A stretch of DNA of 64,000 nt from an uncultured delta proteobacterium (lineage in GTDB: Bacteria > Desulfobacterota > Binatia > Binatales > Binataceae): assembly GCA_963724765.1 (NCBI GenBank), contig CAVRVY010000001.1, positions 960,001 to 1,024,000 of the forward strand, in the 5' to 3' direction. A program made the position numbers and the translations under genes. This document shows positions 1 to 64,000 of this stretch, in pieces (within the stretch, counting starts at the first letter, position 1; each line of letters opens with the position of its first letter). Under the pieces are notes generated by a model that worked only from the letters and a program-made list of their open reading frames with translations, was not told the DNA's origin and searched no databases.

Positions 1-2484
1 TATCTGCCGCAGGGACTCGGCAAGAACCTCTACCCAACCTTATCAATTTTCGAGAACGCCGACTTTTTTGGACGTCTGTTTGGTCAGTCGCGCGACGAGC
101 GCGAATGGCGGATCAAGGACCTCTTCGACAGCACCGACCTGTCACCGTTTCGCGACCGTCCGGCCGGCAAGCTCTCGGGCGGCATGAAGCAGAAGCTCGG
201 GCTGTGCTGCTCGCTTATCCACGACCCGGATTTGCTCATCCTCGACGAGCCCACTACTGGCGTCGATCCGTTGGCGCGGCGGCAATTCTGGGAACTTATC
301 GATCGCGTTCGGGCGCGCCGCCCGGGGATGAGCGTTTTGGTGGCTACAGCATACATGGACGAGGCCGAGCGTTTTGATTGGCTCGTCGCGATGAATGCCG
401 GGAAGGTGCTCGCCACTGGAACGCCGGACGAACTGAAGGGCAAGACTAACCAGCCGACGCTGGAAAAGGCCTTCATCCAGCTGCTGCCCGAAGAGTCCCG
501 CCGCGGCCATAAGGAACCGGAGATCACGCCTTACAAACCAAGCGGCGGCGCCCCGGCAATCGAGGCCCAGGGGCTGACACAGCGCTTCGGTTCGTTCACC
601 GCCGTTGATCACGTCAATTTCCGGATCGAGCGTGGTGAGATTTTCGGCTTCCTCGGCTCAAACGGCTGCGGCAAAACCACCACGATGAAGATGCTGACCG
701 GATTGCTGCCACCGACCGAAGGTACGGCATTGCTGTTGGGTCAGCAGGTCAAGGGTGGCGACGTCGAGTCGCGGCGACGCGTCGGCTTCATGACGCAGGC
801 GTTCTCGCTATATACGGAATTGACGGTGCGGCAGAATCTGCTGCTTCACGCGCGCCTTTTCGATATCCCGGAACCCTCTGCCACAGAGCGGGTAAACGAG
901 CTGCTGGCACGTTTCGCACTCGAGTCCGAGGCCGACACTTTGGCCGAGAGTTTGCCCCTCGGTATCCGGCAACGGCTGTCGCTGGCAGTCGCGGTGATTC
1001 ACCAGCCGGAGATGCTGATCCTGGACGAGCCCACGTCCGGAGTTGATCCGGTCGCGCGCGATGGCTTCTGGGAATTGTTGATCAAGCTGTCGCGCGAGAA
1101 CGGCGTCACGATCTTTCTCTCGACGCACTTCATGAATGAGGCCGAACGCTGCGATCGGATGTCGATGATGCACGCGGGCAAAGTGTTGGCGCAGGGACCG
1201 CCGGCCCAATTGGTAGCTGAACGCAAGGCCAAGAACCTCGAAGATGCGTTTATTGGTTACCTCGAAGAAGCGGCCGAAAAGAGTGTCACTGGCACAGCGA
1301 CAGTCGAGCCCGCAGCGGAACCGACCGCTCTCACGAGTCATCACGACAAGACTCCCAGCCGCTTCAGCCTGGGCCGCATATGGGCGTTTGCGCGGCGTGA
1401 AGCGGTCGAGCTGCAGCACGACACCGTTCGGCTCTCATTCGCGATTTTTGGTCCGATTCTCCTGATGATCGTGTTTGGCTACGGCATCTCACTCGATATC
1501 GATCATCTGCCGTTTGCGGTGCTGGATTCAGATAATACGCCGGCCAGCCGCGATTATACCGATAGCTATAGCGGTTCGTACTACCTCACTGAGCATGCAC
1601 CATTGCGGAGTTACGGTGATTTGGACCGTCGTCTACGCAATGGCGAGTTGCGCCTTGCCATTGAGATTCCGCCCGCGTTCCAGCGCGACTTGCAGCGCAA
1701 CCGGCAGCCGGAGATAAACGTAATCCTCGACGCCGCAATACCGTTTCGGGCCGAGACGGCTCGCGGCTACGTCGAAAGCGTTCACGATCATTATCTTACG
1801 CAGCTGCGCAAAGCACGCGGGCTTCCACCGCTCCAGAAGCCTGTGCAGTTTGAGGCGCGGGCGCTGTTCAATCAGGCGTTCAAGAGCATCTATGCGCTGG
1901 TACCCGGCGATATCATGCTCCTCCTGATTCTCATTCCCAGCATGTTGACCGCGTTAAGCGTGGTGCGCGAGAAGGAGTTGGGCTCGATCGCTAACTTTTA
2001 TGCGGCTCCGGCCACCCGCCTCGAATTTCTTTTCGGCAAACAATTGCCCTACTTCGCGGTTGCGCTGATTCAGTTTAGTGCTCTGGTCGCACTCGCAGTT
2101 TTCATGTTCCAGGTTCCATTCAAGGGTAGTCTCGCGACCCTTGTGCTGGGTGGCATGATCTATGTCCTCGCTAGCACGGGCTTCGGCCTGCTGATTTCGG
2201 TGTTTGCGACTACGCAAACGGCGGCGATTTTCGCGGCCGCTATCATTACTATTCTTCCGGCCACGCAGTTTTCTGGGATGTTCGTGCCGGCTTCCTCGCT
2301 CACCGGTGGTGCCCGCATCGCAGCGCGAATTTTCCCCAGCACCTACTTTCAGGCGATCTGCGTCGGTACCTTTACCAAAGCGCTCGGCTTTGCGGCACTG
2401 TGGCGCGACATTGTGGCGCTCCTTATTCTCGCTCTTATCTACTTCACTACTTCAGTCGTGCTGTTGAAGAAGCAGGAAGCCTAG
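1..2484 (+). CDS. rbbA: Ribosome-associated ATPase / dual-ABC plus ABC-2 permease fusion (RbbA/YhiH family), 5'-truncated by the window edge
   Basis: Frame is open from base 1 ([15 protein letters not shown]). Two ABC domains ([19 protein letters not shown]; [28 protein letters not shown]) followed by an ABC-2 membrane domain. Confidence 0.9.
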
Positions 2485-2487
2485 GCG

Positions 2488-3615
2488 GTGCAGCACGTCA
2501 AACATATTATTCAGCTCGGCGTTAAAGAGCTGCTGAGCTTGTTCCGTGACCCGGTCTTGTTGCTGCTGATCGCCTATTCGTTCACGTTTTCGGTTTACAC
2601 GCCAGCGAAGAGCGCCGTGATGGATGTGGTCAATGCTTCGGTCGCGGTCGTCGATGAGGATCATTCGGCAGCGTCGCGACAGATACGCGACTCGCTGCTG
2701 CCACCTCAGTTTCTGCCCGCAGTGGAACTGCCTTTTAGTGAAATCAATCGGACCATGGATGAAGGTCTCTATACCTTCATCATCGATATACCATCAAAGT
2801 TTCAGGAGAATCTTACCAAGGGTGCCACCCCGACAGTCGAGATAATCACTGATGCGACCGCGATGAGCCAGGCGGGTCGCGGCCCGTCGTATATTCAGAA
2901 CATCATCAATAGGGAAGTTCAACCCTTCTGGGCCAATCGCTCCAAATCCTCTAACCGCGAGCTGGTCAAGCTGGTCACCCGAGCTCGCTTCAACCCGAAT
3001 ATGCAACAGGGTTGGTTCGTCGCGATCAACCAGATCATCAACAACATCTCAGTGCTGGCGATCTTTCTGACCGGCGCCGCCGTCCTGCGCGAACGCGAGC
3101 ATGGAACGATCGAACATCTCCTGGTAATGCCGCTGCGTCCCTACGAACTCATGTTTGCGAAGATTTGGGCCAATGGCCTGGTCGTCGTCGTAGCGGTGAT
3201 GCTGTCGCTATATCTGGTCGTTAAAGGCGCGCTTGGGGTGCCGATTGCCGGCTCGATAACGCTTTTTGTCGGCGGTCTGGTGGTCTATCTTTTCTCGGTC
3301 ACGGCCTTGGGCATCATGCTCGCGACGCTGGTCCGCTCGATGCCGCAGTTCGGCTTGCTTGCCTTCCCGGTGTTCATCATGATGAGCCTGCTGTCGGGCG
3401 GTCAGACCCCGCTCGAGAGCATGCCGGTACCGCTGCAGAAGTTTATGCAGTTTGTGCCATCGACGGCCTTCGTCAGCTTTTCCCAGGCCGTGCTCTTCAG
3501 AAACGCAACATCGAGTATGGTGTGGCCCGATCTGCTCAAGATGTTTCTGATCGGATCTGCATACGTTACCTACTCGCTCAGCAGATTCAGAAAAATGCTA
3601 GCGGCAATTCAATAG
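2488..3615 (+). CDS. yhhJ: ABC-2 transporter permease (YhhJ-like)
   Basis: KELLSLFRD start, REREHGTIEHLLVMP motif, multiple TM segments, immediately after rbbA. Confidence 0.85.
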   Translation: MQHVKHIIQLGVKELLSLFRDPVLLLLIAYSFTFSVYTPAKSAVMDVVNASVAVVDEDHSAASRQIRDSLLPPQFLPAVELPFSEINRTMDEGLYTFIIDIPSKFQENLTKGATPTVEIITDATAMSQAGRGPSYIQNIINREVQPFWANRSKSSNRELVKLVTRARFNPNMQQGWFVAINQIINNISVLAIFLTGAAVLREREHGTIEHLLVMPLRPYELMFAKIWANGLVVVVAVMLSLYLVVKGALGVPIAGSITLFVGGLVVYLFSVTALGIMLATLVRSMPQFGLLAFPVFIMMSLLSGGQTPLESMPVPLQKFMQFVPSTAFVSFSQAVLFRNATSSMVWPDLLKMFLIGSAYVTYSLSRFRKMLAAIQ

Positions 3616-3627
3616 AGGAACTGTCGG

Positions 3628-5118
3628 GTGAAAACGAGCGCTTCGACAATTTTCGTTCTAATCAGATTATCAGCCTTTTTGCTGGTGGTGTTCTGTATCG
3701 CGGGATGTTCACCCGCGGCCGAGCCGAAAGGTATCTGGGGCAAGCTTTGGGGGATTGAGGTCGGCCCGGATTACAAACGTCCCGAAGTGAGACCAGTCGA
3801 GGATTTCCGCTCGCAAATCGGACCGTCAGAAGCGACCTCCCTCGCCGATCTGGCTTGGTGGCAGGTTTTCAATGACAAGGCCCTGCAGAGTCTGATAGCC
3901 ACCGCCCTTGAACACAACTATGATCTCGAACTCGCTGCAGATCGTGTCGAGCAGGCGCACGCATTAGTTGGAGTCGCAGCGTCGCAATTATATCCACAGA
4001 TCGGTTACCAGGGCTTCGCCGGGCGCGAGAAGGCTTTCGTGCCACTGGAACAAGCAGGAGGAAACATAACGTTCAATGCTTTTGGAGGTTTGCTTAACCT
4101 CGTCTGGGAGGTCGATGTGTGGGGACGGATTCGGCGGTCCACGGAGGCCGCGCGCGCGAATCTCTTCGCTCAGGAGTATGTGCGCCGCGGCGTCATGCTG
4201 ACTCTGGCCAGCGATGTAGCCGCCAGCTATTTCAGCCTGCTGGAACTTGACCGCGAACTCGCGATCGCGCAAGAAAGTTCTCGCACCTACAAACAGACTC
4301 TCGATCTTTTCACTCAGCGCTATCAGTTCGGCAGGGACAGCAAGCTGCCCGTAGCTCGCGCTCAGGCCGCTTACGATTCCAGTCTCGCGAGTGTTGCAAG
4401 TCTGAAACGCGCCATCGTTCAGCAGGAGAACGCGATTAGCATTCTGTTGGGTGCATACCCTGAAGAGATTCCGCGAGGGGCTCAACTGACCGAGCAAGCG
4501 ACGCCGCGCACGCCGCTAGGGCTCACCAGCGAGGTTATACAGCGCCGTCCTGATATTTTGCAGGCCGAGCAAAACGTGATGGGCTCAAATGCTCAGGTTG
4601 GTGTCGCGGTGGCGGGTTTCTTTCCGCGTATCGGACTTTCTGCACTGTACGGCGCGCAGAGTCCGAATATGAATCACCTGTTGGACAACAGCTTCAGCAT
4701 CTGGAACATCGCTGGCGGTCTGGCAGGTCCGATCTTCCAGGGTGGACAGATACTCGAAACCTATTACGCGCAACAAGCCCTGTGGGAAGGAACCATCGCG
4801 CAGTACAAGCAGACGGTCATCGTGGCGTTCCGCGAAGTGTCCGACGCACTAATAGCACAGACGACCTTGGTTGAGCAGCGGCAGGCTTTGCAGCATCAGG
4901 TCGCCTCATTGCGGGAATCGGTGGAGCTGTCCTTACTTCGATATAATGCGGGACGGGCGAGCTACTTCGAAGTGCTCGAAGCGGAGCAGTTGCTATTTCC
5001 AGCAGAAGACGCACTCGCTCAGACTCAACGCGATCAGCTGCTCGTGGTCGTCAGTCTCTATAAAGCGCTCGGCGGTGGATGGAATTTGAGCGACACGCAA
5101 TGGACTCAGGCGGACTAA
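3628..5118 (+). CDS. Efflux outer-membrane factor (NodT/OprM/TolC family)
   Basis: Lipobox-like IAGC, VGPDYKRP, WEVDVWGRIRR, RRPDILQAE, LYKALGGGW. Confidence 0.9.
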   Translation: MKTSASTIFVLIRLSAFLLVVFCIAGCSPAAEPKGIWGKLWGIEVGPDYKRPEVRPVEDFRSQIGPSEATSLADLAWWQVFNDKALQSLIATALEHNYDLELAADRVEQAHALVGVAASQLYPQIGYQGFAGREKAFVPLEQAGGNITFNAFGGLLNLVWEVDVWGRIRRSTEAARANLFAQEYVRRGVMLTLASDVAASYFSLLELDRELAIAQESSRTYKQTLDLFTQRYQFGRDSKLPVARAQAAYDSSLASVASLKRAIVQQENAISILLGAYPEEIPRGAQLTEQATPRTPLGLTSEVIQRRPDILQAEQNVMGSNAQVGVAVAGFFPRIGLSALYGAQSPNMNHLLDNSFSIWNIAGGLAGPIFQGGQILETYYAQQALWEGTIAQYKQTVIVAFREVSDALIAQTTLVEQRQALQHQVASLRESVELSLLRYNAGRASYFEVLEAEQLLFPAEDALAQTQRDQLLVVVSLYKALGGGWNLSDTQWTQAD

Positions 5119-5166
5119 TATCAGCTGTCGAAGGTTTCACGGTTGCGAAAGTAGAGGGCCATACCG

Positions 5167-6009
5167 TTGCGCAAAGAGCCAGCAGATAAAACAAAAGCAA
5201 AGCCCCGTTCGAGCCTCCCAGAAGGGAAAGCTGCAAAGCTCAAGAACAAGGAGTTCGAAAGCCAACTTGCGAACCTTCAAGCCGAACTGGTCAAGGTGCA
5301 GCTATGGGTGCAGCACAAGGGCTTGAAGATCATCGTCATCTTCGAAGGACGCGACGCCGCAGGCAAGGGCGGCGTCATCAAGCGGATCACCGAAAGAGTC
5401 AGCCCCAGAGTGTTCAGGGTTGTAGCGCTGCCGGCTCCGACCGAACGAGAGAAATCCCAAATGTACGTGCAGCGCTACCTCCCGCACCTTCCGGCAGCAG
5501 GCGAAGTGGTCATATTCGATCGCAGTTGGTACAACCGCGCAGGAGTGGAACGTGTGATGGGGTTCTGCACCGAACAAGAGGTTGTCCGGTTTCTCGAACT
5601 CGTTCCGAGTTGGGAACGCGCTATCGTCCAGTCGGGAATCATTCTCGTTAAGTATTGGTTCGAAGTGAGCCAGCAGGAACAGACCAGACGTTTTCTTTCG
5701 CGCATCGATGATGGTCGGAAAATCTGGAAGCTGAGCCCGATGGATCTCGAGTCTCACAAACGTTGGTACGATTATTCTCGGGCCAAGGACGAGATGCTCC
5801 TCGCAACCGATACTTCATTCGCGCCCTGGTATATCGTCAATGCCGATGACAAGCGGCGGGCGCGACTGAACTGCATTTCACATCTTTTAAGCGTCATTCC
5901 GTACGCGGAGATCGAGTGGGAAAAGGTTAAACTTCCCGAACGGCAGAAAGCGCATGGCTATGAAGAACCAAAAAACCGTCGCTATAACTTGGTGCCGGAA
6001 GTGTTCTGA
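5167..6009 (+). CDS. ppk2: Polyphosphate kinase 2
   Basis: FEGRDAAGKGG Walker A, FDRSWYNRAGVERVMGF, WKLSPMD, DDKRRARLNCI. Confidence 0.95.
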   Translation: MRKEPADKTKAKPRSSLPEGKAAKLKNKEFESQLANLQAELVKVQLWVQHKGLKIIVIFEGRDAAGKGGVIKRITERVSPRVFRVVALPAPTEREKSQMYVQRYLPHLPAAGEVVIFDRSWYNRAGVERVMGFCTEQEVVRFLELVPSWERAIVQSGIILVKYWFEVSQQEQTRRFLSRIDDGRKIWKLSPMDLESHKRWYDYSRAKDEMLLATDTSFAPWYIVNADDKRRARLNCISHLLSVIPYAEIEWEKVKLPERQKAHGYEEPKNRRYNLVPEVF

Positions 6010-6147
6010 TGAAAAGCTTGCGAGCGCCGAAATTCGACCGAAATTACGTCTGCTGACACAGCGAGGAGCAATCATGATTTGACTTGGCCCGGGGACTTTC
6101 GAAGGCTTCCCGTCACTTAGATCGTGGGCGGCCACAAGCGCTGGTAG

Positions 6148-6785
6148 GCTCTCGACGAGCGGACACTGTTAGCGCTGGGCGAGGAATCGGGAAAGGTCGT
6201 CGAAGTAGTCTCGTCCGTCGGGGAGACGCTAGTCGAGGGGAGAGTCCTGCTGCGGGTCTTGGGCGGGCGACAACTGATCGAGGGAAAGGCCTGGAAGAAG
6301 GCGTTTGGGACGGGCGGCGAGCGCACGTTTGAGCAGGATCCAAAATACCTATCCGTCTACTGGTGGATATTGCGATCAGAGCGCTCTCTCCGGCGATAAA
6401 TGATCCCACCACGGCAGTTCAGGCCCTTGACCAAATCGAAGATCCGCTGTTGCGGATCGGCAGCCGGCGTCTGGAAATCGGTGTGGTTCGAGACCGCGAG
6501 GGGGCTCTCAGGGTGGTGATCTCGCACCCGACGTGGGAAGATTTTCTAACATTGGCATTCGATGAGATACGTTTCCGCGGCGCCACCAGCTTACAGGTGA
6601 TGCGTCGCATGAAAGCCTTGATCGGCGATCTGTTTTCTGCGCTGCCTTAGGAGCGCCGCGAATCACTGAGAGACCACCAAAAGCGGTTGGATTCGACCAT
6701 CGCGCGGTCCTTCTCCGACCCAGAAGAACAACAAGAGGCTGCGGTGGAAGACCGACAAGGGCTGGGCGTTCCGCGTAGTCATTAG
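6148..6785 (+). pseudogene. DUF2254-family membrane protein pseudogene (C-terminal part)
   Basis: ERTFEQDPKY, then a 1-nt frameshift near 6349, then IRLLVDIAIRALSPAINDPTTAVQALDQIED. In-frame TAG at 6648-6650, homology-like sequence continues to EDRQGLG (stop 6785). N-terminal TM half absent. Confidence 0.75.
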
Positions 6786-6874
6786 GCTGCCCGTCCTTCG
6801 CCGTCAGCGCCAGGTGGTCAACGGAAGCAGCGCATGATACGAACTCCGATCGCCAGACCACCAGAAACAATACC

Positions 6875-7528
6875 GTGACTACCTCGTCAAGGCCTTCTCC
6901 CCAGCAGACCGTTACGCCTCCGCGAGGGGCGGCCATCGCCGGCGTAATTTTCTCAGTCCTGTTGATCGTCGGTCTGGGACTTGCGCGCTACGCTGTCCCG
7001 GCTGATCCGAACTTGCCGGGCGTTTGGATGACCGACCCAGACCGCCGAAACGCGGTACGATTTGCACTGGACCTGGTTCCGTTTGCCGGGATCGCATTTC
7101 TGTGGTTCATCGGTGTCCTCCGCAACCGCTTGGGAGAGCTTGAAGATCAGTTCTTCGCGACCGTATTTCTCGCTAGCGGGTTGCTGTTTGTGGCTTGCAT
7201 GTTCGCTGCCGCGGCCGTTATGGGGGCGCTGATTGAGTCGGTGGCGGCCAGCAACATCGATAGCGCAACTTACTATTTCGGACGCCGCATATGCGACGCG
7301 TTGATTAACTTGTTCGCCATGAAGATGGCCGGCGTTTTCATGATCTCAGCCTGCACCATAGGGTTGCGTACTGCCGTTTTCCCGCGTTGGATAGCGTTCT
7401 CGGGCTATGCGTGTGCTCTAGTGCTGTTGGTAGTGATCGCCAATTGGCGATGGATCACACTAGTCTTCCCGATCTGGATGCTGCTGGTCAGCGCGCAGAT
7501 TTTGTTAACGGAGTTTGGCTCCCCGTGA
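6875..7528 (+). CDS. Hypothetical multi-pass membrane protein
   Basis: About 6 hydrophobic helices; PFAGIAFLWFIGVLRNRLGELEDQFFATVFL. Confidence 0.7.
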   Translation: MTTSSRPSPQQTVTPPRGAAIAGVIFSVLLIVGLGLARYAVPADPNLPGVWMTDPDRRNAVRFALDLVPFAGIAFLWFIGVLRNRLGELEDQFFATVFLASGLLFVACMFAAAAVMGALIESVAASNIDSATYYFGRRICDALINLFAMKMAGVFMISACTIGLRTAVFPRWIAFSGYACALVLLVVIANWRWITLVFPIWMLLVSAQILLTEFGSP

Positions 7529-7598
7529 AGCGAATGGAGCCGCTGTGGGATACCGTCAGCCGTAAGCACTAACCTGGGGATTAAAGGGATCTAAGCAA

Positions 7599-7994
7599 AT
7601 GGCCGAACAGCCTCCGAGGAGCGCCCCGGCGCTCGACACTTCGACCGAGCTCGCGTTCGAGCGCACGCGCAATTCGTACGAGAACACCATGATGTCGTGG
7701 ATCAGAACCGCGACTTCGCTAATCACGTTTGGCTTCAGCATCTATAAATTCTTTCAGATCGAAGCGCCAAGCGAGAAGCAACAGAATTACCTCATCGGAC
7801 CGCGTGAGTTCGCACTCGCGCTAGTCAGCATTGGACTCATCTCGCTGCTGCTGGCTACCCTTGAAAACCGCCAGAACATCCGAAGACTCGGAGCGCAACA
7901 CGCCGGTAAACAGCGCTCACTGTCCGTGCTGGTCGCTGCGTTGATCGCGATACTGGGGTTACTTGCACTACTCGCGATGATTTTTCGGGAATAG
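7599..7994 (+). CDS. YidH/DUF202 family membrane protein
   Basis: ELAFERT...WIRTATSLITFGF motif, 3 TM segments. Confidence 0.85.
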   Translation: MAEQPPRSAPALDTSTELAFERTRNSYENTMMSWIRTATSLITFGFSIYKFFQIEAPSEKQQNYLIGPREFALALVSIGLISLLLATLENRQNIRRLGAQHAGKQRSLSVLVAALIAILGLLALLAMIFRE

Positions 7995-8122
7995 CTGTCC
8001 GAAAACGGCATGAAAACAAAGATGCCGCCACTCCAACTGCTCGGTCGCGACCTCGCCTTCGGCCACATCCGCAGCGTGCAAACTCGGCCTGAGGCGCAAC
8101 AAGAGATCAAGGAGGTCGTACG

Positions 8123-9241
8123 TTGAAGAGAGGTCTTTCGATACTGGCGGTAACACTGATCGGCGCTGCACTCGCCGCTCCCGCATATTCGCAAACCGGC
8201 AGTTCCCCGGTCGCCTCTGCGCAAGGCGAGACGCCCGAGCTTCGTGTGGCGGCAATCATTGCTCCGCCGAACGTTATGGAACGGAACGGCACCCTGACCG
8301 GATTCAGCATCGACCTTTGGAACGCGATTGCTGCTCGGCTGAAGGTAAAGACGAGCTATCAGATCGAGCCCGATGTAAGCCATTTGGAAGAAGCGTTGCG
8401 GTCCAAAAACGCCGACCTCAGCCTCAGCCTATTTATAACTTCGGCGCGTGACGAGGTTTTCGATTTTTCGATCCCAACATTGCAAGCAGGGCTGCAAGTT
8501 ATGGTGCGCGATACCGGCGAGACGGCGCAGACTACAAGCCCCTTATGGGACCTGCTCCGTCTGCTGTTTTCGCGAACGACCATAGTGTGGCTCGGCATCG
8601 CCCTGCTGCTCGTCCTGATTCCGGCCCATCTCGTCTGGCTGTTCGAACGGCGGCGCCCTGACGGAATCATTTCGAGCCCGAACTACTTTCCGGGAATCTT
8701 CGAGGCATTCTTTTGGGCGATTTCGACGCTGACGGGATCACCCGAGGGGATGCCGCATCAATTGGTGGCGCGCGCCTTCGCAATTTTCTGGATATTTGCC
8801 GGTGTGGTTTTCGTTGCTTTCTATACCGCCCAACTAACGACCACCTTGACGGTGGAGCAGATTCGCGGCGCTATCGAGGGGCCGGGTGATTTGCCTGGTA
8901 AGCAGGTCGCCACGCTAGCGGGCAGCACCGCGGTTGACTATCTCCGGGGTCAGAACGCACAGGTGGAGGAGTTCCCGACACCTGATCAAGTGTATAAGGC
9001 TCTGCTGGACAAGAAAGTGGATGCGGTGCTCTTGCCCGCGCCAATACTCCTCTACTATGCAGCTCATGAGGGAAAGGGACGGGTGAAGACGGTCGGTCCC
9101 GAATTTAATACTGCGCCAGCCGCCATCATGGTGCAGCTGGACAGCCCGCTGCGCAGAAAGATCAATCTTGCGTTGATCGCGCTTCGTGAGAACGGCACCT
9201 ATCAGCAGATCTACGACAAGTGGTTCGGCACCGCCCCTTAG
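8123..9241 (+). CDS. Periplasmic-binding-domain plus pore fusion (GluR0-like ligand-gated channel)
   Basis: Signal peptide, SBP family 3 lobe (GFSIDLW), TM-WLFERR-pore helix-TM (YTAQLTTTLT), second SBP lobe ending IYDKWFG. Confidence 0.8.
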   Translation: MKRGLSILAVTLIGAALAAPAYSQTGSSPVASAQGETPELRVAAIIAPPNVMERNGTLTGFSIDLWNAIAARLKVKTSYQIEPDVSHLEEALRSKNADLSLSLFITSARDEVFDFSIPTLQAGLQVMVRDTGETAQTTSPLWDLLRLLFSRTTIVWLGIALLLVLIPAHLVWLFERRRPDGIISSPNYFPGIFEAFFWAISTLTGSPEGMPHQLVARAFAIFWIFAGVVFVAFYTAQLTTTLTVEQIRGAIEGPGDLPGKQVATLAGSTAVDYLRGQNAQVEEFPTPDQVYKALLDKKVDAVLLPAPILLYYAAHEGKGRVKTVGPEFNTAPAAIMVQLDSPLRRKINLALIALRENGTYQQIYDKWFGTAP

Positions 9242-10107
9242 GAAGCGCCAACTTGAGGTTGCTTCGTTTCCAATTCGGGCCCTCCGCCATTGTCTTGGGC
9301 TTGCTGCTGAGCACCGCTCTGGCGGTATCTGCACAAGCGCAACAAGCGCCGACGCCTGCGCAAGCGTCCACCAGCGTCATGACCGATCAGGAGCTGGCGA
9401 TAGCCGTTCATAACCCGTTTGAGGATTTTGTCAAAGTTCCGATTCAGTCCGCGACCGGATTTCAACTAGGTCCGCATCATAAAGTCGGCGAAAGCGTAAA
9501 TATCGAGCCGATAGTGCCGTTTTCGCTGAATGCGGATTGGGACCTGTTCGCACGGCCGAGCCTGACCGTCAGTTACGCTCCCACTCCGCATGAACAATCC
9601 GGGCTGGAAGACTTGGAAACTTCTTTTTTTCTCGCGCCGGCCAAGGCGAGCACCTGGATTTGGGGCTTAGGTCCGATCTTTGACTTCCCCACTGCCAGCA
9701 GCTCGGAATTGGGAACCGGCCGCTGGTCGGCCGGACCAACTGCGGTGCTCGCTTACTCAGAGGGTCCGTGGTCCAACTACATACTCGCATACCAACTAAT
9801 GTCGTTCGCTGGAAATCGCGAGCGCGGAAGCGTGAATCAGACCTACATCGAGCCACAAATCAGCTACAACTTCGAGAGCGGTTGGTTCGTCGACTGCGAT
9901 CCCGCCATTACCTACGACTGGACAGCCGAGACGGCCAACGCGTGGACTATTCCGATGGGCGCGGATATCGGCAAGGCGTTCAAGATGGGCTCTCAGGATT
10001 TGAGTCTGCAGGTTGGCGCGTACGACCTTCTGAAGCGTCCGGATGACGCACCGCAGTGGATACTCCGCGTGAGCGTAACGTTCCTGTTCCCCACAGGTAT
10101 TCAGTGA
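9220..10107 (+). CDS. Putative outer-membrane beta-barrel protein (MetA-pathway/'neuromedin U'-annotated family)
   Basis: Signal peptide, NP motif, WGLGPIFDFPTASSSELGTGRWSAGP, C-terminal VTFLFP. Confidence 0.7.
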   Translation: MVRHRPLGSANLRLLRFQFGPSAIVLGLLLSTALAVSAQAQQAPTPAQASTSVMTDQELAIAVHNPFEDFVKVPIQSATGFQLGPHHKVGESVNIEPIVPFSLNADWDLFARPSLTVSYAPTPHEQSGLEDLETSFFLAPAKASTWIWGLGPIFDFPTASSSELGTGRWSAGPTAVLAYSEGPWSNYILAYQLMSFAGNRERGSVNQTYIEPQISYNFESGWFVDCDPAITYDWTAETANAWTIPMGADIGKAFKMGSQDLSLQVGAYDLLKRPDDAPQWILRVSVTFLFPTGIQ

Positions 10108-10209
10108 GAAGCGAAATGGATTGGACCACACGCGGGTGGAGGGACTTCGCCGGCGCGGCCTGACGAAAGAGAGCGAAGCTTTTGTGCGGCGGCCGACAGG
10201 CGAGCTCGG

Positions 10210-11112
10210 TTAGTTTCGTGACCACCAGTCTCTTAGCTGCGGAAACGCGACCGTCAGACCGAAGTTGATCGTAGTCTGCGGCGCGCGCGCGGCGAATTGC
10301 CTATAGACCATCCACTGTCCCGTCACGAAGAGACTCATCGGCGGCAGCCCCGGACGCACAATCGATCGACCGAGACCGATGCTCAGCGGCAACATCGTGG
10401 GGTTTTTGTGGTGCCAACCCATCGTCCAGTTTGCGTCCGCTGACCGGAGATACCATTTGTCCCATAAATGAAGTGCAAAGACTGGTTGGAACTCAAAAGT
10501 GTTTTGCGGTGGACGCTTGGGTGACGTGTACGCGAAGCTAACGGGATTCTGGACAACGAACCCTGCCAGCAGTCCGGGAATGCCCGTGTAGATACCTCCA
10601 AACGCTGGTCCGACCTGCCAAGCACCTTGCCCGGCGCTTTTGGAGGTCGCGGTCGGAAACACAAATGTAGGTCCCACTCCGATCAGGAACCCGGTTTTCT
10701 TCCTGTCTGGCCATGGCAGAACCGCTACATCGAACATAGGCAGGTCACCGAACTCGGTGCGCGTTCCGCCTCGAGAGCTCGGCATTGTCACGAGTGCGAA
10801 AGTGGGTCGTACCAGCTGGACAAAGGGAAGTAGTGTGTTGGGCGGTATGCGCGGGATCAATGGTCGAATGATTAATTGGTTGGTCTTTTCATTTCTGAAG
10901 CACGATTGTGGCGTGCAAGGTCCGTAATTGGCTGGCGTGTAGCTATCCCGAACGAGCACCTGTGGCAGGGTCGTCAGCGGATCGTTGAAGTCTTGCTCCA
11001 ACTTTTCTTCGGCCGTCAGCGTCGTCGGAGCCTGGGCGAATCCAGCGCTCGGAGTGATCATCCAGAAGAGCATCAGCAACATACCAAGCGCTGCAAGAGT
11101 CCTCGTCAACAT
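10210..11112 (-). CDS. Putative outer-membrane beta-barrel protein, paralogue of 9220-10107
   Basis: Signal peptide, GVGPTFVFPTATSKSAGQGAWQVGP, C-terminal LTVAFP. Confidence 0.65.
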   Translation of the reverse strand: MLTRTLAALGMLLMLFWMITPSAGFAQAPTTLTAEEKLEQDFNDPLTTLPQVLVRDSYTPANYGPCTPQSCFRNEKTNQLIIRPLIPRIPPNTLLPFVQLVRPTFALVTMPSSRGGTRTEFGDLPMFDVAVLPWPDRKKTGFLIGVGPTFVFPTATSKSAGQGAWQVGPAFGGIYTGIPGLLAGFVVQNPVSFAYTSPKRPPQNTFEFQPVFALHLWDKWYLRSADANWTMGWHHKNPTMLPLSIGLGRSIVRPGLPPMSLFVTGQWMVYRQFAARAPQTTINFGLTVAFPQLRDWWSRN

Positions 11113-11138
11113 TTTTGGTCTCAGTGAGAACTTTGCAC

Positions 11139-11381
11139 TTATCGCAGCGCGGTCGCCAGACGGCGTGGGCTTGTGTCGGTCTTGAGGCGGCCGCCGCGAA
11201 TCGCCTTGACCAAAGTCTTATAGTCGCGTTCGACCTGATCGGCGTATGCGACCGCGTAATCTCCGATCGCTTCGTCAAACTGATCGCTGCTGCCCAGATA
11301 CCCCGCTATGATTGCTGAATCACCTGCTTTGTCATGAGCCCGGGCCAGCGTCAGCCCGCAAATTTTGGCATACGCCTGCAA
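11139..11381 (-). pseudogene. DUF2252 C-terminal fragment
   Basis: CGLTLARAHDKAGDSAIIAGYLGSSDQFDEAI...YADQVERD parallels the C-terminus of 11542-12966. Confidence 0.75.
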
Positions 11382-11541
11382 TCACACGCGGCGTTTGGAT
11401 TTCGATGTCGACCGAGACCTTCATATATCGTCAAATTGATCATTGCTGCGCAGATAAGAGCGTGCGCTTACGCTCCCACAGCGCCAGCGTGTGAAAGGCG
11501 AGGTCCCAGGCGGCGTACCACGGATATTCATGCGCGAGCGC

Positions 11542-12966
11542 TCACTTCGCCTCTTCGAAGACCGCCTCGACCTTTGCCTCGCGGATCGCACGTTTGAGCG
11601 CGGCGTGGTCCTTTTCGTTCTGGTCGGCGTAGGCAATCGAGAAAGCGGCGATCGCTTTGTCGAACTGGTCGCTCTGGCCCAGGTAACCGCTGATCATCGC
11701 GGCGTCCCCGGAGCGTGCGTGGGAGAGCGCCAGCGAGTAGCCGCAACACTGGGCGAAGAGGGTCATCTTGGCCGTGTCGAACGTCTCGACAGCAAACTTG
11801 ATCTTGACGTCGCGGAGCTGGCGGACATAGAAGTGACGTCCTCGCCTACCCTCGGTCCATCCAAGAAAGATGTCGCTGGCCGGCTGCATCAGCCGGTGGC
11901 CGTAAACGACACGCTGTCCGTGGTTCGGGAAGATGCTCTTTCCCGCATACGCCTCCAGAACCGATGCGCGCGCCTCCTTGACCTGCAAAATGAGAGCATC
12001 TCCTCCGCCGGCCATCAACAGCATTATAAAGCAGGCTGTGCCGACGCTCCCGACGCCGACGACCTTGGCTGCGGCGTCCTTGATTTCGTAGCGGTCGAGC
12101 AACATGCGATAGTTAGGCGCCAGGCTTTCGCGGTACCGGGTGAAGGCGTCCCTGACGTCCGCATGGATCTCACCGGCGGTGTGACCTTTCCAGTGAAAGA
12201 TCGCTGGGAGCTGGTCCTTGATAATCGGCGACCCGCCCGAATCGCCTACGAGCTTCGGGAACAGGCCTTCCGAGTTGCTGCTCTCACGCGCCTTCGCCAA
12301 GTTCTTGATCGCGCTGCGCCGGATCCCGGCATCTTTGACACCCGCGATCAGCATCTCGGCCTCGACGGCGAAGTACCACAGGTCCAGCACCTTCATTGCG
12401 GCGAACTCGGCCATGTGCTCGCGGTAGGACCTGACACAACTGAGAACCGCATCCTTGGCGGCGGATTCGCTGAGGCCGTTGTCGCGACAGGCGATCACGA
12501 AACTCGCCGCGAGACGCTTGAGGTCCCACTCCCAGGGCGCCGGGAGGGTCTCATCGAGGTCGTTGATGGCGAAGATGATTTGCCTCTCCGGGGTGGCGAG
12601 ACCCCGGAAGTTCACCAGGTGGGAGTCTCCGCCGCATTGCACGCGGACGCCGGTAGACGGAGTGCCCTCCAGATCCACCGCCATGGCGAGCGCCGAGCCC
12701 CGGTAGAAAGTGAACGGAGACGCCACCATGCGCCCGTGGCGAAGGGGAAGGAGCTCGGGGAGGCGTCCTTCGTCGGCCTTCAGCACCAGGCGGACCGGGT
12801 CCGGCCGGTCGTGCGGCAGCTTCCACTCGGCGTGTGAGGTTCGCGGACACTTGTCCCGCAAAGCTTTGCCCATCGCCGCCAGCTCAGCTCGCGAGTGGTG
12901 TGCCTGGAAGGCCGGGATCTTGTTGTCGACGGGTTGCCGGGACTTTGGGTTCTCGAGCTGGTTCAT
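11542..12966 (-). CDS. DUF2252 family protein (kinase-like fold)
   Basis: RHGRMVASPFTFYRGSA, GDSHLVNF, INDLDET, KVVGVGSVGT, LQVKEA, FYVRQLRD. Confidence 0.9.
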   Translation of the reverse strand: MNQLENPKSRQPVDNKIPAFQAHHSRAELAAMGKALRDKCPRTSHAEWKLPHDRPDPVRLVLKADEGRLPELLPLRHGRMVASPFTFYRGSALAMAVDLEGTPSTGVRVQCGGDSHLVNFRGLATPERQIIFAINDLDETLPAPWEWDLKRLAASFVIACRDNGLSESAAKDAVLSCVRSYREHMAEFAAMKVLDLWYFAVEAEMLIAGVKDAGIRRSAIKNLAKARESSNSEGLFPKLVGDSGGSPIIKDQLPAIFHWKGHTAGEIHADVRDAFTRYRESLAPNYRMLLDRYEIKDAAAKVVGVGSVGTACFIMLLMAGGGDALILQVKEARASVLEAYAGKSIFPNHGQRVVYGHRLMQPASDIFLGWTEGRRGRHFYVRQLRDVKIKFAVETFDTAKMTLFAQCCGYSLALSHARSGDAAMISGYLGQSDQFDKAIAAFSIAYADQNEKDHAALKRAIREAKVEAVFEEAK

Positions 12967-13109
12967 CGTAACACTACCTCCCGCAAGCAGCGGGGTCTTG
13001 GCCTCTTTCGCTGTTTCGACGACAGTTTTTTAAGGGGTGAGAACTTTTCCCGTAGTGACTTGCCTGCCTGCTGACACTCCGTGATCGTACGAATCTTCAC
13101 TTTGGCCAT
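12963..13109 (-). pseudogene. Short DUF2252 N-terminal remnant (48 aa, not in the ORF track)
   Basis: Manual translation MAKVKIRTITECQQAGKSLREKF resembles TKVK...EAGKALREKC in the neighbouring copy; stop overlaps the ATG at 12966. Confidence 0.45.
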
Positions 13110-13297
13110 TTTGTTTCAGATCTCCTGGCCGACCTCCGCATCACCTGGACCGTTCGAGAGGTGCGCCCGAGGTGCTGACTCGATACTCTCGTCGGCGACG
13201 GCGTCGCCGCGCTCTTCCTCTTCCCGACCTCTGCGGTCTGCGGCGTCACCGTGATCGTCACCTTATCGATCGTGCGGTGAATTTGTTGTCGCCTTCT

Positions 13298-13906
13298 TTA
13301 TTCAGATCCCATTTCGAAGGTTGCGGGCAGGGTCTCGTCGAAGTCGTTGATATCGAAAACGAGGCTGCGTTCGGGCGTGGCGAAGCCGCCGAAATTCATC
13401 AGATGGCAGTCGCCGCAGGAATGAACAATTATCCCGCTGCTTGGCGTACCCTTTAGGTCGTGCGCTTGTATCAGAGCCGTACCTCGAAAGTATGCGAACG
13501 CCGACTGCGCCATCCGCCCATGGCGGACAGGGATCAGATTCTCGAGCCGGTCTTTGTTCTGAGCTTCGATCAGTTTGACGACGTCACGCTCGCCTTGCCC
13601 AAGCACGATCTCGCGATGAGATGTACGCGGGCACTTTTCCCGCAGTGCTTTGCCTGCTTCGTGACGCTGTTCTTTAGTGAGGATACCAAGTGTGGCCTTT
13701 ACTTTTGTCCGTTTTGGCTTCGGCTGGCTTTTTCTTCGGCTCGCCGGACCACTCCTTCTAGCGCCGCTTGGCTTAGGAACGGCCGTCAGCGTGCGGCCCT
13801 TTTGAACCTTCGCTGTTCGCTTATCTTCCTTGTCGGGCACAGCGGTTGCTGCCGCCAATGGAGCTCCATTCTCTGAACCACGCAAAGCCTCTGTTGAATT
13901 CGCCAT
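13298..13906 (-). pseudogene. Truncated DUF2252 (N-terminal part only)
   Basis: GKALREKCPR, RHGRMAQSAFAYFRG, CGDCHLMNFG, FDINDFDETLPA, then an abrupt end. Confidence 0.8.
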
Positions 13907-13930
13907 TTTCCTTACCTCGCTTTTGCCAAC

Positions 13931-14210
13931 TCACAATTCAAGGGGCGCGCCACTCCCAACCAAGCGGTTCAAAGGTGAACGGCGACTGCAGCATCCGCCC
14001 GTGGGGAGTTTCCATCCCCCATGCGCCTCGCGCGGCACGTCCTCGCGCAAGGCCTTGCCCTCAGCGCGAGGCTCCGACGCAGTGCGAAATTGATCCTCCG
14101 TGGCAGAAGGGAACGATATCTCCGCGGACTTCTCTTTCTGGGCCCGCTTTTGGCCAGCGCCTTCCACGAGACGCACATCTGGTTTCTGCGATGCATCCAT
14201 GGGCGCTCTC
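13931..14210 (-). pseudogene. DUF2252 N-terminal remnant
   Basis: RAEGKALREDVPREAHGGWKLP resembles MGKALRDKCPRTSHAEWKLP of the intact copy. Confidence 0.55.
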
Positions 14211-14456
14211 TTCTTAAGGGATTGCGACGCACAAAAGATGCCGGCGAAATAAGCTTTGGAAAAGAGCTTTCCGAACCTGTTTGGTGCCCTTGGAGACGGA
14301 CGGCTGTATCCAAAAGACGCATTCTGATCTCCAACAGCCCGCACCTCACATAGCCCGGCGTGGATGAACAGGTCAGTGACGGCCGCGGATCCGCTCGTCC
14401 GTCAACTCGCGCTCGAACCTGGGGGCGCACTTCCCCGCGCCGCGACACTTCTTTCT

Positions 14457-15218
14457 TCAGCGGTTAGCCGGAGAGCATCCTCGATCGTGCTCAGCGCATC
14501 CTCGTGCGATTGGTATCGGCGAGCTGGGGATCGTAGCTGCATGTGCAAAAGCCTCCCCGTGACCTTCGACCGCCTTGCCTTTGACGATCGCCAGGTTCGT
14601 GCGTGCCTGGCTGTAGTCGGGAGCCTCGCGAAGCAGCGCACGCCACTGCGCGGATGCTTCGGCGTTCTTTCCCTGCCGAGCGTAGATGACACCCAGCATG
14701 TTGCGGGCATCCTGTTGTTTGGGCGCCAGGCGCAGAGTGGAAAGCATCTCCTGCTCCGCCTCGGTCAGCATATCGCGCCGTTCGTAGACCAAGCCGAGAT
14801 TGTAGTGGGATTCGGGTTGGTTCGAGTCGAGTCGAACGGCATGCCGCAATGCATCCATGGCTGCCGGCAGGTTGCCATTTGCGAGGAGGGCGATCCCCAT
14901 GTTGAGAAACAGGTCCCACCGCGAGAGCCCGAGCGCAGTGGCGCGCAGATACTCATTGAGTTCCTGCGTTTCGTCGCCCGTCATTCCGTACGCAAAGCCC
15001 AGATGATAGTGAGCGAGCGCGTTGGCTGGATGCTTCTGGAGGAACTCGCGATGAAGACGAATCGCGGCAGTGTAATCCTCTGTTACGAGATAATGATCGG
15101 CCGTCGCGTCGCAGATCGACTCCTCGATTGGATTGGCAGCGAGGCCAGCCAGGCCGCAGAGACAAATGAACAACAGCGCAATCGCGGTGCTCGATAGCAG
15201 TGAGCTATTTATAATCAC
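14457..15218 (-). CDS. Tetratricopeptide-repeat protein with signal peptide
   Basis: Repeated TPR consensus (AHYHLGFAY, SHYNLGLVY, ARNMLGVIY, ARTNLA). Confidence 0.85.
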   Translation of the reverse strand: MIINSSLLSSTAIALLFICLCGLAGLAANPIEESICDATADHYLVTEDYTAAIRLHREFLQKHPANALAHYHLGFAYGMTGDETQELNEYLRATALGLSRWDLFLNMGIALLANGNLPAAMDALRHAVRLDSNQPESHYNLGLVYERRDMLTEAEQEMLSTLRLAPKQQDARNMLGVIYARQGKNAEASAQWRALLREAPDYSQARTNLAIVKGKAVEGHGEAFAHAATIPSSPIPIARGCAEHDRGCSPANR

Positions 15219-15627
15219 AGGCTCGCCGCAGGGTGATCCTTCACCTAATTAGGCCAACTCCTTTAGAGACTGTCAGTCCGGCGTTTCGGGTTCTTAGTCA
15301 GCACTATGCATGCCAATGAAAATCGTATGATTTAGGCGATCTCTCACGAACGCAATGAAAGAGCAGGTTACAGCGCGCGTCATGAGCCGGAAAGCTGCGG
15401 TCCTGTAGCGCAGCAGTACCTGGTAAGCGCAGTCGAGTAGCGGGCGGCAGTTCTCGAACTGAACTTCGAACTGTGCGTGTGATGGCAATCAGCAGCAGTG
15501 TTTTCGCAGGGCACGCTGGCGCTGAATGATGGAATAGTCTCCCCGCTAAAGGTTCCGACTGACCTGAAAACCGAACGGAGATTGCGAGGACGAACGAACG
15601 CTAACTCGTTCTACGAAGAGTGACGAA

Positions 15628-15696
15628 CAGCCAAAGTTCAGCCAAAGTCAGCCGAGATCTCTGCGCGGGGGACTTGACAGCCAAAGTCCCCCGCGC
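15628..15696. repeat. CAGCCAAAGT direct repeats and a 13-bp inverted repeat beside the att site
   Basis: Exact copies at 15628, 15639 and 15678, degenerate copy at 15649; hairpin gcgcgggggactt-N8-aagtcccccgcgc at 15663-15696. Confidence 0.8.
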
Positions 15697-15726
15697 TAGA
15701 AATCGCAGCACTGTCGGGGATAATCT

Positions 15727-15784
15727 TGGTGCCGAGGGCGGGACTTGAACCCGCATGTGCTTGCGCACGGAGGATTTTGAGTCC
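15727..15784 (-). repeat. att site: displaced 3' half of tRNA-Leu (58-bp direct repeat of 34670-34727)
   Basis: 56/58 identical to the tRNA 3' portion from the anticodon stem to CCA; no D-arm or 5' acceptor strand. Confidence 0.95.
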
Positions 15785-16109
15785 GTCCCCAGTAACCACA
15801 AACCCTCTCTCCACCGCGCACGATCCAACACTATCAGTCACTTTCCTACTTGCTAGTCGAGTCCGAAACGCACCGTCGCCCCGATGGTGCGCGATAGTTC
15901 AGCCACACTTTAGCCACAATTCACAGCGCGAGATCGCCATAGCGCACTGGATGTCACATCCTCTGCGCCACGAAAAAGCCGCGTCATCATTGGGAAATTC
16001 GGCGACTGTGGCTGAAGTGTGGCGCAACTTCGCGACTGTGGATCGGCACGAATCGACGGATCGAAGGGGCAATTTCGCCCCACCTAACCGGGTTCTAGGA
16101 GGGAAGGCG

Positions 16110-16562
16110 ATGCGAACGAGTAACAGGTCCGAGGCGTTCAAGCTGGCACGGCAGCTCGACAGCGACAGCGATCGCGAGGCGCTCGATGACGCGATGCTCG
16201 AACGCCACTGGAATGACTACCGCTGCGATGAGCTACCGGAGCCGTTGGATGCGATCTGGTTGCAGTGCGTCTTGAGCGTGCCCGGCGATGCGGCCGTGCG
16301 GCTGATGCAGAGCGCGGCCTACATCACACCGGCCACCGGCGTTCTCGACGACGCCACGATGGCCACTGTGCTGAAGGCGCGATCGGCGGGCGTCGAGGAG
16401 CTGTTGTTACATGAGCAAGCCGGTTACTACATCGGCTTGGCGCAACGAGAGATGTGCGGCATGGACCTGGCCTCGGGGTTGCGACGGATCGAGCGCTGCA
16501 ACCAGTTTTTGGCGGACTGGACGACGGCGCATCGGGTGAACGTCCCTCTGCGCGCGGTTTGA
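16110..16562 (+). CDS. Hypothetical protein (150 aa)
   Basis: ATG at 16110 with GGAGG RBS; the longer track ORF runs through the att site and is unlikely. Confidence 0.6.
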   Translation: MRTSNRSEAFKLARQLDSDSDREALDDAMLERHWNDYRCDELPEPLDAIWLQCVLSVPGDAAVRLMQSAAYITPATGVLDDATMATVLKARSAGVEELLLHEQAGYYIGLAQREMCGMDLASGLRRIERCNQFLADWTTAHRVNVPLRAV

Positions 16563-16781
16563 TCCAACGGGGACCCCCCGGCGCGATGGAGGCAGCTAGC
16601 ATCGCGCCTGGGGCATCCTGTGCGTCGTGGCGGCCATTGCTGACGTGGAGGGCATCGTAAAACTGCCCGAACTTCCCTGGAGGCGAAATGGGTCCCATCG
16701 CCCAAAATAGCGACAGCACGTTTACTCGCAATCCAAAGGGCGCGGACGGATCGCGCCACAACGCAGGAAGGAGGTTAAGTC

Positions 16782-17162
16782 ATGATCACGCCCGATGAGA
16801 TTCTTCATCGACCCGAGTGTCTCGACGAGGTTGATCCACGCGCCGCGTACGCACTCGCCACGAAATTTCAAAGCGCCGCCTCGGCCTGCTTCCAGCGCGC
16901 GTTCCTGGGCCTTTCATCCATGGCTTCTGCGACTACGGATCGCGCCAACGCGCCCAAGCCCGAAAGCGACAAGCTGATCGCGATCAAGGACGCAGCCGCG
17001 CGGCTCAACAAGCATCGAAGTTGGATGGATCGCCACGGCCGCCGCCTCGGCATCGTGGTGTGCGACCCGACGACTGGGCGAGCTTTGGGATGTTCGACGC
17101 GCGCCATCGAGCGCTTCCTCAGCGTCGATCCCGCAGTCGCTCTCGCCGGGCGGAGGGTTTAG
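16782..17162 (+). CDS. Excisionase-like HTH DNA-binding protein
   Basis: Strong AAGGAGGT RBS; LIAIKDAAARLNKHRSWM resembles an HTH_17/MerR-type winged helix. Confidence 0.55.
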   Translation: MITPDEILHRPECLDEVDPRAAYALATKFQSAASACFQRAFLGLSSMASATTDRANAPKPESDKLIAIKDAAARLNKHRSWMDRHGRRLGIVVCDPTTGRALGCSTRAIERFLSVDPAVALAGRRV

Positions 17163-17165
17163 GCG

Positions 17166-17561
17166 ATGGATGCGGCTGATGAGACGATGTGCTGGTGCGC
17201 ATCCGCGGAAGGGTTACTGCGCGCGTTGATCCCCTACGCGATCCGTTCATTCAACGATGATGCCGACGACGCGCGACGGCTATTCGCCGATCACGGAATC
17301 GTGGACGTGGGCGCGGCGCTACAGCCTTTCCACGACGGCGCGATCATCATCGTAGAAGCGGAGCGCGAAGCGGCACGGCGGATCGTGGCGGGCGTCACGA
17401 CGCAGGCTGATGCCGATAAGCTAATCGTCGAGCTGGGCGCGATCATCGTCACGAGGGCGCTTTTGATGCTGCGCACGTTGATCCAGCGACTCAACGGAAA
17501 CGCGAAGCGCGACGCACATCGCGCCAAAAATGAAGGTACGGAGAATATTCATGCAGAATAA
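17166..17561 (+). CDS. Hypothetical protein
   Basis: Tightly packed co-directional ORF. Confidence 0.5.
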   Translation: MDAADETMCWCASAEGLLRALIPYAIRSFNDDADDARRLFADHGIVDVGAALQPFHDGAIIIVEAEREAARRIVAGVTTQADADKLIVELGAIIVTRALLMLRTLIQRLNGNAKRDAHRAKNEGTENIHAE

Positions 17562-17802
17562 CGAAGCAGTCGAAACCGTCGAGTTGGGCGCGAAGTGCGC
17601 GTGCGGGGCCGTCGCCACCGAGGCCGTGGCGTTTCGGGCAGCGCCGTGCGTTCTATGCCGTAGCTGCTATGAGCGGAAGTCGATGAGGTTTCGCGTCGAT
17701 GAGGAGTTTCTGATCGACGCGCTCACGGTCATCGCGCGCACGCAGGGTTTGAAGCCCATAACGCTTGACGCTCTGCGCGAGATGGTGATCGCCCGAACTT
17801 AG
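17551..17802 (+). CDS. Small Cys-rich hypothetical protein
   Basis: GGAG RBS, CxC...CxxCxxC pattern, overlaps the upstream stop. Confidence 0.5.
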   Translation: MQNNEAVETVELGAKCACGAVATEAVAFRAAPCVLCRSCYERKSMRFRVDEEFLIDALTVIARTQGLKPITLDALREMVIART

Positions 17803-17939
17803 TTGTAGGGAGAGAAGGAGCCCTGCCGCGAATCGGGCGGGAGGTTATCGCGCCAAACAAAAGACCATCGCCGTTGCATCGATTGACTTATTAGGTCAAC
17901 TGGCCCGAACTTCGTTAGTCAGATCGAAAGGAGGTTACG

Positions 17940-18482
17940 ATGCCTTTTTGCGTCAGTTGCGGCGTGGCGAACGTGAGCGGCGCACGATTCTGCAAGGCGT
18001 GCGGGGCGGCGGTAGCATCGCCGTCGCCTCTTCCACCATCGCTCCAGGCGCTTGCGGCACGGATGGAGATGCCGATGCCGTTAACCGTTGCCTGGTTCGA
18101 GCGATTGATGTACACCGCGCTTGGCCTTGGCTGCTTCAATGCGATTCTCGGTTATCCACGCCTATCGGAAGATCCTCGCATTTCGGCGCTTGGCGCGGAC
18201 TTCCCTTTAATCCTCGCTATCGTTTTCCTGTTATTTTCCCTGCCTCTCGCCGTGTGGTGGATCTGGCTGATTGCACGGCGGCGAAAAAACTGGGCGCGGT
18301 GGACGCAGCTTATCCTGCTTATCGTTAGTCTGCCGTTCGTCATGAGTAATGCGGCTACCATGCTTTTGACCACGCCGGTCGTCGGCGCTCTATCCGCGTT
18401 GGCAGGTGCGTTACAAGCCGCTGCGCTTGTTATGGTGTTTTCGGGCGAATCGCGCGACTGGTTCAAAAGGCCGGCAGTTTAG
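17940..18482 (+). CDS. Zinc-ribbon domain membrane protein 1
   Basis: MPFCVSCGVANVSGARFCKACG plus 4 TM segments (RRRKNWARW); AGGAGG RBS. Confidence 0.75.
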   Translation: MPFCVSCGVANVSGARFCKACGAAVASPSPLPPSLQALAARMEMPMPLTVAWFERLMYTALGLGCFNAILGYPRLSEDPRISALGADFPLILAIVFLLFSLPLAVWWIWLIARRRKNWARWTQLILLIVSLPFVMSNAATMLLTTPVVGALSALAGALQAAALVMVFSGESRDWFKRPAV

Positions 18483-18504
18483 ATTCAGGCGGGAGGAAGC
18501 CGCG

Positions 18505-18876
18505 ATGCCCTATTGCACGTATTGCGGTGCAGCGAATGTGAACGGGGCCGTGTTCTGCAAGAGTTGCGGGACAATTACGCAACTGCCCGTTGCGGTACGA
18601 GTTACCGATGATCGTAAAGCACTACGCTGTAAATGTGGGTCTACCCAACTACACGCCGAAAAGCGCGGCTTTAGTTTGTGGTCGGGATTCATCGGCAGCC
18701 GTAAGATCATCGTTACCTGTCTAGCATGCGGACGTAGATATCGACCGGGATACCTACCAAATGACAGATCGGCGATGAGAGAGCCGATGGATCGAAGCGA
18801 TGTTCTTTTCGGCTTGATCATAGTGGGTATGTTTCTATTGACCCTACTTTTTGCAGGTATAATGCACCGCTTTTAG
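18505..18876 (+). CDS. Zinc-ribbon domain membrane protein 2
   Basis: MPYCTYCGAANVNGAVFCKSCG, second Zn motif (CKCGS...TCLACG), C-terminal TM; GGAGG RBS. Confidence 0.75.
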   Translation: MPYCTYCGAANVNGAVFCKSCGTITQLPVAVRVTDDRKALRCKCGSTQLHAEKRGFSLWSGFIGSRKIIVTCLACGRRYRPGYLPNDRSAMREPMDRSDVLFGLIIVGMFLLTLLFAGIMHRF

Positions 18877-18886
18877 TAGAAGGATC

Positions 18887-19207
18887 ATGCCCTACTGTAC
18901 TCATTGCGGTGCTGCTAACGTGGATGATGCACAATTGTGCAAGGATTGTGGCGCGAGCATTGTGCGCTGGAATATCGAAGGGCTAATCAAAAGCGCCGTA
19001 TTCGGCATCGGTCTCGCCGTCGTATTACTCGTGTGCATCAAGGGTGAAGCAGCGCTGATGACGGAAGGTGTAGACTTTCCCCTGCTCCTGCTATTCGTCG
19101 TGTTTGGTTTATTGGGTATGGGAGCGCACATGGAGTTTACACGGTGGGGTCGTAAATGGCGGCTGCTGTCGCGGCTGCGCAATTACCTGATTAGACGACC
19201 GCCTTAA
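18887..19207 (+). CDS. Zinc-ribbon domain membrane protein 3
   Basis: MPYCTHCGAANVDDAQLCKDCG plus 2 TM segments. Confidence 0.7.
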   Translation: MPYCTHCGAANVDDAQLCKDCGASIVRWNIEGLIKSAVFGIGLAVVLLVCIKGEAALMTEGVDFPLLLLFVVFGLLGMGAHMEFTRWGRKWRLLSRLRNYLIRRPP

Positions 19208-19397
19208 AATCCAATTCCACCCGGCTCAATCGCTCCCGGAGCGATGTCGTGATGCGCGTGGAATCGCGACAGTAGCGCAAGTTATTTGCACCCTCGATGT
19301 CGCAATATACGGAAAACTTTTGGCGCGGTATGGCGAAACGTGTTGGTCCGCTTTTGCGGCGCGCTACGCTTAGGGTGAGAGTTTGAAAGGAGGGTAA

Positions 19398-20198
19398 GTG
19401 ATGGAACTGGTCAGGGCGGAAGGAACGAAGGCGATGTGCAGCCATTGCGGCGAAGAGCACGCCGCTATCGAAACCGAGGAGTGCTTCAACGGTTTCCGCA
19501 CCTTAGGCGACACCCACACCCACAATACCGCCGAGGATTCGGCGGCCTGTGATGCCTACCACGCGACCATGCGCGAGCAAATGGCTGCGAGCGAGGATGC
19601 GGATTATGACGCGGCACAAAAGTTGGCGCGCGAAGCCGCCGATGCCGCCCACCACACAGCGACGGAAGCCAGCGAGGGATGGACGCGCTTGGAAGAGATC
19701 GCTTACGACCTCAGCGTGCTCGGCGATTCGTCGCGGATGGAAGGCAAGAATAATCTCGAAACGATCATCATCCAGACCCTCGCGCGGCTCTCAGTCGAAG
19801 TTTATGACGCCCTCAATGTTTCGCGAATCCTGTTCGTCGGCCCCGGCCCAGGACAGCTCGGCGAGGCGCTCCGGCTGAGCCTGGTGGGCGTGGCGAACAA
19901 GCCAAGTGACGACGACGATGATGACGAACCAAGCAAGAGCGTCGTCGCGGGCCTCACTACTATCCGACCAGTACGAATCGAGAGGAACCTGATAGTCCTC
20001 AGCAACGAACTTTGCGGGCAGCCCATCGAAGACGCCATGTGGACGGTCGCCCATGAACTCGCCCATCTATACCTCGGACACGTCGAGCCCGGCAAAAAGC
20101 TCGACGTGCGCGCGCTAGAACCAGATGCCGATCGGCTCGCGGTGAGTTGGGGGTTCGCGCTGCCCGAATGGAGGCGCAAGAACGAAGATGAAGCGTAG
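19398..20198 (+). CDS. HExxH zinc metallopeptidase (ImmA/IrrE-like)
   Basis: TVAHELAHLYLGH followed by LEPDADRLA; AGGAGG RBS; N-terminal CSHC. Confidence 0.7.
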   Translation: MMELVRAEGTKAMCSHCGEEHAAIETEECFNGFRTLGDTHTHNTAEDSAACDAYHATMREQMAASEDADYDAAQKLAREAADAAHHTATEASEGWTRLEEIAYDLSVLGDSSRMEGKNNLETIIIQTLARLSVEVYDALNVSRILFVGPGPGQLGEALRLSLVGVANKPSDDDDDDEPSKSVVAGLTTIRPVRIERNLIVLSNELCGQPIEDAMWTVAHELAHLYLGHVEPGKKLDVRALEPDADRLAVSWGFALPEWRRKNEDEA

Positions 20199-20461
20199 CT
20201 ATACGGCGCCGTCGTGATAAGGGCGGCTGTTAGCTAGCTCGCTCGTGCGAGCGGTTGAGATTAAGAAGCGGCGCTGTGTGCTCGCTCGTGCTCCGCAAAG
20301 CTCCGCGTCGCTCGCTATGGGCCACAGGACGGCATTGATCTACGAAACGGTTCATACACCACCACAAATCGTCAACAACGCGTAACAGTTAGTCATCTAG
20401 TCTCCTCTTGTGCTATGGTGGCGGCCATCTTCTACCGGGGTTTGATAGCTGAGGACTGGAA

Positions 20462-20731
20462 ATGGCGGCTACTGCGATCATGTCAACGGGCGTTGTTAAC
20501 GATCTGGAGTCGTGTCGCCACGACGTGCTGAACTTTCTTCAAATTTTATGCTGGCAAATCGCCTCCGTCGAAGTGAAACGCTGGACGGTCGAGGGGATGC
20601 TGCAAGCAGTTCGCAGGTGGGAATCGGTCGCAAGCGATCTCGAAAATCTTGCCGAGGAGATCGCGCATTTCATTGCCAAAAGTGAAGTCGAAGCGAGAGC
20701 GGTTGTGCTCGTGCGCCGCGAGGCAGAGTGA
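20462..20731 (+). CDS. Hypothetical protein
   Basis: GAGGA RBS, helical 89 aa ORF, upstream TGcTATGGT extended -10-like motif. Confidence 0.5.
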   Translation: MAATAIMSTGVVNDLESCRHDVLNFLQILCWQIASVEVKRWTVEGMLQAVRRWESVASDLENLAEEIAHFIAKSEVEARAVVLVRREAE

Positions 20732-21085
20732 TCAGGGCGCGGATTTGCACAGCGATGTATCTGGCCACCATCGCGGCGGCCGTGGGGGGAACTGGGCGCG
20801 GCTCTGGTGCTCGGGATGCGGCGGACGCGCGCGCTACGGGTGAGAGCGGCGCGGAGCGCGATCTAGCTCCATTCGCTCTAACTGGAACACCCCCATTGGT
20901 CCGAACTGGCGCGGGTTCGGCAACGTCTCCACTTGAGACTAAGCGGGATCGTTTGCTCGCACACCTTCGCCATCATTCGTCGGCGCCTAGAGGCGCGGCG
21001 CTGTCTGCTCGCCCGCCTTCGCCTCCGGCTACGGCGCGCTCGCTATAGGGGGTGTGATCGAGACGCGCGAGTTTTGGCGCATCGC

Positions 21086-21511
21086 CTAATCGCGAATGCC
21101 TGTGCGCGGAAGAAACGCCGCCGGAGTCACGTGGAAGCGTTTCGCCAGTCGGCAAATCTGCCCGACGTTCAACTCGCGCGTGCCGCTCAAGACTTCCGAC
21201 ACGACACTTTGAGCGCCCAGCTCCTCGGCCAGGTCAGCCTGCTTGAGCTTGTGCTCTTCCATCAGGTAGCGCAGCATTTCCGCACCCGATACATCGGGCA
21301 CCTCATAGTGCTCGTCATCATAGGCGCCGATGAGCGCACTCAGAGTCTCGATGAGCCGATAGCGCGGATCATTCGTGTCATCGCCGACTTCATCGAGCAA
21401 CTTGTTAAGCTCCGCGACGGCGGCATCATATTCATGTTCGTCGCGGGGCATCGTATATAATCCAAGAGCCTTCGGATCCTTGATGGTTCGCACAATCGTT
21501 CGCGTTTTCAT
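21086..21511 (-). CDS. higA: HigA antitoxin (HTH Xre)
   Basis: EYDAAV...LIGAYDDEHY...LRYLMEEHKLKQADL...SVVSEVLSGTRELNVGQICRLAKRFHV; GGGAG RBS before ATG 21511. Confidence 0.88.
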   Translation of the reverse strand: MKTRTIVRTIKDPKALGLYTMPRDEHEYDAAVAELNKLLDEVGDDTNDPRYRLIETLSALIGAYDDEHYEVPDVSGAEMLRYLMEEHKLKQADLAEELGAQSVVSEVLSGTRELNVGQICRLAKRFHVTPAAFLPRTGIRD

Positions 21512-21606
21512 GTTTCCGATCTCCCTGATGGCCCCCACCCGCGTCGCCCTCCACCCCCACCCAAAGACCCGCCCGGTGGGCCGTCCGCCGGCGCTGCTGG
21601 CGCGGT

Positions 21607-21906
21607 TCATCTCTTCCAGTCTCCCTTGTCGTACTCCGCATGCGTCAGGATGAAGCGTATGTAGAGCCGCTGCCGGTTGAAATGAATCGCCGCCACGACG
21701 CGATAGTTGTTGCCCCCGATATCGAACACATAGAGCGCGCGGCCTTTCACGTGAACCAAATCGACGCTATTGAAGGTCTGCTTTAGTTCGGGAAAATTCG
21801 TATAGGTCCGGGTGCTAACCGCCTTGTACCACGCATTGAGGGGCGCCGCAGCCCTCTGGTGCTCGTCGCTGAACTCCCTGATCGCCCTTCGCGAAATCAC
21901 CCACAT
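21607..21906 (-). CDS. higB: HigB toxin (RelE superfamily mRNA interferase)
   Basis: MWVISRRAIREF...VFDIGGNNYRVVAAIHF...FILTHAEYDKGDWK. Confidence 0.92.
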   Translation of the reverse strand: MWVISRRAIREFSDEHQRAAAPLNAWYKAVSTRTYTNFPELKQTFNSVDLVHVKGRALYVFDIGGNNYRVVAAIHFNRQRLYIRFILTHAEYDKGDWKR

Positions 21907-21924
21907 CCGCGCCACACCTGTGCA

Positions 21925-21954
21925 ATTCATATCGCAATCTGCGATATGTGTCAA
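21925..21954 (-). promoter_or_regulatory. higBA promoter with palindromic operator
   Basis: TTGACA (21954-21949), 17-bp spacer, TATGAA; perfect CATATCGCA-N3-TGCGATATG palindrome (21928-21948) covers the spacer. Confidence 0.75.
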
Positions 21955-22107
21955 CCCTTCCGACCTGCACGCGCGCGCGCAAGAACACTCACGCGCATCC
22001 ACGGGCATAAGGCGCGGAATCGTGAATAGAACAGCGCATCACGAAACGGCCAGCTATGCCGTGGGCAGCGCGATTTTATAGTTGATCGCGAACGCAACTA
22101 TCCTTAT

Positions 22108-22136
22108 TAGACATGCCTAAACTGTTTTGCTATACT
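22108..22136 (+). promoter_or_regulatory. Sigma70-type promoter for the alpA/rep operon
   Basis: TAGACA-17 bp-TATACT with extended TG. Confidence 0.65.
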
Positions 22137-22155
22137 TGTGGTAACAGCGTTCTAG

Positions 22156-22416
22156 ATGGGACTATTTATGGATCAGAAACACACAGCGAGGCTAGGCGGA
22201 CAAATGAAAATGACTGACAGCATCGGCGACAGGCTTCTAGTGCGCCCAATCGTAGCGGCGGGGCTGCTCAGTGTGAGCCGCGCGATGATCTACCAGATGC
22301 TCAAGGAGGGTCGTTTACCCTCTGTGCGCGTAGGAGATCGGGCGATTCGGATCCCGCTCGCCGCGCTTAAGAAGCTCGCAGGCGCGAGCATCGAGTCGAG
22401 CGACGAAGCCGCCTAG
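22156..22416 (+). CDS. Excisionase/AlpA-like HTH_17 protein
   Basis: AAGLLSVSRAMIYQMLKEGRLPSVRVGDRAIRIP; the true start may be a downstream Met. Confidence 0.85.
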   Translation: MGLFMDQKHTARLGGQMKMTDSIGDRLLVRPIVAAGLLSVSRAMIYQMLKEGRLPSVRVGDRAIRIPLAALKKLAGASIESSDEAA

Positions 22417-22483
22417 GCCCTTAACGCGCGAAAGCCGTGACCCGCCACCACGCAAATCACGGCAATCGCAACGGATCACACCA

Positions 22484-22915
22484 ATGTCAACGAACATCTC
22501 CAATATAGCATCGCTCCCGATCGGACCAATACCCCGACCCACAAACGAGGCGTCTGCACCTGCCCGACTCGACGACACCGATCTCGACTCCGACGGCGAT
22601 CACAGCGATCTCGTCGATGCCATCATCGCCTTCGAGCGCTGGCGTGCGGAATTTCCTCAAACGAAAATGCGCCTCCGGCCGCAGATCGACTTTTTTTGCG
22701 CCGCGTTGTCTTTGCTCAACCGCTTCGAGGCCGGCGACGACGTGCGTGATCCATCGTTCTTCGACTTCAGCGTCCAACGCTTTCGCAGATACGCACAACC
22801 CGAAGTCGTCCGTGATCTCGAAATGGAGTTGCATGCGTCGCGTAGGCTGATCCGGCGGCTTGCCCGGGTCGTCCGACAAGCGCGTGAAGGCAGAGAATTG
22901 GCGGTGCGATCATGA
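22484..22915 (+). CDS. Hypothetical protein (paralogue of the next gene)
   Basis: ATGA-coupled to 22912; shares a WRxxFPQT motif. Confidence 0.6.
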   Translation: MSTNISNIASLPIGPIPRPTNEASAPARLDDTDLDSDGDHSDLVDAIIAFERWRAEFPQTKMRLRPQIDFFCAALSLLNRFEAGDDVRDPSFFDFSVQRFRRYAQPEVVRDLEMELHASRRLIRRLARVVRQAREGRELAVRS

Positions 22916-23400
22916 GCGCGCCGGGCACGCTGAATACCGCGCGACCATCCGCCATCGCGATCGACAGCGAATGGTTCGAGCGTCTCGGCCGCCGCTATCT
23001 ATATTGGCGTCGTGCATTTCCACAAACCATCGCTCGGGCTAACCGCCAGGTGTCACTCAAAGTCGCCGCGATCAACTTCTCCCGCTTTCGCGATCATGGG
23101 GGACCGAATCTGACTCCGTGTGATCGCGATGGCGCCGATGCCGACGTGCTGGCGCTCTTTGAGCGTGAATTTCTGCGCAGGGCGACGCCCTACGCGATTA
23201 TCGATCTGATCCGTGAGATCGACGCGCTGCACAACGCGGTGCTCGACCTGGACCCCGCTTTCTGCTGGGAGCCGACGGTGCGCAAGTTCGTAAATAAACT
23301 GAAACGCCATCCTGACAGCGAGAGCGACGAGGGCGAGAGCGAGCAGACAGACGCACTAACTGCGGGCGTCGCAAGGAGTATCGAACTGGCACAACCATGA
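22912..23400 (+). CDS. Hypothetical protein (paralogue of the previous gene)
   Basis: ATGA overlaps at both ends. Confidence 0.65.
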   Translation: MSAPGTLNTARPSAIAIDSEWFERLGRRYLYWRRAFPQTIARANRQVSLKVAAINFSRFRDHGGPNLTPCDRDGADADVLALFEREFLRRATPYAIIDLIREIDALHNAVLDLDPAFCWEPTVRKFVNKLKRHPDSESDEGESEQTDALTAGVARSIELAQP

Positions 23401-24611
23401 GCGCAACGACAACTGAAAACCCGAACGCACACACCGCGCCTGCGCCCCCTAATCTCGGCAACCGCGCCGATACCATTCGCACCGAGAAGATCGATTGGCT
23501 TCTGCCCGAAATGATTGCGCGCGGACAAGTCAACGAGATCGTCGGTGATCCAGACAAAGGCAAAACGCTTTTCGCCATTGACGTGGCCGCTCACGTCAGC
23601 ACGGGAGCGGCGTGGTCCGACTGGAGCGCATGCCCGCACGGACACGTTCTCTTTTTTTCAGCCGAAGACGATGAGCGCTCAACCTTGGTTCCACGCCTCA
23701 TCGCAGCGGGGGCCGATCTGGCTAATGTAACAATTATCTCGATGTTGCTTGACGACCCGGAAGCCAAGAAGCCTGTGCCCGTCAATTTTCCCGCGCATCT
23801 CGCTCTGTTGGAGAAGGTGATCCGCGCGCTCGCAGTCAAATTAATCATCTTCGACCCGCTAAGCGCTTACGTCTCGTCGAAGCTCGATCTCAACAAGGAA
23901 ACCCAGGCGCGCTTTCTCTACGGCTTAATCGGCGAGATCGCCCGCCGTAATGCTGTTGCGATACTCATTCTCGGGCACCTCAATAAAAACGCCGCCGTCG
24001 GCAACGCTTCGTATCGCACTATTGGCAGCATTGCCCGCACGGCCGCGCCTCGCACCAGCTACCTCGTGGACTTTGATCCCGCTGATCGCGACGCCGATCT
24101 CTCCGAGCGCCGCCGCATAGTCGCGCGCATCAAAAACAACCTGAGCAAGGCTCGTGTGGGCATCACCTTCAAGATTGAGTCCGTCAACGTCACCCTCGAC
24201 ACCGGCGGCACTGCCGACGTTCCGCGCGTCACTTGGACGGGCTCGACCAAATTGACAGCGGACGAAGTATTGAGTTTGGGCGATCCCGCGCGGCGCAAAG
24301 CGGCTTCCGAAATAGACACCGCTCGCGAATTCCTCAAAGCCGCACTCGCGGCCGGCCCGCGCGCCCAAAAGGAGATAGAAGCAAGCGCCAGCGATGCTGG
24401 GATCAGTGAGCGCACTTTGAAACGCGCGCGCAAAGAGCTTGGCGTTGAGTCGCACAAGGACGGCTTAGGGCCTTGGCTGTTGGCGCTGCCCGGCACCCTC
24501 AATGGAAACGGACTGCGCCGCAAGCGCCGACCACGCAAGCGCAATGCGCACCTCCACGTCGTTACCGACTCAAGCGCTGAAGAGGGCCAAACGCCTATGG
24601 CACCCAAGTAA
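23397..24611 (+). CDS. AAA_25/RepA-like replicative helicase with C-terminal HTH
   Basis: IDWLLP, Walker A GDPDKGKT, SAEDD, Walker B IIFDPL, HLNK, KNNL, C-terminal GISERTLKRARKELGV. Confidence 0.85.
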   Translation: MSATTTENPNAHTAPAPPNLGNRADTIRTEKIDWLLPEMIARGQVNEIVGDPDKGKTLFAIDVAAHVSTGAAWSDWSACPHGHVLFFSAEDDERSTLVPRLIAAGADLANVTIISMLLDDPEAKKPVPVNFPAHLALLEKVIRALAVKLIIFDPLSAYVSSKLDLNKETQARFLYGLIGEIARRNAVAILILGHLNKNAAVGNASYRTIGSIARTAAPRTSYLVDFDPADRDADLSERRRIVARIKNNLSKARVGITFKIESVNVTLDTGGTADVPRVTWTGSTKLTADEVLSLGDPARRKAASEIDTAREFLKAALAAGPRAQKEIEASASDAGISERTLKRARKELGVESHKDGLGPWLLALPGTLNGNGLRRKRRPRKRNAHLHVVTDSSAEEGQTPMAPK

Positions 24612-24785
24612 ATGGCCCCCTTCACAAAATATACATATATATCAAGGGTTTTATTGAAGAGTGCCAGTGGCCCCCTTCGACCAACTTTGGCCCTCTTTGA
24701 AGGGGGCCAACTAACCCTTGAAGGGGGCCAAGCGTCCTCTTCACAAAACCCTTTGTTTTTAACGGCTTTTCCCGAAGAGGGCCAA
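24578..24785. repeat. Iteron array with AT-rich core, putative replication origin
   Basis: About 9 copies of GAAG(A/G)GGGCCA in both orientations around AAAATATACATATATAT. Confidence 0.8.
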
Positions 24786-24795
24786 GTGTGCTCGG

Positions 24796-25200
24796 GTGTC
24801 TAGGAGCTACGAGTTGAAGCAGCAACGGTCCCTGTTAGTCCTCGACGCCGGAACCGACCCCGAGAGCCGCGCGCTCGTCTTCCACTTGCTCGCCGACGAA
24901 GCCAAGCGCTCGGCGCGCCGTCTTGAAAACGGCAAGTGGGAAGCCTCGATCCCCGTGCCGTCGTCCGACACCAGCGGCAACGAGATTCGCGTCTATGCCC
25001 GCACGCGGCGCGACCTCGAAACCTCTATCGACCGCCTGATGAGCGGCTTCGTCGATCCCGCGACCGCGCGCGCACTTTACGGCTACTTCGCAGCTTTGAG
25101 GCGGCGCGGTGAGCTGGGCGGACTGGAGATCGCCGGCGACATGATCGCCCCGGACGGCACGATCACCAACATCGACGCGAAGAGCGAGGAGATCCAGTAA
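24796..25200 (+). CDS. Hypothetical protein
   Basis: Co-directional ORF with plausible composition; start uncertain. Confidence 0.5.
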   Translation: MSRSYELKQQRSLLVLDAGTDPESRALVFHLLADEAKRSARRLENGKWEASIPVPSSDTSGNEIRVYARTRRDLETSIDRLMSGFVDPATARALYGYFAALRRRGELGGLEIAGDMIAPDGTITNIDAKSEEIQ

Positions 25201-25203
25201 TCG

Positions 25204-25530
25204 ATGCCCACGTTCATTTTCGAGGACTCACATTATCGCGACCTCGGCGATCTGGTTCTCGGCATCCGTGGCGCCCGCGCCGCGTTCGAGGCGGCCCAAG
25301 GCAGGATCGCGGCGTGGGAGTGGGAGTCCTTCGCGCGTGAGATTCATCGCGCCGAGCGCGCCGGTGCTCCGCTGCGCACGCTGATCGACGAGGCCGAGTC
25401 CTGGGCCGCGGGTTGGTGGCGGCGGGCGAACGCGCGCACGCACCACGCGAGCCCAAAACTCGCAATGCTCCATGCGAGCCCTTATGTGAGCGAGCAACCG
25501 AAGGTTGCGAGCGACCAAACCGCCGATTGA
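25204..25530 (+). CDS. Hypothetical protein
   Basis: GAGGAG upstream; 3 bp after the previous stop. Confidence 0.5.
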   Translation: MPTFIFEDSHYRDLGDLVLGIRGARAAFEAAQGRIAAWEWESFAREIHRAERAGAPLRTLIDEAESWAAGWWRRANARTHHASPKLAMLHASPYVSEQPKVASDQTAD

Positions 25531-25676
25531 TCTGAGGTAGGTGAATGGAAGATCCGGTGAACAGCACGACGAGCGCTCTGCATTATCCCGACAGGGAGCC
25601 TCGAAATCTGGCTAGGCAGTCGGCCCGGTTTGGTGGGAGGCTGGCGAATCCCGAATTGGAGGAGCTAGCCAGGACC

Positions 25677-26363
25677 ATGACGCTTCAAGTCGCGCTGATC
25701 GGAAGTGATGGATGGGTGCTTGCCAGCGATAAGCATCTTTTCGGACTCGATCCCACTCGGAGTGGAGGCGTTACCGAATATGATTCCGAGATGATGCCCG
25801 GCCACAGCAAGATCAGGTTTAGAAAAGAAGAGCGGCTAATTTGGGCTTTTTCCGGGAACGTTGACGTTTCCTACCAGGCGGGTATTCGGCTCCAACGGTC
25901 CGCAAAAGGAATCTCGCCCCAAGATCGCGAAGAAGCTTTGAACGAGATTGGGCGGGAAGTAGCAATAGAGTACCCCAGTCAAATGGAAAGTGGGCACGGC
26001 GGTACGCTTTTAGTCATCTTCTGCTCACCGAAAACGGACCTATGGACACTCCGTATTGGCAGCGGGCCGACGCCAAGCAATTCCTTTGCTTTCGGCGGCG
26101 CTGGTAACAGGGCAAAGTTTTTGGTCGAACGCCTCTATGAACGAAGACCTGTAGCCGACCTCAAGTTACTTGCGGTCCTCACGATCATCGAAGGACATCA
26201 CTTCAACCCTTCGACAGTGAACGGACTGGAACTTTGGTACGCAGAGAAGGGCAATATCACGCAAGCCAAGCGCCGCGAACTGGCGGGCCTAAAGAAACAC
26301 GCTGCTCTTTTCAACGCGGAGTTGCGGCAGAGATTGTTCGCCCCTTCACCTAAACGCAACTGA
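25677..26363 (+). CDS. Proteasome-subunit-like Ntn hydrolase (Thr1 type)
   Basis: MTLQVALIGSDGWVLASD matches the proteasome beta/HslV/Anbu N-terminus; later SKI, FSG, GAG. Alternative start at 25545 adds 44 aa. Confidence 0.65.
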   Translation: MTLQVALIGSDGWVLASDKHLFGLDPTRSGGVTEYDSEMMPGHSKIRFRKEERLIWAFSGNVDVSYQAGIRLQRSAKGISPQDREEALNEIGREVAIEYPSQMESGHGGTLLVIFCSPKTDLWTLRIGSGPTPSNSFAFGGAGNRAKFLVERLYERRPVADLKLLAVLTIIEGHHFNPSTVNGLELWYAEKGNITQAKRRELAGLKKHAALFNAELRQRLFAPSPKRN

Positions 26364-26367
26364 TCGA

Positions 26368-26667
26368 ATGAGAAGGCGAATGCGCAAAACTACATCCCCA
26401 TCATCCCCATCATCGTCATCATCGCCGCGCGCGCCAGGCGTCAATCGCTACGGGCGCTCCGGCCTCGACTCACAGCAATTTCACACTGGCCCGATAGCCT
26501 CGAAAGCCGCCGCCGTCAAAACATCCGCGATGCGCGCGCGCCGTCAGATTCATCGACACGGCCATTGCCCGCGCTGCGACGCGCGCCTGGTCGGCGGAAA
26601 GTGTCCGAGTTGCGGTGCTGACCCGCGCTACGACTTTGACGACGGCGCCACCGATTGGGGCGAATAG
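26368..26667 (+). CDS. Small zinc-finger protein
   Basis: CPRC-x7-CPSC near the C-terminus. Confidence 0.45.
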   Translation: MRRRMRKTTSPSSPSSSSSPRAPGVNRYGRSGLDSQQFHTGPIASKAAAVKTSAMRARRQIHRHGHCPRCDARLVGGKCPSCGADPRYDFDDGATDWGE

Positions 26668-26699
26668 CCTGATAAGCGAGTCGAAAGGAGTAATCGACA

Positions 26700-29012
26700 A
26701 TGAGTGACGGAATCGAAGTACGCATCAGCCCCGCCAGCGGCAAGCGTTTGGCCGAACCCTCGTCAAGCTTCAGCGACCGCTTCACGGGTGCGCAGCAGCG
26801 ATTCGCCGCGCCTGGTCTTGGCCAGCGCTCCGAGATAGCCGTCGAGAAAAAAATCGCCGAGTCGCAGATCGCACTCGTCGCCGAGTTGAAAAGGCTGCGC
26901 ACGGCGATGCGCACCGCCGCGCCGGGCACCGAGGCGCGGCGGATCCTCGAAGCGCGCCGCAACGATCTCTACGCGCAACAAGCGCGCAGCATGAGCGTGG
27001 CATTCGCCGCCGATCCCCGCTGGGCATCGCACGAAGCCGAAGTAGCGAAGGCGCTCCCTCGCCGTGGCGCCGCCATCGCGCGCGGGATGGGACGCTCAGC
27101 ACTCAGCACGGGAATCGGCGCCGGTGCGCTTGGCGTCGGCCTCGCATCGGCCGCATGGAGCGGGCAAAGCGGCCTCGGTGTCGCGCTGATCGGCGCCGAC
27201 CTGGGTATGCGTGCGGGCGTCCCTCTGGCGCGCGGCGCCTGGAGTCTCGGCCGGAGCGCGATCGGCGCCGCGTTTGGCGCCGGAGCCGGTGAAGCTGGTG
27301 GGGCCGTGGCTGGTGCCGCTGGTGAAGCCGTCACGGCCGGGGCAGTCGCGGAGACTGCCGGCGGAGTCCTCGCCGCGCTCGGCGGGTGGCCCGTAATCGT
27401 GACCGCCATCACCGCCGCCCTCGGTGTTGGCGCTTACGAGTACGTCAAAAATCGCGGCGCGGTGAATCGCACCCTAAGCGGCGCAGCGGGCGATGTGATG
27501 GGACTGCCCAAAGACGCCGTTTCTCTCGCACTGGCGCGCGGCTACGGCGCGACCGAGGCGACGCGTCAGGCTACCGCCTTCAGATTCGCGCGCTCTTTCC
27601 AAGATAGCGGCATGTCGATGGTTGGCGCCTCGACGGGAGGGCGCTGGTCGGCGTTGGGCCTCACCGCTTCTGAATCGACCGCGATGCTCGGATCCTCACG
27701 CGAGCTTGCGGGCAGCGACATTCTCAGCAACACGAAAGCCTACCGCTCGCTACGGATGGGCGTCTACGCGGGATTGACTAATGAGCAGAACGTCGCCGCC
27801 ACGGGCGGTTTCGCGCGTCTCGGCGCTGACTCCGAGGCGTCGATCAAAATCATAACCGAGGGCGTCTTGCGCGCTAACGAGCGCGGTTTGCAAGGCGAAG
27901 TTCTGAAAGCGCAGCTCGACTATCTGCGCACCCAAAGCCAGAGCACCGTCATTCAGAATCCGACTGCCGCCGTCGCCGGAGTCAGCGCTCTCGCGTCGAT
28001 GTTCCAGGCTTCGCGCATTCCCTCGCTACGCGGCGCGGGTGCGATCGGTGCGATCCGGTCGATCGGCGCCGCCTTCGATTCGTCATCGCTGTTCGACGAA
28101 AGCGCACTCGGCAAATCAGTCACCATGATGGGCCAAGCGCGCCTGCTCGCCGCTTCCTCATCCGCCAGGCACTTCACCGGCTACAGCGATGCGGAAGTCG
28201 CGAAGATGAGCCCCGCCCAGCGCATGACCATCGGCTTGCGAGTGATGGATCGCGGCTTCACCAACACCGGACCCGATCTCAGTCTCTTCCTGAAGAATGC
28301 GATCGCGCCGACGCTCCAGACCGCGAAAACCAATCCGTTGTTGCTCGATGCGGTCGAAAAGGCGTGGGGACTCGCGCGCGGCCAGGCAACCGATCGCATG
28401 CTCACCAACAAGATGCTGCCCGAGGCGATGACCGGCAACTACACGGCCTTCGACGCCGACCTCGCGAAGGTGAAGCTCCGCGCCAAAGGAATGATCGCGC
28501 CCGGCGCCGCCGCTGAAGCGCGCCTCTCCCACACCGAAGCGCGCACCGGCGAGAAAACGATGTCCACCTACATCAAGAGTTTGGATCTCGTCGAAAAAAA
28601 GGCGCTCGACGTGATGAACACGTACCTTGACGGCGGCACCGCACCCGATGGCACGCCACTCCCCGGCGGTGCGGCGGGCGCGCGCTTACGTAATACGCTC
28701 AAGGGCACCGGAGCGATGTCCTCGCTGCCGTCTCCGGCCCCGACTCCTACTGCATCGCGCTATGGTGCGTCGGCCGCCGGGGCTCCGATAAGCGGACCAG
28801 GTGCGCTTAGCGGCATAGCGGACGCGATCATCTGGGGCGTTAGAGCGATGATCGCCGATCTCGACAAGCTAGTGGCCTATGCCGAGCATCCGCCGGCGCC
28901 CGGTGCGCCCGTCGCTTACGCGCCCACGCCGCCGCTCCCGCCGTCGCATCCCGCAGTTCACGCATCGCCGGCCCACGGCGCGGTTGTCCCGCCCGGCCAC
29001 ACGCATCGCTAA
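26700..29012 (+). CDS. Tape-measure-like protein (770 aa)
   Basis: AAGGAG RBS; Ala/Gly-rich helical protein with an N-terminal coiled region and long hydrophobic Gly-rich segment; directly precedes a hub-like gene. Confidence 0.6.
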   Translation: MSDGIEVRISPASGKRLAEPSSSFSDRFTGAQQRFAAPGLGQRSEIAVEKKIAESQIALVAELKRLRTAMRTAAPGTEARRILEARRNDLYAQQARSMSVAFAADPRWASHEAEVAKALPRRGAAIARGMGRSALSTGIGAGALGVGLASAAWSGQSGLGVALIGADLGMRAGVPLARGAWSLGRSAIGAAFGAGAGEAGGAVAGAAGEAVTAGAVAETAGGVLAALGGWPVIVTAITAALGVGAYEYVKNRGAVNRTLSGAAGDVMGLPKDAVSLALARGYGATEATRQATAFRFARSFQDSGMSMVGASTGGRWSALGLTASESTAMLGSSRELAGSDILSNTKAYRSLRMGVYAGLTNEQNVAATGGFARLGADSEASIKIITEGVLRANERGLQGEVLKAQLDYLRTQSQSTVIQNPTAAVAGVSALASMFQASRIPSLRGAGAIGAIRSIGAAFDSSSLFDESALGKSVTMMGQARLLAASSSARHFTGYSDAEVAKMSPAQRMTIGLRVMDRGFTNTGPDLSLFLKNAIAPTLQTAKTNPLLLDAVEKAWGLARGQATDRMLTNKMLPEAMTGNYTAFDADLAKVKLRAKGMIAPGAAAEARLSHTEARTGEKTMSTYIKSLDLVEKKALDVMNTYLDGGTAPDGTPLPGGAAGARLRNTLKGTGAMSSLPSPAPTPTASRYGASAAGAPISGPGALSGIADAIIWGVRAMIADLDKLVAYAEHPPAPGAPVAYAPTPPLPPSHPAVHASPAHGAVVPPGHTHR

Positions 29013-29050
29013 ATCGCCAACCCACCAATCACGTCACGTCGAGGTAACCG

Positions 29051-30739
29051 ATGGCACTCCAAGTAAAATCTCGCGCCCCGCGCTTCCGTGTCCAAATTCA
29101 TGCGAAGGGCACCCAGGGCGCGATGGTCAGCTACGACACCGCTTCGTCCGGCGACACCGCGCTTCTCGCCTCGATCGTGTCGATCCAGACCTCGCGCCGC
29201 ATGGGCCAAGCCGGTACGTTCGCCCTCACGCTGCTTCCGCGCCGCGATGCCCTTCATCGATGGCAGGACGTGATCTCACCGATGGATTACGTCGAGATCG
29301 ATCTCTCGCCGTCGGGCGCTGTCGGCGCCGGTTCGACAAGCACATCCGCGAAATTTCGCGGCTTTATCGATAGCGTCGAAATGGTCTGGACTCTGGAAGA
29401 CGGCCGCCCGTTCCCGGCGATCCGCATCTCCGGACGCGATTACACGAAACTTCTGATCGACATGCAGCTCTATTTACTGGGCAACGTGCCGCCGTCGCTC
29501 CAAGTCTTATTGACGTGGTTGCAAGGCATCAGCGCGCTCGATCCGTCGACTACTACTACATCGACTGAGATTAGCAAAGCCTCCGCTTTGGGCGGTTCGG
29601 GCTCGCCCGCCAACCTGCGCCCCGATCAAGTGATCAACGGCCTTTTCACGGACTGGCTACGCCCGTTTTCGTCGGCGATCGAATCGGCCCTCACGATCAG
29701 TACGCCGATTCGACTCGATGCCTCCTACGCGCAACTCGACGCCACGCAACTCGGACTCGCCGCCATTCGCCCCGCGATCCTCGTCGACAATTTCGATCTC
29801 CTCCGTACCGCCGTGTGGACGGTGATGGGCGAATACTCACACGCGCCGTGGTACGAACTCTATGTCGAGGACTACAGCGACGCGCCCTATCTAGTGTTGC
29901 GGCCGGCACCGTGGCGAGATATCAACGGCGCGTGGGTTCAACCGACTGCGTGGAGCAGCATCTCGCCCTCGTCGTCATCGCCATCGCCACGCGCGCCGCG
30001 CTTCATCGCCGTCGATGCGCATGAGATCGTCGCCCTCGCCTTGGGCCGCAGCGACGCCGGCTCTGACGATAGCTCCGACAGTGCCGCCTCGGGTGGAGCT
30101 GGTGGATCGGGCGGTACGGCGTCGAGCGGCGGCGGCGGACAGGTCAACAATTTCTTTTTGACCTACCCGGCGCCATTCGAGGCACTCACCACCGCCGCGC
30201 GCAATCTGGGCTCGCCGTTATTGACCGGTAACAACCCTCTGATCTGCGGCTCACCCTCACTCGCGTCGTCGGGCGCGTTCGGCGCTTCCGACTGGCACGA
30301 GTTTGGCTGGCGCCCGATGGAGCGTTGGAGCGCCTACAGCGACTTCCCCGGTAACGATCCTACGACCGCCTCTATAGGCAGCGAGTTGAATCGCCGGTTG
30401 GGTGCAGCCTTCAGCTTCGGCGAATACCTCGAATCGGGCATCATCACGATCGTCCGCGATCCTGCATCCGCACAGTACGATCCCATTCACCTGGGCGACT
30501 ACATCAGCCTGACGGGCGCGCTCGATGAGTTTGGCATCGAGTGGGCGCAAGGAACTTTCGCCTATGTTGAATCAGTGTCGCACGATTTCCGCATCCCCAC
30601 CGGCACGGGCGATGGCAGCTATACCATGATGCTGGGCGTGACGCGCGGCGAAGGCCATTTAGATCGCTATCCTAACCTGCGCAACAACTCGATCGTGACG
30701 CCCTTGAAGAACGCCGCGCTCACCACGACGACGCCTTAA
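29051..30739 (+). CDS. Baseplate hub-like tail protein (T4 gp27/Mu gp44-like)
   Basis: SIQTSRRMGQAGTFALTL, ISPMDYVEI, FRGFIDSV, ISGRDYTKLL, PWYELYVED, C-terminal SGIITI...IHLGDYI...YVESVSHDF...MLGVTRG. Confidence 0.7.
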   Translation: MALQVKSRAPRFRVQIHAKGTQGAMVSYDTASSGDTALLASIVSIQTSRRMGQAGTFALTLLPRRDALHRWQDVISPMDYVEIDLSPSGAVGAGSTSTSAKFRGFIDSVEMVWTLEDGRPFPAIRISGRDYTKLLIDMQLYLLGNVPPSLQVLLTWLQGISALDPSTTTTSTEISKASALGGSGSPANLRPDQVINGLFTDWLRPFSSAIESALTISTPIRLDASYAQLDATQLGLAAIRPAILVDNFDLLRTAVWTVMGEYSHAPWYELYVEDYSDAPYLVLRPAPWRDINGAWVQPTAWSSISPSSSSPSPRAPRFIAVDAHEIVALALGRSDAGSDDSSDSAASGGAGGSGGTASSGGGGQVNNFFLTYPAPFEALTTAARNLGSPLLTGNNPLICGSPSLASSGAFGASDWHEFGWRPMERWSAYSDFPGNDPTTASIGSELNRRLGAAFSFGEYLESGIITIVRDPASAQYDPIHLGDYISLTGALDEFGIEWAQGTFAYVESVSHDFRIPTGTGDGSYTMMLGVTRGEGHLDRYPNLRNNSIVTPLKNAALTTTTP

Positions 30740-30781
30740 CCTGCTACCCGACTCGACTACCTACACTCTACAACGCGGATC

Positions 30782-30825
30782 AAAAGAAAAGGGGCCAGCC
30801 GCGCTCACTCTACGCGGCTGGCCCC
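30782..30825 (-). terminator. Rho-independent terminator
   Basis: 13-bp stem ggggccagccgcg/cgcggctggcccc with a T-tract on the minus strand, between convergent genes. Confidence 0.8.
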
Positions 30826-30885
30826 CGAGTCGGGCAGCTGCGATCGGACGCAACGATCGCGGGCCGCCCTCTATGACCGTTCTAG

Positions 30886-31722
30886 TTAATTGCCGTACAG
30901 CTCGTCAGCGCTAACCGCGAAAGGGTTTCCGGACGGCAACGCTGGTAGGCCGTATCGCCGTCTCACCGCTTCGGGCACCGCCCCGAGCGCACGCTCAACG
31001 TTGCGCCGCGAGCTGGCGAAAGTCGGATTGACGCTCTCGTACACCAACAGCACGCTGGGATCGAGATCCTCGTTGCATACTGCGTCCTGCAACTTCGACT
31101 TCAGCATCTCGTACTGCCGCGTGCCTTTGATGAGTGCCATCAAATCAAAGCCGCCGCGACGACGCATGCCGAAGCTTTTCCCGGTGACGTACTCATCGCG
31201 ATCCAGGCCGCGTCTCACGCTGCGACGCGCCAACTTGTCGCCGCCGATCATCGCGCGGCCCTCTTCGTCGGGATCGTCCTCATCCTCGACGTAATCCTGA
31301 CCGTCGATCGGCGTGATCCGGCTGTCGCCACGCGCGCCAGGAAAGCGGATGCGGCTGGGGCGCCCGCTCACGAGCATCATGTGGCTTTCGTCGTCAAGCT
31401 CATCGCCCAGAGCGAACAGTTCGTCGTCGCTGAGCGATTGAATACCACGCCACGCGTCGCGCATGTCCTTGCGGCGTGCTCCTTGTGCGCGTCGATCGGA
31501 GTCGTCGATCGACTCGTCGTCGTAGTCTTTTGCGTCGGACAGCTCGGCAATCGTTTGGGCGCGGCGGCGCTTCGATTTCACGAGGTCTTCGAGATCTCGG
31601 GCAGCTTCGGCGAAGGCTGAATTGTAGTTCATAAGTGCGTCCTTGTGTGCCTCATTTTCGGGGATGGTCATGCGGAAGCGTCGGCCGGTGAGAAAGTCTG
31701 TCACTAAGCGCGCGATCCGCAT
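30886..31722 (-). CDS. Acidic hypothetical protein (possible head scaffold/internal protein)
   Basis: 278 aa, Asp/Glu/Arg-rich, has its own promoter and terminator; function not recognised. Confidence 0.65.
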   Translation of the reverse strand: MRIARLVTDFLTGRRFRMTIPENEAHKDALMNYNSAFAEAARDLEDLVKSKRRRAQTIAELSDAKDYDDESIDDSDRRAQGARRKDMRDAWRGIQSLSDDELFALGDELDDESHMMLVSGRPSRIRFPGARGDSRITPIDGQDYVEDEDDPDEEGRAMIGGDKLARRSVRRGLDRDEYVTGKSFGMRRRGGFDLMALIKGTRQYEMLKSKLQDAVCNEDLDPSVLLVYESVNPTFASSRRNVERALGAVPEAVRRRYGLPALPSGNPFAVSADELYGN

Positions 31723-31729
31723 ATTGGAG

Positions 31730-31763
31730 AGTATAACAATGTTTCAGAGTCGAGTGCTATACT
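31730..31763. promoter_or_regulatory. Back-to-back extended -10 promoters (TGnTATACT on both strands)
   Basis: TGTTATACT on minus (31738-31730) and TGCTATACT on plus (31755-31763) between divergent genes. Confidence 0.6.
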
Positions 31764-31787
31764 CACGGCAGCGAGGCGAGCAGCGAA

Positions 31788-32207
31788 ATGGGCAATCCTA
31801 ACAACCTCATCCCGTTCCAGTTTAAAAAGGGCCAGTCGGGCAACCCCAACGGCCGCCCTAGCGACCGCGAGGCCGTCGCCCATGCCCTAAAATCGACCCG
31901 CAATGGCCTCGAACTCGTCGAGACGCTTATCGACCTGATGCGCAACGCCAAGGCGGAAAAGACGCGCCTGGCCGCGACCTGTGAATTGTGGGATCGAGTT
32001 TATGGCCGCGTCCCGGCGTCGGATCGGCCCTCGCTACTGGGCGAGTTGGCGCGGGGCGCAAGCGAGATACACTTCGCGGCGTCGTTCGGCCCGCGTCGCG
32101 CACCGGGCGACGAGGCTAAGGACGATACGGTTGTAGAAGTTGTCGAAGCCGACTCCCATCGCGTCGATATGGACGACGCCGAGACGCCCGTCGAGACGCC
32201 CGAGTAG
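31788..32207 (+). CDS. DUF5681-domain protein, small terminase-like
   Basis: N-terminal FKKGQSGNPNGRP, then RLAATCELWDRVYGR helical segment and acidic tail. Confidence 0.65.
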   Translation: MGNPNNLIPFQFKKGQSGNPNGRPSDREAVAHALKSTRNGLELVETLIDLMRNAKAEKTRLAATCELWDRVYGRVPASDRPSLLGELARGASEIHFAASFGPRRAPGDEAKDDTVVEVVEADSHRVDMDDAETPVETPE

Positions 32208-32676
32208 CCCGGAAAGCGTCGAAACCCCCGAATAAACCTGCTGGGCTCACGACGCCACTAAAAATTTCTCGCCCTTGTATCGCGAATAAAACAATGTGTC
32301 GCGCCAACTGTGGAGCTGCGTCGCCGAAAAAAGAGTTTGAGATCGAGTGGTCGAAAAGTGGCGCGCCCGAGGCCCAAATACATGAACAACAAGCACAACG
32401 CACCGACGACGCCCTCGACGACGACGCCTTGGTATCGCTATCGCGATCAACGAATGGCGCATACCCGAGAGCTGCGACAGCTCGCGATCCACTCCCAGGG
32501 GGCGCCGCGATGCGGCCGATGTGAGATCGTGCTCGAATTCCGACCCGCGGGCGAACCATGCCGCATCGCGCAGTGCCCGTTGTCGCGACCCGCGGATCGC
32601 GACACGCTGCGCATGCCCTAATCGCGTCTACCGCTACCCCCTTTGTCCGCCGAAAAGCCGTGAGACTATTATCTCA

Positions 32677-33063
32677 GTGCTACCCACCGCACATCGCCAC
32701 GCGAACGGCGCGTCTCCGGTCCTGAGCCTCGATGCGCCGGTGTCCTCGCTCGACGCGCTCGACTCGACGACGCTCTCGGCCCTCACGCCCGCACAGCTCG
32801 CCAGCCTGATCGCGCGCCTAGCCGCGCTTCAGTCGAGCATCGCATCCGCGATGTTCCAGCACGCGATCATTCCCCACAACGCCAAGGACACGGCACCTGC
32901 CCGCTGGCTCGACGCCGACGAAGCCGCCGCGATCCTCCACAAGCCGCGCCGATGGCTATTCGACAACGCGAAGCGCTACGCCTGGATCAAACGCGTAAGT
33001 CGCAAGTCGCTCCTCGTCGATGAGGCGGCGATGCTGCGCTGGATCGCCTCGCGCACTCGCTGA
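32677..33063 (+). CDS. Excisionase-like HTH DNA-binding protein (start uncertain)
   Basis: C-terminal WLDADEAAAILHKPRRWLF...RVSRKSLLVDEAAMLRWI, just upstream of the integrase. Confidence 0.65.
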   Translation: MLPTAHRHANGASPVLSLDAPVSSLDALDSTTLSALTPAQLASLIARLAALQSSIASAMFQHAIIPHNAKDTAPARWLDADEAAAILHKPRRWLFDNAKRYAWIKRVSRKSLLVDEAAMLRWIASRTR

Positions 33064-33132
33064 CGCTCGCCCTCGACGGCCGCCTTGTGGATAACCGATC
33101 AAAATAAACCTGCGCTTCGCTCTCTGTAGTGT

Positions 33133-33160
33133 TTGACATAATTATGCTTTTATGTATAAT
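33133..33160 (+). promoter_or_regulatory. Consensus sigma70 promoter with palindrome
   Basis: TTGACA-16 bp-TATAAT; CATAATTATG palindrome at 33137-33146. Confidence 0.8.
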
Positions 33161-33166
33161 TAGATC

Positions 33167-33340
33167 ATGAAGCGCAGGGGAGACGCGAAAGAGCCCACCA
33201 TGAAGATCACGACCATCCGCATGCCCGACCCGCTGCTCAAGCGCGTCAAGATCCGTGCCGTCGAAGAGGGTACGACCTTCCAGGCGCTTTTAATCGAAGC
33301 GCTTGAAGCGTATCTGAAGGGCCACAAGAAGCAGGGCTGA
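33167..33340 (+). CDS. Ribbon-helix-helix regulator (57 aa, below the ORF-track cutoff)
   Basis: Manual translation MKRRGDAKEPTMKITTIRMPDPLLKRVKIRAVEEGTTFQALLIEALEAYLKGHKKQG fits the CopG/Arc pattern. Confidence 0.8.
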   Translation: MKRRGDAKEPTMKITTIRMPDPLLKRVKIRAVEEGTTFQALLIEALEAYLKGHKKQG

Positions 33341-33387
33341 CGCGACGCGACGCACCGCGCCCAAATCGCACCAGGAGGAACCGGGCG

Positions 33388-34518
33388 ATGACCAACAACG
33401 AAACCGCGAACGCACCCGAAGCGAAAGTCGAGACGAAGGCCCACGGGCGCGAAAAGGGCAGGGCGCGCGGACTCGGCTCGCTTTTCAAGCGCGGCAACAC
33501 CTTCTGGATCTGCTACTACCGCGACGGGCGCCGCTACCGCGAATCCGCCGACTCCGACAAGGAAACCATCGCCGCGAAGCTCTTGAAGCGCCGCCTGGCC
33601 GACGCCGCTTCAGGCAAACCGATCGGCCCGGAAGTCGAAAAGACCACGCTTTCGGACCTCCAGGGGATCCTGCTCGATCACTACCGCATGAACGGCAAGC
33701 GTTCGACCCGACGCGTCGCGCAAGCCCTAGATCACCTTCTCGCCCACTTCGATCCCTCCTCACGCGCCAACGCCATCACGGGTGATCGCGTCAACCGTTA
33801 TGTCGTCGAGCGTCAGGAACAGGGCGCCGCCAACGCGACGATCAACCGCGAACTCGCCGCACTCAAGCGCGCCTTCCATCTCGCCCATCGCGTAGGCCGT
33901 GTCGCGACCATCCCGTTCATCACCATGCTTGCCGAAGACAACGCGCGCCAAGGCTTCGCCGAGGCGGCCGACTTCGACGCGATCCATGCCCTATTGCCCG
34001 AGCACCTCCAAGACCCGATCCGCTTCCTCTACCTCTCGGGCTGGCGCGTCGGTGAGATGAAGACCCTCGAATGGCGCGACGTGTATACGGACGCCATCCG
34101 CCTGCGCTCCGAGAACAGCAAAAACGGTAAGGGCCGCGAGCTTCCCCTGTTGGGTGAGCTTGCCGCGATCCTCGATCGCGCCCGCGATACGCGCCGTCTC
34201 GACTGTCCATACGTCTTCCATCGCGACGGCAAACAGCTTCGCGACTTCCGCGGCGCCTGGGCATCGGCGTGCGCGAAGGCGGGTCATGCCCAGCTCCTCG
34301 TTCATGATCTCCGCCGCAGCGCGATTCGCAACATGACCCGCGCCGGCGTGGGCGAGCGGATTGCGATGGCGATTTCGGGCCACAAGACGCGCTCGACGTT
34401 CGACCGTTACAACATCACGACCGGTGACGACCTGCGCCATGCGGTCGAGGCGGTTCAAGACTTCCTCTCCAACCAGCCCGCCGAATCGCGCGTCACCGCC
34501 CTGCGAGAGGCGAAGTAG
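33388..34518 (+). CDS. int: Tyrosine recombinase / phage integrase
   Basis: GSLFKRG arm domain, ATINRELAALKRAF, SGWRVGE, SKNG, HDLRR, SGHKT, RY; AGGAGG RBS; adjacent to the tRNA 3' end. Confidence 0.95.
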   Translation: MTNNETANAPEAKVETKAHGREKGRARGLGSLFKRGNTFWICYYRDGRRYRESADSDKETIAAKLLKRRLADAASGKPIGPEVEKTTLSDLQGILLDHYRMNGKRSTRRVAQALDHLLAHFDPSSRANAITGDRVNRYVVERQEQGAANATINRELAALKRAFHLAHRVGRVATIPFITMLAEDNARQGFAEAADFDAIHALLPEHLQDPIRFLYLSGWRVGEMKTLEWRDVYTDAIRLRSENSKNGKGRELPLLGELAAILDRARDTRRLDCPYVFHRDGKQLRDFRGAWASACAKAGHAQLLVHDLRRSAIRNMTRAGVGERIAMAISGHKTRSTFDRYNITTGDDLRHAVEAVQDFLSNQPAESRVTALREAK

Positions 34519-34669
34519 AGCATGGACGCCGCCTCGCGCACGGAAACCGTCTGTCTGACCGCAAGGTTAGCCACATTTCGTCCACAATTTCGTCGAAATT
34601 GGCCCTCCGCACGCCCGTGCCCGAGGTGCGCTCATTCGCGTAATCCTTTGAATATATTGAGATTTCGAG

Positions 34670-34755
34670 TGGTGCCGAGGGCGGGACTTGAACCCGCATG
34701 TGCTTACCCACGGAGGATTTTGAGTCCTCTGCGTCTGCCATTTCGCCACCTCGGC
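34670..34755 (-). tRNA. tRNA-Leu(CAA)
   Basis: GCCGAGG acceptor stem, TGGC...TGGCAGACGC D-arm, GAGGA-CTCAAAA-TCCTC anticodon arm, long variable arm, GGTTCAAGTCC, encoded CCA. Confidence 0.97.
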
Positions 34756-35081
34756 ATCGGGGTGGTTGTGCCGCGCCGACCGCCCGCTAGCGCGTCGCGA
34801 CATCGCAGTGCCGTGATTGTGCCAGACCCGAGCGCGCGCTCACAAGTGCGCCCGCCTCAAAGGTGACCGGCATGAGATTGTAGTTTTCAGTCCCGCCATA
34901 AACGTGTCGCCGCAAAATAATGGCACTGGAGCGGAGACCGCGCTTATAGAGTTTGTCAGGGGCTTTTCGTGAGGTCTTCAACAAATCTACTTTTTTGAAG
35001 ATGGTGCGACATTTGCTTTCTCGCTTGGCCCGTGGGGGTCGATATACCGCTTACACGCGCGCCGGGGGAGAAGTATCACCG

Positions 35082-36179
35082 ATGAATCTGAATCGTTTGA
35101 TCAAGGGCGCGGCATTGGCGCTCGTCGTCTCGATGTTGGCCGGAATCGAACTGTCGCACGCGTGCTCCCGGGTGCTGTGGGTCAGGAGCGGACAGCCGGT
35201 TTTGGTTGGTCGCACCATGGATTGGTTCGAGCCGATGGAAACCAATCTGTGGACCCTCCCCCGCGGGATCAAACGCAGCGGTCTGGCGGGTAAGAACTCA
35301 CTGCACTGGACTTCCAAGTACGGCAGCGTGGCCGCAGTGGTTTACGGTTTCGCCTCGGCCGATGGCATGAATGAAAAGGGGCTCGACGCGAATATTTTGT
35401 GGCTCGCCGAAGCTGACTTCGGCAGCCGCGACGACAAGCTGCCCGGACTCTCGGTGAGCCTGTGGGCGCAATACTATCTCGACAACTTTGCGACCGTGGC
35501 TGAAGCGATCGCGGCCACCGAGCAAGGCCGCTTCCAGCTCGTGCCGGTCACGATAGGGATCAAGGAAAAGATGTCCTCAACGGTGCATCTGTCGCTGGCC
35601 GATAAAACTGGCGACTCGGCGATCATCGAATATATTGGCGGCAAGACGAAGCTTTATCACAGCCGAAATTACACCGTTATGACCAACTCGCCGACTTTCG
35701 ACCGGCAGCTCGAACTGGCGCGGGACTACCAGGGGCTGGGGGGAGATAAACCGTTGCCGGGCACCAGCGAGGCGTCGGATCGTTTCGTGCGCGCCAGCTA
35801 TTACCTCAAGTACCTGCCCGGACCAGGGAACTACCGCGCGGCGGTGGCCGGAGTGCTGAGCGTGATGCGCAATGTTTCGGCGCCGTTTGGGGTCAACGAG
35901 CCGGGGAAGCCCAATATCTCGGCGACCATCTTTTGCACGGTCGCCGACCTGACCAACGGCATCTATTATTATGATTCCACGCTCAGTCCGAATATCGTGT
36001 GGCTCGATCTGCGCAAGCTCAATCTGGCCGCGGGCGCGCCGGTGGAAAAACTCGACCTGATTGGCAATCCGGGCCTGGTCGGTGATGTCACCGCCAGGTT
36101 CAGTCCCGCCACGCCGTTCAAGTTCATGCGCGCCGGAGAGCAAAAGGTTGAGGTTTTCCAGACTCCGCCGGGAGCGTGA
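35082..36179 (+). CDS. Linear amide C-N hydrolase (penicillin V acylase / choloylglycine hydrolase family), secreted
   Basis: Signal peptide ending SHA, then catalytic Cys (CSR), GRTMDW, DGMNEKGL, VMTNSP, DRFVRA. Confidence 0.9.
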   Translation: MNLNRLIKGAALALVVSMLAGIELSHACSRVLWVRSGQPVLVGRTMDWFEPMETNLWTLPRGIKRSGLAGKNSLHWTSKYGSVAAVVYGFASADGMNEKGLDANILWLAEADFGSRDDKLPGLSVSLWAQYYLDNFATVAEAIAATEQGRFQLVPVTIGIKEKMSSTVHLSLADKTGDSAIIEYIGGKTKLYHSRNYTVMTNSPTFDRQLELARDYQGLGGDKPLPGTSEASDRFVRASYYLKYLPGPGNYRAAVAGVLSVMRNVSAPFGVNEPGKPNISATIFCTVADLTNGIYYYDSTLSPNIVWLDLRKLNLAAGAPVEKLDLIGNPGLVGDVTARFSPATPFKFMRAGEQKVEVFQTPPGA

Positions 36180-36232
36180 TCTGCTCCCGGCGCCGCGCAA
36201 GCGGAATGCGCCGGCGGAGCTGCCCAAGCCGT

Positions 36233-37165
36233 TCAGCGCGGCAGGAATTCGTTGATCACTCCGCCAATCAAATCCTTCGACGCGATGCGGTCGAGCGTGT
36301 CGAGGTCCCATCCCCCCTCGCGATAGAGCGAGCGCGCCGGCTCGGGCTCGGCGTAGATGCCAACGAGGTCGCCGCCGACCACGAACGTGCGGCCGTTGAC
36401 GTTCACGGCCGCGTCAGTACATAGCCACACCACCAGCGCCGCGACGTGCTCGGGCTTGTTCTGCAAGCCGCTGCGATCGATCGCCGGCGCCGCCGTCGGC
36501 CCCAGCGTCGCGCGCATCCGTTCCATCGCGTCCGCCACGCCCTCGTCGAACAGCCGCGTCGCCGCGCGCGGCCGTATCGCGTTGCATCGCACGCCATAGC
36601 GCCCGAGATCGCGCGCGATGGTGCGCGTCAGCCCGACGATTCCCTCCTTGGCCGCCGAATAACTCGCCTGCCCAAAATGGCCGAGGCCCGACTCTGAGGC
36701 AGTGTTGACGATCACGCCGCTCTTCTGCTCGCGGAAGATCGGACTGGCGAACCGAATCGTGGTGAAATGGCCCTTTAGGTGCACCGACATCATCGAGTCC
36801 CAGTCGTCCTCGGTCATGTGAAAGATTATTTTCGGGCGCACGGCTCCGGCATTGTTGATGAGGATGTCGAGCTTGCCGAACGAATCAATTGCGGTCTTGA
36901 CGATGCGCTCGCCGCCTTCCATCGTGGTAACGCTGTCGATGTTTGCCACCGCCTCGCCGCCGGCGGCGCGGATTTCCGCCGCCACCTGTCCCGCGATGCT
37001 CTGGTCGGCGCCTTTGCCGAGCATGTCCGTGCCGAGATCGTTGACCACGACCTTGGCGCCTTCGGCCGCGAGCAGCATCGCCTCGGCGCGGCCGATTCCG
37101 CGGCCGGCTCCGGTTACGATTGCGACCTTGTCCTTGAGTCTTTGCTTTCCCTGTTGCGTTGCCAT
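36233..37165 (-). CDS. SDR family oxidoreductase
   Basis: TGAGRGIG, VVVNDLG, NNAG, YSAAK. Confidence 0.92.
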   Translation of the reverse strand: MATQQGKQRLKDKVAIVTGAGRGIGRAEAMLLAAEGAKVVVNDLGTDMLGKGADQSIAGQVAAEIRAAGGEAVANIDSVTTMEGGERIVKTAIDSFGKLDILINNAGAVRPKIIFHMTEDDWDSMMSVHLKGHFTTIRFASPIFREQKSGVIVNTASESGLGHFGQASYSAAKEGIVGLTRTIARDLGRYGVRCNAIRPRAATRLFDEGVADAMERMRATLGPTAAPAIDRSGLQNKPEHVAALVVWLCTDAAVNVNGRTFVVGGDLVGIYAEPEPARSLYREGGWDLDTLDRIASKDLIGGVINEFLPR

Positions 37166-37308
37166 CGCCGTCTCCATTGATTTGATGCGAGTCGCTCTGC
37201 CGGCCACGAGGTCTTGCGCGAGGTCCTGCGAAAGTTCCTGCGAAAGTTCCTGCGAGCGAGCCTATGAATAGCGCCGAATCGCGCGCCATGCGAGAGCGCC
37301 GGCGCGCC

Positions 37309-40300
37309 CTATTGACGGTTCTCCGGAAAGTTTTCGAATGAACCGCGGCGGTGGGGCTGGGCAGGGCGCGTGCCGAGCAGGTAGATTCCGCCGGCGATTG
37401 CAGAGGACATCAGCATCGCCAGCACCAGCCCGCCGATCACCGCCACTGCCAGCGGCTGCTGGACCTTGGCGCCCGCGCCATAGCCGAGCGCGAGCGGCAG
37501 CAGACCGGCTGCCGTCGCCAGCGTGGTCATCACAATCGGCCGCAGTCGCACCACCGCCGCGTCGGCCAGCGCCGTGGCGGGCACGACACCAGCGGCGACG
37601 CCGTCCTCTGCGCGATCCAGCAGCAGGATGCCGTTCTTGGACGTGATGCCCGCGACCATGATGACGCCCATGAACGACGAGATGTTGAGCGTGATTCCGG
37701 TAAGCCCGAGCGCGGCGAAGCTGCCGACCAGGCAGGCCAGCGCCGCGATCACCGTGGCCAGCGCGGGGGCCAGCCGCCCGAACTCCCACAGCATGATCAG
37801 CAGCACCATCACCAGCCCGGTTGCCATCACCAGCGCAAGTTGATGGAACGCCTGCTGCTGCTGTTTGTAGAGCCCGCCAAGCTCGAGCGACACGCCCGCC
37901 GGCAGCACCATCTTCGCGAGCCGCGGCGTGATCTCGCCGAGCGCGGTGCCGAGGTCGACGCCCTCCAGACGCGCCGTGACGGGGACGACCGGGCGCAGCC
38001 GCTCGCGCGCAAGCTCGGTGGTCTCGCCGCCCCATCGCATCTCGGCCACGGCGCTCAGCGGTACGACGGTGCCCGACGGCGTGCGCAACTGCACCTCCGA
38101 GAGCGCGGACAGGTCGCGATGGAAGTTCGGCGGATAGCGCACCCGCACGCCGATTAGCCGGTCGCCGGCGCTGAGTTGCGTCGCGACGGTGCCTTCGATC
38201 GCGGTCTCCAGCGTGGCGCGGATGTCGTCGGCGGTGAGCCCGTAACGCGCAGCGGCGCTTTGCTTGATCGCGATCTGTTCTTCGGGGCTGCTCAGCACGA
38301 TGCCGTCGAAGACGTCGACGACTCCCTTGACCGCGCCGATCTCGGCGGCGACGCGGCGCGCGGTCGCCTCGATCGCGGCCTGGTCGGCGCCGAACACCTT
38401 GACCTCGATCGGCTCGGGCACGCCTGAGAGGTCGCCGATCAGGTCCTGCAGCACTTGCGAGAACTCGATATGCACGCCGGGGACCGCGGCCAGGATGCGT
38501 CCGCGCACGTCGTCCATGATTTCGTCGATCGAGCGCGTGCGTTGCTGTTTTAGCCGCACCGAGAAGTCGCCGCGGTCCGATTCGGTGAGGAAGAATCCCA
38601 GTTGCGTGCCGGTGCGCCGAGAGAAGGCGGCGATCTCGGGTGTGGCCCTCAAAATGTCCTCGATTTTACCCAGCAGCGCGTTGGTGTCGTCGAGCGTGCT
38701 TGGCGGCGGCGCGATGTAGTCGAGCACGAAGCCGCCTTCGTCGAGCGCGGGCAGGTAATCCGTGCCCACGGCGCCGTAAAGCACGAAGGCCGCGATGAAA
38801 CAGGCCGCCGCGGCGACCAGGCCGAGCGCCGGTACCCGGATGAATGGGCGCAACTCGGCGAGAAAAGCGGCGCGCATTGCGCCGAATACCCGGCCGGGTG
38901 GGCGGCTCTCGCGCCGCCATCGTCCGATCAACTCTTCCAGCGCAGGCGTGAAGAAAACCGCAAGTGCGAGCGAGATCGCAAGGCCGCCGCCCAGCGTGAT
39001 CGCAAGTGCGCGAAAGAACAGCCCCGTAATGTCCGAGACGAACACCAGCGGCATGAAGACCGCAATCACCGTCAGCGTCGAGGCGATGAGCGGGCGGCTG
39101 AGCTCGCTAAGCGCGTTTTCGACCGCGGCGCTGGTGGGGAGTCCGGTCGAGTGGCCGCGATGGATCGCCTCGATCATGACGATCGCGTCGTCGATGAACA
39201 GTCCGATTCCGGCGGCGATCCCGCCGAGCGTCATCATGTTGAACGTCATCCCGCACAGCGCCATCACCACCAGCGTGATCGCGATAGTGCACGGCACCAC
39301 GACCGCCGCCACCAGCGCGCTCAGCACGCTCATCGTGAAAATCCATACCACCGCGACCGACAGCACCAGCCCGAGGACGATCGCGTCGCGCACGCTGGCG
39401 AGCGACTCGGCCACCAGCGCCGCCTGGTCGTAGGAGAAGGAGAAGGTGATGTCGGGGTAGCGGCGGCGGAACTCGGCGACGATCGCGCGCGCCTGCCCGG
39501 CGATCAACTCGGTATCACCGTTGGGCGTGCGCGAAATTCCCACCAGCACTGACGGACCGTTCTCGCTGGCGGTGCGGATGTAGTCCTCCATGACGCCGGG
39601 GTCCACCGAAGCGACGTCGCGCATGTGGATCGGCTGGTTGTTGATGGTCGTGATTGGCACTGCCAGCAGTTGATCGCTCTGATGGAGGCCGCCAGTGACG
39701 ACCGTGAGCAGCATCCGATGCTGGTCGAGCAGGCGGCCCGCGGATGCGATGACGTTGGCCTGCTTGAGTCCGGTCACCACCTGATCTGGCGTGAGTCCGT
39801 GCGCGAGCATCCGCGCCGGATCGAGCCGCACCACGTACTCGCGGTACTTCGCGCCGACCATCTCGACGCGGAAGACGCCCGCGATGCGATGGAGGCTCGG
39901 GACCAAATCGTAAAACGCGACGTCGGTGAGTTCGGTCAGGTTGCGCACGCGCGAGCTCAGGCTGAGATCGAGAATCGGGAAGGTTCCGGTGGTTAGCAGG
40001 CGCGTTTCGACATTAGTGCCGGGCGCCAGATGGGCGCGAGCCTCCGCCAGCGCAGCACCGAGCAGCTCGAAGCTGGTGGTGGGATCGCTGCTTTCGGCGA
40101 AGTTGACGTCGATCTCGGCGCTGCCGCGCGTGGTGGTCGAGCGCACCAGCGTGGTGCCGGCCACGCTGTAGGCCGCCTCCTCCAGCGGACGCGTCACCGC
40201 GACCAGCATCTGGCCGGCTGGAAGCTCGGCGCTGTCGGCGAGGATGATGGCGCGATGGAAGACGAACTCGGGGAAGACCGCGTGGGGAATCGATTGCGCC

Positions 40301-40368
40301 AGGATCACGCCGAGCACGCTCAGCGCGATCACGGCAAACAGCGACAGGATGGTGTTGCGGCGGCTCAT
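37309..40368 (-). CDS. RND efflux permease (CusA/CzcA-like)
   Basis: 1019 aa; NMMTLGGIAAGIGLFIDDAIVMIE, RLRPIVMTTLAT, QQPLAVAVIGGL. Confidence 0.9.
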   Translation of the reverse strand: MSRRNTILSLFAVIALSVLGVILAQSIPHAVFPEFVFHRAIILADSAELPAGQMLVAVTRPLEEAAYSVAGTTLVRSTTTRGSAEIDVNFAESSDPTTSFELLGAALAEARAHLAPGTNVETRLLTTGTFPILDLSLSSRVRNLTELTDVAFYDLVPSLHRIAGVFRVEMVGAKYREYVVRLDPARMLAHGLTPDQVVTGLKQANVIASAGRLLDQHRMLLTVVTGGLHQSDQLLAVPITTINNQPIHMRDVASVDPGVMEDYIRTASENGPSVLVGISRTPNGDTELIAGQARAIVAEFRRRYPDITFSFSYDQAALVAESLASVRDAIVLGLVLSVAVVWIFTMSVLSALVAAVVVPCTIAITLVVMALCGMTFNMMTLGGIAAGIGLFIDDAIVMIEAIHRGHSTGLPTSAAVENALSELSRPLIASTLTVIAVFMPLVFVSDITGLFFRALAITLGGGLAISLALAVFFTPALEELIGRWRRESRPPGRVFGAMRAAFLAELRPFIRVPALGLVAAAACFIAAFVLYGAVGTDYLPALDEGGFVLDYIAPPPSTLDDTNALLGKIEDILRATPEIAAFSRRTGTQLGFFLTESDRGDFSVRLKQQRTRSIDEIMDDVRGRILAAVPGVHIEFSQVLQDLIGDLSGVPEPIEVKVFGADQAAIEATARRVAAEIGAVKGVVDVFDGIVLSSPEEQIAIKQSAAARYGLTADDIRATLETAIEGTVATQLSAGDRLIGVRVRYPPNFHRDLSALSEVQLRTPSGTVVPLSAVAEMRWGGETTELARERLRPVVPVTARLEGVDLGTALGEITPRLAKMVLPAGVSLELGGLYKQQQQAFHQLALVMATGLVMVLLIMLWEFGRLAPALATVIAALACLVGSFAALGLTGITLNISSFMGVIMVAGITSKNGILLLDRAEDGVAAGVVPATALADAAVVRLRPIVMTTLATAAGLLPLALGYGAGAKVQQPLAVAVIGGLVLAMLMSSAIAGGIYLLGTRPAQPHRRGSFENFPENRQ

Positions 40369-40404
40369 CGATCGGCAATCACGGCGCTCGCGGCGCGCGA
40401 TCCA

Positions 40405-41406
40405 CTACGGCGTCACGCTCGCGCGCACTTCGAGACTGTCGGAGAGCGCGTAGCCACCCGAGGTGATGACGATCTCGCCGGGCTTGAGACCCTGCGTCAC
40501 CTGTACCTCGGTTGGGGTGCGGATTCCGATGGCGACGATGGTGCGATGGGCGCGGCCGTCGCCGCCCACAGTGAAGACATAAGAGTTGTGACGTTCGGCG
40601 TCCTCGAACAGTGCGGCCGCTGGTATCACGATCGCGTCAGGGATGGAGCTCGTTGTAACGTGGACCTCGACCGAAGCGCCGATCTCACTAATCCGATCCT
40701 GGCCTGTGAACTGCACCCACACCGGCGCGGTGGTTCCACCGGGCGAGAAACTGGGAGAGATCGACCAGACGCGCGCTGGGTAGACGACGCCCGGTTTGAG
40801 CGCGGAGACGACCGTTGCGTCCATCCCGGCTTTGAGTGCGCCGAGCCGATTGATCGGGGCCTGAGCGTTGACGTAAACGCTTGAGGGATCGGCCAATTCG
40901 ACCAGGGGATCGAATTCGTTGACGATCTGGCCTGGACTCACGACGCGCTGGGTGACGAGCGCATCCTGCGGCACGCGCACCGCGATGCCCGGGCCGCCGG
41001 AGTAGCGCTTGACCGAGCGCGCCAGCGAGGCAGCCTCGTCAGGATCGATCTTTTGCGCAGCCTCGAGGCCGGCCTGTGCCGCATCCTCCTCGCGATTGAT
41101 GATATGACCGATCACCTCGCTGCGATGGACGGAATCGCCGGTGGTCACTTCGAGTCCCACGACGCGCCCGGATGCGGGTGCGCGCAGCGTAAGCGTGCGC
41201 AGCGCGGCAGTGACGCCGGGCAGCGCAATCTCGTGGCGCATCGGCTTGACCGCGACGCGCGCCGCGCTCACCGCGAGCACCACCTTGGGCGCGGTTTCGG
41301 TTGCCGCGTCGTCATCGGTCGCCGCTTTGCGGCATGCGGGCGCGCTCAGCGCGGTGAGCAGTATCAGCGCTGCGAGAAAAGGACTTAGAGCGTTGCGCGA
41401 CCTCAT
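40405..41406 (-). CDS. RND periplasmic adaptor (membrane fusion protein)
   Basis: Lipoprotein-like N-terminus, LRAPASGRV, IPAAAL, GLKPGEIVIT; ATG overlaps the TolC stop. Confidence 0.85.
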   Translation of the reverse strand: MRSRNALSPFLAALILLTALSAPACRKAATDDDAATETAPKVVLAVSAARVAVKPMRHEIALPGVTAALRTLTLRAPASGRVVGLEVTTGDSVHRSEVIGHIINREEDAAQAGLEAAQKIDPDEAASLARSVKRYSGGPGIAVRVPQDALVTQRVVSPGQIVNEFDPLVELADPSSVYVNAQAPINRLGALKAGMDATVVSALKPGVVYPARVWSISPSFSPGGTTAPVWVQFTGQDRISEIGASVEVHVTTSSIPDAIVIPAAALFEDAERHNSYVFTVGGDGRAHRTIVAIGIRTPTEVQVTQGLKPGEIVITSGGYALSDSLEVRASVTP

Positions 41407-42686
41407 TGGTCGAGCCCGAGCACCAGCGCTCCCTGGGCGGCTGCCTGGCGCGCGGCGAACTTCTGATCGGGACGCGCGAGGCGCAACTGCTCGACCTGTT
41501 GAAAGGCGTCGAGCACCTCGAGCAATGTGACGTTGCCGCCGCCGAGAAAACGCGTCCAGGTCAGCGCGAAGTTGTCCTGCGCGGTGGGCTCCGCGTCGGA
41601 GAGCAGTGCGAGCTGATCGCGCGCCTGACGGTAGCGCGGCTCCGCGTCGGCCAGTTGCTTGCGCAGTTCGAGTTCGACCTGGCGGACCTGGGCCTGGGCC
41701 GCCGCCACCCTGGCGCGGGCCTCGTCGATGTGCGCGGAAATGAGTCCGCCGTCGAAAAGCGGCATCGAGACCAGGCCGTCGTACGACGCGCCAGCGTTGT
41801 GTGTGAAGGTGTGCGGCGGGTCGATGCCTTGCCATCCCGCGGTCAACGCCAGCTTCACGGTCGGATAGCGCTCGCGCTCCGCCGCCTGCACGGCGGCCTC
41901 GGCCGACGCGACGGTTCTTTGCGCGGCCTCGAGCATCGGGTTGCGCGAGAGATCGTTGCCGGGCCACGCGGGCAGGCCGCTGACTTCAGCGACAGTGATA
42001 TCGGACTGTCCTAACCGGCCGAACTGGCCCATCATCGCACGCAGGACGGCGGAGGTGCGCTCGACATCGTGATGCGCGCTGGAGAGCGAGAGGCCGGCGC
42101 TGTTGCTGGCGGTCTCGACCTTGAGCACGTCGTTCGCGATCGAACGTCCGCTTGCGCGCAGCGCCTTGATCACGGCCACGTAGCGCTTAAGGCGTGCGTC
42201 GTCAGCGATGAACTCGCGCTCGATCTCCTGCGCGCGCACAAGGTCGTAGTATGTGACCGTGGTATCGAAGATCATCTGAGCCCGCGCCGCGCGCAAGCCG
42301 TACCTGTCGGCCTCGCTCTGGTAGAGGGCTGCGCGCGCCTGCGCCAGGCGGCGGCCGAAGTCGTAGGCGGTGTAGTTGAGCGTGAGCATCGCGTCGGAGA
42401 GGCCGCCGTTGCTTATCGCGATGCTGTATCCCGGCGCCTGCATGTATTCGGCGCCAACAGCGAGCGAAGGATAGAGCGGCGCGCGCGCCTCCCGCACCAT
42501 CGCGGCGCTAAGCTCACTCTGGGCGCTAGCCGAGGCGACCGTTGGCGCGAAGGCGAGCGCGCGCTGGATAGCCTGGTCGAGCGTGAGCGTCTCGCCGTGC
42601 GCAGGTGCGCAGAATATCGCGATTGCCAGCGTTGCTGTCAGGAGGTAGCAAATTAGCGATAGGGCTCGCAGCGATAGAGCTCGCAT
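41403..42686 (-). CDS. TolC family outer-membrane factor
   Basis: Signal peptide, LTLDQAI, two OEP repeats, PLFDGG, LLEVLDA. Confidence 0.85.
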   Translation of the reverse strand: MRALSLRALSLICYLLTATLAIAIFCAPAHGETLTLDQAIQRALAFAPTVASASAQSELSAAMVREARAPLYPSLAVGAEYMQAPGYSIAISNGGLSDAMLTLNYTAYDFGRRLAQARAALYQSEADRYGLRAARAQMIFDTTVTYYDLVRAQEIEREFIADDARLKRYVAVIKALRASGRSIANDVLKVETASNSAGLSLSSAHHDVERTSAVLRAMMGQFGRLGQSDITVAEVSGLPAWPGNDLSRNPMLEAAQRTVASAEAAVQAAERERYPTVKLALTAGWQGIDPPHTFTHNAGASYDGLVSMPLFDGGLISAHIDEARARVAAAQAQVRQVELELRKQLADAEPRYRQARDQLALLSDAEPTAQDNFALTWTRFLGGGNVTLLEVLDAFQQVEQLRLARPDQKFAARQAAAQGALVLGLDQ

Positions 42687-42814
42687 GGTCTTGGAAACTC
42701 CGTCCGCCGAAATATGCGCTTGGGAGATTTCTCGATCAGATCTAACAAGCGGCTCCCGATGTGACTAATTAACAAACGTTCATGTTGGGGTGCGCAGCGG
42801 CGCGCGGATTTCAC

Positions 42815-44170
42815 TCAACGGATTGCGAGCGGCAGGCGCACTTGGATCTCGCAGCCGCCGGTGGCGCGGTTTGCGGCCTGAATGTCGCCGCCGTGACGGC
42901 GCACGATTTCGTGGCTGAGCGCGAGGCCCAATCCGCTGCCCGCGTCGTTGGCGGTGCGGCTGCGATAGAAGGGATCGAAGATATGATCGATATCGCGCGG
43001 ATCGATGCCGGGGCCGCTATCGCGGACCGAAACCAGCGCGGTCGATCCATTCGTGGTAACGCCTATTTCGATTTTGCCGCGCTCGGGGGTGAACTTGACC
43101 GCGTTGTCGAGCAGGTTGAGCATGACCCGGCGCAGATCGCCGGCGCTTCCTCGGACGACGATTCGCTTGTGCGCGTCAATTGCAAATTCTTGAGCGAATT
43201 CCTGATGCCTCGCCTCGGCCAGCGTCCGCGCCATCGCGGACGCTTGCGCCGCGACCTCGCTCAAATCCACCGGCATGCTCTCCACTGCGGGTTCGGCGTC
43301 CAGCCGCGCCAGGGCGAGCAGATCTTCCGCGATCGCACACAGACGCTCGACCTCGCCCATCGCCTGTTCCAGCGCCGCACGGCTTTCCTCGGCGCCGCGC
43401 GGCCGCTGCAGCGTGACTTCCAGTCCGCTACGCAGGACGGCCAGCGGGGTGCGCAATTCATGAGCGGCTTCGGAGACAAAGCGCTGTTGCGCGGCGGACG
43501 CGAGTTCCAGGCGTTCGAGCAACTGGTTGATGGCGGCGATGAGTTGCCCTGCTTCGTCGTGAACTCGCGGGAGCGGCAGGCGCTGGCGCAGATCGCGCGG
43601 TCCGATGCGGGCCAGTGCGTCCGTGACCTCGTTAACCGGGGCGAGCGCCCATCCCGCCATCCAGTAGCCGCCGGCAACGCACAGCGCCAGGATGATCGGG
43701 ATGGCCAGGAGCAGCGCGCTTCGCAGGTGCGCGATAGTGAGCCGCACCGGCGCGGCATCGGCGCCGTCCTGCAACGATGCGGACTCTCCGTTCACGCGCA
43801 GCGCAACGACCGCGAAGCGGAAGCGATGCTGCCCGCCGTCGACGACCGATTCCGGCGCCGCAAGAGCGCCGGGCAGGTCCGCGCCCGTGTCGCCGGCGTC
43901 GAAGACGACACGGCCGCCCGCGATCAAACGCACCCGGCGTTCCGGTCCCAGATCCTTTTCCTGGCTCAGGCGCTGGAGAATCTGGCTGGTGTCGGCGGCG
44001 CTGGAATGGGAAATGGCGGCCGCGGTCGTATCGGCCTCTTCCATCAATGCCGCGTCGAGCGTACCCCACATCGCGCGCGCGAACATGACCATGATGAGCA
44101 ATCCGGCCGCGAACAGGATGACGGCGGTGATCGCGGTCCAGTAAATAGTCAGTCGCAGCCGAATACTCAA
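42815..44170 (-). CDS. Sensor histidine kinase (CusS-like)
   Basis: 2 TM, HAMP, AHELRTPL, NLLDNAVKF, DSGPGI, GSGLGL. Confidence 0.92.
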   Translation of the reverse strand: MSIRLRLTIYWTAITAVILFAAGLLIMVMFARAMWGTLDAALMEEADTTAAAISHSSAADTSQILQRLSQEKDLGPERRVRLIAGGRVVFDAGDTGADLPGALAAPESVVDGGQHRFRFAVVALRVNGESASLQDGADAAPVRLTIAHLRSALLLAIPIILALCVAGGYWMAGWALAPVNEVTDALARIGPRDLRQRLPLPRVHDEAGQLIAAINQLLERLELASAAQQRFVSEAAHELRTPLAVLRSGLEVTLQRPRGAEESRAALEQAMGEVERLCAIAEDLLALARLDAEPAVESMPVDLSEVAAQASAMARTLAEARHQEFAQEFAIDAHKRIVVRGSAGDLRRVMLNLLDNAVKFTPERGKIEIGVTTNGSTALVSVRDSGPGIDPRDIDHIFDPFYRSRTANDAGSGLGLALSHEIVRRHGGDIQAANRATGGCEIQVRLPLAIR

Positions 44171-44883
44171 TCGGGACCCTTGCTCTTGCTATTGTGCGCG
44201 GGCAAATCGAGGCGAAGCATATAACCAGCGCCGCGGACCGTCACAATCAACGGGGGCTGGTTTACCAACTCGATTTTCTGGCGCAGGCGGTTGATGAAGA
44301 CTTCGACGATGTTCGACATCGCGTTGTAGTCCTTGCTCCAGACCGCCTCGCCGATCATGTCCCGCGTGACGGCCAGTCCGGCGTGGCGCACCAGGTATTC
44401 GAGGACCATCAATTCCTTTGGCGAGAGATCCAGGGTGCGGCCGCCGCGCGAGGCGGCGCGGCGCGAAGTATCGATTACGATATCGTTCGCTTCGAGCACG
44501 GGGCTGTCGGCTGCCAGCCGGCGCCGAAGCAGCGCGCGCACGCGCGCCAACAGCTCGCTGAAGGCGAATGGCTTGGTCAGGTAGTCGTCGCCGCCGCCGT
44601 CCAGACCGCGTACCCGTTCGTCGGTGGAATCGCGCGCGGTCAGGATAAGCACCGGAACCACCGCGCCGGCTGCGCGCAAGTCGGCGAGAAATTCCAGGCC
44701 ATCCTGACCGGGCAGGCGCAGGTCGAGCAGTATCAGGTCGTACCGGTTCTGCGAGAATGACGCTCGCGCGGCCTCGGCGCTTGGCGCGAGGTCGACACTG
44801 AAGCCAGCTTCGCCGAGTCCGCGATTCAAATTGGCGGCAAGCTTCGCTTCATCTTCAACTACCAGCAGACGCGCGGCGTGCAT
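44167..44883 (-). CDS. OmpR-family response regulator (CusR-like)
   Basis: VVEDE, LDLRLP, DDYLTKPF, TVRGAGY. Confidence 0.93.
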   Translation of the reverse strand: MHAARLLVVEDEAKLAANLNRGLGEAGFSVDLAPSAEAARASFSQNRYDLILLDLRLPGQDGLEFLADLRAAGAVVPVLILTARDSTDERVRGLDGGGDDYLTKPFAFSELLARVRALLRRRLAADSPVLEANDIVIDTSRRAASRGGRTLDLSPKELMVLEYLVRHAGLAVTRDMIGEAVWSKDYNAMSNIVEVFINRLRQKIELVNQPPLIVTVRGAGYMLRLDLPAHNSKSKGPD

Positions 44884-44963
44884 CGTGGGCCTCGGGCGTT
44901 GGCGATCCGGGCTTCAATAGCCGGTACGAGCGTACAACGCAGACGGGCCTTGCGCGATAGCCT

Positions 44964-45638
44964 TCAGATCACCAGCGAGAGCAGGCCGGCGGCGATGAGC
45001 GCGCCCGCCCAAACGGCGTCGAGGTTGATCCAGGCGCTGCGCAGGAATGCCAGCCCAACGCGGTCGTACACCACGACGGCGATAGTGCCCATCACGAGCA
45101 GCATCGCGGCCGTATGCAACAGCACCACCGCCACATCCTGCGTGAGCGAGAGCGAGCCCATCGCGGCCATCGACTGATGCATCAAGCGGCCGTGCACGCC
45201 GTGCATCATCTGATGATGCATCGCGGCGCCGCCCGGCATGTCCATCAGGATCGGAAACAGCATCAGACCCGCGCCATGTGCCGAGGCCATCAGGAACGAC
45301 CACAGCGCAAGCTCATACCACTTCACCCGCATCGCGACCCATCGCGGATGCGCGCGCGGCCGAAGGTAGCGAAAGATGCCGAACAATATCAGGATCGCGG
45401 CTCCGGCCGGGCGCAACAGTGGAGAGGCCGCCGCGAATCGCGCCCATCCGATCAATGCGACCACGGCGGCGATCGAAACCAGGTGCCCGAATGCGATCGG
45501 GCCGAGCGCGGCGAAGACCTTGGCGCGGCGGCGCTCCTGGAGCCCGAGCGCCACCGCGAACAGCCATCCCATCGACGGGTCGAGGCCGTGATAAGCGCCC
45601 AGCGCGGCGATCGCGATCCACGGCCACGCCGCGGTCAC
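44964..45638 (-). CDS. His/Met-rich membrane protein coupled to SBP56
   Basis: GAYHGLDPSMGWLFAV, WSFLMASAHGAGLM, MHHQMMHGVHG loop; GTGA overlap with SBP56. Confidence 0.8.
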   Translation of the reverse strand: MTAAWPWIAIAALGAYHGLDPSMGWLFAVALGLQERRRAKVFAALGPIAFGHLVSIAAVVALIGWARFAAASPLLRPAGAAILILFGIFRYLRPRAHPRWVAMRVKWYELALWSFLMASAHGAGLMLFPILMDMPGGAAMHHQMMHGVHGRLMHQSMAAMGSLSLTQDVAVVLLHTAAMLLVMGTIAVVVYDRVGLAFLRSAWINLDAVWAGALIAAGLLSLVI

Positions 45639-47029
45639 GGGTAGCAGAAAGAATCAGATGAGCAGTCGCCGCCTTCCAGATGGATCTGATGCGGACGTTC
45701 GCCCTCAAAGGGGATGAAGAAGTTCGGGTCGAGCGCGATTCCGCCGGCCGGGTTGACGTCGATCTTGGCGATCCATCCGCGAATGCCCTCCGGATAGAAC
45801 TGGCTGTCGAGCGCCGAATAGAGCGAGTTGGTTACGTAGATCCGGCGGCCGTCGCGGCTGATCTCGAGCATCTGCGGCGCGCCGTTGACCTTGCCGGCCT
45901 TGGGATGCGGCGTGCGAGCGGCCATCCCGCCGATCCGCACCGAGCCGGTCTGGCGCGGATGGAACGGGTCGCTCACATCGTACTGCTTGACTTCGCCGGT
46001 GCCCCAACATGAAGCGTAGAGGAACTTGTCGTCGAGGCTGAGTGCAATTTCTGGAACCAGCGGCGGCGCGGCCTTGAACTGCTTGAGCGGCGGCGGCAGC
46101 AGGGCCGGGTCGGCAGGCTCGGCGGGGATCTCGATCACCCTGCGTGCCGCCCATTTGCCGTTGCCGTTCTCGCGATGCCATAGCCAGATTCCGGCGCTGA
46201 GGTCCTTGGTCGAGATGACGGTGCAGACGAAGCCGTAGGCTTTGGTCGGATCGTGCGCCGGCCGCAGCTCGAGCGCCATCTGATGCTCCGCGCCAAGATC
46301 GATTTCCTGGAGATGGCGGCGTTTGCGCAAGTCCCACATGTGGAGCCGATGGCCGTAGTCGCCTTTGACCAGGCGCTCGAGGCTGAGCCCGTTTTCGAAC
46401 ATGTCGGGGGTGCCCCATTCGCTGCTGACCCCGACGTCGTAGCCGATGTTCCACCAGAAGTCGTAAGCGAGGAACTGCGGGCCGCGATCGACCTCCCACT
46501 GCCCGAGCACGTCGAAGCTTTCGTGATCGAGCAGGAAGACTCCGCCTGGGCCACCGCCGTTCGCGCCGCCCATGGCGCTCACGTAAATCGCGTCGGGGCC
46601 GCAATGAAACGTATGCGGGCGGCTGTAACCGGCGCGCGTAGCGATCTCTTCGGCCTCGATCACCTTGACGATTTTCGGCGCGCGCGGGTCGGGCTTGGTG
46701 TCGATCACGTGGATGCGCGAGGAGCGCAGGCCGGGAACCAGCAGGTAGCGGCGCTCGACGTGCGGATGCGGCGAGTAGGGACACAGCGCCGAGCTGCACG
46801 CGTTCCATCCGAAGTGATGCAGTTCGTTGCCGGCGTCGGGCATCTCGAGGCGTCCGACCACGGTGGCGAAGGTCGGGGAGCCGGGGTCGAGGTCGAGCAC
46901 GTTAATCGCGTCGCGTTTGCCGTGCTTGGGATCAAGACTGAAGGTCGCGACGTAGCCGAGACGCTCGCGCGGACCCTCGATCGCCATTCGCGGCGAAGGA
47001 TAAAAAGTCTGGTCGGGCTTCCAAAGCAT
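45635..47029 (-). CDS. Selenium-binding protein SBP56 / methanethiol oxidase family
   Basis: ELHHFGWNACSS, PHTFHC, YDFWW, SSEWG, YVTNSLYS, GGDCSSD. Confidence 0.9.
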   Translation of the reverse strand: MLWKPDQTFYPSPRMAIEGPRERLGYVATFSLDPKHGKRDAINVLDLDPGSPTFATVVGRLEMPDAGNELHHFGWNACSSALCPYSPHPHVERRYLLVPGLRSSRIHVIDTKPDPRAPKIVKVIEAEEIATRAGYSRPHTFHCGPDAIYVSAMGGANGGGPGGVFLLDHESFDVLGQWEVDRGPQFLAYDFWWNIGYDVGVSSEWGTPDMFENGLSLERLVKGDYGHRLHMWDLRKRRHLQEIDLGAEHQMALELRPAHDPTKAYGFVCTVISTKDLSAGIWLWHRENGNGKWAARRVIEIPAEPADPALLPPPLKQFKAAPPLVPEIALSLDDKFLYASCWGTGEVKQYDVSDPFHPRQTGSVRIGGMAARTPHPKAGKVNGAPQMLEISRDGRRIYVTNSLYSALDSQFYPEGIRGWIAKIDVNPAGGIALDPNFFIPFEGERPHQIHLEGGDCSSDSFCYP

Positions 47030-47193
47030 GGGCGTGTGCCTCTTTCAGTTCGGGTTGTGAGCTTCGACCTTAGACAGGGCGGCACTCTCATTCAAGCAAC
47101 TGTGTCGATTCCGACGAGGGCACAATTTTATCAGGTTTTATCTTGCATTTCAGATGTCAAATGAGTTCACTACGGGAGTCTCAAGATCCTATC

Positions 47194-47766
47194 ATGCCGA
47201 TCTACGAATGCCATTGTACCGGATGCGACTTGACGTTCGAGGTCCTGGCGCCGCTTAGCCGGGCCGGCCGGCGCCATCCGTGCCCGCGATGCGACCGGCC
47301 GGCCCGGCGCATCGCGTCAGCTTTCGCAATCGCTTCAGGAGCCAGCGCGCGCGAGCAGAAAGCGGATCCGGGCGCGTCGGGGCTGCCCGCGGCGTCAAAG
47401 CCGCCGCCGCTATGTTTGCGCTATCCAAACGTGCCGATGCTCTGTCACATGGAACCCAATGCGGGCGCGCGATGGCTCGCGCGCTACAATGGCCGTGGCG
47501 CTGAATACGACGACAAGCAGGGGGCGCGCGAGGACCTGCGCCGCAAGCGCGGGCTTCCGCCCGAGCCGCCGCCTCTTCCATCGGAGCATAGCCACAGTCA
47601 CGGGCGCGACTTTCGCCGCCATCAGGCGCAAGCCGCGGCCGAGCCGGGCGGCGCTCGCGACGATGGCGCCGATCACGCAGCTCATTCCACCACGCACGGG
47701 CAAACAGCATCGCCCAAGGGGCACAGGCATGCGCATGCTCACGGTGGCCACGTTCATCGCCACTAG
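47194..47766 (+). CDS. FmdB-type zinc-ribbon protein with His-rich tail
   Basis: MPIYECHCTGC...FEVL...CPRC; C-terminal HRHAHAHGGHVHRH. Confidence 0.75.
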   Translation: MPIYECHCTGCDLTFEVLAPLSRAGRRHPCPRCDRPARRIASAFAIASGASAREQKADPGASGLPAASKPPPLCLRYPNVPMLCHMEPNAGARWLARYNGRGAEYDDKQGAREDLRRKRGLPPEPPPLPSEHSHSHGRDFRRHQAQAAAEPGGARDDGADHAAHSTTHGQTASPKGHRHAHAHGGHVHRH

Positions 47767-47904
47767 CGATTCAAATACGGGCGGGCGCGCGGCGCTCGTC
47801 AGCGGTGTGTTGAAAGCGGGGGTGGAAATTCCGCAAACGTGGACCGCGCCGTGACTTCGGGCAGCGGCACTTGACCGGCGCGAACGCGGGAGGCGAAGCG
47901 AACG

Positions 47905-48306
47905 ATGGATTCACTGCGTAACACGGGGGCGCTGCTCGGTCGCATCATGCTGGCGTATATCTTTGTCGCCGCGGGAATCGGAAAAATCTCAGGACCCTCG
48001 GGCACCATGCACTACATGGCGAGTGCGGGACTGCCGCATTCGCTGGTTCCCGAGCTTTTCGTGCTCTCGCTAATCGTCGAACTACTGGGCGGCCTGATGT
48101 TGATATTTGGATGGCACGCCGAACTGGCGGCACTGATCATGTTCCTGTGGATGATTCCGGTCACGTTGATTTTTCACATTTCGACTGGACAGACCATCCA
48201 GTGGGAGAAGAATCTCGCCATCATGAGCGGATTACTGATGGTCGCGGCGCTTGGACCCGGCGGATTCAGCCTCGACGGCGGGCGTGGCGGACGCCGCACC
48301 GCCTGA
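47905..48306 (+). CDS. DoxX family membrane protein
   Basis: LLGRIMLAYIF...GKI, ELLGGL, KNLAIMSGLL, GPGGFSLD. Confidence 0.88.
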   Translation: MDSLRNTGALLGRIMLAYIFVAAGIGKISGPSGTMHYMASAGLPHSLVPELFVLSLIVELLGGLMLIFGWHAELAALIMFLWMIPVTLIFHISTGQTIQWEKNLAIMSGLLMVAALGPGGFSLDGGRGGRRTA

Positions 48307-48416
48307 CTGGCGGCGTAGGCCGCGAGAACGAAAATAAAGCGAGCGCGATGCGGAGCTGGCCGATACCGACCAGACGCCGCATCGCGCTCGCGCAAATCGT
48401 GAGCGCCTGCTGTCTG

Positions 48417-48749
48417 TTACTGATGCGCGTTCTCGCCCAGGGCCGTTTTCACCAGCGTCCGCAGTTCGCCGCTTGAGTGCAACTCGCGCACGATGTCGCA
48501 TCCGCCGACGAACTTGCCGTTGATGAACACCTGCGGGATGGTAGGCCAGTTGCTGTAAGTTTTAACCGCGTCGCGCACTTCCTGGTCGGCGAGCACGTCG
48601 ACCGTGGAGTAGGGCGCGCCCAGCTCTTCGAAAACCTCTACCGTCGCGGCCGAGAACCCGCATTGAGGAAAGTTGCGGTTGCCCTTCATGAAAATGACGA
48701 TCTTGTCGCTGTTAATCGCCGTACGGATTCGCTCGATTGGATCGGCCAT
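48417..48749 (-). CDS. grxD: Monothiol glutaredoxin Grx4
   Basis: FMKG, PQCGFS, WPTIPQ, GGCDI. Confidence 0.95.
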   Translation of the reverse strand: MADPIERIRTAINSDKIVIFMKGNRNFPQCGFSAATVEVFEELGAPYSTVDVLADQEVRDAVKTYSNWPTIPQVFINGKFVGGCDIVRELHSSGELRTLVKTALGENAHQ

Positions 48750-48757
48750 CTGAACTC

Positions 48758-49006
48758 TCACCTCCGGTTCTGATACTGATTCGGGGTCATCACTTTGAGC
48801 GTCAGCGCGTGGATGCGGGCCTTCATGGCGTCGCCCAACGCGCCGTAGACCGCCTGATGGCGTTCGACCAGGCCCTTGCCCTCGAAACTTTCGCTGACCA
48901 CCAGCGCTTCGAAATGATCGCCGCCGCCGGTGAAGTCGCGCACCTCGACCAGGGCGCCCGGCAACCCGCGCTCGATTATTTCCTTGATCTCCTGCGCTTC
49001 CATCAA
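48758..49006 (-). CDS. bolA: BolA family protein
   Basis: GGGDHF, VVSESFEG, RHQAVY, IHAL; adjacent to grxD. Confidence 0.92.
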   Translation of the reverse strand: MMEAQEIKEIIERGLPGALVEVRDFTGGGDHFEALVVSESFEGKGLVERHQAVYGALGDAMKARIHALTLKVMTPNQYQNRR

Positions 49007-49145
49007 TCCCTCATCTTAGCGCGCGGCGCCTGGCGAATTCCACCGGGCGGCCGGCGCTCTACGGCGTCATGTGTGATCGCAATCTTGCCGAAATGGCGGG
49101 CGTTTTCAAGCTGTCAGCGAGTGGCGCGCATGCTCGCGCGGATTT

Positions 49146-50108
49146 TCATTCGCGCTTTTCCGATGCGCGCTTTCCCGTTTGCCCGACGGCGACACTCTCC
49201 GGCGTTTCGGCGGCGGCGCCATCAAGCGAAGTTTGCGCCACCGGCATGACTTCGTCGAAGCGCGAATAGTCGATCCAAAAACTGCCATCGGGCAGTTCCT
49301 GCAAGACGTCCGCGAAGCGCATGCCCCAGGCAATCTCGTCCGCGGTCCACACGTAGCGCACATGAACGTTCTGCAGAAATGATTCGTCCATCCCCACCAG
49401 CGAGGCGATGACCATGCTGCGTGAGGCCTTGAGCGACGCGGCAGTCTCGCCCAGGAGCGGGCTGCCTTCGACGATGGGATGGGTCACGGTCCAGCTCAGC
49501 GAGAACAATGCGTTGCGGCCGCGCGAGAGGGCGAGGTCGTAGAAGCGGCGCATGCTGTCGCCCTCGCGCGTCGTCTCCCAGCGCGACAGTACAACGTGGA
49601 TCTGCGCCTCGACGATGCGGTTGGAGCGCTGATTGACCGCCCGAAACATCAACGACGGGACCCCGTCGCGGGGCGAGATCACCACGAGCCGGCTGAAGCG
49701 CACGCGCGCGGTCGGCCGCGAGAAGCGTGCGAAGACCAGCCCGGTCACGACCGCGAGCGCAATCAGTCCGCTCATGGCCTCGATGCTCACCAGCACGTTG
49801 GAACCGAACGATCGCGGCGCCATCGTGCCGTACCCGATCGTCGCCATCGTCTGCACGCTGAAGAAGAAGGCGTCGGCGAACGAGCCTGGGCGGGCGTTGG
49901 AGACGCCGCCGTCGATCATGTAGCCAATCGCGAACAGGCAATTGATGAATCCGAATACCCCCACGATGATGGCCAGCAGCGCCGGCCATGAAACCGTGGT
50001 CAGGTAAAAGTAGAGGTCGCTTACCGGGGGATGCGCCGGTCCGCCTGACGTCACCCGGCCGATCGTGTCGCGGGCCTTGCCGTCTAGCTTGTTTCTAGTT
50101 GAATCCAT
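49146..50108 (-). CDS. Inward-rectifier K+ channel (KirBac)
   Basis: FFFSVQTMATIGYG filter, FARFSRP, SWTVTHPIVEGSPL. Confidence 0.92.
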   Translation of the reverse strand: MDSTRNKLDGKARDTIGRVTSGGPAHPPVSDLYFYLTTVSWPALLAIIVGVFGFINCLFAIGYMIDGGVSNARPGSFADAFFFSVQTMATIGYGTMAPRSFGSNVLVSIEAMSGLIALAVVTGLVFARFSRPTARVRFSRLVVISPRDGVPSLMFRAVNQRSNRIVEAQIHVVLSRWETTREGDSMRRFYDLALSRGRNALFSLSWTVTHPIVEGSPLLGETAASLKASRSMVIASLVGMDESFLQNVHVRYVWTADEIAWGMRFADVLQELPDGSFWIDYSRFDEVMPVAQTSLDGAAAETPESVAVGQTGKRASEKRE

Positions 50109-50228
50109 GCTCAAGCAAATATCTGTCGGTTAGCGGCCCTATTATGCAAGCGATATGGCTTCGCGATAGGAATTCAGGGGGGAAAGGCGCAAGTTGCATG
50201 TAGTCTCTATTGAGACTACAGTGTCTTT

Positions 50229-50528
50229 GTGGCGAAACGCAAAGCGCTTTTCGCGCCCGATGCGGTCAGGCAATTCAAACAGCTCGGCGCGGCCGAGCGG
50301 TCACGACTCAAAGAAGCGATCAAGGCGTCGCTTGTCGATGATGATGCTACGATCGTCAGCAAGAATCGCTTTCCACTCCGGCGACCCTCCGAGCGCGCCA
50401 GCCTTGAGTTTCGGGTGGGAGAGCTTCGGGTCTTCTATACGGTGGTCGACAATGAAATCAGAATAACTCTCATCGGTCGCAAGAAAGGCAATCAACTTCT
50501 CATCGATGGCAAGAAGTTCACACTGTGA
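50229..50528 (+). CDS. RelE/ParE family toxin
   Basis: FRVGELRVFYTV, IGRKKGN. Confidence 0.75.
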   Translation: MAKRKALFAPDAVRQFKQLGAAERSRLKEAIKASLVDDDATIVSKNRFPLRRPSERASLEFRVGELRVFYTVVDNEIRITLIGRKKGNQLLIDGKKFTL

Positions 50529-50538
50529 GGTTTACACT

Positions 50539-50784
50539 GTGAAAATCGAGAACGTCCGCGAGGTCAAGGCGCGGCTCAACCGGCTAATCAGCGAGCTCCC
50601 GAAAACTGGATCGGTCGTGATAACGAAGAATGGCAAAGCGTGTGCCGCGTTGATGCCGATTACAGAGGACACTGACCTGGAGATCCTTGCCTTGTCCCAG
50701 AACAGGCGCTTCTGGAGCATTTTCGACGCAGCCTATGAGCGCGCTGAAAAGGAAGGTTGGGTCGAACTGGAAGATCTGGATTGA
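50539..50784 (+). CDS. Phd/YefM family antitoxin
   Basis: VREVKARLNRLI, VVITKNGKACAALMP. Confidence 0.85.
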   Translation: MKIENVREVKARLNRLISELPKTGSVVITKNGKACAALMPITEDTDLEILALSQNRRFWSIFDAAYERAEKEGWVELEDLD

Positions 50785-50805
50785 CGTGCGTACGACGCGG
50801 CTGCT

Positions 50806-51942
50806 TCAAATCTGTTCCACCACTGTTGCGATGCCCTGGCCGATCCCGATGCACATCGTCACGAGCCCCAGACGCGCGCCGCGCCGGCGCATCTCGTGCG
50901 CCAGCGTCACCATCAGCCGCGCCCCCGAGCATCCCAGCGGATGCCCCAGCGCGACCGCGCCGCCGTTGACGTTGAGCCGGTTCTCGTCGATCGCGAGGTC
51001 GGTGTTGCAGGCTAGCACCTGCGCCGCGAACGCCTCGTTGATTTCTACCAGGTCGATATCGCCCATCTTGAGCGCCGCGCGGCCGAGCACCTTGTGCGTC
51101 GCCGGCACGGGACCCCATCCCATGATTTCCGGCCTCACGCCGGCGACGGCAGTCGCGCGAATCCGCGCCATCGGCTTAAGCCCAAGCGCGCGCGCCCGCT
51201 CGGCGCTCATCATCAGCACGGCGGCCGCGCCGTCGCATACCTGCGAGGAGTTACCAGCGGTGACCTGGCCGCCGTCGGGTTTGAATGAAGGCTTCAGCGC
51301 CGCGAGCCGCTCCATGCTGGTGTCCGAGCGCGGCCCCTGGTCAATGTCGACCAGCCCGCTCGCCAGGCGCACCGGCACGATCTCTTCCTTGAAGCGTTCG
51401 CGCGCCGCGATCGCGCGCTGATGCGACCGCAGCGAGAACGCGTCGGCCTGCTCGCGCGTAATTCCGTACATCGCGGCCAGCCGCTCCGCCGTCAGCCCCA
51501 TCACGAACATATCCTGCGGAAACAGGTCGAGCAGCTTGGGATTGGGCAGCAGCCCGGAGCCCATCGGCACGTGGCTCATCTGCTCGACGCCGCCCGCGAT
51601 CATGACCTCGCCGGCGCCGGTCATTATTTCGTAGGCGGCAAAGTTGACCGCCTGCAGGCCCGATCCGCATTGGCGGTCGACCGTGGTGCCCGCGACCTCG
51701 ACCGGCAGCCCCGCCAGCAGCGCGATCATGCGACCGATGTTCAGCCCCTGCTCGCCCGACTGGTTGGCGCATCCCCAGACCACGTCCTCGATTTCCGCCG
51801 GGTCGAGCTTGCGATTGCGCTCGAGCAGGCGGCGCACGCACATCACTGCTAGGTCGTCGGCGCGGATGTCTTTGTAATAGCCGTCCTTGTTGGAGCGGCC
51901 GATTGGCGTGCGAATTCCGTCAACGATTACCACGTCGTGCAT
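50806..51942 (-). CDS. Acetyl-CoA C-acyltransferase (thiolase)
   Basis: RTPIG, RQCGSG, NEAFAAQ, GHPLG, MCIGIGQG. Confidence 0.95.
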   Translation of the reverse strand: MHDVVIVDGIRTPIGRSNKDGYYKDIRADDLAVMCVRRLLERNRKLDPAEIEDVVWGCANQSGEQGLNIGRMIALLAGLPVEVAGTTVDRQCGSGLQAVNFAAYEIMTGAGEVMIAGGVEQMSHVPMGSGLLPNPKLLDLFPQDMFVMGLTAERLAAMYGITREQADAFSLRSHQRAIAARERFKEEIVPVRLASGLVDIDQGPRSDTSMERLAALKPSFKPDGGQVTAGNSSQVCDGAAAVLMMSAERARALGLKPMARIRATAVAGVRPEIMGWGPVPATHKVLGRAALKMGDIDLVEINEAFAAQVLACNTDLAIDENRLNVNGGAVALGHPLGCSGARLMVTLAHEMRRRGARLGLVTMCIGIGQGIATVVEQI

Positions 51943-52091
51943 GCTTTGCGCCTCCGGGGCAAAAATCGGGCATAGTTGACATCGAGCCGAGCGGCGGTCC
52001 ATGAGTCTAACATGCGTCGAGGCGTGCCCGGCAGAGGTTCCACAGGCGAGGCCGGCGCCGTGCCGCGGGCGCAAACGGCGGGCGAGGGTAG

Positions 52092-53288
52092 GTGACTATG
52101 GCCGCTAGCGAACGAAGCTCCAGTGCGATTTCGGCCAGCCGGCAGTACGCCCCTTACGTCGAGGCGGACTGGGGTTTCAAGAACACGTGGTACCCGGCGC
52201 TCTTCAGCCACGAGCTGGGCGAAAATAGCGTCAAGGGCGTCACGATGGCCGGCCACGACATCGCGCTGCGCCGCTCGGGCGGCAAAGTCTTCGCCTTGCG
52301 CGACCGCTGCGCCCATCGCGGAGTCAAAATGTCGCTGCGCCCGATGTGCCTGACCGCCGAGACGCTGAGCTGCTGGTACCACGGCTTCACCTACGGGCTG
52401 GACGACGGCGTGCTGAAGACCATCGTCGCCTCACCCAACGACCCGCTGATCGGCAAGGTGCGCATCCGCACTTACCCGGTGATGGAACGCGCGGGAATAA
52501 TCTTCGTCTTCGTCGGCGACGAGGATTTCGCGCCGCTGCCGCCGCTGGAAGCCGACCTGCCGATTCGGATCACTGACGACGCCAACGCCGTCGCGCACAT
52601 CCTCGATGAGAAGGTTTACGTCCGCGGTATCCATCGCACCGGCAATTCCAACTGGCGTCTGGCGGCCGAGAACGGCTTCGACCCGGGCCATCTTTTGATC
52701 CATTGGGACAATCAGATCGTCGCAGCGACTGACCGCAAGCTCGGCCTCGGCGTCGAGCCGATCGGCGAGGAGGCGATCAAGATCATCGACGAGCCCGACG
52801 GCCCCAAGGGAATAATGAACATGTACAACACGCGCGCGTACAAGTTCATCATGGAAAACAAGGCGGTGAACATGCGCGCGCGCGGCAAAAATTCCTACTA
52901 CGCGCGCACCTCGATGGTCCTGCCGGGCATCCTGCTGGTCGAGCATTGGCCAAGCCCGGGATGGGCGCAGTACGAATGGTATGTGCCGACCGACGACAAG
53001 CATCACGAGTACTGGGAAATCCTGGTCGGCCGCTGCCGCAACGAAGACGAGCGGCGCGAGGCGGATTACCTGTACGATAATTTTTTCGAGCCGCTGGCGT
53101 TGCGCGACTTCAACGACAACGACTTGTTCGCGCGCGAGGCGACGCAGGACTTCTACGAGCGAGGCGACGGATGGAACCGCGAGTCGCTGTGTGCCTTCGA
53201 CGCCGCCACCATCACCTGGCGCAAGGTCGCGGCCCGCTTCAACCGCGGCATCCAGGAGCCGCCCGAATCGAGCAACGCGTCGCACTGA
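52092..53288 (+). CDS. Rieske non-heme iron oxygenase, OxoO/CarAa-like
   Basis: WGFKNTWYPALFSHEL, CAHRG...CWYHG Rieske ligands, ENGFDPGH...H, YEWYVP, FNDND. Confidence 0.85.
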   Translation: MTMAASERSSSAISASRQYAPYVEADWGFKNTWYPALFSHELGENSVKGVTMAGHDIALRRSGGKVFALRDRCAHRGVKMSLRPMCLTAETLSCWYHGFTYGLDDGVLKTIVASPNDPLIGKVRIRTYPVMERAGIIFVFVGDEDFAPLPPLEADLPIRITDDANAVAHILDEKVYVRGIHRTGNSNWRLAAENGFDPGHLLIHWDNQIVAATDRKLGLGVEPIGEEAIKIIDEPDGPKGIMNMYNTRAYKFIMENKAVNMRARGKNSYYARTSMVLPGILLVEHWPSPGWAQYEWYVPTDDKHHEYWEILVGRCRNEDERREADYLYDNFFEPLALRDFNDNDLFAREATQDFYERGDGWNRESLCAFDAATITWRKVAARFNRGIQEPPESSNASH

Positions 53289-53332
53289 GAGCGATAACGC
53301 CGACATCCGACGCATCCTATCATCCCGCATCG

Positions 53333-54388
53333 ATGCCCACTGAAGCCATCTCCACGCCGCCCGCCGCCGCAAACGCTCAGCGCGTGACGCTGCGCTTCGA
53401 GGACGGCGTCGAAAAGGAGATCGAAGCGGGCGCGGATGAATTCGTGCTCGACGCGGCGCTGCGCCAGGGTGTGCCGCTGGTCTACCAGTGCCGCTCCGGA
53501 AGCTGTTCGACCTGCGTTGGACAGATGGTGAGCGGGACGCTCGAGATGGTGCGCGATCGGGCGCTCTCGCTTATCGCATCGGAAATCGCCGAGGGCAAGC
53601 GCCTGCTCTGCAGTTCGCACGCGCTTGCGCCGAGCGTGGTGCGGCTGCATTACCCGAGCGCGCTGATTTACGCGGAAGAGCGCCGCAATTTCGAGGCGAG
53701 CGTGGCGGGCGTCGAATGGCCGGCGCCCTCGGTCGCGAAACTTGAAATCAAACTCGACCGCCGCGCCGGGGTTTCGTTCCACGCCGGGCAGTACGTGCGA
53801 ATCAAGGTGCCCGGCACCGAGGAGTGGCGCTCGTACTCGATGTGCTCGACGCCGCGCGATCTGCCGAAGATGGAATTCCTGGTGCGGATCATCCCGGGCG
53901 GCGTGATGTCGGAATATCTGCGAGCGGCGCGCGAGGGCGAGGGTCTCGAAGTCGAGGGGCCGCTCGGCGCATTCATCCTGCATCCGGGCAAAAGGTTGCA
54001 CGTTTTCGTCGCCGGCGGCACCGGGCTCGCGCCGATTCTCGCGATGATCGATGAGATTCGGCGCGCGAGCGGCCCGAAACCGAAAATGCTGCTGAGCTTC
54101 GGATGCGCGAGTGACAAGACGTTCTTCTATCGCGACGAAATTGAGCTGCGTCAATGGTGGATTCCACAATTAAGCGTGCGTCTCTCGGCCGATCGCGTCG
54201 AGGACCCGGCTTCGGGGCTCATCCAGGGGACGCCAGTCGATGCGCTTGGCGCGGAGGCGATCAACGATCCCGAGGCAGCGGCGTATTTGTGCGGTCCGCC
54301 ACCGATGATCGAAGCGGCGCGCCGGCGCCTGGCGGAATTGGGCGTGCGCCCCGAGCGAATCTATGCCGAACGCTTTGTCGCGAGTTGA
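53333..54388 (+). CDS. Oxygenase reductase (2Fe-2S/FAD/NADH)
   Basis: CRSGSCSTC, RSYS, GGVMS, AGGTGLAP, YLCGPPPM, ERF. Confidence 0.92.
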   Translation: MPTEAISTPPAAANAQRVTLRFEDGVEKEIEAGADEFVLDAALRQGVPLVYQCRSGSCSTCVGQMVSGTLEMVRDRALSLIASEIAEGKRLLCSSHALAPSVVRLHYPSALIYAEERRNFEASVAGVEWPAPSVAKLEIKLDRRAGVSFHAGQYVRIKVPGTEEWRSYSMCSTPRDLPKMEFLVRIIPGGVMSEYLRAAREGEGLEVEGPLGAFILHPGKRLHVFVAGGTGLAPILAMIDEIRRASGPKPKMLLSFGCASDKTFFYRDEIELRQWWIPQLSVRLSADRVEDPASGLIQGTPVDALGAEAINDPEAAAYLCGPPPMIEAARRRLAELGVRPERIYAERFVAS

Positions 54389-54442
54389 GCGACGCGCATA
54401 ATTGTCCGAATCGCGCCGGGCGCGTCAACCCTAAGCAGGAAC

Positions 54443-55951
54443 ATGCTGATGGCCAGCACGCACGCAGTCGTAATCGGTGGAAGTTTTTCGGGCCTGTTCG
54501 CGGGCCGCGTGCTGAGCGACTTCTTCGATCGCGTCACGGTGCTCGACCGCGACAGCTTTCCCAAAGGCGTCGAGGACCGCGCCGGTGTCCCGCAGGCGCG
54601 TCACGTGCACGGTCTGCTGGTGCGCGGACTTTGGGAGTACGAGCGCGCGTTTCCCGGCTTCGAGCGACTGGCGGTCGAGAAGGGCGCGACCTTTCACGAC
54701 CATACCTGGGATTTCGTCGTGCTGCGGCCGCAGGGATGGCAGCCGCGGTACCGCTCCGATCTTAAATTTCTGAGCGCGAGCCGCGAGCTTATCGAATCAT
54801 GTGTGCGCGATCTTTTCCGCAAGCTGCCCAAGGTCGAACTGCGGGAGCGCGTCGCGGTGACCGGGCTTAAAGTTACGCGCGAGGGCGGCAGGCCGCGATG
54901 CCTCGGCGTGACGGTTCCGGCGGGCGAAAGCGCCAAGGCCGCGATCATCAAAGACGGCAACACCGCGGTCATCGAAGGCGGCAAAGCCGCAGTCATCGAG
55001 GCCGATCTGATCGTCGACGCGAGCGGCGCGGTCTCGCGCGCGCCGGCCTGGCTCGAGGCGGCCGGACTCAAGCCGCCGCGCGAGAGCGTGGTCGATCCGC
55101 TGGCGGGCTATTCCTCGCGATGGTTCAAAGGGCCGCCGCCCGGCCAGTGGCCCGAGCAATGGTGGTGGGGGGCGGGTGCTTACATCCGCCGGCGCCCCGA
55201 CGATTTGACCGAGGCCAACTTTCAGCTCAAGGAGCACAATCGCTGGCATCTCACGCTTTCCGGCTTCAATCGCCGCTATCCGCCGACCCACGAGGCCGAG
55301 TTCATGGAGTCGCTCAAGCGGATGCGCTCGCCGATCATCGACGAGATGACGCGGCTGATGGAGCCAATCTCACCGGTGTACGCCAACCGCGCGATGCGCA
55401 ATCACTGGCGTCACTACGAGCGCTGGAACGAGCGCCTGGACGGCTTCATCGCGATCGGCGACGCGTTCTGCCACTACAACCCGGTGTACGCGCAGGGGAT
55501 GACGGCGCTGGCGCTCTCGGCCACGATGCTGCGCGCATGCCTGGAGAAGTATGGGCCCGCGGCGCCGGAGTTACCGCGCGAATTTTTTGACGCCGAGGCG
55601 CGAATCCAGCACGACCCGTGGAAATTATCGGCCGGGGTGGACCTGCGCTTTCCGTTCACGCTCGGGGAGCGGCCGTTCTCGATGAAGTTATTCAACCTCT
55701 ATCTCGACGGCGTGGGATTGGCGGCGAAGGATCCGATCGTCCGCCGGCGCCTGGTCGAAGTTGCCCAGCTCATCCGCCCGCTCTCCGATCTTTTCGCGCC
55801 GGCCGTGGCAGGGCGCGTGGGCGTAGCAGCCGCGGCCAACGCGCTTCGCGCGCTGGCCGGATTTGTCGCGCGGCCCGAGCCGATCGCGATCTCACCGATG
55901 CCGCCAATGTTACCCGCGGCGGCGCCCGGCGGCGAAGCGGCGGTCGCCTAA
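54443..55951 (+). CDS. FAD-dependent oxidoreductase/monooxygenase
   Basis: VIGGSFSG, GVPQARHVH, VDASG, GDAFCHYNPVYAQGMT. Confidence 0.88.
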   Translation: MLMASTHAVVIGGSFSGLFAGRVLSDFFDRVTVLDRDSFPKGVEDRAGVPQARHVHGLLVRGLWEYERAFPGFERLAVEKGATFHDHTWDFVVLRPQGWQPRYRSDLKFLSASRELIESCVRDLFRKLPKVELRERVAVTGLKVTREGGRPRCLGVTVPAGESAKAAIIKDGNTAVIEGGKAAVIEADLIVDASGAVSRAPAWLEAAGLKPPRESVVDPLAGYSSRWFKGPPPGQWPEQWWWGAGAYIRRRPDDLTEANFQLKEHNRWHLTLSGFNRRYPPTHEAEFMESLKRMRSPIIDEMTRLMEPISPVYANRAMRNHWRHYERWNERLDGFIAIGDAFCHYNPVYAQGMTALALSATMLRACLEKYGPAAPELPREFFDAEARIQHDPWKLSAGVDLRFPFTLGERPFSMKLFNLYLDGVGLAAKDPIVRRRLVEVAQLIRPLSDLFAPAVAGRVGVAAAANALRALAGFVARPEPIAISPMPPMLPAAAPGGEAAVA

Positions 55952-55965
55952 GGCGGAGGTGCACG

Positions 55966-57303
55966 ATGGCCAGTGAGACGCGGCAAGTTGCGGCCGGGCC
56001 CGAACAGGAACGATGGTACGCCGAGGCGTGCGCGCGCCTGGATCCCGCGCGGTTGAAGCGCCTGCTGCTCGGCCTGGTCGATATCCCCAGTCCGACCGGC
56101 GCCGAACGCGCCGCGAGCGAGTTTATCGCCGCCTGCATGCGCGAGCGTATCGACGGTGCGCGCGCCTTTTATCAACCGATCAATGAGGAGACCGGCAACG
56201 CGGTCGGCGAACTGCGCGGCAGTGGCGGCGGCGCGGCGCTGATGCTCTATGCGCCGCTCGATACCAACCTCGAAGGCGATCCCGACAAGGACCTTCCGTG
56301 GGCCGGCTCCACGATGCGCCGCGACATGATCCCGCGCGCCGTGGCGGACGGCGATTTCGTCTTTGGCCTGGGCGCAGCGAATCCCAAGTGCATGGTCGCG
56401 ACGCTGGTGGAGGTCGCTACCGCGCTCGGCGAGGCGCGCGTGCCGATCCGCGGCGATCTGATCGCGGCATTCGCTGGTGGTGGGATGCCGGTCAACGTCG
56501 CGGCGCGGAGCAACTGGGGGATGAGCAGCGGGCTGTATCACCTGCTCTCGCGCGGTGTGGCGCCGGACTTCGCAATCATCATGAAGCCGGTGTGGCGAGT
56601 GTTCGCCGAGGAGCCCGGGATGTGCTGGTTCAAGGTGACAGTGCGGGGCACGCTGGGCTACGCGGGAACGCCGCGCGGCACACCGGGCTTCCAGAGCTCG
56701 ATCGTTCCCGGCGCACGCATAATCGAGGAGCTCGAAGCATGGATCGCACAATACACCGCGCGCAACAGCTCCGCGGCGATCGCGGCCGAAGGCCATATCG
56801 CGGCCGTGCGCGCCGGATGGCCGGAGCGGCCGGCCTTTCCCTCAGCGGCGACGGAAATCTATCTCGACCTAAGGTGTAATCCGCGCACCACGCCGGCCGA
56901 AGTGCGCGCGCAGTTCGCCGAGGCCGTGGGCGCGATCGCGGCGCGCCATCCCGAGGTCGGCGTGGAGTGGGAGATGGTCGGAGCGGTCGCGGGCGGCGCC
57001 ACCGATCCGGACAATTGGATCGTTCAATCGTGCCGGCGCGGATGGGAGCGCGTCGCGGGACGCCCGCACGGCGATCCGCCGCGCCTGGGCGGCCAGACCG
57101 ACGGCGCCCTGATCCGCCGGATGGGAATTCCGTGCGCACGAATCGGCTTTCCTGCGCCGCCACGCAACTGTCCGCCGGAGTACCGTCAGGGGCTCGGCGG
57201 GATGGGGGTTGCGTATGTGCCCGACCTGGTCAGGACCGCGCACGCGATCATGTATGCGGTGGTTGACACGCTGACGCGCTCGCGCGCGGAACTCGGGCTG
57301 TAA
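55966..57303 (+). CDS. M20/ArgE-fold protein with substituted metal ligands
   Basis: LVDIPSPTGAE, NAVGELRG, TDG motifs give the M20 layout; GGAGG RBS. Confidence 0.75.
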   Translation: MASETRQVAAGPEQERWYAEACARLDPARLKRLLLGLVDIPSPTGAERAASEFIAACMRERIDGARAFYQPINEETGNAVGELRGSGGGAALMLYAPLDTNLEGDPDKDLPWAGSTMRRDMIPRAVADGDFVFGLGAANPKCMVATLVEVATALGEARVPIRGDLIAAFAGGGMPVNVAARSNWGMSSGLYHLLSRGVAPDFAIIMKPVWRVFAEEPGMCWFKVTVRGTLGYAGTPRGTPGFQSSIVPGARIIEELEAWIAQYTARNSSAAIAAEGHIAAVRAGWPERPAFPSAATEIYLDLRCNPRTTPAEVRAQFAEAVGAIAARHPEVGVEWEMVGAVAGGATDPDNWIVQSCRRGWERVAGRPHGDPPRLGGQTDGALIRRMGIPCARIGFPAPPRNCPPEYRQGLGGMGVAYVPDLVRTAHAIMYAVVDTLTRSRAELGL

Positions 57304-57332
57304 CGCGCGAGCAGTAACGGCGAGCCGGTCGA

Positions 57333-58544
57333 TTAGATGATGCCGGCGGCGCGCAGCGCCGCTATTTTCTCCGCGTCGTAACCCGCGACCTCGCGCAGCA
57401 GACGCTCCGTATGTTCGCCGAGCGCGGGCGCACGGGTGTTAGGCGTGGCGGATGGTCCCGCGGCCTGGCCCGCGGTTTTGAGCGGCGAGCCAGGGACGAT
57501 AAGTCCGTCGAAGGTGGGATGCTCGGCGTGCAGGATCATCTGGCGCGCCTCGAGTTGCGGGTTGCGGCTGACCTCAGCCACGTTGGCGATCGGTGCGCAA
57601 GGGACGCCAGCGTCGCCAAGCAGCTTGAGCCAATGCTCGCGCGGTTGGGCGGCGAAATGGCGGCTCAAAATCGGTTCGAGTTCGGCGTGATTCGCCGTGC
57701 GCTCGGCGTTGAGCGTAAAGCGAACGTCGCTTTTCAGCTCAGGCGTGCCGATCGCGTCGCAAAAGCGCGCCCATAGCGATTCATTGCCGGCGCCCGCGAC
57801 GAAGTATCCGTCGGCCGCGCGAAACTGCTGAAAGGGCGTGATCGACGGATGGCGCGAGCCCAGCGGACCCGGCACTTTGCCGGTCGCGGAATAGCGCGCC
57901 AGCGCGTCCTCCAGCAGCGCGACCTGGCAATCGAGCATCGCGATATCCAGATGGCGTCCCACGCCGGTGCGCTCGCGCAGCCGCAGCGCCGACAGGATCG
58001 CGATCACGCCATAGAGCGCAGCGGCCAGGTCGCCAATCGACACGCCGCATCGCGTCGGGTCGCCGTTGGCCGGCCCGGTGATACTCATCGTGCCGCCGAG
58101 CGCCTGCGCAACGATGTCGTAAGCCGGCGCGGAAGCCATCGGGCCGCTCTGTCCGAAACCCGAAATCGAGCACAGGATGACGCGCGGGTTGGCCGCGGCC
58201 AGTTCCGCGTAGGCCAGGCCGAAACGTTCCATCGTGCCCGGCGCGAAATTCTCCAGTACCACGTCGCAGTGCCGCACGAGGTCGAGCGCGACGGTTACGC
58301 CCGCGGGCTTGCGCAGATCGAGCGTCGCGCTCAGCTTGCCGCGGTTGACGCTGTAGTAGTAGCCCGAGTCGTTGGAGTTGGGGATGCGCGGGGCGTAGCC
58401 GCGCGAGTCGTCGCCGCGCCCGGGCAGTTCGATCTTGATGACCTCGGCGCCGAGGTCGGCGAGATTCATCGCGCAAAACGGTCCCGCCAGCACCCGGCTC
58501 AGATCGAGCACGCGAATACCCGCAAGCGGCCTTTCATCGATCAT
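57333..58544 (-). CDS. CaiB/BaiF family III CoA-transferase
   Basis: PLAGIRVLDLSRVLAGP, NRGKLS, ENF, SISGFG, AYD, APALGEHT. Confidence 0.95.
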   Translation of the reverse strand: MIDERPLAGIRVLDLSRVLAGPFCAMNLADLGAEVIKIELPGRGDDSRGYAPRIPNSNDSGYYYSVNRGKLSATLDLRKPAGVTVALDLVRHCDVVLENFAPGTMERFGLAYAELAAANPRVILCSISGFGQSGPMASAPAYDIVAQALGGTMSITGPANGDPTRCGVSIGDLAAALYGVIAILSALRLRERTGVGRHLDIAMLDCQVALLEDALARYSATGKVPGPLGSRHPSITPFQQFRAADGYFVAGAGNESLWARFCDAIGTPELKSDVRFTLNAERTANHAELEPILSRHFAAQPREHWLKLLGDAGVPCAPIANVAEVSRNPQLEARQMILHAEHPTFDGLIVPGSPLKTAGQAAGPSATPNTRAPALGEHTERLLREVAGYDAEKIAALRAAGII

Positions 58545-58568
58545 CGAAATCTTCTCTCGAACCCTTCA

Positions 58569-59747
58569 TTATCGCCGCCGCGGTCGCGCCTGTTGCTGCT
58601 GCGCGCGCATCGCCTCGGCCGGTGTCATGATGAGACGCGGCTCTTCGCGCTCGCGCTCCTGCTCTTCGGCGAAGACCGTCCCAAGCTGTGCGCGAATCAG
58701 CGCCTGGAAGAACGGGATGCGGCTCGCGTCGGCGCCGTCGCGCAGACGCGCCGCGGCGGCCGCGGCCCATCCCGCAGCGTCGCGCCGCCCGCTGCGCGCC
58801 ATGTAATAGGCGATATCCTCGAGCCGCCGCCGCACCGCGGCTGCGCGCTCGCCGCCCAGCAACTCGCCGACGGCGCGTTCGACGACGATGTTGATGCGTC
58901 CTTCCTGCTGGACGCGATTCAGCACCAGCACGCTTTCCTGGATCGACTTAATCTCGTCGACGTACGGTTTAATTTCCGCGGGCGGAAATTTCCACGCCGC
59001 GATCTCGGGCTCCTTGAGCAGGTCCGCAGCCGGTTCATGTTCCAGCGCGGAGGCCATCTCGGCATAGATCGGATGGACGATTTCCATGGGCGGCGGCGAG
59101 CCGACGATTTCCGTGCGCAGCGTCAGAAAATTTCCGACCTGCGAGCGCTTGCCAGCCGGCGTGCGGCGAAACGCCTCGCACAGGATGTAATCGGCCAGAT
59201 GCGCGTCGCCTTCGACCATCGTGACGCCCGCGCGTCGCTCCATCTCGGCGCGCTCGTTGCGCAGCTCGCGGCGCGAAAGCTCGCTCAGCGCGACATTGAT
59301 GAGGCCTTCGGTGTCCGCGAGCAGGCCCCAAAGGCGCGCGATTCCGCCGCCCCGGCGTTCCTTCAGCAGCCATACGATGCGCGCGCCGTCGGCGTCGACG
59401 GGCGAGAACAGCGCGCTCAGCGCCGGCCCGGCCGACGGCGCAGCCGCCGGCCGGGCCGGCGCTGCCGCCACGGCCGCCGGCGCGATTCCGCGCTGGCGCA
59501 GCCGGAACAACGCTCGGCGGACTTCGCGGCGCAACGCGCCGCTCGCCCCCGCTTCCATCGCGGCGAGCATCGCCGCCGCCTCCACGCTCGCGATCGCGCC
59601 GAGGGCGCGCGCGATCGCCGCCGGGCTCACGCCCTGCGCCGAGCGCAGCTCGCCCAGGCGTGCGAGCGCCTCGGCGGGCGTCGCGGCCGGGTCGAAGCCG
59701 GCCGCGCGCAGGCTTGCGTCCTCGTGCTCGATGTCGTTGTGGGTCAT
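58569..59747 (-). CDS. Hypothetical protein with HEAT-like N-terminus
   Basis: Coherent ORF with typical codon usage; RREVRRALFRL, SPVDADGAR. Confidence 0.7.
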   Translation of the reverse strand: MTHNDIEHEDASLRAAGFDPAATPAEALARLGELRSAQGVSPAAIARALGAIASVEAAAMLAAMEAGASGALRREVRRALFRLRQRGIAPAAVAAAPARPAAAPSAGPALSALFSPVDADGARIVWLLKERRGGGIARLWGLLADTEGLINVALSELSRRELRNERAEMERRAGVTMVEGDAHLADYILCEAFRRTPAGKRSQVGNFLTLRTEIVGSPPPMEIVHPIYAEMASALEHEPAADLLKEPEIAAWKFPPAEIKPYVDEIKSIQESVLVLNRVQQEGRINIVVERAVGELLGGERAAAVRRRLEDIAYYMARSGRRDAAGWAAAAAARLRDGADASRIPFFQALIRAQLGTVFAEEQEREREEPRLIMTPAEAMRAQQQQARPRRR

Positions 59748-59899
59748 CGTCGGTGGGTCATTGTTGGTGAGTCATCGTCGGTAAAATTATCGGCGATCAA
59801 AGAATATGCGGATTCGCCGCGGCGGTGCGAGCGTATGCGGCGGCTTTGCGCGATGTCAAGAAAGACGGATCAAGACGAACGCCGATTTGGCCCGGTCGG

Positions 59900-60091
59900 C
59901 TAGCCGACCAGCCCGATATGCGTCAGGAGTTCGCTCAGCCACAACGGCGGCTGGGCCTTCGCGCGAGCCGCTTTGTAGTCCGTATCGCACAGGCGCAGCT
60001 TTACTTTCTTGCCGTTCGCGGGGTCCGTCATCGTGCGCAGCTTTCCCGGCTGATCGCAGTCGGGCCGCTGGCAGGGGGTCTCTTGGGCCAT
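59900..60091 (-). CDS. Small hypothetical protein
   Basis: AGGAG RBS; CQRPDC...LC. Confidence 0.5.
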   Translation of the reverse strand: MAQETPCQRPDCDQPGKLRTMTDPANGKKVKLRLCDTDYKAARAKAQPPLWLSELLTHIGLVG

Positions 60092-60209
60092 CGCCTTCTC
60101 TCCTGCTCAGGACATCGTTGGGCGCGCCTGATATTGTTGCACGGCCGCCGGTCTTTCAAGCACGGCCGCGAGCCTTTCAAAAGGCGCAGCGCAACGAAAA
60201 CGGCGTAAG

Positions 60210-60734
60210 ATGCGTAACCTTGAGGCCAAATTCTGCCTGGGCGATCTCGAAGCGGCGCGCGCGGCCGCGCTTGGTCTCGGCTATACGGCAAGCGCGAGCT
60301 TCATCCAGCGCGACACGTTCTTTGTGGTCTCCCGCGGCAAGCTCAAGTTGCGCGAGCAGCCGCCTGAGGCCTGGCTGATTCACTATGAGCGCGATCGCGA
60401 GAGTGGGCTGATGCTCAGCCGCTACGAGATCGTGCCGGTTGCCGATCCCACGCGCACGCGCGAGATGCTCACGCGCTCGATCGGCGTGCTCGCCGAAGTG
60501 CGCAAGCATCGCACACTGCTCACCCGGCGCAACGTCCGCCTCCATCTCGACCGCGTCGAGACGCTGGGCAACTTCGGCGAGATCGAAGCGGTACTGGGCG
60601 AGCGGAGCGAGAAAGGCGCGGGCGAGGACGCCGGTTCCGCGCGCGGGGCGGTCGATGAACTGCTCGCCGCGCTCGGCGTCGGCGCGGGCGAGCTTATTGA
60701 CGTGTCGTATTTCGAGCTGATGATGCGCCGCTGA
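60210..60734 (+). CDS. CYTH domain protein (class IV adenylate cyclase-like)
   Basis: NLEAK, QRDTFF, KLKLRE, VRKHR, HLDRVETLGNFGEIE, SY. Confidence 0.9.
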   Translation: MRNLEAKFCLGDLEAARAAALGLGYTASASFIQRDTFFVVSRGKLKLREQPPEAWLIHYERDRESGLMLSRYEIVPVADPTRTREMLTRSIGVLAEVRKHRTLLTRRNVRLHLDRVETLGNFGEIEAVLGERSEKGAGEDAGSARGAVDELLAALGVGAGELIDVSYFELMMRR

Positions 60735-60772
60735 AAAGCGCGCGCGTCAGGCATTTCGCACCGGGACCGCGT

Positions 60773-61375
60773 CTAGCGCGAGGCGGAGCCGTTCATCCGG
60801 CGCAACACTTCCTCGGTGAAGCTCAGCGTGAGTCCCCAGATGACCTGGTCGTTGTAGAAGATCGCCGGATGCTCGGTCACCTGTCCGTTGTCGCGCCGGA
60901 AGCGATAGGTGCCGCGGTAGCTCGAATCCTCCAGCGCGTTCATCGGGACGAAGAAGATCGCGGCGACCTCCTTCGGATCGGCGCGCAGGCCTTCGGTGGC
61001 CGGGATGACGCCGACGAAGGGCGTCACATAGATCTCGCTGGTGCGCGCCACCGACCCCTCGATGCCGCCCAGCACGTCGACGCTCGCCGGATCGATCCCC
61101 ACCTCTTCCTGCGCCTCGCGCAGCGCCGTGTGGAGCAGGCTTTCGTCGGTCGGATCGACCCGGCCGCCGGGAAATGCGACCTGGCCGCGATGGCTTTCGA
61201 CGTGATCGGAGCGCCGGATGTAGACCACGTGCAGATCGCCATCGAGCTCGAAGACAGGCATCAGCACCGCGGCGCCGCGTCCCGCGCCGGTGCGATGGCG
61301 CGCGAGCCGGTCGGCGGGCTCGAGGCCCTGGCGCAAACGGCCGATGCGCTGATTGATTCGTTCCCGTACGCTCAT
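60773..61375 (-). CDS. Nudix CoA pyrophosphatase (NudL/PCD1-like)
   Basis: AAVL, HRGQVAFPGG, ALREAQEEVG, IWGLT. Confidence 0.9.
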   Translation of the reverse strand: MSVRERINQRIGRLRQGLEPADRLARHRTGAGRGAAVLMPVFELDGDLHVVYIRRSDHVESHRGQVAFPGGRVDPTDESLLHTALREAQEEVGIDPASVDVLGGIEGSVARTSEIYVTPFVGVIPATEGLRADPKEVAAIFFVPMNALEDSSYRGTYRFRRDNGQVTEHPAIFYNDQVIWGLTLSFTEEVLRRMNGSASR

Positions 61376-61445
61376 GTATCAGTCCTGACTCGCAAATAAG
61401 ATAATGCGTCTGCGAAAGAGAGCCTGGCGGGTGTAAGCGATCACG

Positions 61446-62609
61446 ATGCGCTACCTGATTGGAAGATACCACGAAATCGCGCTCAAGGGGCGCAACCAGT
61501 GGCGCTTCGTTGATCAGTTGAAGAGCAACCTGCGCGCCGTCTTCGCCGACTTCAAGCTCGGCCCGATGCGTGGCGAGGGTCCGCGCCTCATCGTCGAGTT
61601 GCCCGAAGAGATCGACGAGGAGATCGCCGCCGAGCGCGCCGCGCTGCTTTTCGGGCTGCAGAACTTCTCGCTGAGCCGCCCGGTTGCGCGTGATATCGAG
61701 GAGATAAAACGCGAGGCGATCGTGATCGCGCGCGCACATCGGAGCGCCGAGAGCTTTCGCGTACGCTCGACGCGCGCCGACAAGCACTTTGGGCTCAACT
61801 CGATGGAAATCGACCAGGCGGTCGGCGCCGCGGTCAAGGACGACGTCGGACTTAAAGTAAACCTTGAGAATCCTGCGCTGGTCATCACGGTCGAAATTCT
61901 TCCCGACGCCGCCTATATTGCGGCCGGCAAACGGCCAGGCGCCGGCGGCCTGCCCGTGGGCATCACGGGACACGGAGTGGCGCTGCTCTCCGGCGGAATC
62001 GACTCGCCGGTCGCCGCGCATCGCATGATGCGCCGCGGTCTCAGGCTCGATTTTGTCCACTTCCACAGTCATCCGCTGGTCTCGGCGGCGAGCCGCGAGA
62101 AGGCGACCGAATTGGCCGAGCATCTCACTCGCTATGAGGCCCGATCGACGCTGATGCTGGTGGCGTTCGCCGACATCCAGCGCGAGATCGTGGCGCGCGG
62201 ACCGCGTCCGTTGCGCGTGGTGCTCTACCGCCGCTTCATGGTGCGGATTGCGGCCGCGCTGGCCCGGCGCTCGGGCGCGCGCGTGCTGGTGACGGGCGAG
62301 AGCCTAGGCCAGGTCGCTTCGCAGACGCTGGAGAACATGACGGTAATCGAGGAGGCCGCTCTGCTGCCGATGGTGCGCCCGCTGGTCGGAATGGATAAGA
62401 ACGAGATCGTCGACCAGGCGCGCGCACTTGGCACTTTCGAGACCTCGATTCAGCCGGACCAGGACTGCTGCTCGCTGTTCGTTCCCGCGCATCCCGAGAC
62501 CCACGCCAACCTCGACGATGTGCGCGCGGCTGAGAGCGTGCTCGAAGTCGAGACGATGGTGGCCGACGCGGTGCGCAAGGCGGAGATCGTCCGCCTGAGG
62601 TTTCCGTAG
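61446..62609 (+). CDS. thiI: tRNA 4-thiouridine synthase ThiI
   Basis: EIALKGRN, THUMP domain, LLSGGIDSPVA, TGESLGQVASQT, DCC. Confidence 0.95.
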   Translation: MRYLIGRYHEIALKGRNQWRFVDQLKSNLRAVFADFKLGPMRGEGPRLIVELPEEIDEEIAAERAALLFGLQNFSLSRPVARDIEEIKREAIVIARAHRSAESFRVRSTRADKHFGLNSMEIDQAVGAAVKDDVGLKVNLENPALVITVEILPDAAYIAAGKRPGAGGLPVGITGHGVALLSGGIDSPVAAHRMMRRGLRLDFVHFHSHPLVSAASREKATELAEHLTRYEARSTLMLVAFADIQREIVARGPRPLRVVLYRRFMVRIAAALARRSGARVLVTGESLGQVASQTLENMTVIEEAALLPMVRPLVGMDKNEIVDQARALGTFETSIQPDQDCCSLFVPAHPETHANLDDVRAAESVLEVETMVADAVRKAEIVRLRFP

Positions 62610-62627
62610 CCGCGGATGCGATCGGCG

Positions 62628-63896
62628 CTAACCGAAGAACCGCAGCCAGGCGATATCGATGGCGAGCGTGATGATCGTGACCGGCAGGCCGACCTTCAGA
62701 TAGTCGACGAAGGTTATCGTGATACCTTCGCGGTGCGCCTGTTCGATCACGATGAGGTTGGCGATCGATCCGAGCAGGGTCAGATTGCCGGCCAGCGTGC
62801 TGGCGCTCGCGAGCACCAGAGCCGTGCTCATGCCTTGACTGATCTGCGAATAGATCGGCTTGAAGAGCAGCACCGCGGGAACGTTGCTGACCAGGTTGGA
62901 GAGCACCGCGGCGACCACGGAGAGCGTCGCGACGCTTTTCAGCCGCTCGGGTCCCGCTGCCGCCACCAGTTTCTCCAGCAGGCCGGTGGTCTCGGCGCCT
63001 CTGACCACGATGAACAGTCCGGCGAACATCACCAGCAGCGTCCAGTCGATCTGCTCGTAAATTGACCGCGGCTGCGTGCGCCGCGTGAACAGCAGCGCGG
63101 CGCCGCCGCCCAGCGCCACCAGGTGGGTCGGATAGCCCATCGCGAACAGCACCAGCACGGCGCCTGCGACGATCGATGACTTGACGAGATGGTAGCGGCG
63201 CTCCGGCGGCGGCGCGGGCAAATGCAGGTCATCACGCCGCCCGACGCGGCTTAGGCGGCCATGATAGAGCCAGGCGATAACGGCATAGTCGACCAGCAGG
63301 CCCGCCAGCGCGACCGGCGCCAGGCGAATCGCGAAGGCCGAATAACCGATACCAGCGAAGCCGGCGACGATCATGTTCTGCGGATTGCCGGTGATGGTCG
63401 CGACGCTGCCGATATTGCTGCCGGTGGCGAGCGCGATCAGGAGCGGCGCGGCGTCGATTTCGAGGATGCGCGCGACCTCGATGAGCGGGCTCGCCAGCGA
63501 CAGGCAGACCACGTCATTGATGAAAAATGCCGCCAGTACTCCTGAGGCGAGCACCGTCATCGCGAGCAATCCGTAGCCGGCGTGTGCGCGCTCCAGGAGC
63601 CATCGCGCGACCAGCGCGAAGGCGCCCGAGACGCGCAGGTTGGCCACGATGATCATCATCCCGAGCAGCAGCACGAGAGTATGAAAGTCGATCGCGGCCA
63701 GCGCCTTGGACTCGCTGAGCGATCCTGTCACCACCATCAACAGTGCGCCCGCGAGCGCCGCCCCGGTGCGGTCGAGCTTGAGTCCGGGAAAATTGCCGAC
63801 CGCGAACACCAGGTAGGTGAATACGAAGATCGCGAGCGGCACGGCGAGGCGTAGGTCCACCGATGGCATCATCGGGTGGCCTTCGCCGCCGGTCAA
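62628..63896 (-). CDS. ArsB/NhaD/SLC13-superfamily anion transporter
   Basis: LDRTGAAL, FINDVV, SNIGSVATITGNPQN, SNLVSNVPA, GSIANLIV. Confidence 0.9.
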   Translation of the reverse strand: MTGGEGHPMMPSVDLRLAVPLAIFVFTYLVFAVGNFPGLKLDRTGAALAGALLMVVTGSLSESKALAAIDFHTLVLLLGMMIIVANLRVSGAFALVARWLLERAHAGYGLLAMTVLASGVLAAFFINDVVCLSLASPLIEVARILEIDAAPLLIALATGSNIGSVATITGNPQNMIVAGFAGIGYSAFAIRLAPVALAGLLVDYAVIAWLYHGRLSRVGRRDDLHLPAPPPERRYHLVKSSIVAGAVLVLFAMGYPTHLVALGGGAALLFTRRTQPRSIYEQIDWTLLVMFAGLFIVVRGAETTGLLEKLVAAAGPERLKSVATLSVVAAVLSNLVSNVPAVLLFKPIYSQISQGMSTALVLASASTLAGNLTLLGSIANLIVIEQAHREGITITFVDYLKVGLPVTIITLAIDIAWLRFFG

Positions 63897-64000
63897 GCCG
63901 TTGTCCCGCGCCGGTTCCTAGTGGCCGTTCACACTTGAGCGCGCGCGGCGCTATAGTCTTTGGCGGCCGGCATCGACGCAGCCGCGCTGGGTCGGCGATT

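Follow-up and report, generated by a model that had tools for sequence, protein, structure and literature searches.

A tRNA-integrated element of PICI-like build carrying a tape-measure-like gene and a phage tail-protein homolog

Boundaries and gene content

The window analyzed here is a stretch of 64,000 nucleotides from an uncultured delta proteobacterium. Positions 15727-34727 are occupied by a 19-kb integrated mobile element of this environmental bacterium. The element is delimited by 58-nt direct repeats at 15727-15784 and 34670-34727, identical at 56/58 bases (97%). The right copy, attR, forms the 3' part of tRNA-Leu(caa), the sole tRNA within the window, and a metagenome contig covering 15618-16017 bridges the integrated junction at attL. 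The plus strand holds 22 of the element's 25 ORFs. We call this element A and two relatives in the same genome B (C1:94190-110573) and C (on C3, about 686.7-706.2 kb). The features of element A are as follows.

15727-15784, no strand: attL, repeat of the tRNA-Leu 3' part
16110-16562, plus: conserved left-end ORF, about 150 aa, no assigned function
16782-20731, plus: accessory region with three unassigned ORFs, the zinc-ribbon membrane ORFs, the SprT/M78-like ORF and an 89-aa ORF
17940-18482, 18406-18876 and 18887-19207, plus: three zinc-ribbon membrane ORFs (Zn_Ribbon_1, 2.4e-6 to 3.6e-5)
19398-20198, plus: SprT/M78-like ORF (SprT-like, 7e-4)
21086-21610, minus: HigA antitoxin (HTH_3, 6.5e-8)
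21607-22008, minus: HigB toxin (PF09907, 1.7e-28)
22108-22136, plus: promoter-like site before the AlpA/HTH_17 gene (10/12 hexamer matches, extended TG)
22156-22416, plus: AlpA/HTH_17 regulator (PF12728, 2e-7)
22484-23400, plus: two ORFs, no assigned function; the second (22912-23400) is kept in element B
23397-24611, plus: Rep, a RepA/DnaB-like AAA_25 ATPase (PF13481, 8.8e-24)
24579-24784, no strand: replication origin; six iterons (GAAGRGGGCCA), pointing in both directions, surround an AT-rich stretch
24796-25530, plus: two small ORFs directly upstream of the tape-measure-like gene, with homologs in B and C
25545-26363, plus: 272-aa ORF specific to this copy, no assigned function
26368-26667, plus: small zinc-ribbon ORF, also present in B and C
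26700-29012, plus: tape-measure-like protein, 770 aa, with paralogs in B and C
29051-30739, plus: baseplate-hub-like protein, 562 aa (phrog_1015 tail protein, 1.6e-14, residues 3-160)
30790-30826, minus: strong hairpin terminator (15-bp stem, 12 GC pairs, T run)
30886-31722, minus: highly charged, acidic 278-aa ORF, divergent from the DUF5681 gene, no assigned function
31788-32207, plus: DUF5681 protein, candidate small terminase (PF18932, 3.1e-7, residues 11-36 only)
32521-33063, plus: Xis-like ORF
33133-33160, plus: perfect sigma-70-type promoter match upstream of the integrase (12/12 hexamer positions)
33388-34518, plus: tyrosine integrase (PF00589, 2.6e-16; phrog_1, 1.2e-46)
34670-34755, minus: tRNA-Leu(caa), containing the right repeat (ARAGORN; Rfam tRNA, 58.4 bits)

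The element possesses its own replication module. Specifically, Rep matches PHROG families of primase/helicase type (2e-19 to 1e-15), and all six copies of GAAGRGGGCCA in the window fall within the origin, against 0.03 expected; six copies were reached in 0/100 shuffles. A preliminary description, made from the sequence of the window, had named both att sites, an intact integrase, a Rep helicase with an iteron origin, toxin-antitoxin genes and a bias toward one strand, and all of these features hold up. Of its Xis/AlpA-like genes, the AlpA/HTH_17 ORF has its PF12728 match, and a PF05930 match (0.0021) that fails the cut-off. The Xis-like ORF, whose true start may be internal, gave no match in its own Pfam search and is assigned through the HTH_17 domain of its homologs in elements B and C.

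The HigBA pair matches PADLOC PD-Lambda-2_A (1.3e-25) and PD-Lambda-2_B (2.3e-18, covering profile positions 8-113 of 402), and the accessory region has just weak PADLOC matches (Lit, 9.9e-4; AbiEi, 1.2e-4). The ORF at 22912-23400 is 69% identical to C1:101203-101685 of element B, and the small zinc-ribbon ORF is 47% and 44% identical to the same-position ORFs of B and C. The 272-aa ORF has no match in Pfam, PHROGs, NCBIfam, PADLOC or PDB and no paralog within the genome. The terminator separates the convergent hub and acidic ORFs. The acidic ORF (D+E 19%, K+R 16.5%) is conserved at 46-48% identity in A, B, C and genome G153, with no family, phage or PDB match. Finally, the two small ORFs at 24796-25530 are candidate tail assembly chaperones without matches in Pfam, PHROG or PDB searches; no tail protein of this kind was recognized with confidence in the element, nor was a capsid-size factor.

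A family of related elements in one genome

Elements A, B and C form a family. Their common order begins with the left-end ORF, an HTH_17 gene, the AAA_25 Rep, the two small ORFs and the zinc-ribbon ORF, and continues with the tape-measure-like ORF and then the acidic ORF, which is encoded on the opposite strand; the DUF5681 gene, an HTH_17 gene and the integrase complete it. Because the three elements share this order and content, element A is a family member rather than a one-off deletion. Each element carries iterons of its own sequence, those of B and C differing from those of A at the same place, and element B is bounded by perfect 51-nt att repeats at tRNA-Leu(tag). The left-end ORF has 58-63% identical homologs at the same end of both sister elements. 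To find three related elements with the same backbone in one genome is a new observation of this study.

The tape-measure-like gene is part of the family core. The ORFs of A and B (724 aa in B) span 2.2-2.3 kb and stay open at 38% identity; those of element C and G152 are split by frameshifts, and these two copies may be decaying. The hub-like gene is accessory and not core, since it is present in only one of the three copies of this genome, element A. It sits in a variable slot that is empty in element B and filled by a Gp49/HigB-like toxin pair in element C.

None of the 25 ORFs of element A matches capsid, portal, TerL, tube, sheath or lysis families in Pfam and PHROGs at E<=0.01, apart from a marginal endolysin PHROG match (0.0045) of the left-end ORF, whose only other match is PG_binding_1 (0.029); this absence is that of a sequence search, in which 12/25 ORFs have no Pfam match. 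Elements B and C likewise show no match to head genes, and the 25 + 45 ORFs searched include no flanking remains of head or other tail genes. The element therefore appears to encode no head. On this point, and on the overall satellite anatomy, the preliminary description is supported: the three related elements keep a head-less architecture.

Tail-like and terminase-like genes

The hub-like ORF is a homolog of a phage protein in hub position, as first proposed. Specifically, it aligns with gp018 of Yersinia phage fHe-Yen8-01 (hhalign 97.8%, E 1e-12, 411 columns), a particle-associated myophage protein whose gene follows that of the 929-aa tape measure and precedes that of the spike, and an IMG/VR homolog adjoins a 1104-aa tape measure. 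The structure predicted for the element's hub ORF gave no confident fold (pLDDT 34). In fHe-Yen8-01-like myophages, as in the element, a large tape measure precedes a hub of 536-562 aa, and the hubs are homologous over nearly their full length. However, the phage goes on to encode a spike, tube initiator, sheath initiator and Baseplate_J, whereas the element's tail genes end after the hub, and the two tape measures have no detectable similarity. A second, diverged hub, 42% identical, occurs in a similar element of genome G153, in the order DUF5681, RepA-like ORF, 512-aa ORF and hub.

The 770-aa protein has no direct match in Pfam, PHROG, NCBIfam or PDB, and hhalign comparisons with three real tape measures were negative. 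Just 1 of 14 family members matches a TMP PHROG, marginally (0.016), and the family is very rare, with 25 matches among 1.84 billion representatives. Ala makes up 19% of the protein and Gly 12%, and residues 126-262 form a hydrophobic segment rich in A/G. Its central domain aligns with SLT-bearing proteins (hhalign 98.75%, E 1.5e-16), which themselves match tail-lysin PHROGs. This homology, the position upstream of the hub, the length and the frame kept open in A and B together suggest, indirectly, that the protein is a tape measure. The tape-measure assignment made in the preliminary description is thus supported indirectly.

The TerS-like label given there to the DUF5681 gene is likewise retained in weaker form. 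In phage phiAX1, and at two of the four Terminase_6N loci of this genome, a DUF5681 ORF immediately precedes the Terminase_6N gene, which points to a TerS position. The element's protein aligns with these TerS-position proteins over 23 columns only, an N-terminal motif (hhalign 93%). The fHe-Yen8-01-like myophage with the hub homolog has no DUF5681 match. We suggest that the DUF5681 protein may act as a small terminase.

Known satellites and rival explanations

A concrete precedent for a satellite with its own tail proteins is provided by the PLEs. According to two reports, all PLE variants encode TAC and TMP and some encode a hub; PLE virions contain TMP and hub, and chimeric tails are built (bioRxiv 10.1101/2025.01.29.635557; Nature 2026, PMC12987554). 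As described there, PLEs resemble the element in being about 18 kb, in lacking capsid genes and in having their own origin and a partial tail pathway, and they use the heads and remaining tail parts of the helper. A universal tape measure and a hub in some variants only is, moreover, the core-versus-accessory pattern of the element's family. The preliminary description proposed a new class of satellite, having left PLE tail genes and chimeric tails out of its summary of known satellites. That proposal falls, since PLEs already encode a chaperone, a tape measure and, in some cases, a hub of their own. The two nonetheless differ. PLE uses a serine recombinase, whereas the element combines a tyrosine integrase and a tRNA site with an AAA_25-type Rep, an AlpA regulator and a TerS-like gene of the DUF5681 type; a chaperone and a capsid scaffold were not recognized in it, and the phage search revealed no similarity to ICP1. 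PLE belongs to cholera, while the element's host is an environmental bacterium.

The build itself is that of Gram-negative PICIs. Both have an integrase with att sites, a rightward operon preceded by an AlpA-type regulator, a Rep gene with an iteron origin behind it, a gene resembling a small terminase, accessory and defense cargo and several copies per genome. Classical PICIs lack tail genes, in contrast to the 19-kb element with its tape-measure-like gene and hub, and a primase domain and capsid-redirection gene were not recognized in the element. Some cf-PICIs carry putative tmp genes (PMC12987554), and mycobacterial EPIPs carry a tape measure and alter tail lengths (PMC12822802), but both encode capsid and connector proteins, of which none was found here.

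We give an even chance to the proposal that this is a phage satellite integrated at a tRNA and built like a PICI (tyrosine integrase, Xis, AlpA-driven rightward operon, Rep with a private iteron origin and TerS-like DUF5681 gene) that supplies its own tail proteins as PLEs do. The notion is that induction by a helper phage, on which the element would depend, leads to excision and replication from the element's own origin. The DUF5681 protein would steer the helper's large terminase to package the element into helper capsids. By analogy with PLE, the element's protein would replace the helper tape measure, and this copy would also swap the helper baseplate hub for its own. Both tail proteins would end up in satellite particles bearing chimeric contractile tails. 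The preliminary description suggested a search for a co-resident myophage with related tape measure and hub. The resident Mu-like myophage on C2 encodes a GPD hub and a 487-aa tape measure, both unrelated to the element's (hhalign probabilities 0.3% and 0.5%). The genome's four TerL loci look like remnants, an HMM search of all ORFs found no relatives of the hub or the tape-measure-like protein outside the sister elements, and no helper phage was identified in the genome.

An improbable alternative is that the element is a satellite or defense island whose tail proteins are weapons, that is, dominant-negative decoys through which the tail assembly of infecting phages is poisoned, with the hub as one among several exchangeable cargo genes. 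The variable hub slot, empty in B and toxin-bearing in C, would suit such a role, as would the match of HigBA to PD-Lambda-2 and the tail-assembly inhibitors known from satellites, namely Tai systems (PMC11364771) and Rta of PLE11. However, Tai and Rta are small and non-structural, and the homologous arrangement in PLE serves virion building. Furthermore, the tape-measure-like gene is core, embedded in the long AlpA-Rep operon and kept at full length in A and B, and it therefore fits a role in the element's own transfer.

We likewise regard it as unlikely that the family consists of decayed prophage remnants, in which the tail genes are relics beside an integrase and any movement is integrase excision only. 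Independent decay would not produce the same compact gene order three times over, together with private Rep-iteron origins and intact att sites, which in B are a perfect 51-nt repeat. The 2.2-2.3 kb ORFs are still open at 38% identity, and flanking fragments of head or other tail genes are absent from the 25 + 45 ORFs. In favor of decay, two of the five tape-measure-like genes seen are split (C and G152), phage debris abounds in the genome, with integrase fragments, additional att copies and four methylase-TerS-TerL cassettes standing alone, and no excision junction was seen. Quite doubtful is an integrative element that moves without phage particles, for instance by conjugative mobilization, the 770-aa A/G-rich, membrane-associated protein having another role and the hub being chance cargo. 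The rarity of the 770-aa family and its want of a direct match to any tape-measure family favor this idea, but relaxase, coupling protein and type IV secretion families gave no match, large terminases have DUF5681 neighbors both in phiAX1 and in this genome, and the hub, a genuine homolog of a phage tail protein, recurs in a second Rep-DUF5681 element.

The best reading of the element, in our analysis, is that of an independent lineage, PICI-like in build, that may use the PLE strategy. If so, the PLE tail-gene strategy, recently shown in cholera, would here operate in an environmental bacterium and on a chassis unrelated to that of PLE.

Limits, gene content and control signals of the element

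The preliminary description placed an integrated element at window positions 15727-34727. This element, element A, is real and its limits are exact: att repeats at a tRNA gene bound it, and it carries an integrase. Specifically, a 58-nt direct repeat (56 of 58 bases identical) lies at the two ends, and in its right copy it forms the 3' part of a minus-strand tRNA-Leu(caa), which is the sole tRNA in the window and the only Rfam match. The 25 ORFs of element A were scanned against Pfam and PHROGs, and 18 of them also against NCBIfam.

Features of element A (window positions)
15727-15784 and 34670-34727: att direct repeats
17940-19207: three zinc-ribbon membrane ORFs
21086-22008, minus strand: HigB/HigA pair
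22156-22416: AlpA/HTH_17 regulator (HTH_17 at 2e-7; PF05930 AlpA at 0.0021, below the cut-off)
23397-24611: AAA_25 Rep
26700-29012, plus strand: tape-measure-like ORF, 770 aa
29051-30739, plus strand: predicted hub ORF, 562 aa
31788-32207: DUF5681 ORF
33388-34518: tyrosine integrase (PF00589)

A SprT/M78-like ORF is also present. For 12 of the 25 ORFs, Pfam gives no match, and relaxed thresholds add nothing. Across all 25 ORFs, Pfam and PHROGs return no capsid, portal, large terminase, tube, sheath, or lysis family, the exception among the lysis negatives being the left-end ORF, which marginally matches an endolysin PHROG (0.0045). A portal and a large terminase are ruled out by size too, because just four ORFs are longer than 300 aa: Rep, the integrase, and the 770-aa and 562-aa ORFs.

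The iteron origin proposed in the preliminary description is confirmed and lies next to Rep. The motif GAAGRGGGCCA occurs six times in the window against 0.03 expected, with every copy at 24579-24784, directly past the rep stop codon, and an AT-rich stretch sits among the copies. No primase domain was found. Ahead of the integrase gene lies a perfect sigma-70-type promoter match, and ahead of alpA a good one; 3' of the hub gene, a strong hairpin closes the rightward operon. These three predicted signals fit the gene layout. Among low-depth contigs of four DNA runs, one spans the integrated attL junction. The joints listed from the DNA runs have sides of just 20-21 letters and are not counted as excision products.

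Several other ORFs deserve comment. The three zinc-ribbon ORFs are consecutive paralogs, each with the zinc-ribbon motif first and hydrophobic segments after it, and they could possibly encode membrane-anchored cargo. A 272-aa ORF (25545-26363) is specific to element A among its copies; by eye, its N-terminal region resembles the start of proteasome beta/HslV-type Ntn hydrolases, a resemblance for which family and PDB searches provide no support. The ORF divergent from the DUF5681 gene (30886-31722, minus strand), which is conserved, is unusually charged (D+E 19%, K+R 16.5%). Scaffolding proteins show such charged composition, and a scaffolding likeness, drawn from composition, is only a thought. 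PDB sequence searches return no match for the hub, the tape-measure-like ORF, the ORFs beginning at 25545 and 30886, or two small conserved ORFs upstream of the tape-measure-like gene; the latter two, candidate tail assembly chaperones, likewise match no family.

Two more copies of the tRNA-Leu att core exist in the source genome, at C1:932578-932624 and C4:1722312-1722362. The former shares the contig of element A, 43 kb upstream, and is accompanied by an integrase and Xis-like pair (C1:944674-946044); the latter adjoins integrase fragments. To the left of attL (window 1-15726), G+C is lowered (0.54-0.64), as it is in element A, suggesting that islands are arrayed in tandem at this tRNA.

The two predicted tail genes

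We accept the 562-aa ORF as a predicted baseplate hub because homology and position both point to that role. Residues 3-160 match phrog_1015 ("tail protein with lysin activity"; 1.6e-14), and a tblastn search of 50,697 phage records matches three. The matching gene of Yersinia phage fHe-Yen8-01, gp018, is annotated as a particle-associated protein. It is flanked on one side by a 929-aa particle-associated protein, which occupies the tape-measure position, and on the other by a spike protein, beyond which lie a tube initiator, a sheath initiator, and Baseplate_J. A profile built from eight hub homologs aligns with gp018 over 411 columns (97.8% probability, E 1e-12). A distant relative on an IMG/VR contig lies behind a 1104-aa ORF, again within a contractile-tail module. 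Thus, the initial identification of a baseplate-hub-like ORF is borne out: its product is homologous to a virion protein whose gene lies between those for the tape measure and the central spike. The ORF does not match Phage_GPD (PF05954), and hhalign gives 0.3% against the GPD hub of the resident Mu-like prophage. An AlphaFold2 model from the eight-sequence alignment has a pLDDT of 34 and is unusable.

The 770-aa ORF is probably a tape measure, the support being indirect. The hub follows directly after this ORF, the arrangement that tape measures have in both phage loci. The product of the 770-aa ORF is Ala/Gly-rich; its N-terminus is charged, one A/G-rich segment is hydrophobic, and its tail is Pro-rich. 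Searches of Pfam, PHROGs, NCBIfam, phages (50,697 records), and the PDB give no match, and an exhaustive profile search of 1.84 billion representatives finds just 25 matching proteins. A C-terminal SLT domain is present in three of the ten matches that were scanned, and the central region of two of these three matches tail-lysin PHROGs 13572 and 1047. When 14 sequences of the tape-measure-like family are made into a profile, it aligns with the SLT-protein group over 186 columns (98.75%, E 1.5e-16). The 770-aa ORF shares its central domain with tail lysin or tape-measure fusions. Profile comparisons of the family with three genuine tape measures are negative; one of the 14 members has a marginal match to a tape-measure PHROG (phrog_1272, 0.016). 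For P0029, an SLT-domain-bearing relative, tblastn matches in phages are limited to the SLT domain. The original tape-measure-like label stands with indirect support and no tape-measure family match for the protein itself. As a tape measure, 770 aa would give a tail of about 115-123 nm at 1.5-1.6 Å per residue, against about 75 nm for the 487-aa tape measure of the resident Mu-like phage.

Few relatives of either gene were found. Among 164 other genomes of the bacterial family, many of them incomplete, the hub homolog occurs in one and the tape-measure-like gene in one; the latter is found in none of the 400 genomes, again many incomplete, of the class sample. Given this incompleteness, the counts do not establish absence. 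The genome contig collection holds no relative of either gene. The viral contig collection contains one, distant, relative of the hub and none of the tape-measure-like ORF, and a scan of the metagenome contig collection recovers one 1246-base fragment. Contigs of matching size in the two match lists (11475, 54329, and 20896 bases) lead us to infer that relatives of both genes sit together on the same metagenome contigs.

Sister elements, packaging, and helper

The source genome carries two sister elements, B and C.

Elements of the family in the source genome
Element A, window 15727-34727: at tRNA-Leu(caa); carries the hub
Element B, C1:94190-110573: perfect 51-nt att repeats at tRNA-Leu(tag)
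Element C, C3, about 686.7-706.2 kb: frameshifts split the tape-measure-like gene

In all three, the backbone runs from a conserved left-end ORF through HTH_17, the AAA_25 Rep, a pair of small ORFs, and one zinc-ribbon ORF to the tape-measure-like gene. Next come an opposite-strand ORF of 280 aa that is highly charged, then DUF5681, another HTH_17 ORF, and an integrase. The iteron sequence behind rep differs from element to element. Of the three, A alone carries the hub; the corresponding slot spans about 0.45 kb in B and holds a Gp49-like toxin pair in C. Two other genomes contain relatives. In one (G152), a smaller element has only the tape-measure-like gene (split), Xis, the integrase, and tRNA-Ser. 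In the other (G153), a small element encodes a hub 42% identical to that of A, in the order DUF5681, a RepA-like ORF, a 512-aa ORF of no known family, and then the hub. Beyond these two relatives, searches of 163 other genomes of the bacterial family and of 400 from the class sample, many of them incomplete, recovered no further member. Element A could in principle be a prophage reduced by a simple deletion; the family pattern argues against this origin. Element B has a second tyrosine integrase (452 aa) near its left end (C1:95963-97321; positions 3964-5322 of its locus, L008), and therefore B may be a composite of two elements.

The DUF5681 protein had been proposed to be a TerS-like packaging protein. 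This reading is reasonable but thin, because the N-terminal motif alone is shared, yet DUF5681 ORFs occur upstream of Terminase_6N elsewhere. Specifically, the Pfam match is restricted to the N-terminal motif, and alignment with proteins in the TerS position covers 23 columns (93%), while DUF5681 ORFs immediately precede Terminase_6N genes in Acetobacter phage phiAX1 and, in the source genome, at two of four such loci. These four loci (C3:34233-36817, C3:122544-126084, C3:141416-144741, and C4:1664002-1667169) are isolated cassettes in which a DNA methylase, in two cases with a ParB_N domain, adjoins a Terminase_6N large terminase; in two of the four, a strong DUF5681 ORF lies in between. Transposase or serine recombinase genes flank the cassettes, and no structural genes are adjacent. 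PF05065, PF04860, and PF03354 have no match in the source genome, and the four large-terminase loci look like remnants.

A genome HMM search and comparison with the resident myophage identify no helper phage for element A. The preliminary description had suggested looking for a co-resident myophage with a related tape measure and hub. The source genome does contain a Mu-like myophage module (C2:232467-249050), encoding the gpT head protein, Mu Gp36, Gp37, sheath, tube, a 487-aa tape measure, GpU, the GPD hub, spike, Baseplate_J, and fibers. Its hub and tape measure show no similarity to those of element A, and we rejected it as helper. The Yersinia phage with the hub homolog has no DUF5681 match.

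Comparison with known satellites

Element A shares with Gram-negative PICIs an integrase with att repeats, an AlpA-type regulator, and Rep with an iteron origin. PICIs of this type lack virion structural genes, whereas element A has a hub homolog and a tape-measure-like gene. The cf-PICIs possess their own capsid, portal, protease, connectors, and terminase, none of which is matched among the 25 ORFs. P4-like satellites carry Psu, Delta, Sid, and the alpha primase, and these have no Pfam or PHROG counterpart in element A. PLEs, the cholera phage satellites, integrate by a large serine recombinase, unlike element A with its tyrosine recombinase. Element A further differs from PLEs in inserting at a tRNA, in its AlpA regulator, AAA_25 Rep with iterons, and DUF5681 gene, and in its host. 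A possible likeness to PLEs lies in the virion genes: PLEs have their own tape measure, with or without a hub, and no head genes, and element A has a hub homolog, a tape-measure-like ORF, and no head gene match. Element A departs from PLEs in one defining feature and from PICIs in another, and we file it as an element that would work like a PLE and is built like a PICI.

Passages of the PLE study report that every PLE carries genes for a tail assembly chaperone and a tape measure, that some also encode a baseplate hub, that in PLE11 virions the tape measure and hub are those of the PLE, to the exclusion of those of phage ICP1, and that deleting the PLE tape measure lowers transduction by 96-99.9% (bioRxiv 10.1101/2025.01.29.635557; PMC12987554). 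The same passages note putative tmp genes in PLE-like elements and some cf-PICIs, and propose tail-assembly manipulation as a broad facet of satellite biology, with experiments in one Vibrio family. EPIPs, which are mycobacterial satellites, combine a tape measure with head genes (preprint, PMC12822802). The idea of a head-less satellite with its own tape measure and hub is already known because of the PLE findings, and the claim of a new class falls. The observation behind that claim is confirmed as described; its interpretation is supported in part, with the novelty reduced.

With respect to mechanism, the comparison with PLEs leaves roughly even chances that element A would build chimeric tails on helper heads. 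A bolder reading, which we regard as possible and rather doubtful, is that these elements constitute a distinct, undescribed family of tail-remodeling satellites: the tape-measure lineage would be private, kept within satellites and not recently captured from a helper, the hub slot would be swappable, and chimeric-tail parasitism would have arisen independently of PLEs. The hallmark of such a family would be a tape-measure lineage to which no sequenced phage has a detectable relative (none matched among 50,697 phage records; 25 hits among 1.84 billion protein representatives).

With three paralogous copies in a single genome, essential parts can be picked out by natural comparison. For annotators, the lesson is that a lack of head genes need not mark a small island bearing a tape measure and hub as a broken prophage. 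Here, on an unrelated chassis and in a soil or sediment bacterium, the tape-measure-like gene is core and the hub optional, as in PLEs. Such a PLE-like pattern on an unrelated chassis would support convergence on a tail-manipulation strategy.
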